Origin: Seison nebaliae
Taxonomy: Eukaryota
NCBI GenBank assembly: GCA_023231475.1
Contig: JALJEE010002595.1
Coordinates: 1 to 56,713, forward strand
DNA: 56,713 nucleotides
Direction: 5' to 3'
A program made the translations under genes and the position numbers. A model generated the notes under the pieces. That model saw nothing but the letters and a program-made list of their open reading frames with translations, had not been told where the DNA came from and ran no database searches. Of the stretch, positions 1 through 56,713 are shown piece after piece (within the stretch, counting starts at the first letter, position 1; every line of letters starts with the position of its first letter).

Positions 1-530
1 ATTATATTATTCATATTTATTATTTACCATACATATGTATGGTCGTCTATTTATTTCTCTCAGTACGCACAAATGTCCAAAGCTGTCCAACTGTTTATAC
101 TTAAGTATAAACAGGACAAATATTAGGAAAAAATTTATAAATAGGTGTATTAATACAATGGTCATAATACTAATTAGTATGTTTGGTTCTTTCATCGGTC
201 ATTAGCTGTTTAAAGAACATTATAAAAACATTTATTTACTAACGTTGAACGTCACCTTCTTTACGCATTATAAACGTTAAAAAAACATTCAAATGCTAAC
301 AGGGACATTAACCATGGTTATCACCAGGGACGATGCATCGTACTTTTTTTTAATACAAATGATTTTTCTATAGAATATTAAACTAATATATAATTTTAAT
401 GTTATTCTGTTTATTATTGACTATATATTGTATATAAATGACGTTCAAATTTAGCCAACTTGCTTAATAAAATACTTACAAATTATTCTAAGAAACAAAA
501 TTTTGAAATTTTGAAATTGTCTATCAATAA

Positions 531-2950
531 ATGAGGTTTATATATCAAGTTTTGTTAATAGTTCATCTGTGGAACAGTCGGTGTGAAGCATATATAAAAC
601 CCTTACGATCTTTAAGTCAGGAAGAGGAATTAGTGAAAAATGTGTTCAAGATTTCGTGGACAAGTTCTTATAAGAAATTGTTATTCGAATTACAAATAGA
701 TAGCAAATATAAATGGTTTGGTTTCGGCTTATCGCCCAACGGAGGAATGAAAGGTGCTGATATATTTATAGTCGAAACGATTGATAATAAATTGATTGGG
801 AAAGTTAAATTTCTCATTTTTCGGTAAATTTTATAAACTAACAATATAGGATTATTATTCTTCAGGAACTACGAGACCGGTTGAAGATGATGTACAAAGT
901 TTTAATGTAATTTCATCGGATAATAGAGACGGTTTTCAACGTGTTCTTGTGGAAAGAGATCGAATTACTTGCGATGTCAATGAAGATTTAGCAGTAACGG
1001 TAATACCTTTTTCAAATTTCAAATATATCGAGAATTAAATACTTGATAGATCGGTCGAATAAAATGTATTTATGCGTATGGAACTACGAATACTATGAAG
1101 TACCATTCAGATAATGAAGGAACGGTCGGTCTTCCTTTATTCAATCCAAAATTTCCAAGATCTAGTGCACTGCCAAACCATTTGTTAAAAGTTAATTATG
1201 CAAAACCACAGGTTAATATTACATATTATTAATACATAATGGTAGTATCTGACTAATCTTTTAATCAGTATAAAATTCCCAATGTAGATACGACTTACCA
1301 TTGTTCATTATTCAAAGCCAATATGACAACAACCAAAGATTTTGTGTATATATATCGTACCGAAGCCATTATACCAGAGGACACAAAAGAATTTGTTCAC
1401 CATTTTCTACTTTATTTTTGTCCACCAGACGTAACCGATAAAGTAGTAGGAGACTTAGAAACTACGAATACTCCTTGTTTTGATTCAAAGTTTCAACTTA
1501 CCTATTCGACTTGTGCGACCAACATAATTGGGGGATGGGCAGTAGGTGGTGAACTAGTTATTGATTATTATTGATCAATTATTATATCTGAAATGAATGA
1601 TTTAGATTTTTGATTTTCCACCAGAAGCAGCCTATAAGTTTAATACAGAATTCAAATACTTCTTACTCGAAACTCATTATGACAATCCTGGGTTGAAATC
1701 GGGTTAGTGTCGAACAAAAAACATCTATTCATTTACTATTCCGACAAACAGGTAAAATTGATACTTCTGGAATGGCTCTTTACTATAGTGAAACTCCAAG
1801 AAAGTATTCCGCTGGTACCTTGTATTTAGGGGCTCGTGTACCAGGAAATATATTAATTCCTCCTAAGGTGCAAAAATCGAATATGATGTTCCCATGTCCT
1901 AGTGAATGCACCAGGTAAAATTTTTCATAGTATCACGTATTGTTGGAAATCTTTCTTTAGCAACTATGTAGATAAAGAAGGCATCAACGTTTTTACAGCA
2001 TTTTTACACAGTCATTTAACTGGGGTTGCAATTAAGACAAGTATCATTAGGAATAAAACTGAAATTGATTTTCTTGGACGGGCGGATTCTTATGATTTTG
2101 ATTATCAGGATTTTATCAAACTGCAGAAACCGGTTAAAGTTTTACCCGGAGATGAATTAAGGACGGAATGTTTATACTCAACAATCGATCGAAAGCAATT
2201 GACTAAAGTTAACATCTAGAAATTTAATATATATTCTATTGAGATTGATAATATTCCAACTTGACAGGGAGGATTATCAACACATGAGGAAATGTGCATA
2301 AATATACTTTATTACTATCCGGCAGATGAATTTTCTTTAAGAACTTGCTTATCGGAGTACAGTAGAGAACCATTTGTAAAATTTGGGGCAGAAATGATAA
2401 AGTTTTGATTTTCAGCTTTATTTCACCCGAAAATAATAGATAAATGATAGGAAAAAAATATTTCCGGAAAATTTTAATATGAAAAACTGTTTGGAAAATT
2501 TGGACCAAGACGAATGTATAAGTGAAAGTTGGGACCACGACGAAATTAGAACTATGTTAGAAGAAATTTATAAGAACAATACGGAATATTCATTCTTGTG
2601 TACGGTTAGTAAATACATTACTTAATATTTTATGGATTTTTATAAATATTATGTAACTTACATAATACATAATGTATGTATGTAGTTATAAGCAACCATA
2701 TATTTGTAAGCGGACAATTGCTCTTATATATTTATCTCATATAATTATTTTAATTTGTGGAATTATAATCGTCAAGACTGAAAGAAATTTTACTTACAAA
2801 CCGTCCATTGTCTCGCCAAGGCTAGAAAAAAGGTTAATGGAGAATCCCAATGAATGTATTCTATCAAATACTATGATGATTTATTCACATTGGGGAATAA
2901 CACAATTTGGTTTCCTATTATGTTTTCTGATTAATACATGGTTGAACTGA
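531..2950 (+). CDS. MOXD1: DBH-like copper type II ascorbate-dependent monooxygenase (MOXD1-like; DOMON + Cu2_monooxygenase), about 10 exons
   Basis: Signal peptide; DOMON motif WFGFGLSPNGGMKGADI; copper-ligand motifs VHHFLLY, ETHYDNP, LHSHLTG and EEMC; hydrophobic C-terminal tail. Introns 804-849, 1000-1049, 1212-1268, 1557-1605, 1703-1751, 1915-1960, 2208-2267, 2402-2450 and 2605-~2776 (last acceptor uncertain) restore one frame. Confidence 0.88.
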
Positions 2951-3149
2951 AACCTAAATTAAGAAATGATTAAATTGAGCTGGATAATTTTTACATAACC
3001 ATCTTATATAAATGCATCTCTTATATTAAATTATATTATAAAAAACCTCGAATGCAAATATTCGGAAATTTTGGTCCGTAATCTTTTGTTGATATGGTCC
3101 CATTATGATATGATTTCAATACTTCTAATTTTATTTATTTGATAACTTC

Positions 3150-3670
3150 GTTCGTAAAAAAAAGTTTCATTCCGAAACTTGACTAACACGAGGCGAGGGA
3201 TTCAAAGAGAACTTTGAATGCGAGGAAACTACAAAAAAAATTAAAAGTGGATTTCTGTAAGGCATTATTTTAGGAAATATATTAACCAGTCGGATTTTGC
3301 GTGCGATGAATTGTAGTGTGAAATTGATTTTTCATAGCTAGTGTGAAATCGTAACATGGTTGTAAAACCATCTTCACATATTTTGAATGATTCCAGGATG
3401 GACCTGATTCAAATATAATGTCAATTTTTTCTTCGTGTTTTAACAAGAAATGGATCATCAAAAACGTTGAGTTCCATCTGGTTACGATATCATTCTGAAC
3501 CACTAATCCTGATTTTATTGCCCAATTTTTGTATTTCATATAATTTGTTTGAATTTTTCGAGAACTTTCTTATGATTGCTACCATTCCTTTCCATTCGGT
3601 TATTTTTTGATCAAACTAACTTTGCTAACAATAAATTGGTTGGAGCAATATGAGACACTCATTTTTCAAA
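3150..3670 (-). mobile_element. Degenerate hAT-superfamily transposase fragment
   Basis: ORF 3282-3539 contains DIVTRWNSTFLMI, the hAT TRWNS motif. Flanks carry stops and frameshifts. No TIRs found; boundaries are approximate. Confidence 0.7.
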
Positions 3671-4249
3671 TGAGAAAAATCAAAAATTTTATAAATTTCA
3701 ACATTTATTTTATTTATATATACAAGTTGGGTATATACAGTATTTATATATAAACTATAGTTCCAAATTTCCTTTATCATATTGATCCACTAAGCTCAAA
3801 CCGCAAATCTGGTTTTTTTTAAGTAATTGTTAGCACATCCGTTATGTGCTATTATAGTCAGGCTATTTGACGAAGTTATGAATCGAACTATGTAAGAATC
3901 ACCCCGGAATAAATGAAATATGAAATCTCCGAAAAACAACTTTAAAACACGTTAAAATTAACATTCCGGAATTTTTTTAAAGGCCATAAATTCCGAAGAT
4001 AACATATCTATTTAAATAACCATTTTCGGTTGTAACTATTGGATTATTGAGTAGAGCTAAAACATTGATCGATGTGGATAAAGAACAAATTGTGGTTGCT
4101 GATAGTCTTCACCAAACGGACAATTTAATGTCCGACAATGTCCTATTTTTTAACATTGTCCAGACAATTTTGTTTAGACAATATCAGCAACTTGCTGATG
4201 AGGAAAAAATCCGCTAGTTACATTTCGCAGTACAAGATTCCAGGATGGA

Positions 4250-4810
4250 AAGTCGAAGAATTCGAAGAGCGTCGATTGCAAAATTTACTACTAGACAAAT
4301 TATGAACGATGTGGAGACACGATCCAACTTCAAAGAGTTCAACAGGTAATTCAAAAATGCGAGCATTTAACATGAAGAAAAAAGTGAGCTAACATCTTGA
4401 ACTACGATTAACATTCGGTCGGAAATATGTGGATTTGAGTTGAAAATGACAAACTGTGATATTCTCGGACCGGAAGAAGTTCAGTTTGGACGGTTGAAGG
4501 ATGAAAAAATCAATTCAACCCGTCAAAGTGATCGCTAATCGTTTGGGATGCGTTTTCGTTCTTTGGGAACTTGATAATATTAAAAGGAAAGCAACATTAT
4601 CTCAGAATCTTTTACTATTCGTAAAAACGTTTCCGGTAATGATTGCATTTTCCAACAGGATAATGCATCAATTCGCGAAAATTGTTAAGGAATGGTCAAA
4701 AGAAAATAATAGAGTGACCGAATTGGGAGTGTCCCAGATTTAAACCTAGTAGAGAATCTTTTGGTTATTATTGGCTTGGTCTGTTTATTCTAATTCTCGC
4801 CAAATTGACA
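4250..4810 (+). mobile_element. Degenerate Tc1/mariner (Tc3-like) transposase relic
   Basis: Frameshifted DDE motifs in the expected order: SDRKKFSLDG (~4466), FQQDNASI (~4650), PDLNLVENL (~4735). These correspond to FSDEKKFNLDG, FQQDNA and SPDLNPIENLW. Boundaries are approximate. Confidence 0.75.
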
Positions 4811-5455
4811 ACACAAAATTTCTAGTTTTCTATAAGTTTAGCTTATTATAATTCATTATTATTAAATAATACATATTTATTGTAAAATAAACGAAATTGT
4901 CAAGAATATTTCGTATGAAATTAACATAACAATATATAGCAGTTGGTGGTTAAATTGTATAACTGATCACTGGAGGTGAAATCAATTAAGAGGACTGCCG
5001 AATTGGATTATGTTTCACAGGTAAACCGTGTACGTTTCTTATTTTTTCTTTGATAGTATATATAATTATATTTCCCTGCAGTTCATGAGACTTCATCTAT
5101 ATAACTTAAAGTTACATATATAATCAATAACTATGCAACTCGGATTGATGGTGGTATGAGATATGAGAAAAAGATTTGAAAGTTCATAAAATTTAGATGA
5201 GAATTTATCTCGTTTGGAATACAATGCATGTCATCGTATAGAATTACAATAGTTTTTCACATTTGGAACAATTAAAAATTTTTAATTTAGTTTGAAAATA
5301 TGAATATTTTTGTTAACCATTGGCTAACATAATAAAAGAAAATAACTAACCGTAATGATAATTTTTGTCTTTGGAGTTGTAGGTGTATAAATGCATATAA
5401 ATACAATGAATTATTATAATTCAAATAAGGTTCATATGAAAATGTATGTTGTACA

Positions 5456-5483
5456 TGTGTGTGTGCGTGTGTGTGTGTGCGTG
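5456..5483. repeat. Imperfect (GT)n microsatellite
   Basis: tgtgtgtgtgcgtgtgtgtgtgtgcgtg read directly. Confidence 0.9.
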
Positions 5484-6190
5484 AGGTATATATGGTGGAG
5501 TTTGAATAGGATACAGAGAATAATTGGGTAGAAAGGGAAAGTAAGATGAAAAAGATTTGTGAAAAAAGAAAAGAAGTATGTGAAGAGGCGACTACTTATT
5601 GTAGTTAGAATGTAAGGCAGCCTGTTATTGTTAATGTGTGATATGTTGTGAAAGAAGATGATATTAGTGTTATCGAAATAACAACATATGACTTGTAACA
5701 ATGATGGGAGTCTCGTTGTCTATTGTATGTTTCTGATGTGATATTTTGGAATTGTATGAGAATTTGTTAATTTCATCAAACGACTTCTCATCTAATGTTA
5801 GACCAGTAAGATTTCTTTTGATTGATCACGACTGATGATAATCGTTTTGGTGATATGGGAGGGAGGTAAAAAATTGTATCTAGGTCACCCAATCTAGAAG
5901 TGATATGAGAAGAGGAGATGATTAGTATTGTGGTTGTTTGTGTTGTATATTATCGTTTCATTATTGTCACCCAGTTTATTTAAGTTTATTGGATTTCTCT
6001 TGTCTCTCACAAATCAGATGATCTGAGGCGTCTCGATTGTTGATAATTGGAAGACGATCACAATCAGTTTGTAGATAGAGATATTGAATTTGTTGAAGAA
6101 AGACGATTAATTGATATGAATGAATGAGAAGAAGAAGAAGAAGAAGAAAAGAAGAATAGAAAGCATTTATCAAGAAAAAAGTGGGATGGA

Positions 6191-9100
6191 ATGCATCTAA
6201 TTCCATCAAAGTTCCATGAGAAAGAATCAGCAACGGATCTACTCCGAAAAGACGAGTCGAAGAAAGAGAATAGGAAAAAACGGAGTAGACATCAAACTAA
6301 TTCATCATCGTTGAAACGACGACCAGAATCGAAATGCCAAAATTTTGTCGAGGAGCGACAAGGAAAAAGAATTGTAAATGAAAATGAAAGAGATGTAGTG
6401 GCAGATCATCCAGAGATTTCGGGACCAATGAATTTCGAACATCGCATTCATACTCATGTAACAAATGGCGAATTATATGGATTACCATCACAATGGAATT
6501 CATTCATTCCTAATCGATTCTATCCGCCATCACCAGTGTCTGAAATATCGACGTCTATGACAACAACTTGTTCAACAGAACCATTAATGAATGATACTTA
6601 TCTTACTCATTATCATCCTCAAATCGAACAACAACAACAACAACAACAAGAGCTTTATGAAAATAATCAAATTCATCCAACATATCAACATCAATTATAT
6701 AAACAACAACAACAACAGCAATATAAAAATCATCCTCAATATAATTATTATTTACAACAACAACAACAACAACAATCATTAATTGATAATCAAATTAATT
6801 GGAATCCATCATTAATGGATAGGAATGAATTGATTCGATTGAAGACAATTATTAGAGGAAAAGTTGCTCCAATATGGTCGATAGAGAAGAATGATAATGG
6901 CGAACCAAAAATAGTTTACAATACTAAATCATCTCACATTTCTAATCAAAACATGAACGGTACTAGAATGATGAATGATAATTCAAACAATGATGGTGTT
7001 ACGATCACAGTTAAATCGAAGAATGATGAAAAGATTCATGGGAGAAATGTGTATGAACATCTCAATGAAATGGCCAACCATCAGTTCAATCAACATCATT
7101 ATCGTCAGCAACAACCATCAAGAATGTTATATTCTTATGAATTCAACAATGAGAATAGGAACAATAATAACAATAATCATAACCATTTAATAACGATGAA
7201 TGAAGAGAAGAATATCGACGAAACTTCAGAGAAACAGGAGAATCATCATATCGATGAGTGTTATTTAAATATTTCACAGAAGGAGAGACAAAGTAAGAGG
7301 AAAAATAAGAAACAGAAATCACTTCATACAAATCATCATATCTCTTATAATGACAAAAACAAAAATAATTGTCCGATCAATACGAGAAATTCCAGTCAAA
7401 ATAATTTCAATATTGACGGAAAATCGAAGCATAATTCGAATGGAAAGAATATGAATCAATCTGTTCGTATTCGATATGATGAGAATGTGAAGGAGAATAA
7501 TTTACATGCGCCAAACGAAAATGTTTTTCCAGTCCCTAATCAATATGGACAGAACAATCAGATAGATTATTCTGATAATAATAATTATCATCCAATTTAT
7601 CCGCCATCTAATCATTTCCCTCAAAAACATTCCCAACCTCAACACCAACTCCTCAGAAAACAACTGGCATCAAATAATAGTCCTTTCCGTTTAAATGAGA
7701 TGATGGATCAATTTCCTCTGCAATTTCGTCAATTTCAGTCAATTCCAACTACCACTCAACAGACACTTAAAAAGAGTAGTACTAATAATAATCTTGCATG
7801 CAATCGTCAAGATAATCGTTCGCTCAACCAGAATGTTTTAGATAAAACGTATGTGAATAAGAATTTATCTTTTCTTCATAATCTCCCACAACATGTCACA
7901 GAAAGTGAAGGAAATCGAACACATTCACAACAAACTTTCGAACGAAATGGAAAGAATCGATCAACTCGTAAATTATTCGCTTCAGTTACGAATCGATATC
8001 GACAAAAGACTCAAATGCACAACAACAACAACAACAGTCATAATAATAAAGAAATGAATCAACAGAGATATGAGAAAAAGAATAATGATTTATTAAAAGA
8101 AGAAAATGAAATTGATGAAATTGAATTGATGCAAAGGAAGAAATCACCAGAAATCATTCATTCATCATCAATGCATTCTGATATGCCAATCGTTTATTCA
8201 ATTAATGATCAAGATGAGATTATGCATAAATCATGTACCAATTCATATTCGAAAGATAAAATGAATTTATATCATCCAAATTCTTCTAAAGTCAATTTCC
8301 CAGACAATAATCATTTGAATAAGAAACAATTGGATAATACTGCTCCAACTAAACCTTCGAGACATCACCATCCTTCCCATCACATAATCTCAACTAATAA
8401 TCATGTCAACTACACAACATCTCCTTCCGCTTGTTCGATACCATTAAAAACTGCAAACACCACAAAGTCAATTATGAATAGCATCGCCAATGAATTGAAT
8501 AGTCACTCAACAATTGACATGTTGTCGATATCGGATAATCATCATTTCACTTCTTCACCATCAACAGCGATAACTCAACAAGTCATTCCAACGGAAATAA
8601 CACCATCGTCAACATCTACCCAAAACGTCAACTTACAATCACAGAATGTCAATTTGCAATATATTCTCAAAACGTCGATGAGTACTCCTTTCTTGTCAAC
8701 TAAAACGACGTCGAAAAATTCAGGAGCTGCTCGTCTAATTCAGAGGAATCAGCAAAAATTGAATGTTAACAAAGAAATAAAGACACCAAATCATTCTGGA
8801 GGAACATCTCGTAGATTTGTCAGTCATCATGTGCCGCGATTGAAACCGAAAGAATTCGATCAAGCTGATTTGGTGGCAGCTTCTTCCAAACATCGACAAC
8901 TTAAACCGTCCACTTCCTCCACTTCTCAATTGAAGAGAACGAAGAGCTCCGATCCTTTCAATATTCAGACGAAATCGTCAATCGTCGATAACATCGAATT
9001 GCCTTTTATTCCCATTCAAATGACTAGACAATTAAATTACAAAGAAGTTAATTTGATTTATTTATTTGAAATTTTAACAATTTTTAATTACTTAAATTCT

Positions 9101-10371
9101 TCAAGTTTCGTATGATAATGGAACGAATAGTTGATAATGATGAAGATCCGACGACATTTCTTAAAGATATCAAAGTGATTGGTGAAGGTTCTACCGGAAT
9201 TGTTTGGCTTATGAAAAATTTGCGAAAATTTTCATCGGACGATCCGAATGTCACTCCGGAATTGATCGCGGTGAAGAAAATGAATTTGAAGACTCAACAA
9301 CGTAAAGAATTGTTGTTTAATGAAGTGTTGATTATGAGAGAATATCATCATGAGAATATTGTGAAGATGTTCGATACATATCTCCTTCATGAACAGCTCT
9401 GGGTATCAATGGAATTGTTGGATAGTGGTGCACTTACTAATATAGTAACTCAAATTCGGTTAATCATTTTTTTTTATGATAAATAATAATTTCTTTATTT
9501 CTTTAATAGAATGACTGAGAAGGAGATCAGTGACATTTGTTATGATGTACTTAATGCATTGACGTATCTGCATGCAAACGGAGTAATACATCGTGACATT
9601 AAGACTGATTCGATTCTTTTATCAAATAATGGTTCCATAAAATTGAGTGATTTCGGTTTCTGTGCTCAAGTCACCAAAGTTGCCAATAGACGTCGAAGTT
9701 TAGTTGGTACTCCTTATTGGATGGCACCAGAAGTAATTCAGCGTCAATGGTATGGTGTAGAAATTGATATTTGGTCATTGGGAATAATGATCATTGAAAT
9801 GGTGGATGGTGAACCACCTCTGTTTAGTGAAGCACCGATGAAAGCAATGCAATTGATTGTTCATTCCAATTATGAAATGATCCAATCAAGTCATCTTCCA
9901 AAATTCCATGAAATGCGTGTTCAATCCAGTGGACAATCAACTGGTGGAAATGATTTATTCATAGATAAAATATTCAAAGAATTTTTAGGAAAAATGATTC
10001 AACGAGATCCGAAAGAACGATCAACTGCGTCGAAATTGTTGGACGATGAATTTTTAAAGAGAAATTTTTCGTCGATAAAAAATTCATTTGGTGGAAATGA
10101 AAGTATAAAAGATTTATTGAATTTTAATAAGTGTCAATCGCAATTGAATGAATATGATTCATCAGTCATCGATTACAATCAAACATCGATTTCTAATATG
10201 CAGATTCCTACTCTGACGTCATCATCCAGGTCGTCTTCCATTAACTATTCAACATTAGCCACATCGATAAAGAAGAAGGAAATACCATCAAATCCAGATG
10301 AAAATGGTATTCGACCGAAACGTATTGCATTCGACGAATATCTTCAAATGACTAAAAATAAGAAAAATTAA
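6191..10371 (+). CDS. Group II p21-activated kinase (PAK4/Mbt-like), about 1356 aa, 3 exons
   Basis: CRIB motif EISGPMNFEHRIHT; kinase motifs IGEGSTGIV, AVKKM, QQRKELLFNEV, HRDIKTDSILL, DFG, RRRSLVGTPYWMAPE. Exons 6191-9046, 9106-9458, 9510-10371. Confidence 0.93.
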
Positions 10372-10858
10372 TTTGTTAATTTGTAGAAAGTTTGAAAAGG
10401 AATCTCATTTTGTGATTTATATTCTTCATAATAAGTATTGTTGATAAATGTAGAACCATTTATGAAAGTTTCATTCCAATATCCTCATGTTTCTTGCAAA
10501 GATGTTTTATTTCATTTCGAAGAACACCATTTTCTTTTTCAAATATTTTTTCAATTTTTTCTTTCATATCCGATAGCGTATCTCACAAATGAACAACAAT
10601 CTCACTATTGTTTCTTTTTTATTCAATTTCATTCCGTTTGTTTCAGAAGAATTATTTCATTTTACAAAATCTTCATAAATCCCTCATCATTGAGATATGC
10701 GTCAACTTGATAATTTTTACCTATTCTCTTTTAACGTCAACGATTCATATTTTGGATCAATGATATTCTTGTTAATTAAATTGAAAAGAATCTTTATTTT
10801 TTATTTCTTTTTTTTTCGAGAAAGATTTTCTTGCCAATTTCATATTGAACTTTCTTGG

Positions 10859-13800
10859 ATGGATAAAAAAGATTTAGACGAATTACAATCATTGATATTG
10901 GCAGAACGTGAAAAAAATAAAAATGGATTTGAATACGAATTAATTTTTGATGATTTGGGACGACAACCAATCATTTCAGATGCTCCAAAAATTTTAAGGA
11001 AATTTTGGAAATCATCACAATTACAACAATCTTATGGTTCACACAAATGCCCAGTTTGTATCGCTTATACTTTCCCTTCATTGTTATGTCTTTGGCAACA
11101 TTTAATTTATGGGAAATGTTCAGGCGTTGTCGAACATCGAGAAATAACAGGTAATCATTTCCAATGTGTTACATGTGGAATGGCTTATTCTTCTATCACA
11201 AATCTTCGAGTTCATTTGAAAACAGCAATAACTTGTAATTATTCTTTCATATCAAAAGATTCTATAGAAACGAATCGAAAAACGACAACAACCGAAATAA
11301 AGGAAGAATTAGGAACACAATTTAATGAGAGAAATGGAACGTCAATTCGTCGAAGTACGAGAAAGAGAACAGAAAAGAAATTGACAGATATTTATGAATT
11401 GAATGAATTAGAAGAAATGAATGATGAAAAGAAGAAAGATGACTATAATGACGAATATATAATGGAAAGTGAGAATTCGATTGAAAGTGATGATGATGAC
11501 GATGAAGATGAAGATGATGAGAGTAATGAAGATGAATTAGAAGATGATGGCGAAAAAAGTGATACGAAATTTAAAGAAAAGAAGAATAGTAAGAAACAAT
11601 TTAAAACTTCAAAAATCATTGATATGGATCAATTGTTGATGGAGAGAGGAATTTCGTCAATTGACGAATATGAAAATGAGTTAGATAGAGAGAATCTCAA
11701 AAAGATAAAAATGATGGTAAAACATTCTTGTCATAAAGATCAAGTGACGAATCGGAATAACACATTTATTGGATATAATTATTATTTGGAGGTTTTGGAA
11801 CGCACAAGGAAGATGCTCAGACAATTATTAATCATTGAGAATGAGGAGGATCTTCCAAAATATTTGAAAATGAATGAGGAACAAATTGATGGATATTATT
11901 TTCAAGTAAATGATCAAGAATTGAGAGAATTTTTTAAAAAATGTCCGAATTCTATTCCAATTTGTATGGGAAAAGAAGAGATTCAACTCAATTTATTTGA
12001 ACATCATCAACTTGATAAGAATATTGAAATGGCATATTGTGGAGGACGAGTACTTGCATTTGATCTTCTCTCAACATCGATATTGAATGAATCGATTCTG
12101 ATTGTTCTCTCCACAAACGAACAAAGTGACAATATCAATTTATATTTCCCTAAATCACTTGGAATATTTTATGGAAATGATGGAACGTTTCGTGAAGGAG
12201 ACCAATTTAAATGTATCCAAATTCCATTTATGTTATCCATCTATCAACTGAATGAGAATAAGTTTAAATTAATCAATTCTTTCCTTCTTCCTAGTAGAGG
12301 ATATCCAACTCAACTTAAATGTCTTCAAAGATTTTCCATAAAAAATTCATTCGACGATAATGAATTTAGTCATATCTGTTTCGCTGTATCATTTCTTCAT
12401 CATTCAGTTTCTCTTCATGGAAACTTTAGTAAAAACATTACAAGACAATCGACAATCGATGATTCTGGTGACATTCGATTGTATCGATTGGATTATAATC
12501 GATTAACAGAATTTAAACGGTTGAAAAAGAGTTCTCAATCGTTCGACGACGTCATTTCTTTTTCAGCTTATCGAATTTCACATTCAGTTCTGTCCATCGA
12601 ATGGAATGTCATTCAATCATCACTTTTAGTTGGCTCATATGGTGATGGAAGAATCGCTTTATGGAATTTAGAAAAGTCAAATTGTTTTCCATATAAAGTT
12701 CTCGATATATTCTCTGATCCTTTTCCGATAATTGGTTTGAGATTCTACCAACCATTTATCCATTTTCCTTCTGAATTACCTAAACATCAATTAATCCTCA
12801 TGTCTTCACTGCACGGTATGGAAGTGAATTTAGTTGAAATTGAGTATATATCAAATGATCCATCATTATCATTATTTGATGGATTATATCGATTTCCGGT
12901 ATCCGTAAATTATGAATTAAATCCCAAATTCTCAATGACACGAATCTCTTCGGCCATCTCCGGTAAATTCTCAGCAGCACATTGTTATCAGCCAGAAATT
13001 ACTCATTCCATTATTCATCCGAAGAATAAGACAGTGAACTTGAATCAAAATTTAGAATATGTCGATCATCTTCGATGTAATGACTCGTTTATGAATTTGG
13101 TGGACGAGTTGTGTTATTCAACCACCAATTATCCTTCGTTTAAGGAGCAGTGGGAAAAGGATAAACAAATTTTTGCCATTTCTTCAGGGAAATTATTGAA
13201 TTTTACACATCGTCGGATATTTGATCGCTTAACGAAAGAGGAAGCGAAAAGATTAATTTTAGCTATCACCATTTCTGCATATCCTCTTTCCTTACTCACT
13301 ACAACTATCACAGGTTTCTTATTGTTAGACAAAACCTTCTAACAAATCTTATGCTAATAGGTGAAATTTATTTGACGGAATTTAAACGGTTTCCTATATT
13401 TCAAACTGGTCGTTCTGTCATGAATATCAGCAACGTTATATTACTTCAACATTTATGTTTTCATAACTTTTCTCTAGAGAATCTTATCAATTAAACTTCG
13501 AAAGAAAATAAATTGCAGAATCTCTTCAAAGAATACTGCGGAAGAAATTACATCGTCAGAACCATTTGATACGACACCAATTATCGAAGCATCTGAAGAT
13601 CCAGAAATGTTTAGAGATTCGGATGTTGATGGAGAAGATGAAGAATTTATGAAAATATCAAAAATCCGAAGAGAAGAAGCAACATTATTAATTGAGACAA
13701 ACAAAGTTGAACATTTTTTAAAATTTAAATTTCTGAAAATATTTCCTTCTTAAAAGCAACTTTCGGGAATCAGTACAGAAGAGTTAGAGTTAACGTTTGA

Positions 13801-14047
13801 CCAATTTTTGGAAGGAAGTTGGAATCGAATGAGTATCGTAGCGACAGATCAATTCAATTTTATCCTTTCCACATCGAAAGATTCCACGCGCTACCTACAT
13901 TTGGGGAAAACTGTTAGGAGAATAGAGAATCAAATTCCAAATGTAAATTTGTTGAAATTTCATCGAAGTCTGTTAATGAGTCGAACGGTACATGTAATCG
14001 GAGGAGATGCCGGTATCATTTTCAGGTTGACGACCTTGACGGAATAA
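10859..14047 (+). CDS. Zinc-finger + acidic tract + WD40 protein, probable TFIIIC subunit 2 (GTF3C2-like), 4 exons
   Basis: Two CxxC...H...C finger-like motifs; D/E tract; WD-like LLVGSYGDGRIALWNL. YCGGRVLAFD and the C-terminal HVIGGDAGII resemble GTF3C2 as I recall it. Introns 13314-13360, 13435-13477, 13706-13756. ATG 10859 is preferred over the ORF-track start 10697. Confidence 0.55.
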
Positions 14048-14246
14048 CAGAGCAGTTGCGAAGAGTGTACGTATGCTGACAATGTTTACAGAATAAATTT
14101 ATTATGATAAATTGTCAAAAGAAAAAGAAAATTTAATAAAATTTATCGATTTTTCTTTTCAATGCATTTTTCGACGAAAACATAAATGGTAATTGAGGTG
14201 ACTTAAAGAAAAACTCCGTAATTTTATTTCACTTCCAAAAGTAAAT

Positions 14247-15065
14247 ATGCCCAGAAATATAAAATTGAACTTTCGAGTTCGTGAAGAACATCAGGAGTTG
14301 AAGGTAAAGATGACGGGGAAAGAATTAAGTCGCAAATTACCAAATGAATTATTTGGAATGAAATTTCTGAAATTTCTCGAATTATCACCAGAACGTGAAG
14401 CATGTCTCAACTATTCATTGAGACGTATTCCAGAGAAATTATTTGTACAATTGAAATATTTAAGAATCTTAAAAATTGATACCAACAAATTAACGACGTT
14501 ACCGGAAGAAATTGGTGAATTAAAATATTTAGAGAGATTAGCAATATCCAATAACCACTTGATTGATGTTCCTCATTCATTGAAGTATTGTCAAAAATTG
14601 GTATCATTACATCTGGTCAACAATAGATTAAACAGTTTTCCAACTCTATCGATATTGGACGAGACATTTCCGTTGAAATCTCTAAAATTTCTTGACATCA
14701 GTTCTAATTCAATTGAGACGATTCCAAACGAAATCAACAAATTAGAAGAACTTCATTCTCTCATTCTATATTCAAATAATTTAATCTCCATTCCTGATAC
14801 TGTAAGTCAAATCACTTATTTAAATACTTTGTGGCTGGGAGATAATCGATTGGAACTCTTACCAATCAATTATCTGAGAACAATGAAATATCTCAACTGG
14901 TTCAAACCGGAAGAGATCACACAAACCGCATTAGATGGCAATCCGTTAAATCATCTATTTTACAAACAAAACAACGAACGCTTCCAAATGTCGAGTGAAA
15001 CATTTTACAATTTGTTTCATCGAGATGGTTTGGCTGCATTTGAAGAATATGAATTTACTTCGTAA
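14247..15065 (+). CDS. Leucine-rich repeat protein, single exon, 272 aa
   Basis: About 7 LxxLxLxxNxLxxLP repeats (e.g. LRILKIDTNKLTTLP, LKFLDISSNSIETIP) and an LDGNPL cap. Confidence 0.9.
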   Translation: MPRNIKLNFRVREEHQELKVKMTGKELSRKLPNELFGMKFLKFLELSPEREACLNYSLRRIPEKLFVQLKYLRILKIDTNKLTTLPEEIGELKYLERLAISNNHLIDVPHSLKYCQKLVSLHLVNNRLNSFPTLSILDETFPLKSLKFLDISSNSIETIPNEINKLEELHSLILYSNNLISIPDTVSQITYLNTLWLGDNRLELLPINYLRTMKYLNWFKPEEITQTALDGNPLNHLFYKQNNERFQMSSETFYNLFHRDGLAAFEEYEFTS

Positions 15066-15297
15066 AAATTTATAAATCTTTTTATTTCATGAAAATCAAA
15101 ATTTCCAAAGAAAAAAAAAAGGTTTTATGAAAAAAATTTAAAATAAGAGGATATCGTCTTCAGATGAAAGAAAAAAAAATCATTTTACAAATAAAATAAG
15201 GAAATAGTGGTCTGCTCTTTTCACAGTGGATAGTTGGAAATCAACAAAATTAAATTGAAAGTTCTTAATACTAAAAGATGTTGTAGAGAAGGTGGAA

Positions 15298-16231
15298 TTA
15301 GTATCTTTTATTAATATAAATATCGTCCTCAGTATTGTCTCGATAGTGACATATCAGTATCATAGACAAAATGAGAGCACATAATTGCAAGGCCAACAAC
15401 CCAAGAGCAACAGCTACCGCAATAACGATGTTATTTCTTACGAGATAACCAAGAATATTTTGACATCCAGCCATGATGAGATATGCTTTCGGTTTCAATT
15501 CCAAACAAGGATCCTTTTCAATAATACTCGAATTATATATGGGGACTTTGGTGAATTCATCTTGAAAGCAACAGGACAGAGGAATATCATCTCCAAAATC
15601 TTGTGGTCCACTCCATCCGCAACATGCATACTTTTAAAAGATATAAATTCTATATAATTATTCTATAAAAGTGAGAATCGAAACTTTCTCTTGAATTGCG
15701 TCAACTGTATGTTCGACACTCTTCCGCTTATGATATTCCACTTCTAGAACATTACTCAACAGTTTGTTAAAGAAACTGAGAAACTGAAATAGAAGAAAGT
15801 AGAGGAATTGGGAAATGTTGAAGAAAGATGAAACTTCTTGTTCCTTCACAAGCACATAAGCAATCAAACATATTTGGAGAGATAATATCAAAATAATAAA
15901 CAGAAAGAATATGCCCAAAAGATAGATGTTTCGATAATATGCTCCACAACAACCGAGGAAACCAATAAGACTCATTGCCACTGCGATCCCCATGATTAAG
16001 TAAGGAATGTACAAAAAGGGCACGGCAGATTTTCCCACTTCCACATTCGATGCGGTGACACTGGGTTCAAATCGGAGCCACAATGAAAATCCCAATAATG
16101 CCAATCCTGATAACTGATTAATAGAGTATTAGGATGATTAGTTTGAGATCGATTGATGATGGAATGCTAACCCAGAAAAGGAAGTTGAAAAAGAGAAACA
16201 GATAACGGATCGTTAAGTGCACACACTTCAT
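15298..16231 (-). CDS. Tetraspanin, 4 exons
   Basis: N-terminus RYLFLFFNFLFW; GFLGCCGA; CCG motif in the large loop (YACCG); four TM segments. Introns 16114-16171, 15784-15834, 15631-15684. Confidence 0.92.
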
Positions 16232-18292
16232 TTTGACGAATAAGCGATGATTGGAGAAGACGTCGTATTAGAATATGTTTGAGTTGCCCACAACGTACTG
16301 CACAATCTTACGTACACAAAAGTAAGGACAAGTTTTCTTGAAAATATATGAAGATGGGAGTAATATGTAAAAAATTGAATAATATTTTGAAATATATCCA
16401 AATGAAAAAAATTGAATTGATTATTTTGAATTTGGAGAAATCGATCTTTTTATATGAAAATATTCACGTGCTATTCTACCTTTCAATTTCTCTTCTGGAT
16501 TTCTCTATATGTATTTTGCGTCTGCTTTTAACGGTAAGTGTTTGTTTCTTTCTGTGTTTGTAATTGTCAGAGGATGGATGTTCTTAAGAAGGAACATTTC
16601 TAATTTAATCTCGACAGTTGCCCACATGTACCATTCTACTGACTGTTGAGAATTGAAAGAAAAGATGAGTAAGTTTTAATGAAATTCTATTACAATTCGT
16701 AGATGGGTTGAATTGCATGAAGAAACTATTAACAATTCTTTGTAGAATGATTATGTAAATTATGAAATTACAAATGGAAGATTTACAAAAGAACATTATA
16801 ATGAGAATTAAAAATCGAATGGTCGTAAAACTTAAGAACATTTAAAAGACTTAAATATCTGAATTAGTATAAGTACGATGTACTATTTGTTATAGTTCTT
16901 CGATTATGGTAGAACCGATGAAGGAACTATTAAATAAAGGAAAGGGTAATTTTCAAAAATTTTCGCGCAATTTCTTTTTGTAATTAATAGTCATTCTCAA
17001 GATGATGATAATAAATGATGATACTTTAATAAATATTTAATTTGGAAGTTAAGAATGAATTGTTTAAAATTAATTCTGTTTCGTCTAATAATCAGCGGAA
17101 GGAGTTCGATAGATAATTTTTGTCGAAACATAATGGAATCCAGAGAATATATGATAAGTGGATTTGTCTAATTCTCTTTCATTCCAGTGACAATCGGATT
17201 GTAGTTGGATAAAAACAATTATAATAAAAATGGAAAGTAGTCGATGAGATGAAGGAAAAAAATAATGTTAAAAATTGAAGCTCGACAAACGAACATATCG
17301 ATGACATAATTAAAGTTTGGACATTTCACAAAGATAATTACTATTTACATTCTGTGTAGACAATCCAGTATTTACAATCTCATTCCGGTTATCCTCAAAT
17401 TAGTTGTATATTACAAGAAGTGACATCAGCATTAAACTGTATTGTGGAAAGAATTGGAGTTGAGAATGAAATGATGAGAGGAAAAGATAGTCAAGAGTTT
17501 TTCCTATAATTGAAAGAGAATTATAGACTTCTCATGAAATTGGGATTAGAGTTAGACAATATAATTTTCTGTCGACAAAATGAAAAATTGTCTTCCTTTT
17601 CCTCAATTGAATGAATGATACTTTTTTTGTTGAGAGATGATTGAACTTTTGTCAATGCAATAAATTTGTGAGATGAGAATATATCAAGATTATTCTAAAA
17701 ATTATTCTCAGAATTATTCTCATTCAACTATTAGTTCTTCCATTAATTTAATTAAAATTACTAATATTTATTAAATTGTCATTTACATGGGTCATTCAAA
17801 TGTAAATTAGGAAGACGTCCTCATTAACATTCATCATTCGATATAAGCGAAACTGACAATCTTTTTCATTTCATCTGATTTCTCTCTTTCATTCTTGTTC
17901 GATTCTCTCATTCGATGATATTGGAGAATAAACTATGTTGGACACGGTGGGATGATGTCGGTGGTGTAATTTAATATTGGATATTAATCTCAATAACAGA
18001 GAATGGAATCGATGATTAGATTAAGTCAGGTGTTGACATCATCATGTTTGTAGAACATTCTTATTATTTTACGAAAATCGGATGTCACTTTCTTTCTTAT
18101 ACACAGTATAATGGATCGTCTTGTCTTTAGAAAATAAATGAAAATTCTCCCATTTAACGAAATATTTCTTTCTTCATCTCTATCGAACCAGCCGATTATA
18201 TATTTTATAACTTTCATTAAACTTCTTTTTTTTTTATTAAAAATTGAATAAGAAATTGGCGTGAGTGTTAAAAGAGGGAATAGAAGGGAAAT

Positions 18293-20090
18293 CTAAATGA
18301 GAAGAGATTTCCGCCTATCTCCTAAATCATTTTTCTTTTCGTTGAAAGAGAACTCTCCCTCCAATTTATGTGCCACATCCAACAACAATTGTTCATTGTA
18401 TCGATGTGAAGATAGATGAAGGCCAATTGGCATATCATCATCATTCAACTCCCATGGAATACTTATAGCTGGAAGATCTGGTTTGTTGTTGTTATGATTA
18501 TAAGAATTGTTATTGTTTATGAAGGTGAAAAAATAGAAAATAAGAAATTTAATTCATAAAAAAGAACTTGCAAGATTCGCTGTCGTTAACAGTACACCTT
18601 CCGCCATCTCCAAATGAGACAATTTCTTTTTAGTTATCTCGTGGAATTTGGGAGAAGCAAATGGCAAAGTGGGCCATACAAGAACATCAATTCCATTCAA
18701 CAATCTTTCCATCTCCTTTCTAATACTTTCCCGACAATTCATTGCACTCTGAAAATATTTATGATAATTTCTACAATGACACAATAATGATTCTCAGCAT
18801 CTAATGAGAATAATGAACTTTTTGTGGAGGAAATAATTTCCGTTAATAATTCGTTGTTGAACTTCATTGCCAAACGATTCGTTTCTCGTTTCCATATAGT
18901 CGATGGAATGATTCAACTTATCCGAAATCTTCCCATATCTCATTCTCGATTCGATTTCATTCAACGATATCTTATTTCGATGACCTGTCTCATAAGTGAA
19001 ATGATTATCATCGTTCTCATAATCATTAACCATATCGAATACCATCGAAACGAGCCATATTCGAAGTGATCTCACATGAAGTCAGACATTCGTAAATGAG
19101 AGAAGAATTTCCAATTATTACATTTTCTTCCAAAGTTTTCACATTCAATTTCTTCTTCAACATTTCCCAATTCTCATTTTGTTCTATGGGAAAATAACGA
19201 GACAACTAACTCACATCAATTAGAATATATTTTCAAATTAATTAATTTTATTTTCCAACATCGATAGTTCCAAATTTGATTTTATTCAAATCAAAATTTT
19301 TATTCAAAACAATTTCCGTTTTTCCAGGAACTGTCGTCAAATCCTTTTCATCTTCTCCATTCACTAAATTATACATCAACGCAACTAATGGTATCGACGA
19401 CGATGTTATTGAAACGGTATCTAAGGCATTATTGAGAGGGATCAATCCATATCGTGAAATTCTACCGTAACTAGGTTTGAATCCCACCACACCATTCATC
19501 GATGAGGGATTCCTTATCGAACCACCAGTATCACTTCCAATTGATCTATTGAAGAGTAGTGAATGAATGAAAAAATGAAAATTGCAGAAATGAACATCAA
19601 AGTCATATTTGTGGCGATGGAAACGGCAGAACCACCAGAACTTCCACCCGCAACACGATTAGAAGATTTGAGAGAATTGAAACCGTTTACACATCTACCA
19701 TAGAATGAATTCATATTAGTTGAACTTTTTATTGAAATGAAAATGAGAGAAAGGAAAAAGAAATGTGAACCCCATTCCGAATTCATCCATATTCTCTTTC
19801 TGTACAATATGTCCACCATTCTGGAAGATTCGTTCAACAACTTCACAATTATATGGTGACGTCCAATTACTAAGAGTCTGACTAGCACATGTTGTTAAAT
19901 GATTTTTTAAACAAAAATTATCTTTCACTCCGATCGGAACATTCATCAGGGGCAAATCGTGAGAATTGTCAAGTCTCATGTCAGTTCTACTGATGACATT
20001 GTTCCACTCAGCTGATCGATCGCGTTGAACGGACGAAAATTCTATAAAATCCTTCAAGAATTGCTTTTGAAAAATTCTCTTTATATTCAT
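18293..20090 (-). CDS. QRSL1: Mitochondrial glutamyl-tRNA(Gln) amidotransferase subunit A (amidase family), 7 exons
   Basis: PIGVKDNF, NMDEFGMG, GGSSGGSA, GSDTGGSIR, GFKPSYGRISRYGL, SNMARFDGIRYG. Introns 19725-19770, 19546-19595, 19206-19259, 18985-19030, 18771-18818, 18478-18567. Confidence 0.92.
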
Positions 20091-20195
20091 TTTATGGAAA
20101 TCTAAAGAAACTGATAAAATACTTATTTTCTTTGTATCTACCAACAAAATAAACGAAGTCGACTCTGAATTAAATTATTATTATTGAATAAGAAA

Positions 20196-22202
20196 TTATT
20201 TTATTGAAACTAATTTTGAATAAATCTCCTCATTAGATTCATCTAATGGATTCGAACGATATTTAGATGGTTTTCTGTATAAGTTTTCTTTCACAAATTT
20301 CTTTTTCGATGTTTTCTTCGGCAATTCAATTTGATCTTTCATCTTGTTCCAACTAATCAATTCCTGATGGATGTTTGATACAAATCGGAATGATGGGAAG
20401 ATCTCCTTATGATTCGTATATGCGAGCCAATGTGGTTCTGATTCATCATCTATCGTTTCCGGTTCAGCCAACAACTGATAAACAATTTGCAACCAACTTC
20501 TTGCAAATTCCTCATAGGTACCAAATCCAAAATGATTTTGTTGATTCTTAAATTGGAAATATGGAATAAACATAAATCCAAATTTGTTGTTGTTGGTGGT
20601 GGTGGTGGATGGAAGAGATAATTGATGATCGATCATCTTTAAACGATTGAGAATATTCGTTGACATAATTTGAATATAATTATTATTCTCCATCATCATC
20701 AAACAATAATGTCGTGGTAATAATGGTAAAATGTTGACTTGTACATAATCATTCTCCTCATTGAATAATCGAAGTGAATTAAACGATAAATTACCATTAG
20801 AACGATATATGGATTGATTTAATTGAAAACGAGTAAATCCAAATTGATTAATCAATTTCTCTTCATGACGAGCCATGGATAAATTATAAAATAATTTCTT
20901 CCATTTCCTCTCATCAATATCGATGGAATGATTTCCTTTCTCATATCGACGTTCATTCGACAAACAACGATATAATTCGCGATGAGATGATGATAAAATT
21001 TCATCTTCCAAATTAGATAAATTTTTCATTTGTCTATTATTCTCGTCGAGATAAGTCATCCGATCGTCGTTGATCAAATGATGGAATAAAGAGAATTGAT
21101 CGTCGTTACCTTTCCGAAATGAATGTTGTCGATAATTGATGAAATTATTTACATCCATCTTTTGATATTTGGCCAAGTCGTCGATAATTCTTTTCATATC
21201 ATTTTTATCAATTTGATTGATAAGGAAAAGATCTTGAAGAAAGAGAAAGATGAAATGAGAATATTTCAATAAATTCTCATTTCTATTCTCTAATTGATTA
21301 AGAAGGAATTGTTTCATTTCTAAGAGAAATTGAGATAGATTCTTTATCTTCTCCGATTCGCCATTAACATAAGAGAATTGTAATTTCAATTGATTTCTCG
21401 TATAAATTGGAATTCGACTCTTCTCCATTCCATCGAATAAATGAGCTATAGACAAGAAATCTTTCGTTATATAATTCGTTAATTTTATGAGACTTTTCTC
21501 TCGAACATTCTTCCATTCCGTTCGATGAATGAGAAGAAATTCGATGAGTTTTTGTTGGAAAGGAATATAAATGAAATTTGAATAATTATACAATGATAAC
21601 AATCGATGAATTACTTCGATTAATTGACAAAAATCGATATTCTTCTTTTCCCCGTTAAACTCATCAATAATATTCATCAACTTCTCCGATATCGATTTCA
21701 ATCTATCTACTGCTGATAATTTGAGATGGACAACTGGTGCCGAAGATTGATGTCTTGATTCTTTGATTAATCGATAAAGATATTTTAATTGAATAATCAA
21801 TATAGATATATAAGGTTCTTCATTTGATAATTCATCGAAAATCATTTTGAAAGTTTCATCGATGATTTTATCAAATTTATTATTGTCCAATTTCATCATA
21901 TGAGACGGTAATCGAAAATCGAAGAACATTTTCACCAATCTTAAATTGATGTCATCCGAATGAATTAAATGATTCGATTTCGTCACCAATTGACTTATCG
22001 TTGCATCGAAATAGATGTGGCGAAATTCCACATCCTTATAAAGAAGATATTGAAACATATGGAATTGAACAACATCATCATGAGAATTTAACCGATTCTT
22101 GTTTCCCACAATTCTTCCATAAACACTTTGCACATCTTTACTTCGTTTCAATACGGACGAGAGAGTATTAACAGAAAAGAATCTTTTAATAACTTTACTC
22201 AT
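20196..22202 (-). CDS. 668-aa helical protein with a mitochondrial presequence-like N-terminus; possible divergent FASTK/RAP-domain protein
   Basis: Long intronless ORF; R/K/S-rich N-terminus (MSKVIKRFFSV). The C-terminal NRLKMI...GFMFIPYFQF resembles the RAP-domain G..v.IPy.eW pattern. The gene is well supported; the family call is tentative. Confidence 0.5.
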   Translation of the reverse strand: MSKVIKRFFSVNTLSSVLKRSKDVQSVYGRIVGNKNRLNSHDDVVQFHMFQYLLYKDVEFRHIYFDATISQLVTKSNHLIHSDDINLRLVKMFFDFRLPSHMMKLDNNKFDKIIDETFKMIFDELSNEEPYISILIIQLKYLYRLIKESRHQSSAPVVHLKLSAVDRLKSISEKLMNIIDEFNGEKKNIDFCQLIEVIHRLLSLYNYSNFIYIPFQQKLIEFLLIHRTEWKNVREKSLIKLTNYITKDFLSIAHLFDGMEKSRIPIYTRNQLKLQFSYVNGESEKIKNLSQFLLEMKQFLLNQLENRNENLLKYSHFIFLFLQDLFLINQIDKNDMKRIIDDLAKYQKMDVNNFINYRQHSFRKGNDDQFSLFHHLINDDRMTYLDENNRQMKNLSNLEDEILSSSHRELYRCLSNERRYEKGNHSIDIDERKWKKLFYNLSMARHEEKLINQFGFTRFQLNQSIYRSNGNLSFNSLRLFNEENDYVQVNILPLLPRHYCLMMMENNNYIQIMSTNILNRLKMIDHQLSLPSTTTTNNNKFGFMFIPYFQFKNQQNHFGFGTYEEFARSWLQIVYQLLAEPETIDDESEPHWLAYTNHKEIFPSFRFVSNIHQELISWNKMKDQIELPKKTSKKKFVKENLYRKPSKYRSNPLDESNEEIYSKLVSIK

Positions 22203-22358
22203 ATCTGAATGAAAATGAAATGTGAAGATTTGTTTCTATTAAATAAAAATAGAGAAATATCAATAAAACAAAAATGACTAAATTAAATATTTGAAAATGG
22301 AATGAATAGATGGGAAAATAATCGTAAAATTAAATTTAATTTAATTATCTTGGATAGA

Positions 22359-24215
22359 TTATTGATCTTTTTTGAAGACAGTTATCGTTTCCCTCTCACA
22401 ATCATAAGCGACAAAGAGATGAATAAAGAAACAGAGTCCTCCGATCAGAACATAAATCGAATTGTAAATAATCTTCTCATTTCGAGTTAGTTGTTGTGTT
22501 TCATTCAATTGTTTCGTATAAAATAGATTGTCTTGTACTGATTGATATCCATTCGTTAAAATAGTCATTTCTCGATGACTAATGTAAAGAAAGAGACTTA
22601 TGAGAATAGTTGCGATTAATAACGGCGTTTGGATGGAAAATAGATCGATCAAAAAATTTTCACGAATATTCTCTTTGAAATAATTAATGATATATCGTAG
22701 ATTATATAATAATCGAAATATCATTACGATGGAATTTGCGAAGATGAATGATTCGATACCAAATGAAAAAAAATGAACGAAAATATAAGTCGTTCCCAGA
22801 AATATCATGGAATAAATAAATAAGACTCGCTGGTAAGATTTGAGTGATTCATTTTCAATTGACGATCGAACGAATGATTCACTTAAACCATTCAATCCGA
22901 TAATCGTCAAATAAATGACAAAACATCTCAAGAGATATGTCATTTTTTCAATGTTCTCTTCCGTTTCATATTGGAAGAGAATGCGAAGTAGAAGATTGGC
23001 ATAAGTGCAAGCATAAATCGAACAAACTAATCCACAAATATAAAGAGCTCGTTCGATTTTCGTAAATTTCTCATATAAAATTCGTGAAAGTTCATCAACA
23101 TGATTCTCATTCTTTAATTGTCTCATCTTTCCTGTAATGAGAGCGAACGCCACAAATGCATGCTCCTCTATCGGTCTGAAAATATAACGAGCGACGATTG
23201 ATGCCAAATTGGAAATGATCTCATATAAAGTCTGATCGACAGCGGAGAATGTGTTCATTGTAATCATGAAAATTTTCTCACTTTCTTCCAAAACGATTTT
23301 TATTGTATTTTGTCGTAATAAAGCGAACCATGTTCCCCAGAAATCTTTTGGTAAATAATTCTTATTTAATTGAGTTCTTTTCATTCGGAAGAAAGGGAAA
23401 GGACGTTCCTTATCTCGTACGAATAAGAAATAGAGATAATATACTAATGGAAGTGATAATGAATAAAATAATTGACCAGAACATAATATTATTAATTGAA
23501 GTCGTTGGAACGATTGATGATTCCAAAAATAAAGTGGAAGGAATATATTGATTGCTGTTTGTAACAATGTTGCAATAGATTCGACAATTATCATCAATTT
23601 CACATAATCAAAATAACGGAGAATCATCGATAACGGTTCCTGTAATAATTCACCAATTGCTGCAACGATGAAAATTATGATTGATAATTTATTGTAATAA
23701 AACAAATCTGCCGAATCTGCTGTTGTTGTTGTGATTGAGGAGAATACATAGAACCACCAAATAGGTAAGAAAATTGAGGAAATAATTATTCCAATGAAAA
23801 TGGGCAACCATGAAATATTGATGATTAATTGAATATTATTCATTCTCTTCTTTTTCTCGTCAACATCGATGGTGATTTCTTTTAAGCAATATTGTCGAAT
23901 CGGTTCTCGACTCAACGTCACGATAAGTGAATAAAGGAGCGTTAATCGAATGAAAACCGTTTCCAATATCTCTTTGTTGAGATGTTGGACAATATAAATT
24001 TTGGAAAGAAATGTTATCAAACGAAATGTGATTTGAGTCAAAATTGTGAATCTGATCGATTTGAAGATGATGGAGAACATTTGATTGCAATTTTTCCTTT
24101 CCTTCTCGCCTGCCAATTCACCAGATGATGATTGTTCGTCCTTCTTACATTCATTCTCTTCTTTTTCACGTTCACGTAATTTCTGATGATGTTTTCGATT
24201 TTTTACCTTCGACAT
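22359..24215 (-). CDS. RFT1: RFT1 homolog (Man5GlcNAc2-PP-dolichol translocation protein), single exon
   Basis: QITFRLITF, IRLTLLYSLIVTLSREPIR, KIVLEESEK, SNLASIVARYIFRPIEE, GLNGLSESF; multi-pass hydrophobic pattern. Confidence 0.92.
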   Translation of the reverse strand: MSKVKNRKHHQKLREREKEENECKKDEQSSSGELAGEKERKNCNQMFSIIFKSIRFTILTQITFRLITFLSKIYIVQHLNKEILETVFIRLTLLYSLIVTLSREPIRQYCLKEITIDVDEKKKRMNNIQLIINISWLPIFIGIIISSIFLPIWWFYVFSSITTTTADSADLFYYNKLSIIIFIVAAIGELLQEPLSMILRYFDYVKLMIIVESIATLLQTAINIFLPLYFWNHQSFQRLQLIILCSGQLFYSLSLPLVYYLYFLFVRDKERPFPFFRMKRTQLNKNYLPKDFWGTWFALLRQNTIKIVLEESEKIFMITMNTFSAVDQTLYEIISNLASIVARYIFRPIEEHAFVAFALITGKMRQLKNENHVDELSRILYEKFTKIERALYICGLVCSIYACTYANLLLRILFQYETEENIEKMTYLLRCFVIYLTIIGLNGLSESFVRSSIENESLKSYQRVLFIYSMIFLGTTYIFVHFFSFGIESFIFANSIVMIFRLLYNLRYIINYFKENIRENFLIDLFSIQTPLLIATILISLFLYISHREMTILTNGYQSVQDNLFYTKQLNETQQLTRNEKIIYNSIYVLIGGLCFFIHLFVAYDCERETITVFKKDQ

Positions 24216-24456
24216 TTCGTTGGACGGATAATAGGTAAATTTTCAAAAAAAATAAATTATAATATGATCGAACACATATTTTCTGGAAAATAATTCTGTT
24301 TGGAGAAAAAAGAGAAAAAAATGAAAAAAATATTTGAATTTTTTTTTATTTAAAAACATTTCTTCTTTCGTTCATCTGATGATGTTGTTGGAACGAAACT
24401 GAATTGTGAGAATTAATAGGAAAAAGAAATTAAATAAAAGAGTCGATTAAATTTAT

Positions 24457-25550
24457 CTAATTGTTGAATTCAAGTCCAATTCCAAAATCAATTCCTTTCC
24501 GATCGGCATTAAATATCTCAGACAATGTCACTTTCAAATCTAAGAGGAAAATTCCATAAAACGATCTGAAGAGAAAGAGAATGTGGAAACTTCTTGAAAG
24601 AGCTTGAGTGACGGAGAGTCCCATTGTACCTCCTGTTGTTAATTTCGCTTGAAATGTTGTCAATGGATTAGCTTTGTATTTGGCTGCGAAACCGACAATT
24701 GGTCGTGAGGCAGTTTGTGGATTAACCAAAATATGGAATCCTGCATCGATCTGATCATTCAACTTTTGATATACGTACGTGGTAATCTCGTTCTTATTGA
24801 AACTGTTATGGAATGGAAATGAAGAGGAGATGAATAAATGAAAGAAAATAAACATATTTCCATGAACATGCAAATCATTAGCCATGTAACCCACAGTTAA
24901 ATTATGACGTTGAATTGCATTTTCTCTCCAAACCGCTTCTCCACCAATCATCCAATCTAAAAATAATTAAAAAATTAATTATTAAATATAAAATATTTAA
25001 CTGTTGTAGGATGTTACGGCAGCAAACCGCAAAATTTGAGAAAGTATATTAACATCGGCATTCACCGTCATTGCACTATTTGAATACATATTCTTTATTG
25101 TCGCTTCTCGTCGATTTACATCGGTGATATTAGCAGACAATTCAACTGTCGTTTCTAAATCCGTTAACAATTTGTCACAGATTGCCGCCGATATCTTGTA
25201 ATTGTTATCAGATGATAACTTCTCTGTTAAGGTAATGTCTTCCATAATTTCATTAATCCAATGAAACAAGTCAAAGTAAGAAATATAACTGTGTTTGAGA
25301 CAACGATATTTTGCTTCCAAACTACCATGATTTGTTTCGTCATTCTTCTGAACGAATGTTCCTGTGAAATTCAAACCGTTTTCCGCTTTCGTCTTTACCG
25401 TCAACTTCTTCTCGGAACCATCTGCAAATGAGTAGAATGAAGAGATTAATTAGAATATTTCCAATTGGAATTGATGAAATACGAACGATATCCTTTATTG
25501 AAGAGATCTTTGCAACTCTTTGATAAATCGCTAAATTGTGGAACTCTCAT
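24457..25550 (-). CDS. VDAC: Voltage-dependent anion channel (mitochondrial porin), 6 exons
   Basis: N-terminus PQFSDLSKSCKDLFNKGY, KTKAENGLNF, GSLEAKY, AAKY; C-terminus FGIGLEF. Introns 25422-25486, 25239-25289, 24957-25001, 24803-24853, 24540-24590. Confidence 0.92.
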
Positions 25551-26020
25551 TCTGCCTCTGATAAAAGAAATGATATTTTGATGATTTTTTTAAAATTTCC
25601 TATTTCTGGTAATACATGCTCATTACATGATAAGCTTATATTTCATTCATTGTCAATTAAGTAATAAATTTGTATTTCGATTTATACGAAAGAAAAATCG
25701 AAGAAAAATTTTAAATTTTTAAATTCATTTTTTTCTCACAGTCATTTTGTCAGTCATTAAATGGTATTAAATAATTTAGAAAATTATCTTTAATGGATAT
25801 TATAAGTTTATAAAGAAAAATTGTCGAACAAGAAGAATTATTGAAAAGGAAAAATAAACAGATTAGAAGTGTAAGAAAGGGAGAGAAAGAAACAGTAAAG
25901 AATGAATTGAATTGGAATAGAGAGTGACATTGTGAAGAGAGACAAATTGAAAAAATATCTTGAAATTTATAATTTTACTAAAATTTGAATATGATCACAT
26001 GTAGTTCGTTTGAATTTAAA

Positions 26021-29000
26021 TTACATTTTAATTGTGACGTTATCATTGTGCAAACACAACTTCCTTCTGTCCACACTCAATGGTGGTGGAGTTATTCGCG
26101 AATGTTTCGAACGATTCAAACGATGATGTTTACCATTCTGAATATTACTTTCATCTGATGGCTGATAATTCTCTTTATCGTCAAAACATGATTGTTTATT
26201 GACCTTGGACGTTGTGGCGGAAATGGATGAGAGAGGTGGTCGATCTGATTTGAGATTATGTCTCCGATTTCTCAAATTGTTAGGCGTGTGTGTCAATGTG
26301 CCTGGGGATGAAATAGAAAAAGATGGAGAAAAATTAAAAGAATAAAATTGATTACCAGCTTCGAAGATATCATTGAAAGCGATATCTAATGATTTCGTCA
26401 TTTTTTTCGGACACGTCTTCCCAAAATTCTCTTTCTTACATTTGAATTTTGTATCACGTTTCAAAGAGACGAGACGAGATTCATTTGAGAACTGAGATCG
26501 TCTATTTTGATATTTATTATTATAAGAATTAATTGGCGTTCGACAATTCATTTTTGACGTTCGTTGAATATTCGATGATGTTTCCGATCTTTCTGTTAAT
26601 TTCACTTGACTATTCCTCGCTTTCCGATTTAAACAACTTCCATCCTTCAAATTTTGACTTCGTCTCAACACTGTTGTCACACCTGGTGTCAATTCAGTCG
26701 ATGTAGTATGATGACAAACAGATGAATTATTAAATAACGGTTTTCTCAATTGTTGTTGTTGTTGTTTAGTAACAGTTGTAGTAGATGAAGAAGCAGAAGA
26801 TGATAATTGTGTTTCATTTGTCTTCATCTTTTCTCCATGTCTTCGTCCATGATAACGATGTTGTTTATGTTTATCATTTGAATGTGATTCTTCAATCATC
26901 GCTTGATTTAATGGATCAGTTGATGATGCGATTGATAATAAACTCTCTTTATTTCTCTTCAATTTCTTCATTTCATTTAATCGTTTCGACGTTTTCCCAC
27001 TCGATGAATATGTCGTCATTGTTCCGATGGAGGAAGTGGATGTTGATGAACTTCCAGATGATTTCTCTTTCGATAAATAAATCGATTTTGATGATTTCTT
27101 CTCATATGAATGTTCATTTGGTGATTTTTTCTCTCCAATTGGTGGTCGTTTGGGAGTCATAGATTGTTCCTGAAGTACAGGAAATGGAACAGTCACTTTC
27201 TTGGGAACAAATTTTGGATGAGGAGGAATTGGTGGTGGAGGATGTAATGTATTCGTTGAAGAATTATCGTACGTTTTCTTTGTCGAAATATTTTCCGATA
27301 AAAATTTTTTATTTGTTATCGTTCCAATTGTCTTCATCTTGTTCGCTGAAGGTGTATCAGATTTTTGATTATTATAATAATTTTCAGAATCATTCTCTAA
27401 CGACTTCTTCGTATGATGATGAGAATGATGACGATGATGTGGACGATGATGATGATGGTGATGATAATAAGAATTGTTTGATCTATTTCCTTCAACAGGA
27501 CGAAGATTTCCATGACAAATGATCTCCTCATCCATTGGGAAATGAGCATCGAATTTCTTCAAATCCTTTTTCTTCTTCTTTTCATCTTCACCTTTCTTCC
27601 TCTTTTCTATTCTTTCTCTCTCATTCGATGAGACAACAACATCAGAATTCAATCTACTTCTACCTAATCGTTTTTCTTCAAAACAAGATTGATCCATTTG
27701 TAATGTTGCATTTAATGACTTCTTTCTCTTATTCTCACTCATTCCCAATAATCGTTTCGATTGTTGCTGTTGTTGTTGTTGAGCAGGTGGTTTTTGAGCG
27801 AAGTTGTTTGTCGATTTTTTATCGAGAACATTTCGAGTATTTATTGATTTGTGGTTGAAACGATTCAATAATTTCGAGAATTTCGATTGATTCGAATCGA
27901 AGAAAGAATGTTTATTTCGATTCAACATCTTTTCATTCTTCTTATAAATATCGACACTGGTGGAACGACGAGAATTTTTCGAAAATATTGAAGTAATTGG
28001 TCTATGTCGAACAATTGTCGAATTCGAATTCAACAAATTTTCATTTTCTTCTTTATTCGATTTCTCTTCTTGCTCCTGTTGTTGTTGTCGTTGTTGATGA
28101 TGATGATAAAGAATGTTATTGGAATATAATCGATTTTGATAATAATCATCATAAAATCGTTTGTCGACAGGCGATGTTGAAGAAGCGGATGACATAGGTG
28201 ATGTAGACGTTCCTTTGAAACAGAGAGAAGACATCGCTTGTCTTGTCTGATCCATAATAGAGCCAGTGGAGGCTGCACTAATCGTTGAACAATCACGACG
28301 ATTAGGTGAAGGAATAAATTTTCGAAATCTTTTCTTGATCGATTGAGATAAATCATTTTGTTTCAAGAATGATGATGATGATGATGATGTTGTTGTTGTT
28401 GTTGTTGTTGACATGTCATTGGAATGTAATCCGATTGAAGAAATTTGTGAAATTTCAGTTGGTTCATTCTCATCCTGATTTGTTGTCGTCATCATTGTCG
28501 ATGTTATTTGATCATTCGTTTTCGTTTTCTTTTGTTTTTGTTGTTGTTCATGCTTTTGACGGAGATAAGGAAAATCAATTCGTTGATCAATATTCTTAAT
28601 CATTACCGGTTGATTAATAGATAATTGATGTTTCTGTCTTATCGAACTTTTTGGACATTTGTCTGGTAACACACAATTTTTATTTAATTTATATTTCGAT
28701 TGTTCACCGATCGTTTTCGAAGAATCAATTTCATTCTGATTTTTCTTCTTCGTCTTATTCAGTCCAAATTCTGTAAATGTTACGTCTAATGAATTTTCTT
28801 GTTCTTCGAAATCTTTCCTAGATTTGTGTCGTCTCAATCGTTGATCGATCTGATTTCTCGGAATGAGAGTACGACGACCAATTGGATATTTGAGATTCTC
28901 TTGATCTTCTACATCTCTCTCACTCGTCAATTTCTCCACTTGATGATATCGATTAGGTGTTATTAATGAAGTTTGATTGATGGAGAGTCGTTGTTTCATC

Positions 29001-31151
29001 ATCAACTTTTTCGGTTGTTGTTCTTGTTGGTCGTTATTGGATGAACAATCGATGGAATCGGTGACATTTAATCGATCATTAAATGTAGAACATTTGGAAG
29101 AACAACTCGATTTATCTCCATAATAACTTCGATTATTCGAAGCGAATGGCAACGAATGATCAACAGATCCAGATCGACGTTTAAATTTTTGTGTGACAGT
29201 GGCAACGGCAATATTATAAAAATTCTTCAAAGACGCTTTCCTTCGTTGACTCGTATCATGAGATGAGATGAACATCGATTTATTCTTTGAAGAATGACGA
29301 TGATCATTTAATTGTTCGTCTATTAAATTATATTCTTCTGCTAATTGTCTGGGGAGATATCCCAATAATTTCGAATTCTCAATCAACCAAGTAATAATGG
29401 CCACCGTTTTATGAATGTGTAAAGCAGCCGTATTCGTTGAGGATGTTTGATGATCATTTCCTCCAGAACTGGCCGTACTCGTTTTTTGTTTATGTCCAAT
29501 ATTCTCATGAGAATCATCGGTTATGGTGGGAGCTAAACAAATTGCGATAGCTTTGGCATTCATTCGATTTTTCGATTCACTCGCTATTTGATTGAAACAA
29601 TCCATCATATAACAGAATGAATGAAGATAATATTGTGGCAACAGACAACAGAGACACAACAACAAATTTGGGAAAATTGTTATTTCCGAATTATTCTTCA
29701 ATTGATGTTGCTCTCTCGTATCATCAGATGAATGTCGACAAGAATTAATATTCAGATCGACATAACCATTTGATAATGTAATACATGGTAACATTAAATC
29801 CATCAATATCTTGGGTAAGATAGGAGGATTAAGTTGTCGAATGAAATCTTTCACTATCGCTCCCACATGAATACTGGTAAAGATGAAATCATTCATTTTC
29901 ACTTTATCTAATTGAGGAAATTCCATTTGAGTCGATTCATCATCTCCATCATCATTATTTGTTTTATTAGAAAAGTTGGAAGAGATGGAAATAACATCGA
30001 CCAATTCTTTCCGTTTCTCAAGATTTGGAATGTTCACCGATTGAATGGAAGTTGGCGTTATTGGATCTGGCATTTTTCGCTCGTGATCGTCAGTCGATCT
30101 CAAATCTCCACAATCATCACCATCTTCATCCATCACATTCTCATTCTTCTTATTCTCTTTCAACGAACCGACAGATGAGGACTTTCTTTCGATAATCGAC
30201 TTCTCATATGAATTCACCAATCTTTCGATAATATTCTGAAAGAATTTGATTGAATAGAACAAATAATTATAAAACTAAACCATTAATTTTATCGATTTAT
30301 CCTGTGTCGATTGTTTTCGAAATGTTCCCACTTCCGTATCATTTCTCAATAAATAATCAAACGCCAATCGAAGATGCCTAAAAAATTTTATTGAAAAAAA
30401 TCGTCGATGATATATCGAAAAAATAATTTGAAATTTAACATTGGCACATAAACTTCAACTCCATTCGATAATAATAATTTCGTTGTTCGATAATTGTCCA
30501 ACTTCCTCACTTGATTTTTCTCTTTGTTATTCTTTGTGATCTGAAATAATGAGAATTATTAAAGACAATTATACGATTAATATATAAGATGAATTAAGTA
30601 ACATTTAATCGATAAGATTTTTGTGGATTCTTCGACAAATGTTCCTCGCTAAGACATTTATTCCGTTTCTTATAACTCTGATTGATATAGGATTGGGCGG
30701 CGTTAGGAATATTGTAAAATGGAAATTTGAGGAGCATATCCGAACAATTCATTTGAGGATGCAACAACATATTTCCGTATAACAAAGAGAATTCTTTATC
30801 GAAATTTTTCATATTCAATCGAACGACAATCGACGGTTTAACATTCTGATGATTCATAACAGAATCATTCTTCCCACTTGTCGAACATATTGATGACGAT
30901 GTCGTACCAGTCGATGACGATGTCGATGCGACAAATGAAGAATTGTTCTTCAATAAATTATTGTTGTTGTTGTTGTGATTGGAAGAGGAGAGAATAGTCG
31001 TTGTATTTGATTGACAGAAATCGTCAGAATACAATTGAACTGTCCGATCTCCCAACAGTTTGTAAATGGCACATCGTAATCTCACATAATCACATTGGAC
31101 AGCGTGTTGATTGGAGAGAGATAAAATTAAACTATTTATGTTCTCTTTCAT
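26021..31151 (-). CDS. Large RhoGAP-domain protein with a long low-complexity C-terminus, 4 exons
   Basis: A spliced exon supplies the arginine-finger motif EVGTFRKQ. VGAIVKDFIRQLNPPILP and NRMNAKAIAICLAPTI are RhoGAP core motifs. Introns 30541-30602, 30378-30439, 30236-30280. Confidence 0.88.
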
Positions 31152-32077
31152 CTTCTCTCTTTGAATAATTTAAATCGCATTCATTTAACTCTTCTCAATT
31201 ACCAATCAACTCCATTGGTGTGATTTACGAAAACAGCTAACAAAAAAAAACTTCTATGAACAATTTGGACAACTAAAAGAAAATCACTTACGCTTAAATT
31301 CGAAAAACCGCCAAATGAAAATATTTACTAAATCCCTTTCAAATCACCTCTCTTTCACATGTACTGCAACTGCTATTAATGACAGAATTAAATTGAAACG
31401 TAATACTGTTACATGTCCCTCTCCATCCGTCATAAGAGAACTTAAAAAAATAATTTTAGGAAACTTAATGAAATTTTTCCTTCAAGTCAATTTTGAATAT
31501 AATAATTTCAACAAATGGAAGTCAATTTCAGACACTTCGATGAGAAATGTAATTGAATGACAGTTCTTGTATTTAACACTTTTTGGAGGATTGTTCTTAA
31601 AATTTAATTTTTTCCTATTGTTACTCATGTACTTCAATATCCATCGGACATTCATCCTAAAATAATTCCTTAAATTTGTTCCATAACATTACCGACTTCG
31701 ATATTCTCCTTCCTTTCTAATGAACATGTAAAGAATTTCCATTCGAAATTAATTCAAAATATTTCTTACAAAAATGTTTCGAACTTTCTTCTCGTCTCCA
31801 AATCTCGTGAATTTCCTCATTCGAATAAAAATAAGTTACGATGAAATCTTACGGAAATTAGACATTTCCAACCCAAACACTAAAGTTCATTATTAAATTT
31901 TTTCAGAACATTCCCAAAATGCTTATTTGTATCTGACAAATTATATTTGTGCAATTTGAGTTTTTTTTACTTGATATTTGTCCGATAGAAAAATGTTGGT
32001 TATCTTGGACTTAGATATAGTTTTCGCGTTAATATAAATGTCAAGCTGATAATTTTTTTTATAATTATTCATTAAAG

Positions 32078-32815
32078 ATGTACCACAAAATACCCATTAT
32101 AATTCTTATGACATTTCTCATCATTTTGTCCTTACTTCTATTAATATCATTAACCAGCAATGAATGGTGGGTAGCGGTTGAACCACATCGTTTTTCCAAC
32201 GTTGGTTTAACTCGAGTTTGCTTCAATCGATATCGCCATTGGTACGACTATTATGGGAAAATATATGATGGTTGTTGGCGATTCTGGTCACCGGAAGTGG
32301 AGAAATTAACCGATTGGATATTAAGACCATGGTTTCGAGTACTGATATTTATGGTAATAATCTCATTTCTCTTATCAATTGTCAGTCTGACTCTTACTCT
32401 TCTCTATCATCTCAAAGTGAAATATCGTCAAACTAAAATTGTTCGAATCATTGCGATTCTCATCAATTTGATTTTCCCCATATTATTGACAACTATCATT
32501 ATATTTGCTGTTCGAGCGAAAGATCGTGATTGGATGCCGAGACACGAGAAAAATTTCTATGGATGGTCTTATGGCGTATGTGTTGCTGCAACATTCGTTT
32601 CATTATTCCTCTCAGTTTACGTATTACTGTTCTATAAAGTGATTTATCATGAAGACTTTCCAGGTGATATTGCTCTTTATCGATCTGAACCAGATCATAA
32701 AATGACTCAAATGAAAATGCAACTAAATCCAAATTTAAAGACTGAATTATATATGAGACCACCTTCATCCAACATAACAGTAGACAACAATTATTCAAAA
32801 ATACCTTACAAGTAA
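32078..32815 (+). CDS. Claudin/PMP22 superfamily four-TM protein (invertebrate claudin-like), single exon
   Basis: W...GL...C...C first-loop signature (EWW...VGLTRVCF...DGCW), YGWSY before TM4, four TM segments. Confidence 0.85.
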   Translation: MYHKIPIIILMTFLIILSLLLLISLTSNEWWVAVEPHRFSNVGLTRVCFNRYRHWYDYYGKIYDGCWRFWSPEVEKLTDWILRPWFRVLIFMVIISFLLSIVSLTLTLLYHLKVKYRQTKIVRIIAILINLIFPILLTTIIIFAVRAKDRDWMPRHEKNFYGWSYGVCVAATFVSLFLSVYVLLFYKVIYHEDFPGDIALYRSEPDHKMTQMKMQLNPNLKTELYMRPPSSNITVDNNYSKIPYK

Positions 32816-33859
32816 AACGAATATTTCAATTCTATTATCTGTAAATAATCCACCATTCCGTTTTACCATTTGCTTCAATCGTTCTTCATTTATATTATTC
32901 TAATCATATGCTTCATTATTGACAATGACTAGTAATCTGATGATTCTCAATAAATTCCAATCTCAAGAAGTTTTTTTAAACGTTTTTTTAAATTAATTAT
33001 TATGAATAAAAATATTTTCGGTTTAAAATAAAGAATATTAAGTACGAAGAAAATTAAAAATTACAATGGTATAACAAGGAAAATTTCCGAAAACTAATAT
33101 TTCAAATTATTTTTTCGTCTATTGTACATAAGACTTCGAGATGGTCGCTCACTCGATTGTAAAATTCACTTTGAGCGAGAAAAGTCCAACTTTCTCATTG
33201 TGCAACAAACAATATTCACAGTCAGTTAATTTATATATATACCTATACCTACATACAATTATAATTACACAACATTTATACAAATGTACCACCCAAATAG
33301 AAGATCAAATCGTATACCGATTGGTGAAATCGGTATGTTTACTATCTACTATAAAATCAACTAACATTGAAATAATTTTGGTATGTCAATAATGTTGTTT
33401 GATTTATCGAATTAATGTCAAAACAAAACCTACTGCTTTCATTTAGTTGTCCACTGAACTTGTAAAATTGTAAGTAAAATTTTCTTTAATATAACTATAT
33501 GTCGTTGTATATCTCGTATATCGTATATAACTCTTTCTTATTCACGAAACCGAACTTTCGATTTAACGTAACTCATTAATACGTAAAACTCTATTATTTT
33601 ATTTTTAAATTCTATATTAAAATATTCATTATATTGTATTCTAGGATTTAAAGTTTCTTAATATTATAATTAAATTATAATATTTAATTATTAAAATACT
33701 TAAATTTAACTCTTGTTAGTTAAAGCTTTTTTAAATTACTTCCTAAATTATTTCACCATAGTTATAAAGTAAAAGCAGAGATATTTTATAAATTGGAAGA
33801 CGAAGCTTGTGAACATAACATATTTTTTTTAGATTGAAATAAAACTACAAATTGCATCA

Positions 33860-36665
33860 ATGATTTCGAGGCTCTATTTATGTCCCAATGATTTTGCGTC
33901 ATTCCAATTATATTTATTTGTGAAATATTCGGGGAGAAATGATATTCCGATCGAAATTAAAGAAGATTCTTTTGTTCCTGCACTCTTGCTAAAGAACGGG
34001 TCTCGGTTAATTACAAATGGAGAAATTTTGAGATTAATCCTCTCACAAGATCCACATTCTTCAAACGAATTACAAATATGGCTCGAGTGGTCAGAATGGC
34101 TCAAATACGAGAAAGTTTCTTTTTCTATTCCGCGTTTAATAATTACCTTACGGGCATTTTGAGAATTATGAGGATGAACTGAAAAATTTCTTTCGCCTGT
34201 TAAATGATCGAACGAAATCGAGTGAAATGACAGAGCTCTGTTCGATTGATCTATTGATGTTTAGTTTACTTCATTTCCTCAAGTTGACTATGACTAGTTA
34301 GTTTTTCTTTGTTCTTTTATTTCTCTATTACTATTTATTTCAGATGACAAATTATTAACAAAATATTATGATTATTACTTGACTAGAGATGAGAAATTGA
34401 AAGTAATTATTTCAAACAAAAATTTCCATCAAAAATTATCAGTTTTCTTTTAATTTCTATTATAAATCATCTTTCACAATTTAATTTTCATTCATAATTC
34501 TAGATCAACAAAACGTCATTATTGGAGAAAATGAGTCATTGGAATGGACAAAAAGAAGAGAAATCGATCCCAAGAAAAGTTGAATCTGTGACTAAAAAGA
34601 TGGAAAGGAAGAAACAAGAAAAAAAGAAACCAGAAAAGAAGAAACTGGAAAAAACAAAAGAAGAAGTTGATAAGAGTATAGGAGAGAATCTTCTCCAAAC
34701 TGATGATGATAAAAATTATGTTGATGACGTGAAAAAATTTTTGGTGAAAGATCCGGAAATTTGCGAAAATAACAAAAATGAATCGAGTCGAATTATGTTA
34801 AAATTTCTATTGATTACTCTTAATTTCCGTATAGATTACCAGAGAAGAATAAGAAGAACATTTTGATAACAAGTGCACTTCCTTATGTGAACAACGTTCC
34901 TCATTTAGGTAACATTATTGGAAGTACATTGAGTGGTGATGTTTTTGCTCGATTTTGTCGATTGAACAATTTGAATACTCTCTACATTTGTGGGACGGAT
35001 GAGTATGGAACGACGACAGAGAAGAAAGCTATGGAAGAACATGTAACGCCCGAACAAATATGTGACAAATATCATCAACTCCATAAGGAGTCATATGAAT
35101 GGTTCGACATCTCGTTTGATTATTTTGGAAGAACATCTTGTGAGAAGCAGAAAGAAATTACTCAAACAGTTTTCCGAGAATTATATACAAATAATTTCAT
35201 CGAATCACAAACTGTCACTCAATTTTATTGCGGGAAATGTGAAATGTTTTTGGCGGATCGTTACGTGATGGGAATCTGTCCACATTGTTCTTTTCAAGAT
35301 GCCAGAGGTGATCAATGTGATAAATGTTCGAAATTGATACAAGATCCTGTTAAAGAATTGAAGTCGCCATTCTGTACTAGTTGTGGAACAGAACCGATAA
35401 CTCGAGAATCGAAACATTTATTTATTAAATTAAATGATTTGAAAGAAGATTTAAATGAATGGTTCGAAAAAACGATCAATTCTCCGAATAGTCGATGGAC
35501 ATCGAATGCAGTTCAAATAGCAAAGAGTTGGATGAAAAAAGATCTGAAACCCAGATGTATAACCAGAGATCTAAAATGGGGTGTTCCTGTACCATTAGAT
35601 GGTTTTCGTGATAAAGTATTTTATGTTTGGTTCGATGCACCAATTGGATATCTGTCGATAACTGCAACTTATACGGATGAATGGGAGAAATGGTGGAAGA
35701 TTGATGATTCATCCGATCAATCGATCGAACTCTACAATTTTATGGCAAAAGACAACGTCGCTTTTCATAGTATCGTTTTTCCTTCATCGTTAATCGGCAG
35801 TCGAAATCGATATCGATTAGTTGATCATATAATTAGTTGTGAGTATCTCAATTATGAGAGTGGAAAATTTTCCAAAAGTAGAAATATCGGTGTATTTGGC
35901 AATGATGCCATGAATACGAAAATTCCTTCTGATATTTGGAGATTTTATTTGATTTATATTCGACCTGAAACTTATGATAGTCGATTCGAATGGAATGATA
36001 TCCAATCAAAAGTTAATTCGGAATTATTGAATAATTTGGGAAATTTTATTAATCGTTCGTTGACTTTATTAACGAAATATTTCGATGGAAAAATACCAGA
36101 AATTAATGATAAGTTGTTTGAGAAACTTGATAAGAATCTTATCGGAAATATAAATAAGAAATTAAGTGAATATATCACCAATTTCGATCAACAGATACGT
36201 ATGAGAAAAGCATTAACTTCAATTCTCCATATTTCTCAATTTGGTAATCAATTTTTGCAGATAAGAAAACCGTGGCAATTACTCAAACATACTGGAACGA
36301 AAGAAGAGAAGTTTCAAATTTTTTTCATTATATTTAAATTGATTTATTTGAACTCATTTTAATCTTTAGGGAAATTGGTCAAAACACAATTAATTTGAGT
36401 TGTCAGATGGTATGTCTAATTTCCATTTGTATCGAACCGTTTATGCCAAAAACTGCTCAAGAAATCAGAAATCAATTAAACCTAAAAAGTAAATTCATTA
36501 TACCGAAATGTTTCATGAAATTCCTCGAAGATTCACATGAAATTGGAAAAGTTATTTTTGTTTAACAGAAACAAAATAAATATTCATTTTCAGCCGTCAC
36601 CTTTATTCCAACGGATATCGAATGAAGAAATTAATGAACTAAAGAAAAAATTCTCTGGAAATTGA
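33860..36665 (+). CDS. MARS1: Cytosolic methionyl-tRNA synthetase, 7 exons
   Basis: ITSALPYVNNVPHLGN (HIGH-type), Zn knuckles, YVWFDAPIGY, KFSKS. Introns 34115-34163, 34297-34343, 34442-34503, 34797-34834, 36311-36369, 36551-36593. Confidence 0.95.
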
Positions 36666-36709
36666 ACAAAATTACTAAACAAAATTAAACTTAAAATTAA
36701 ATTAATTAA

Positions 36710-36733
36710 ATTATTTTCTTTCTTTTCCAATAG
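36710..36733 (+). promoter_or_regulatory. Candidate unpaired (trans-splice) acceptor 9 nt upstream of the PYROXD1 ATG
   Basis: ttattttctttcttttccaatag. No G, and so no GT donor, lies between the MARS1 stop (36665) and this AG. Confidence 0.55.
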
Positions 36734-36742
36734 TAAAAGTGA

Positions 36743-38251
36743 ATGAGTGAAGGTGAATATGTTGAGGATTCGGTGAAAACCGTTGTGGTTGTGGGTGGTG
36801 GAATTAGTGGATCAAGTGCTGTGCGTCATTTATATGAGAATCGTAATAAATTGAAACTGAAAATTTATTTAATTTCTGCTTCCAATTATGTGCAATTAGT
36901 GAAGGAACATCGAAGAATTGGAAGAGATTTGAATGAGATTTTCTTGGAGAATAAAACGATGGAACAAATGGATAATTTATCAAATTCTCATGTACATTAT
37001 ATTCGCGATGAAGTGACGTTGATAAGAGAAGGAGAAATATTGATGAGAGAAAAAGGCAAAATAAAATTCGATAAATTAATTTTATGTTGTGGGGCGAAAC
37101 CGATGGAATTGGAACAGAGATTGATTGATGGAAATAATTCGAATGAAATTTTAAAAAAAATTTTTACTATTCGAGATCAATTTTCTATTGATTATCTCAA
37201 AACATTCTTATCAAATTGTAATAAGATAACTATCGTTGGTGATGGTGGAATTGCATCAGTTTGTGCATATCAGTTGCAGAAATCGATTAGAACGATCGAT
37301 TGGATCATGAAGAAAGACCGAATTTGTAGTCCATTTGTCGATAGTGAAATCGAATTGATGTTATTATCAGATAAATTCCGACGAAGTAAATTGAAAGAAA
37401 CAGAATATATTAAACGATTGAAATATGAGATGGATGAAAATGATCATCGAAACATATCTTCAATTTGTGGAGCAGCATTAGGTCCTGATTGGGGTCATTT
37501 TTCGGAAAATGAGAAGGAATCATTAGGAAAAATAAATTACCACAAAAACAGCGATATCGATTCAATTTCTGTCACTAATAATCAATTATCGATAAAATTA
37601 AAAATTGGATCGATAATTCAAACTGATTTAATTATCGTTGCAATTGGTGTCGTAGCAAATTTAAATGTCGTTGAAAAATCGTTCACAGAAAATCAACTCA
37701 AATTATGCCAATTACATTCATTAACTAATGAATCGAAGAATCGTGAATATGGAATTGAAGTCGATAAATATTTGAACACATCAATTCCAAATATCAAAGC
37801 TGCAGGTGATGTTGCCTCATTGAAAATGGAGAGTTATGAAGATACTTGGTATCAAATGAGATTATGGAATGTGGCAATGCAAATGGGAGAGGCGTCTGCT
37901 CAAAATATTTTGCATGAATTCGCCCCCGATAATTTCCCTTCTCTTACTTACTCTCCTTTAGTGTTTACTCATGTTACTGAATTGTTTGGATGTCGAATTG
38001 TACTTTTGGGAAGACATAAGGAAGAATATTTTCTTCCCAACACTTTTGAACTCATCATCAAACAGACGACCGATGAATATATTAAATTGTTCGTAGATAA
38101 ACAGAGGAAAATAATTCGAGGAGCAGTTCTCATAGGAACGGATGGAATTGAGGAAATGATTGAAAATCTCATTTTTAATCAACAATCCATAGAAGGACTG
38201 GAAGATCATTTGTTGACAGATGAGATTGATATCGATGATTTTTTCGATTAG
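36743..38251 (+). CDS. PYROXD1: Pyridine nucleotide-disulfide oxidoreductase domain-containing protein 1, single exon
   Basis: VVGGGISG, IVGDGGIA, AALGPDW, AAGD, WYQMRLW, FTHVTELFG, ENLIFNQ and C-terminal DIDDFFD. Confidence 0.93.
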   Translation: MSEGEYVEDSVKTVVVVGGGISGSSAVRHLYENRNKLKLKIYLISASNYVQLVKEHRRIGRDLNEIFLENKTMEQMDNLSNSHVHYIRDEVTLIREGEILMREKGKIKFDKLILCCGAKPMELEQRLIDGNNSNEILKKIFTIRDQFSIDYLKTFLSNCNKITIVGDGGIASVCAYQLQKSIRTIDWIMKKDRICSPFVDSEIELMLLSDKFRRSKLKETEYIKRLKYEMDENDHRNISSICGAALGPDWGHFSENEKESLGKINYHKNSDIDSISVTNNQLSIKLKIGSIIQTDLIIVAIGVVANLNVVEKSFTENQLKLCQLHSLTNESKNREYGIEVDKYLNTSIPNIKAAGDVASLKMESYEDTWYQMRLWNVAMQMGEASAQNILHEFAPDNFPSLTYSPLVFTHVTELFGCRIVLLGRHKEEYFLPNTFELIIKQTTDEYIKLFVDKQRKIIRGAVLIGTDGIEEMIENLIFNQQSIEGLEDHLLTDEIDIDDFFD

Positions 38252-38364
38252 GTATATTTCCTTTCTCAACTCTTTTCACTATTCAACAGTTTGTTGAACG
38301 TACATTGACTACTTTGCGCCACACAAATCTTCTATTCTCTAATTAAATTATCATTCTCGTCGTT

Positions 38365-38744
38365 ATGAATAATTTTACGTTTCTTCTTACTGAAGATGGA
38401 TCATTATTGAAAAATATCATATTTCAAAATACTTCCACCAGAGTCATCCACATAGAAATCGCTCCATCCACAGCTAATATTATTATTAGTTCACGTCAAT
38501 TCTCTTTGAAAGTTTCTTTATTCTCTCACATTCAATTCATTCTATTTCTTTCTATTTTTTTGAGCATGGTAGAAAGAAACTGGTAAGAATGTCAGCTTCA
38601 GCCATTGCCGAAGGAGAAGATAAATTAATTATCACTTATTTTTTTTCCCAACTATACAAAGATATTAAAATAATTAAAGTTTATATTCTACAAGTTGACG
38701 GATACCATCAGAATAATCGACTATGTATGGCGATTGATATATAA
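38365..38744 (+). CDS. Small 108-aa two-exon protein, possible MSP/ASH (PapD-like) beta-sandwich
   Basis: Exon 38365-38511, GTT...GAG intron 38512-38564 (53 nt) and exon 38565-38744 give an open frame with an alternating beta-strand pattern. AATAAA lies just after the stop. Confidence 0.6.
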
Positions 38745-38955
38745 AGTAGTGAATCGTAAATAAAATTTTTCTATCATTTTACTGATTAGTTTCGTTAAAA
38801 TTATACTAATTATTTTAAAAATTCATCAACAGAAAACAAATTTAAATATTCGAACTGGATTTTAATTAGAATGATTAAAAATTATCTTTTTAATGTTCAT
38901 CATATATTTTGAATAAAAACTTCATCTGTTTGATCACTATTGGATAATGTGGTTT

Positions 38956-39966
38956 CTAATGAACTGGGGACATTTCCATTGTGACAGGTGGAATTTGTAT
39001 TCCGCAAACTGCACAATTGTCCGTCTTACCCAAATGTAGAAATTGGCATCGAGTACAAACGAAGTGATTACAAGGAGTTCTCATAATAAAATAGCCACGT
39101 TTAATAAGTTTCTTCTTACTTTTCCCACATTTCATACACTCAATATCTTCATCCGATTCCACTTTCTTATTCGTATGTGCTTCAATTCCGTTCCCAATAT
39201 TTTCCTCAAAGTTAGACAAGTCAGATAAATAAATTTGATGTGGTCGATTATTTAATGAAATTATTTCTGCCTGTTCCAATTCTGATGACGTCTCCCAAAT
39301 TGGAGCTTTTTCTGTCGATTGTTTAACTTTTCCTTCCGATTGATCCAATCGACTTAAATTTTTTACCATATCATCGAACTTATTATTAGTCGGCAAACTT
39401 AAACTACAATTATTATTGTTATTGTTATTATTAATGTCTTCAGTAAACTGACAAGTATTTTCCTCAATCCGCTCACTCGGAGTCTCATAATCATGACTTT
39501 CTGCGAAACTGAAATTTAGTTCTACACCTTTATCTCGATAGGAGTTGGCGTATAATTCTTTTCCACATATTTGATCACCATCTCCCTTATTCGAAATATG
39601 TATTTTATTCCGACACATATCCTCAGACTTCTCAATAACATCTTCTTGACTTATTAAAATTTTGAGAGTTTGGTGATAGAAGGTATGGAGAAATGTATAT
39701 GATTTCTCTACAATTTTAAAGAAGTATCGAGCATCATACCAATAAAGGATTAATGGCACAAATATCATGACCGATACCGTTACAATAAGCAGACGAGTTT
39801 GAAGTAATCGCCAATAGAGCAATAGAAAACGATCGACAGGCAGACAATCCAATTTATTGAACTATAATAAAATGAAAATTATATAATTAAGATTTAGTTT
39901 AACCAGTTGTCCGATAATTGATTGGGCTGGTCGACAGTAGTGCAAATTCAGTAAGAATTGCAACAT
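38956..39966 (-). CDS. Membrane-anchored RING-HC (C3HC4) protein, putative E3 ligase
   Basis: N-terminal TM (LLIVTVSVMIFVPLILYW); C-terminal CMKC...CNHFVCTRC...CAVC. Intron 39862-39903. The start at 39966 is inferred. Confidence 0.75.
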
Positions 39967-40627
39967 CTCATCAACCGGTATATTTCTTTTAAAATGTTCG
40001 TATTGTTTCGAAAGAAACTGAAATTGAAAAGAATGAAGAAGTGATTATTTAACGTTTATCGTTGTTTCTCCAACGTGATTAATATTAACTTATATTCTCA
40101 ATGTGATTAGCTTAAAAGAAAATTATAAGTTTCCGATTAAATTTTATGATTATTTAAAATTTTAGTTTAGCATAATGTAAATGTGTAAAGGAGGAGAAAT
40201 AGAAACATTCGATGAAAACAAAGAATCTGCTTCAGAAATAATAAATCTCTAGGCATTTAAAAAAAAAATTTTTTAGGCACTGGAGCAAACTTTTACCGAA
40301 ATGACTATAAGAACTAGATTTATTTTATCTCCTACCGAATAGACTTTATCTCCACCAGTAATTAAAGAAATATTTACAAATGAGGTAAATTTTAAGAATT
40401 ACTTGACAAAAAAATGATATAGATACAGGAGATTTTATGGTATACAATACTTAATATTAATTTTTCATGTTAGTTCATAGATGACTGTTGATGCTCCATT
40501 CCATAATTTGGCGTAAATCATAAACCATATATTCCATAGTGTGGAATTTAATCATAAACGGATATGTTTTATTCCGAATTGAAATTAGAATATCAAATTG
40601 TTTAGAAAAAGATCCAAATAAATTAAT

Positions 40628-41197
40628 ATGACTTCATTAATATTATTTCTACTCATGCTAAGTCACTCAAGTCAGATTGCAATCTCTCATCAGTTGAAAC
40701 GAATTAAAGCTACCAATGGTAAGGAATTAATTAACCTCGAAGATTATAGAGCAAAAGAAATTTTTTTGAAAGTTTCCATAAATTGTACGAAACAAAGTAT
40801 GTCCATACCTATCGGACAGATACCAGTTATGCAGTTTGCCATAGAACAATGTTGCACTGAAAGTAAGTCGCATTTCAATTTTACTTATACTATTTTTAAA
40901 AATAATAGTGGAAACAATGGAAGCACAATTGGTCAGACATTACAAAAGAAAGTTGTCCATATGAAATGTCCGAATTCGTCAGCTAACAAACGCAAACGAT
41001 TGTTGTTGTTTTTCTGTATGAAAAGGAGATATAATAATCGGGGAACGGTGGATGGTGGAGATGTAGGAGTGCAAATAATATTTGCAGAATGTTTACGAGG
41101 TTACAGTCAACGATCGCAAGTTATAGGTATGGGTGTCGGTCTAATTATTCTGGCAATGATTTTTGTAGGCTTCGGAGTGTCAATTTATTTCGAGTAA
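40628..41197 (+). CDS. Orphan single-pass membrane protein (signal peptide, Cys-containing ectodomain, C-terminal TM), 189 aa
   Basis: Intact ATG-to-stop ORF; hydrophobic N-terminus; 6 Cys; GMGVGLIILAMIFVGFGVSIYF at the end; AATAAA downstream. Confidence 0.7.
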   Translation: MTSLILFLLMLSHSSQIAISHQLKRIKATNGKELINLEDYRAKEIFLKVSINCTKQSMSIPIGQIPVMQFAIEQCCTESKSHFNFTYTIFKNNSGNNGSTIGQTLQKKVVHMKCPNSSANKRKRLLLFFCMKRRYNNRGTVDGGDVGVQIIFAECLRGYSQRSQVIGMGVGLIILAMIFVGFGVSIYFE

Positions 41198-44100
41198 GTT
41201 TACAAAATTCCTTATTTTATCTTTAATTGGAAGGACACATCGTCTTTCAACCATCAAATTAAGTAGTTCTCTAATTTTAAAATAAAAAGATTTAATTGAC
41301 ACATCTTCATTTATTGTTAATTGACTAACCTTATCCAAAGAAAAAACAGTTGTAGTTCTGATTTGAATTTAAATTATTAGATGAAAATTCGTTCGCACAA
41401 AAAGAATAGACAGGAAGTCACATTATTATTAATTTATTTTATAATTAAAGATAGCGGACGGACATGTACATTGGAATTTTAGATTTAAAAAAGATAAGCA
41501 GTTTGGGTCTTAATGTCATAAAATTTGGGAGTGTGAGAGCTAGCAGAAGAAGTTTGATGGATTAATATCTACAATGGGAGAGAGTAATGATGAACGCATC
41601 ATTAAATTTAGCTTTCATAAAAATGAATGCAATGCAAAATTAGAGATTGCATATAAGATCCAGAGTTGTCAATAAGAAAAGTTAAAATCATTCAACTGTA
41701 ACGTCAACAGACAAATCAGAATTTTCAGATAGACCGATACAAAAAATTTTAAATATTCTTGTTTCAAAAAAAAAAGAAAAGAAGAGAAAAGAAGAGATAA
41801 TATTTTTGGTATAAAGATTATTTGGAAAATGTCAAAAAGATCAACATCTTCCGAAAATTTCGGAACTATCGATACTTTGACAACGATAACGACGCAGTTA
41901 GTTTTTGCATAAATTCTTGAACTTCCATCCGAAGAATATTCCATCATGAACAATCGAAAGAATAAATTTGGTTGTTCTATGAAGAATATTCAACTTTCCT
42001 TAACCGTTTTATGTTACTGTTTAATAATAACTATTACATAAATACGATAGCATTTATAATATACGTTATTCTTTGCTTCTTACAAATCGAAGTAGAACAT
42101 TTGCACGCAGTAATAGAATGAACACGTAATTCTTCTTTTCTTCTAATGTATCACCTGAAAAACAAAGGAATTCCTTATTCTCTTTCACATGTTTTCCATT
42201 CAAATAAATAATAATCTATCATGGATAATGGATAATAGTTGAGGTCATATATCACAAAATCAACAGTCGATATCATGATATTTACGAAGGTTTCCCAATG
42301 AACATTACTGCGCGATTGGAAGGAAATAATGATATTGTTGCCTTGTTTATTGATTAGTCAATACCATTTAATCGTTAGGGAACGTAGTGGAATTGTAGGG
42401 AAAGAAAATACGATGGAAAGAATTGATAGAACAATTGATCACTATTAAAAAGTAGAAGTATCACATGACTCATCATAATGAAAGATGTAATGGAGAATCG
42501 ATGGAACATATACCAGAACAATGAATCGAAGCACAGATTATATGTTATGTAATATGTGGAAAGGACGATTGTTTCTGTTGCAATTGTATTCTCTTCGATT
42601 GCACACATATATTTTATACAACATATTGATATGTTTCCGGTATTATCCTCGAGAATAGATGTGAAGGAAAATATAATAATTTTTATCATTTACTTTTCCC
42701 TTCTTTTTTTATGAGTGATGATCGACTGATAAATATAAGATCCTTATCGACAATTGTTATAATAACAATAAATAAAAATTGTTGGGAATAATAGTTGAAA
42801 GAAATGATTAAAGGTTGATTGAAAGATTTTCTACTTTATGGAACATATGAAATAATTACCTAGTATATTCGAATTAATCTCAAAGTAAGAGGAGAAGAAT
42901 TGAAGGAATCGGAAGAAGTGTGTGGGATACAGACATCAATTTTGGGAAAATCGGACGAAAAATTTCTAATCGATATTAAGTTTATTAGACGAAATTCCTT
43001 ATTTATTATTCCATTGCCTCGCCAACCGATAACTATTACATAGGAAGAAGGTGAAAAATTAGAGAAAGAAATCGAATGAGAGAAATAGCAATCGTAACAT
43101 TCGAAGGACATTTTGAATAACAATCTAATGTTTCTATTTTACTCTAATATTACTCCACTTTTTCTCTGTTGTTCTGCTTTCCGTTTCATCTTCTATATTT
43201 TCAATACATTCAAAATCTCCTCTTAACATTTTTTTTAATTTGTTCGATTTCTATTAAATTGCTAAATGTTCTTTGAGAAGCACAGGAAACATTGAACAGT
43301 TCTCAAGATCATAATTCATTACGAAAGATAATTAGTGCAGGAACTTCCTATAGCAGAATGTGAAGCGAGATAATTCGATTATACCATGGTCAGATTATTA
43401 ATCGTAATTATAAATGAAAAATATGTATAATATTGTTATGTATCCTAACCATATGATTGTAGTGTGATTGATAATTATGATTGTAGAACGTTAATGGAAA
43501 TATGAACGATTTGTTTTGAGCAGATCATACCCATATAAAGGAAGGACTGATCGAACGAAAATATAGTGAACATCAAATGGGAGGTATCAATTGAATAACG
43601 ACTATCATTTAAAGTATCAATTAGGAAAAGTTTTTACTTTTAAATTACCTTTTCCCTCTTCCGGACAGTCACAATAAAGGAACAAGAAAATTTTATGAAT
43701 AAATTTAAATGGCCTAAATAAATTTCTTCCAAGTTCACCATCATATGTTTCGGAAAATGAATTTTCTTCTTTATCATAAACATTTGAAATGTCTTCATTG
43801 TCCTAACTTCCAATAGAATAAACGCCCTAACGATAACGATAAGAATAAAAATTCTTATTCTTTCCCATGCGAGGATGTCCGGTGAGTATTTCAGTGATCG
43901 TTATCAATATTATTATGTAACTTGGTTCCTTCAATTTCCATTGATGTAACTTTAAATCATTACGATTTGTTCAACATCAACTAATTTTGTTGATGCTAAA
44001 GGAGGAATATAATCAATTGTACCGTATAAAACTTACAGCTGATTTTCGTATTATGATGCTGATTTTTTGTATTTTAATTAATCAAATAAAATTTGTTTTC

Positions 44101-47100
44101 TACTTTTTTCAATCTACTTTATCATATGTAAGTTCGGTGATTATTTTCAATAAGCAAAACAGGCACAATTTTTAGTTGCCACCTAGATATTATGTCATCG
44201 GTCAAAGAAGTATACAACTATTAGTATATAAAAGAAGTATATAAAAATCATATAAACTATTCATTGAATCGATATCTTTTACAAGATTTTTAGATTCGAC
44301 ACTAAAGTAAATGATACGATTAGCAGGATATGCATGAACGTTTAACTTAAACGGTTTAAGTTAATCAGAAATTCTGATTCAGAATCAGGACCAATATTCA
44401 AGTTATGCGGAATATTTTTCTAACAAATTTTGTAAGTTCTGAAGTAATGAGTAAATATGAATTTCGATTGAAGATGTTTAACCGTCGCTTTTAACACAAT
44501 TCTCTTTGAATAACAACAGCAATTGATACAAGGATTATTAGTTTGTCTTGCCATCAGCAAATCATGTTTAATAAATTTCAGAATTTTCCTTATACCAATG
44601 AAGGAAAAATAATCAGAAGATGACGGAGAAATCCAACGGAAGAATTTGATAAGGAATTGGAATTAGAAAAGTTTCTTTTCGATTAGAAAACGGAATGAGA
44701 GGGCATAGTAGTATAAGTATTCCAGTTAGTTTAGTTGGAAAAGAAACAAAAGTTTGATGTATTTGGTTATTATCAAATATCAGTCATTTGGTTGGCTTTG
44801 TTCCTTTTCCTTCATTCATGTCTGCAAGGTCAACAATCAGTAGCTATTTCACTGTTAATCCTATATTTAATAGTATAAGACACTATAATATTAGTCCGAA
44901 CTAGAAGAATAAAGATGAGTTCGTTGCCTCATTTCCCCCATGAGCTAAAGTGTATTATTGCTATTAAAGAAGTAACTGATTAATATTAGAATAAAATTAT
45001 TTCACTCAAATGGTGTATGTCCATCGATTAGAATGCATCTTGAATGCCACATTCTCTTTTTAATTAGGAGAAAACATAAAATATTTCGTTTATTTTTCAA
45101 CAGATAGATGGTCGTACATATACATGTGGACACATATCAATGAAGAAATTATTAGGGAAAGAGTTTGTCTATGTAATCGTCGTTAATAATTACGCGCAAG
45201 ATACTTAATGATCTCTTCCTATAATCTTGTATTCTTCTTATTTGATCGTAATGACAAAATAATTCCTTTCTCGTTTTTTGCCCCCGTTAGAGATTATGGT
45301 TCCTTTTCTATCTTCTCCGTAATGATCATGCACAAAAAGAATGATGTGGAGTTGTTGTCTCATCCTCCAAAAGTGAAAACATTTTCATATTTCTGTTTCT
45401 TTTTTATTTTCAAAATTAAATAATAATTATGTCCATTTATCATAATCACTTCTTCTCACGATTACTTCTTTACCAATCTGTCAGTTATTTGAATCGATTA
45501 GGGAATATTTAAACTACTTCTCTTCTACCAAATAAGTGAATTGTCCTGAACACTCTCCAATCTTCCTATCTTCCAATTAGGAAATGTCAACAATCTAAAT
45601 ATTTCCTATATTCTGAGAATATTATTCTCCAATTACATCTAGCACTTGATTCCTAACGATTGAGATAATGTTAAGATTAAACCTTCTCCAACAATAATTT
45701 TCCTTTTTTGCTGTTTGGAAGAAAAAATCATTGTAGAAGGAGAAACAGGAAAATGAACGATTGTTTCATTTCGAAGTATTTAGGTGTCGTTAGTCCTGAA
45801 ATAGATCCAAACCTCAAAATAATATTCCCAAATCTTCTATTATACAATTTTGTTAGAGAAAATCTCATAAGTATACTTTAAATAAGAACAAACAAAAAGA
45901 AGTTGTGAAACTTCTGAAAATTGAAAATTCTCCAAAAAAATAACATTCTTAGTTAGGAAACTCTTAGTTGGGTGATAAGCAGATTCGTTTAGAAATAGGA
46001 TTATAATGAAAAAAAGAAAATACTTCACTACTTCCCCAATTATTAGTTTAATTGTTCCAAATTTTATCCTTGGGATGATGATTGGCAGGAATGGGATAAA
46101 ACTATTTCGGATATTGAGAAAATGAATATGTATTTCCTTCGTTACAAGAATTTTTGAAACATATACAATTACGTCTAGGAAAAAAAATCGATAATATGAA
46201 TTTTAAAAAAATACCTCAACTTTCTTATCGATTTTCTCTTGTATCATAATTTTAAGATCCTTTACCTTCTTCCTACCAATGAGACGTAGTAAAAAACATT
46301 TCTCCATTTCTCATAAGATACACAATAAAATGGATGTTATACAAGAATAAGGATCCTTAGAAAGGTAATAGAGAACGAAATTAACGAGTACCGATCTCTC
46401 CTATCGAACTGGCAAATATTTCCGTTATTTCAAAAAAATTGTCACAAGTGTTTTATCTGAAATAATTGATTTTAACATTTCTCATTCCTTTAGTTACTTA
46501 TGTAATAAACACAAATCCATCGCTAAATTAATTTCGTAGATGTCTCAAACTATGGAACATAGATGTTTTAGATCTTTTTCAATACCTTACAAGATGTTGT
46601 TATATATTTCAGTGATATTTTTGTTAAATATCTTTATTTAACCACCAGACACTTATCTTAAGCTCGTTCAAGAACATTTAGATAGACTTACTTGTTAGTC
46701 TAATAGGAAAGACGATGATGTAGACGACCCTTTAGCAAGATTGTTGTCCTATAATGTGCACATGCTAGGATCTGTTTTATTGCAATTTAGAGGAATTAGA
46801 ATAAACAGTTTAGGGAAACCTACGAAATTGCTCGACTTTTTCCAATTGTTGAAGTAAAGAACTTCCAACATTACGAGTAATATGGCTGAATAGGTGAATA
46901 TGAAATTGATATGAAACATGAATGTTTGTCGAAAACAATATTTTTCAACGTAAATCGATCAAACTTCATAACTGATGCAGCATGAGGTGTAACGTCTTAC
47001 GGATAAAGCAAATTTACCTTTTCTTGTCTTTCATCTCAAAATTTAAGTGAAAATTACTTTTTTTCGTCTTTTCCCTAATTTTGATTTAATGATATGTATG

Positions 47101-47938
47101 ATATATGGGAAAATTATTATTAGCTGGCACCAGTTTTGTAAATGATCATCAGTCAGCACGAAAATAGAGTTTCTGGCTTTTTACAAGACGGAATTTCTAC
47201 AAAAGTTAAGATTTGTAGCGAGTTGATTCTCTATTTTCAGATATACGATAAATCGATATGACATAATTCGGGGTATCTCGAATTAGTCTCTGTGTGCTCA
47301 AAGAAAATAATTGAAAATTAAGAGAATAAGAAATCTGATTCTTCGATAGTTGAGAAAGGAAGAATCAGTTGACATATTCTTATCGGAAAGAAGTCAAGTT
47401 TCATCATTCAGTTCAATCTAATCATACATTACACAATGACTATGTCCATATAATTATGTATAATTGCATCAATATTATTCTTGATATATCTACATCCATT
47501 TAAATATAGAAAATGGTTCGTATTCAAGTTATGTGTCTGTATATCTATAACAGTGCATACATTTCTCATTTGGAGTTTTTGGTATTTCATAAATAATTAT
47601 AAGTACGAAACCAATCCCGTTGAAGAGTAAGTAGTAAATTTATGCTGGAAAATTTAAAGAGGAAACGAAAAAAACTTTAATTAGAACCAATATTGGTTTC
47701 GTTGAGTTTTCCAACAATTGGAATTACTCAGGTAAATAAAAAGAAAAGAAATTATTTTTACATTTTCGTAAGGTCATGTTATGATAACTGGTCACATGTT
47801 GTAATCTCCCATGAAATTTTTGTGTAAATCTTCATTTTTTACTTTCAATGAGAATATTAAAAAGATAAACAGTATAAGAACTTAATCCAATAAAAATTTT
47901 GAAGTTAATTCTATTCTAAACTTTTTCATTTAATTTAG

Positions 47939-50900
47939 TGACCGGAATTCTCTAACAATCACCACTGATGACAATGACTCCATTGTAACGAATGATGGGT
48001 ATGTCAATTCGAAGAATGGTCAAGATTTGAAAAATAGTTCGGAACAATTATCTGATGATATCAATACTATCAGCTATTTTAATGTACAGTCGTCTGAGGA
48101 AGATAAAGAAGCAGAATTACGTCAACAAGAAGTGAGAAAGAGAAGGAAAGAAGTGACATTAGATTTGAAAGATTTGGAAAATGTTGATAATCGTAAATTA
48201 AACGATTCGCAATTCACTAAGAATACTTTACATTTATCACTTCGTGGTAAGAAGAAGCGAAACGTTCCAACTCCCAAAAATTTCCGACCAGTTCACGTTG
48301 ATCGATTGGGAACGAATAAAGAAGAGATGACTAGAAGACGTTATTCGACGATTACTACTTCAACTCCAAGACTAAATAAATGGATGAGTTCGAGCATTTG
48401 TGATGGATATGATTCCACAGTTCTGTTAAATGAAGTTGATAATAGTTTATCATCTTTGTTACCAGAAGAAACTGAAGGCAATGAGAAAAACAATTCTATA
48501 CAACGAAAGCTGAATGAAAAGAATTTCAACGCAAAATCTCCGATATCACTTAATGATTTTAAATGGAATAAATCGGGAAGAAATCGACTGATAAGCAAAG
48601 AGAAGAAGAAACGCATATTGAAGTCAAAAGAAAAACATAAAGATGTATTAAGGCCGTCTCTACCGACCGGTTTGCATGATAATACTCAACAAAATTCAAC
48701 ATCCGATACATCATCATCATCCACCATTATTGATGATATGACCAAAAATGATAAATATTATGTTTACGTTAAACGTCCAATGTTCTCCCAAACGAATTTT
48801 GATCATATTTATTATTCATCATCATCATCAGCATCTTCCAATTCATCGACATCGTCTAGAAAGAATTTGAAGAAAACGAACCCACCGAAACGAAAGAAAA
48901 AACGATTGAAGAAAAATGAGAAAGATGAATCGAATAAAGAAGTATTAAATCGTTTAAGAGCCACACCGAAATTGAAAAAAGAAACGATATCCGATAAACT
49001 AACAAAGTACTACAAGGAAAGTGTACGACCCTCATCTAATTGTTGTAAAAGTATGTGGAGAAACCATTTGCCAATACTTCGATGGTTATCCACATATAAT
49101 ATGAACGAAGATTTATTGAATGATATAATTGCTGGCTTAACCGTCGCCATTATGCAAATACCCCAAGGTTTAGCTTATGCACTCCTAGCTGGTGTGGCAC
49201 CGATTTATGGCTTATACTCTTCCTTTTTCCCCGTCATCATTTACGCTCTGCTGGGAACTTCACATCAAAATTCTATTGGAACATTTGCCGTCGTTGCATT
49301 GATGACAGGATCAGCTGTCGATAACGCTCTTGATGAGAATGCGAGTGAAGAAGAAAAAATTAAAGTGGCAACAGCAGTAGCTTTAATAGCCGGTACACTC
49401 CAGCTGTTAATGGGAATTATCAAATTAGGTTTTGTATCTGTTTATCTCTCGGATCCGTTAATTAGTGGATTTACTAGTGGTGCTGCCGTCCACGTATTCA
49501 CATCACAAACGAAAGGTCTTATGGGTCTCAATATTCCGAGATATAATGGTAATTTTAAACTTGTTCGAACATGGTATGAAATGATTATGAATTTACATAA
49601 GTCTAACATCCCAACTGTTCTCATAACATTAATTGCAATTACCTTATTGGCATTAGTGAAAGAACAAATAAACAAACGGTTTAAACATCGATTAAAAATG
49701 CCAATACCAATTGAATTGATTGTCGTTATCTTATCAACAATCTTCTGCAAGGTTATTGATGTGGATGATTATAATATAAAAATATTGAACGAAATACCAA
49801 AAGGTCTTCCATCACCAGCTTTCCCGCCACTCCAATACTTTAGTGACGTTTTTAGTGATGCCATAACTATTGCAGTTATTGCATACGCTGTCTCTTATTC
49901 ATTAGCTGCCATATTCGCAAAAAAACATAATTATCTCGTTGATCCTAATCAAGAACTTATTGCCTATGGATCATCAAATATGTTTGGATCATTTTTTTCT
50001 TGTTTCCCTGTTTCGGCTTCCATGTCACGTAGTTTAGTTCAGGATAATGCAGGAGCAAAAACACAAGTTCAAATATTTTAACCCTCTAATTAATTATTTC
50101 TTATATTTCAGTTATCTTCATTATTTTCTTGTTTCCTTTTGCTATTGGTCCTTTTGGTTCTGGGACCATATTTCGAAACGTTACCAACTGCAACATTGTC
50201 GGCTATTGTAATGGTGGCATTAAAAGGAATGTTTCGTCAAACATTAGAAGTGGGAAGATATTGGCAAGTCAATCGCATTGAAGGGGTTATATCCAATTCT
50301 CTTTCTTCACTCCCAATCCTATTCAAAACTAGGCTACTTTCATTATAACATATTTAGCTACAGTCATCCTCAATGTCGATACTGGATTAGTAATTGGATT
50401 AGCTTTTTCGTTTCTTGTGGTTATAGTAAGATCGCAAATTGCCGAAGCTTCCATTCTTGGTCGTATTCCGAACACCGACATTTATAAGAATGTCAACCGA
50501 TATAAGAAAGCAGAAGAATTGAACCTTATTAGGATTTGTCGATTTGAGGACTCTCTATTTTTTACAAATAGTCAGAGATTTAAAAGTTTATATTATTTCT
50601 TCTTAACAATATTTTCATTTGAAGATTTAATGTATGAAATGGCTGAAGCTAATCCTCAATTAATTCTTTCTAATCGCAATCTGCAACGCCAACGAACTAA
50701 GCAAGATGTTAAACGTTTAATAAAAAAGCGAAGTGAACGATTACAAAAACAAGTCGACGTTTCTCGATCTTTTGCAGAAAATGGTGAAAGTCCACAATTC
50801 TATACGGTTTCTATTCTTAATCAAATTCTATTCTAAGTACAATTATTCCAGTTGAGTCGAGTTGAATTTTCTGATATGACGGAAGAAGAAGAGTTGCAAC

Positions 50901-51310
50901 AGATTGATATCGATTACCGATTACATAAACTGGAAACGTCGTTCCACCACGAAGACCACAGTCGAATAATAAAATATCTGATTTTAGATTGTAGTGCAAT
51001 CAATTATATTGACTCTATGGGTGTGAAGGCGATATTGCAAGTTTTTTATATTTTAGTTCTCATCTTCGATAAATATTTTTTCTTGCAGTTAATTGTCGAT
51101 TTCAAAAAAATAAATATTCAATTTTTCCTCGTTGCCTGCAAGTGTTTAGTGACATTCTTCATATCTTCATCATTCATGTGATTTTTAGCACCATTGAGAA
51201 ACCGATTAAAACGGATGGAATTTAATGAATTGGCACCGAAAGATATACCTTGCTTGTTTCTCACCATCAGCGATGCTGTCAATTATTCGATGGGGAAACC
51301 AATTACCTAG
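47939..51310 (+). CDS. SLC26/SulP anion transporter (prestin-like) with STAS domain; 5' exon(s) lie upstream
   Basis: DIIAGLTVAIMQIPQGLAYA, GLYSSF, NQELIAYG, SMSRS; STAS motif ILDCSAINYIDSMG. Introns 50067-50111, 50286-50332, 50586-50624, 50807-50851, 51041-51088, 51144-51188. The frame is open back to the acceptor at 47938. Confidence 0.92.
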
Positions 51311-51692
51311 ACAATTCATTTATGAAACTTTATATAACTCATTCAGACGTTCCTGTTGAGTATTATAGAATTTTTTAATTTTTATTTCAATGCCTTCCGG
51401 GTGACTTCCTTCGATTATGTTTGTAATTTGTAATTTCATCAATTATCTTTGTTCATAATCATTTATGAATCTTTGAGAGTTATTCTAATGTATAAACATT
51501 TCTATTTATTTTTATTTTGTTGATGAAAATGATTGAGTGTATTGAATGAAGAACATGCGACTGAGAACGATGGGAAGATATTGTACTATGGAGATGGTGG
51601 AAACGTGTGTATTAAATCAGAAGTAAGGATATAGGAAACTGCATTTCTTTTATAGGGACGCCTTGATGGTTAATGGGACCCAGACTGATTGG

Positions 51693-52045
51693 GGACAGTT
51701 CTACTCCTTTACGAGTTCTCTGCTAAAACTTTAAGATGATAAATTTAAGATTTAAGAATTTTTAGAAAAAGGAGTAGAACTATCCAAATTTTTCGGAAAA
51801 GCAGTAGAACTGTCCGAATTTTTAAAAAAGGAGTTGAACTGTCCGAATTTTTCGGAAAAGGAGTAGATCTGTCCGTTTTTTAGGGTATAGATCTGTCGGT
51901 TTTTTAGGGAGTAGATCTGTCCTTTTTTTTCAGTTTAGGTGTAGAAATTTGAAGGAGTAGAACTGTCCGAATTTTTAGAAAGAGGAGTAGAACTGTCCGA
52001 GTTTTTCGGAAAAGGAGTAGAATTGCCCGAATTTTTAGAAAAAAA
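51693..52045. repeat. About 25-30-bp minisatellite (core AAGGAGTAGAACTGTCCGAATTTTT), about 9-10 units plus one inverted core
   Basis: Units read directly at 51768-52045. 51693-51710 (ggacagttctactccttt) is the reverse complement of the core. Confidence 0.9.
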
Positions 52046-52173
52046 AAATGTTAAGAAATAAATCATATTGTTTTAGTTATAGTATTTATTAAGTTACAAA
52101 GATATATATAATAATAAATAAATAGATATAAAATAAACTTTGTCGATTGTTTTTATTAAATAAATTTAATTAG

Positions 52174-53222
52174 TTATTTGTTCGATATTGTACGACTAAC
52201 CCATTCATTAAAGAATGATAATTTAGCGAACCCTCCGAAGCCGTTACACCGATTGTCATTCGTCAAGGCTGAAGTAACTATTATACCATAAAGATAGAAC
52301 TTATCATTTTGCTTAATGTATACAGGACCACCACTGTCTCCAAAACAAACACCACCTGATGGACTTCCTGCACAAGATAATCTATTTGTAAATTCTTCAC
52401 CAATAGAGCAACATGTTTCATGTTGAATTTTGGTTTCAACTTTTCTTAATTGGTCCGATAATTTGCCATCTATAACGTAAAAGAAAGTAAATAGTCGAAC
52501 TAACAATTGCAAGAGTAATTCGAATTCTAACTTTCTGTTTGACCATATCCTGCAAGAGAAACCTTTTCTCCTAAATTCTTTTCCTTCGGATTAATAGTTA
52601 TACTAGCGGTTTCTTTATCTAATTCTATTATACTGATGAGTTTCAACGCTGCTAAGTCATAAGACCTGTCACTTGGTGTATACAGATGATGCTATTGTAT
52701 CCAGAGGAGAAACAAATTAGAAAAGTTGTTAAACCACATGATGAAGAAGGAAACGATTTTAATAGTTGAAATTTTGAAAGATTTGTCACCTATTAACACC
52801 GTTATATCTTGACTAAATGAAACGTCATATTAAATTTAACTGAACACTAACGAATTATGGACACAATGTGCGGCAGTTAATATCCATTGCTTGTTCAGAA
52901 TACTTCCGCTGCAAACCAATGCTTTCCGTTTGTTATCAACGTTGATTACTGCTTTTAGTTTTACAACGAACGGAAGAGATCCAGCAATATCTCCTTTGAA
53001 AATCTTCCCAATCGTTAGAGCATCACCTTTTATTCAGAAATTTCACCATCAATATCTTCCTAGTTTAAACAAACCAACATTTGGGTGTTTCTAAACAGAA
53101 TTGAAAACAAACTAAAATTTGTCAAGTTAAAAGTTTAAACCTGTTGTAGAATCTTCTGCCTCTAAAAAATGGAAAATAAAAAGAAAAATTAGAAAAGATT
53201 GGAATAAAAACAGTTCTCGCAT
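52174..53222 (-). CDS. Secreted S1 (chymotrypsin-fold) serine protease, 5 exons
   Basis: Signal peptide; CSGSILNKQWILTAAHC, YDLAALKL and GDSGGP give an intact catalytic triad. Introns 53091-53140, 52813-52851, 52692-52754, 52470-52531. Confidence 0.9.
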
Positions 53223-53260
53223 TTTTGATAAGAATACTATAACAATTTAAACAATATGAT

Positions 53261-53572
53261 TACCGTCAACTGGGGCAATGTGGGAATCTTGGTTGAGAAT
53301 GCACATTAATTTTTATTATCAATAATATTTTTTCCACGATCATCTAGCCAATATATTTCTGAACCTTATTGTCGATTTTCATAATTATGAGTCCTATATT
53401 AATCGAGATAATCATAAATTAATCACTGGGGCAATATGGGAAATTTCATTTTCATGATGCAAATTACCTTTAAAAATTGTTAGATTTAACATATAAAAAA
53501 TCACCATCATCAGCTTGAGATTTTTTGTTTCCCATTTTGCCCCCGTTTCCCACATTGCCCCAGTTGACGGTA
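53261..53572. mobile_element. MITE / non-autonomous Tc1-mariner-pogo-type element with perfect TIRs and TA flanks
   Basis: TA-CCGTCAACTGGGGCAATGTGGGAA (53261-53286) and its exact reverse complement (53547-53572). Internal copies of the GGGGCAA..TGGGAA motif occur at ~53425 and, inverted, at ~53529. Confidence 0.85.
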
Positions 53573-53962
53573 TTGAACTTATTTTCTGCTTACAATACCT
53601 ACGTTAATCTTATTCTGATAAACAGAATAAACGACCTGACTGACTTGAAATTAAATTTTGATTTTAACTTGTTAAAATTGGTACCGTTATGCCTACTGCT
53701 ATTATAGCTAGTATAAAAAATATTATGAATATTTTCGCAAGAGTAGGTACTCGTTTCGGTGGATTTTCAAAATCTTGAATATCATAATTTATTGTGAACA
53801 TAATGAAATCAATTCATTAGAATTTATGTTCATCTACAAAGATACCTTTTATATTTGAAAGAAGTTGAGAATAAATTTTACACATACTCGAGATATATCA
53901 TGGTACTTTATATTAAAATATAATTATCTATCACTATAGTGGATATATCCATGACTTCATGT
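53460..53962 (+). repeat. About 500-bp direct repeat, copy 1
   Basis: Near-identical to 56071-56572, from caaattacctttaaaaattgttag to ggatatatccatgacttcatgt. Confidence 0.95.
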
Positions 53963-54483
53963 GGATGATTTAAATCATTACATTATAATAATTGATTATT
54001 TAGGCATTTACTACTACTCCATAGATCCATGACTTCAATTACCCATATACAAGAATGTTCGACGAAACACCTTGCAACTCTTACTTGTTATTTCAAACGT
54101 TTAATGTTTCCCCAATATTGATTCACGAAAACAAATATTTATTGTCATGAATATCTTATAAGATTTTCATTATGTCGAAATTATAATTGATAACGTTTCT
54201 CTCAATTTGCGAATTAATTGTCAACCTTAAAATTTCATGAATTCTTGATGTAGTCTAATTAAGTTATTGATTTGTGCTTTTCATATTGAATAGATTGGAG
54301 GACAGATCGTAACTCTATATTAAAATATTGTAGAAGACAATTCTCAACCCTAAAATAGGACATTTTTCAACCAAGTTTTTTATTCGTTCGAACAGTTCTC
54401 AACCTTTTGTTCATTTTTCGGACCTTTTACCTTTTCGACCCATCTATCTGACCTTTTCGTACGAAATTGGAGAAGAAGATAAA

Positions 54484-55540
54484 ATGGTTTATGAAGATAT
54501 AGGCGAATATGCGAGTGGAATGTTAGTGGCACAAACGAATATCATTTTAACATATCCAATTAATAAGATCGTCTGTTGTCAACGAATGAATAATTTGACC
54601 ATGGATACCGCTTATGGTATTGGTCAGATACCATGGCATTCCCGTGACGTCCTCCATGTCATTTATCACCCTTCCACCCAATTTACATTATGTATCGGGT
54701 GTAGGTATTTGGTCTGCGATTTCCGTCACTGTCTTCCTACATTTATCATTTGTGATTTCGTAGAATGTACTTTTCATAGTGTCGAGGATAATTTCGTCAG
54801 GGTTTTGATTTTACAACGGTAGTATCGATACTTAAAAAAGCAATGTTGGTGATTTCATATTCCATTAAGCTTACATGGAGCGGTGCAGCTGGTGCCGTAA
54901 TTAAAAGCGACAAGGTTCCGCGAGATTTGTTAACCCTTACAATGTGCGGAGCTACCATTTGATGGGAGATTGTTAGATCTTTGCAGGTCAAAATGTGATT
55001 CAATTTCCATTGGTCGCAAACTTCTCCGACCTGATGAGGGTGCAATAGTCGCGCTAAAACGCGCAATGTCATTGTGAGTTGAAGGAGGGCTTGTATTATC
55101 TCCGTTTCATTCGTTCGTTCGAACGCTAACTCATTTTCCTTCACTTGATCGAATCTGGTGTTTTTTTTAAATTTTATTATTCCATTGTATCTTTCACATT
55201 CAGGTTCAAGCGATTTAATTCGTTAGGGAGGGTATCCAGCTTGTCATCCCAGAATAAACCAGTAAATGAATAGTAGACTCTACAATGTAGAGTCTCATTG
55301 CGGCTCCTGCGATGGCAGCTATTGCGTTACGTTCGATAATTTCTTACAAGATCATCCATAGATAATTTTGTCACCGTCGAAAACTTCACTGCAGTCAGTC
55401 ATTATATAATGAAAGCAAGTAAAAACAACGGCAGTCATGACCAAATATACATATTTGGAAGTGCTCAATCGATTTTTAGAGCAGTTGTCAATTCGTTTAT
55501 GATAACAGTCGGTTATTATATCGGAACTGATTATTATACA
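54484..55540 (+). pseudogene. Disrupted SLC25A51/MCART1-like mitochondrial carrier pseudogene with an internal insertion
   Basis: EYASGMLVAQTNIILTYPINKIVCCQ resembles the first carrier helix of SLC25A51. After an unrelated ~600-bp stretch, broken fragments VREGIQL and FLQDHP* appear. Similarity is judged from memory; the 3' end is approximate. Confidence 0.5.
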
Positions 55541-56070
55541 AATCAATTGGAAGAAGCGACGAAACAGTTCGCCATTAATCATTCGCGAACGAAAAAAAAA
55601 TTATTTATCATATTTCACACGTCAATCCATGTCCCTTTCTAATAACGGTAATTGTGGAAGTTATAGGGAGGGGAACGATAGACCTCTACAAAATGAAGGA
55701 ATACGAACAGGTAATGATCTTACACAACACATATATGCTCTATCAACGACTGTCATTGATTTTCAACAGCAAGTTTCCAAGAGTATACGTTTTAATCTGA
55801 TTGATAATTATCTGACGTTTATAAACAGGACTGATAATTATGAAAATCGACAATGAGGTGCAAAAATATATTGGCTAAATGGTCATGGAAAAAATATTAT
55901 TGATAATAAAAATTAATGTGCATTCACAACCAAGATTTTTTTCCAAAAAAAATGAGCTTTTCTATTACTAATTTTGTGTGATGCAAAAAAAGCCTATTAT
56001 TTTTTTTTAAGATGAGAAAACTACTTTTAATTATTTCTACACATACTTCAAATCCTTCCAAATAATAATC

Positions 56071-56572
56071 CAAATTACCTTTAAAAATTGTTAGATTTAA
56101 CATATAAAAAATCACCATTATCAGCTTGAGATTTTTTGTTTCCCATTTTCCCCCGTTTCCCACATTGCCCCAGTTGACGGTATTCAACTGATTTTCTGCT
56201 TACAATACGTACGTTAGTCTTATTCTGGTAAACAGAATAAACAACCTGACTGACTTGAAATTAAATTTTTATTTTAACTTGTTAAAATAGGTACCGTTAT
56301 GCCTACTGCTATTATAGTTAGTATAAAAAACACTATGAATATTTTCGCAAGAGTAGGTACTCGTTTCGGTGGATTTTCAAAATTTTGGATATCATTATTT
56401 ATTGTGAACATAATGAAATCAATTGATTAGAATTTATGTTCACCTACAAAGATACCTTTTATATTTGAAAGAAGTTGAGAATAAATTTTACACATACTCG
56501 AGATATATCATGTTACTTTATATTAAAATATAATTATCTATTACTATAGTGGATATATCCATGACTTCATGT
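56071..56572 (+). repeat. About 500-bp direct repeat, copy 2 (contains a solo right TIR at 56157-56182)
   Basis: Matches 53460-53962 with scattered substitutions and one small indel. Confidence 0.95.
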
Positions 56573-56713
56573 ATATGTAAGAGGTCAAAATACCTTAAGG
56601 ACAAAACCGGAGAAAACGGACAAATCGTATGAATTTCCAGAATAGTGATAAAACGATTGATCACATGATAATGAAGCTGTATCGATATTACTGTTTATAA
56701 TCCATAATCTTAT

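Follow-up and report, generated by a model that had tools for sequence, protein, structure and literature searches.

The purine at the third intron base (+3) is among the steadiest parts of the animal 5' splice site (donor), and animal introns usually start with GTA or GTG. In one contig of Seison nebaliae, 56,713 nt long and analyzed as a whole (the window), nearly all introns start with GTT. Is this bias real, and which part of the splicing machinery could have set it?

Introns of the window and their donors

The introns, with the evidence that places them, are listed below.

804..2450 (+): copper monooxygenase (MOXD1/DBH-like) gene, 8 introns, 6 GTT (804-849, 1000-1049 [GTA], 1212-1268, 1557-1605, 1703-1751, 1915-1960 [GTA], 2208-2267, 2402-2450); Pfam and annotated protein P0121
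9047..9509 (+): PAK-type kinase gene, 2 GTT introns (9047-9105, 9459-9509); frame and donor-blind parse
13314..13756 (+): unnamed gene, 3 GTT introns (13314-13360, 13435-13477, 13706-13756); frame only
15631..16171 (-): tetraspanin gene, 3 GTT introns (donors 16171, 15834, 15684); transcript gaps and Pfam
16643..16839 (-): GTT intron of 197 nt within a transcript segment that appears non-coding; transcript gap
18046..18106 (+): unnamed transcript, 1 GTT intron (61 nt); transcript gap
18478..19770 (-): gene that we take from its translation to be amidase-like, 6 GTT introns (donors 19770, 19595, 19259, 19030, 18818, 18567); prediction and transcript gaps
24540..25486 (-): presumably a porin/VDAC-like gene, 5 GTT introns (donors 25486, 25289, 25001, 24853, 24590); transcript gaps
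26302..26355 (-): alternative in-frame intron of 54 nt within a long exon, GTA donor with -1G and +4A
30236..30602 (-): gene assumed here to be RhoGAP-like, 3 GTT introns (donors 30602, 30439, 30280); transcript gaps
34115..36593 (+): methionyl-tRNA synthetase (MetRS) gene, 6 GTT introns (34115, 34297, 34442, 34797, 36311, 36551); annotated protein P0001
39862..39903 (-): 42-nt GTT intron; transcript gap
41897..47938 (+): first intron of the SLC26 gene, annotated at 6 kb, GTT with +4A, +5G, and +6T; outside the set of 50 counted below
50067..51188 (+): SLC26 anion transporter gene, 6 GTT introns (50067, 50286, 50586, 50807, 51041, 51144); annotated protein P0123
52470..53140 (-): trypsin-like gene, 4 GTT introns (donors 53140, 52851, 52754, 52531); Pfam

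The eight MOXD1/DBH-like junctions reproduce P0121 with one GT-AG placement each, and the paralogue P0122 aligns across them. The spliced MetRS product equals P0001 (835 amino acids) in full, and the six-intron tail of SLC26, which was also aligned to prestin, equals that of P0123; the 6-kb SLC26 intron is placed by annotation only, through the first exon of P0123. The amidase-like introns were predicted blind to +3 and afterwards found to match the transcript gaps exactly. The PAK-type gene, with no transcript row among the matches listed, has an open frame once spliced and encodes PBD and kinase domains (Pfam). In the trypsin-like gene three introns are given by transcript gaps and that at 53140 by frame and sequence only, and the alternative intron is spliced out in three of the four spanning isoform rows among the matches listed.

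The resulting set of 50 introns, all from this one contig, comprises 24 supported by transcripts, 20 by annotation, and 6 by frame only. GTT opens 47 and GTA 3, with no GTG or GTC, and the preference holds in every gene and on both strands. For the transcript tier, every gap of at least 30 nt was counted in at least 23 published transcript alignments on the contig; among the matches listed there are 24 such gaps, all GT-AG and 23 of them GTT, each with a single canonical placement and 17 unable to slide at all. GTT accounts for 18 of the 20 annotated introns (MetRS, the SLC26 tail, and P0121) and all 6 placed by frame. U2-type traits are present: all 50 introns have GT...AG ends, and removal is seen in transcripts for the 24 gaps. 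The preliminary description of this DNA had counted 46 GTT donors among 48 introns, a proportion close to that in the set of 50; its six quoted donors read as given, and 1000 and 1915 do begin with GTA, yet they are not the only ones, since the alternative intron has a third GTA donor at 26355 (-).

A donor-blind parse proposed 34 introns (24 GTT, 10 other), of which 22 were kept; the 12 dropped (all 10 non-GTT, plus GTT at 33225 and 20210) were judged to be joins between genes or to lie beyond gene ends. Because such dropping could favor GTT, the transcript tier, from which no gap of at least 30 nt was dropped, serves as the primary count. Three further candidates were left out of the 50: an annotated GTT intron at 2528-2574, which the paralogue seems, by eye, to read through; a 31-nt annotated gap with no possible placement; and a possible donor at 2605 that lacks a firm acceptor. 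A pattern search found no MetRS row among the transcript-table matches listed, and assembled contigs of four sequencing runs compared with 18300-24290 contained no splice joints, X1 carrying the introns unspliced and no contig of X6 or X7 being placed there. Short gaps are mostly recorded as deletions rather than introns on other contigs (52 versus 6, counted visually in two of the table's 400 parts); on this contig, all 22 of the deletion type are GTT and the sole short gap of the intron type is GTA. This proxy was left out of the evidence, since it fits weak donors generally without separating GTT from weak GTA.

Could composition alone produce such a bias? With the machinery unchanged and +3 unconstrained, GTT might reflect an AT-rich, TpA-poor sequence, a local pattern, or recent transposon copies. 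TpA is depleted (observed/expected, 0.67), and GTT outnumbers GTA by 97 to 53 in codons and by 2,076 to 1,156 in the window. However, this 1.8-fold background is unable to yield 47 to 3 without any GTG or GTC. T follows 2,076 of 5,019 GT dinucleotides in the window (41%) and makes up 48% of intron bodies, against which 47 of 50 has a probability of about 1e-9 to 1e-12, and 23 of 24 against the 41% background a probability of 2e-8. Unused GT within 30 nt of the true donors are followed by T in only 39 of 88 cases (Fisher P = 1.3e-9 versus donors), so that on this contig +3U is actively selected beyond base composition, as the preliminary description had supposed. Together with the spread of the bias over all genes and both strands, and with the GTT introns at old positions and the lack of terminal repeats and families described below, this largely refutes the no-change reading for this contig, and we regard it as highly improbable. 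The splicing machinery of Seison has likely been retuned toward reading the third intron base.

Residual donor signal and age of the introns

Beyond GTT, four positions are enriched over local background (P values uncorrected for 11 tests): -2A (30/50; P = 2e-4), +4A (24/50; P = 0.006), +5G (8/50; P = 0.01), and -1G (15/50; P = 0.045). The two G counts agree with those first made by hand (15/48 and 8/48), and the statement that little is conserved beyond GTT was slightly too strong, these weak preferences being present. The animal consensus GURAG or AG//GU is absent as a rule: no donor is GTRAG, 14 GTRAG sites inside exons are read through, and AG//GT occurs in 4 of 50, the commonest class being AA//GTT (17/50). 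All three GTA donors combine -1G with +4A, a pair found in 7 of the 47 that begin with GTT (Fisher P = 0.006). GTTTGT occurs once in 50, +4 to +6 are nearly free, and the donor carries about 6.4 bits. A divergent second sequence type, present in DNA sequencing runs, aligns up to exactly +3 at donors 18818 and 19770, as expected, judging by alignment extents alone, if GTT were kept and +4 onward were free.

Introns have a median length of 50 nt and a U/A-rich body with 6% G, and 43 of 50 acceptors are YAG. Among eight candidate branch-point motifs near the 3' end, seven are at shuffle level; TCAT occurs 24 times versus 14.2 (P = 0.005, uncorrected). The U12-type donor motif is RTATCCT, and none was seen among the hexamers listed for donors of the contig; ZCRB1 and ZMAT5 are scored missing in Seison. 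The window contains no Rfam match and no snRNA.

Are these introns new, or old introns with new donors? A metagenome scan gave 75 loci, of which 24 were examined and one, L072, was bdelloid-like. In this locus from a close relative the donors differ from those of Seison, with GTA in six of seven and +5G in none of the six GTA donors. The MetRS GTT intron at 36311 shares position and phase with the GTA intron at 1324 of L072 (the last step by eye), and the 55-nt SLC26 exon at 51089-51143 matches human SLC26A4 c.2035-2089 in both length and phases (c.2034+1 and c.2089+1 being donor variants of the human gene). Thus all three introns checked, out of 50, sit at shared, old positions, not at those expected of introners, and all are GTT. 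Across the set of 50, intron ends match no better than controls (7.0 versus 6.9 of 12), and no sequence families were found, cross-hits being 12 to 16 nt only. With three introns at old positions and none transposon-like, the sequences suggest that GTT donors likely arose by conversion of ancestral donors in place.

U1, U6, or a protein at the third base

The explanation that we favor, although we give it not quite an even chance, is drawn by analogy with Entamoeba: the lineage may have converted old GUA/GUG donors to GUU through a U1 snRNA with a predicted A opposite +3, its pairing end reading ACUAAC in place of ACUUAC. Rotifer ancestors would already have had weak donors in which, as in L072, hardly anything in the intron except GTA carried a signal. 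Other pairing being so scarce, +3 would be the key contact, so that replacing one base of U1 would shift the preferred base to U, with the donors following. GTA donors would persist only with the extra pairs from -1G and +4A, and because the donor is so poor in information, intron length and the U/A-rich, G-poor body would supply the remaining specificity. The near-universal GTT and the -1G/+4A of the GTA donors are consistent with this proposal, as is the 6-kb SLC26 intron, a full predicted match from +1 to +6; the compensation test counts three donors, and the outgroup seven from one metagenome locus, set against one contig. The residual signal, moreover, follows the usual U1 register (z = 4.1; +5G, z = 3.2) and not a shifted one (z = 1.1). 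This weak signal argues against recognition that is U1-light and driven by length as a full account, which the preliminary description had offered; length cannot choose T over A, and is not the whole story.

Entamoeba, with GUUUGU donors and a U1 of ACAAAC, provides the precedent (10.1101/2022.06.08.495308, partial text). The same partial text, however, describes U1 as canonical in the majority of lineages whose donors have changed (yeasts, Giardia, Trichomonas, Thecamonas, and Micromonas), and U1 is invariant across 227 Saccharomycotina genomes (PMC10581693, in part). Moreover, the exon-side signal fits U5 as well, and if +3 is allowed to bulge out, the resulting register scores nearly as high (z = 3.8). 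U1 would in any case pair over a short stretch, since +4 to +6 are nearly free, unlike in the strict six-base donors of Entamoeba.

That bulged register belongs to a further possibility, in which U1 is canonical but its pairing is shifted or bulged, so that U+3 meets the A whose usual partner is +2. Pairing of this sort has been proven at human sites (PMC4856993, in the portion available), and -1A (22/47) and +5A (20/47) are mildly raised (z = 1.8 each). Against it, the diagnostic +6G stays at background (4 of 47 GTT donors; z = 0.7), and the bulged score comes mainly from exon positions common to the normal register, the intron side alone giving z = 1.3. We consider this very unlikely.

The main rival to a changed U1, itself rather doubtful, keeps U1 canonical and places the choice at the hand-over to U6 and U5. 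With METTL16 lost, U6 A43 would be unmethylated and GURAG disfavored, +3U would wobble with U6 G44, and U5 would read the A-rich exon end. Of 25 syndermatan genomes, that of Seison is the only one in which METTL16, a lead already raised in the preliminary description, is scored Missing; SNRNP40 and LSm2 are missing in Seison too, and SNRNP27, named alongside METTL16, and ZMAT2 are complete (BUSCO table, PMC12256650). U6 G44 lies opposite +3 (PMC11732430, partial text), the wobble with +3U being our deduction. In Caenorhabditis elegans mett-10 nulls, GURAG use drops and both worked examples move to GUU (AA//GUUGU and UG//GUUG) in the excerpted text (PMC11347140). The lack of GTRAG donors, the GTRAG sites read through, and the prevalence of AA//GTT all fit METTL16 loss. 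The same excerpts, however, document its effect at +4, from A toward U, and not at +3; on this contig +4A shows slight enrichment (z = 2.2) and +4T none (z = -1.6), and every GTA donor has +4A. Because 356 of 954 BUSCO genes are missing in Seison, 76 of which are not missing in the compared acanthocephalan, a single missing call carries little weight and may stem from divergence. A weak +5 is also seen in L072, and METTL16 is kept in all 11 bdelloids of the BUSCO table.

A diverged protein (U1-C, LUC7, PRP8, SNRNP27/SNU66, or a U-binding factor) could likewise prefer +3U with canonical snRNAs, which we think quite unlikely. We know of no protein that imposes 94% U at +3, and SNRNP27 is scored complete in Seison. 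In favor, sensitivity to C. elegans SNRP-27 depends on +3 (PMC11347140), U1-C is highly diverged in Entamoeba (10.1101/2022.06.08.495308), and noncanonical splicing in tunicates is put down to changed U2AF and snRNA methylation (PMC13326754), each according to partial text.

Re-set donors in other lineages

The re-settings that are known belong to protists and fungi that have few introns and strict signals. In an intron-rich animal with +3 switched and the rest left loose, how could thousands of sites follow one machinery change? As a natural experiment, Seison could show whether +3 is set by U1 or by U6, and how an animal lives without METTL16; splice models from other animals would score its donors poorly. 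One scenario, which we rate as rather unlikely, joins the two leading ideas: Seison would have lost U6 m6A with METTL16 and changed its U1 end, moving the third base from A/G to U in essentially all ancestral donors, and would be the first animal in which the 5' splice-site code was re-set, without mass intron loss or a strict consensus. No donor consensus for Seison or rotifers, nor a report of a GTT-type animal, was found in openly readable literature (bioRxiv supplements excepted).

Compared with the usual animal U2-type donor, the contig keeps GT-AG ends, the weak -2A, -1G, +4A, and +5G, and mostly YAG acceptors, and has U in place of a purine at +3 in 47 of 50; "a rewired code" is overstated, since the ends are GT-AG and a single position has switched. 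Lineages and mutants lacking METTL16 resemble Seison, where the gene is scored missing, in having lost the GURAG class, but there +4 shifts from A to U, whereas in Seison +3 shifts and +4A stays (PMC10581693 and PMC11347140, both in part). Fritillaria borealis (PMC13326754) and Eurytemora, with GA/GG donors (PMC5714493), show in the accessible portions that animal spliceosomes can widely accept unusual donors; in these the terminal dinucleotides changed, while Seison has GT-AG intact and the third base fixed. Donors in shifted or bulged registers begin with GTT, often after A as in Seison, but they are a minority and have their G displaced to +6 (PMC4856993, excerpt), whereas nearly all donors of this contig are GTT with +6G at background. 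Entamoeba is the closest likeness: according to the partial text of 10.1101/2022.06.08.495308, it combines near-universal U at +3, GT-AG introns, and an AT-rich genome, a GUU donor with a coevolved U1 is already known there, and U6 pairing at +3 is raised as a possibility as well. It is, however, intron poor, and its donor is strict over six to seven bases (GUUUGU in about 88%), whereas Seison is an intron-rich animal in which only +3 is fixed, a weak +4A is kept, and the U1 change is a prediction.

GTT donors on the contig

Protein searches matched exons of the window identically to annotated proteins of Seison nebaliae, a seisonid rotifer. All sequence-level counts cover one contig of this species, on which genes were parsed with GT and AG as the only requirement, blind to intron position +3. 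In one gene, which we take from its translation to be amidase-like (18478..19770, minus strand), this parse predicted six introns. Alignments of assembled transcripts to the genome (table in PMC8351084, supplement 2) have gaps at identical coordinates for all six. Taking every gap of at least 30 nt, the table's rows for this contig (at least 23) yielded at least 24 introns; among the rows listed, 24/24 are GT-AG, 23 beginning with GTT and one with GTA. Seventeen of these 24 are unable to slide, and all 24 have a single canonical placement. Twenty further introns reproduce annotated proteins (18 GTT), and six were placed by reading frame only (all GTT), so that the whole set comprises 47 GTT, 3 GTA, and no GTG or GTC donors. 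The near-universal GTT donors claimed in the preliminary description are borne out by these counts, and the donors it quoted agree with a direct read of the sequence. The pattern is real and surprising on this contig and very probably holds throughout the Seison lineage. The available part of the main text of PMC8351084 contains no discussion of splice signals.

Background frequencies of T after GT are 41% in the window, 48% in intron bodies, and 39/88 at unused GT beside donors, against which the GTT excess is strong (p 1e-9 to 2e-12). Base composition or transposons could in principle produce such donors, but depletion of TpA (0.67 in the window) would yield only ~1.8 GTT per GTA; neither terminal repeats nor intron families were found among the 50 introns, and we consider this origin scarcely plausible. 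CpG is slightly enriched across the whole window (1.18). Other features of the window are as follows.

3285-3569 and 4200-4800: presumably hAT- and Tc1/mariner-like transposase fragments, judged by their motifs
51755-52020: degenerate tandem repeat (unit ~29 nt, by eye) in the interval that separates the SLC26 gene from the trypsin gene
53415-53813 and 55927-56427: unannotated repeat, two similar copies, with near-identical short reading frames
54334-55222: GC content slightly raised; the reading frames here span 140-160 aa and have no Pfam match
2528-2574: annotated intron that looks wrong, since P0122, a paralogue of the copper monooxygenase gene, resembles the read-through translation

Residual donor signal and its possible readers

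The introns are short (median 50 nt; 48/50 at most 65 nt), with bodies rich in T (48%) and poor in G (6%). Acceptors are TAG (24), CAG (19), AAG (6), and GAG (1). No standard branch motif exceeded shuffles in the 50 introns; TCAT was the sole enriched motif of 8 tested in their 3' part (24 against 14.2; uncorrected p 0.005). Given the seven AAG or GAG acceptors and this enrichment, branch-point recognition may be unusual too.

Donors hold ~6.4 bits of information over local background, with weak -2A, -1G, +4A, and +5G persisting. GTRAG occurs at 0/50 donors and AG|GT at 4/50, and 14 unused GTRAG sites are read through within 15.5 kb of transcript-mapped exon. All three GTA donors combine -1G with +4A, compared to 7/47 GTT donors (p 0.006), which suggests that GTA is a weaker form needing help from these positions. 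One of them belongs to an in-frame 54-nt intron (26302-26355, minus strand) within a 4.2-kb exon, spliced out in 3 of the 4 spanning isoform rows among those listed.

U1 ACUUAC pairs with GUAAGU, and the Seison U1 is predicted to have an A opposite +3. Such a U1 is our tentatively favored cause of the GTT donors, because the residual signal is an ordinary U1 match with +3 alone changed, because GTA donors are compensated, and because the single long annotated intron has the full predicted match. The residual signal fits the normal U1 register best (z 4.1), and the bulged one comes close (z 3.8) by way of the exon positions that both share; in the shifted register it falls to z 1.1, and a shifted U1 register is very unlikely. 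Near-universal +3 U turned up in one lineage only, Entamoeba, whose U1 reads ACAAAC, but most changed-donor lineages retain canonical U1, according to the parts available of the sources (10.1101/2022.06.08.495308, PMC10581693).

The main rival to a U1 change, a U6-side change setting +3 U, appears rather unlikely, and the two can hold together. U6 G44 faces +3 (PMC11732430, in part), and both worked examples in Caenorhabditis elegans mett-10 nulls shift to GUU sites (PMC11347140, in part). METTL16 is scored missing in Seison alone among 25 syndermatans in a published BUSCO table, which however lists 356/954 genes as missing in Seison (PMC12256650, part available); moreover, the documented effect of METTL16 loss is at +4 (PMC11347140), whereas Seison retains +4A. 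Supplement 1 of PMC12256650, as available, also scores SNRNP40 and LSm2 as missing in Seison; two proteins of the minor spliceosome, ZMAT5 and ZCRB1, are absent by this score from Seison as well as from both acanthocephalans. A protein-level change favoring U at +3 is improbable.

History of the introns

Comparison of gene structures puts GTT at the donors of at least three old introns, and for this reason we read old donors as having been converted. The SLC26 exon at 51089-51143 (55 nt, phases 0 and 1, both adjoining donors GTT) aligns with, and resembles in length and phases, the human SLC26A4 exon between c.2034+1 and c.2089+1 (PMC9740095, in part). L072, a bdelloid-like methionyl-tRNA synthetase (MetRS) locus from a metagenome, with 88% identity to that of Adineta ricciae and 68% to Brachionus, has seven donors, six GTA (none with +5G) and one GTT. 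Its last donor, whose acceptor lies outside the contig's coding stretch, shares its phase with window intron 36311 (GTT), and its codon if a two-residue insertion placed by eye is allowed. The 1476-nt MetRS exon at 34835-36310 is without six introns found in L072, two of which occur in other loci compared (L073, L074); Seison lost many introns in this gene, given these absences.

A second, more divergent sequence type is present at 18300-24290 in DNA runs X1 and X2, at lower depth and ~80-88% exon identity; it may represent an allele, a strain or a paralogue. Its alignments end exactly at +3 of two donors and at +8 of a third, end points from which we infer that GTT was kept.

Comparison with known introns

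No account of near-universal GTT donors in any animal appeared in the literature searched, which included few subscription papers. The introns of this contig behave like U2-type introns but depart from the animal donor consensus, and by the features tested they differ from U12-type introns, introner-derived introns, and shifted-register donors. With Entamoeba donors, they have only +3 U in common.
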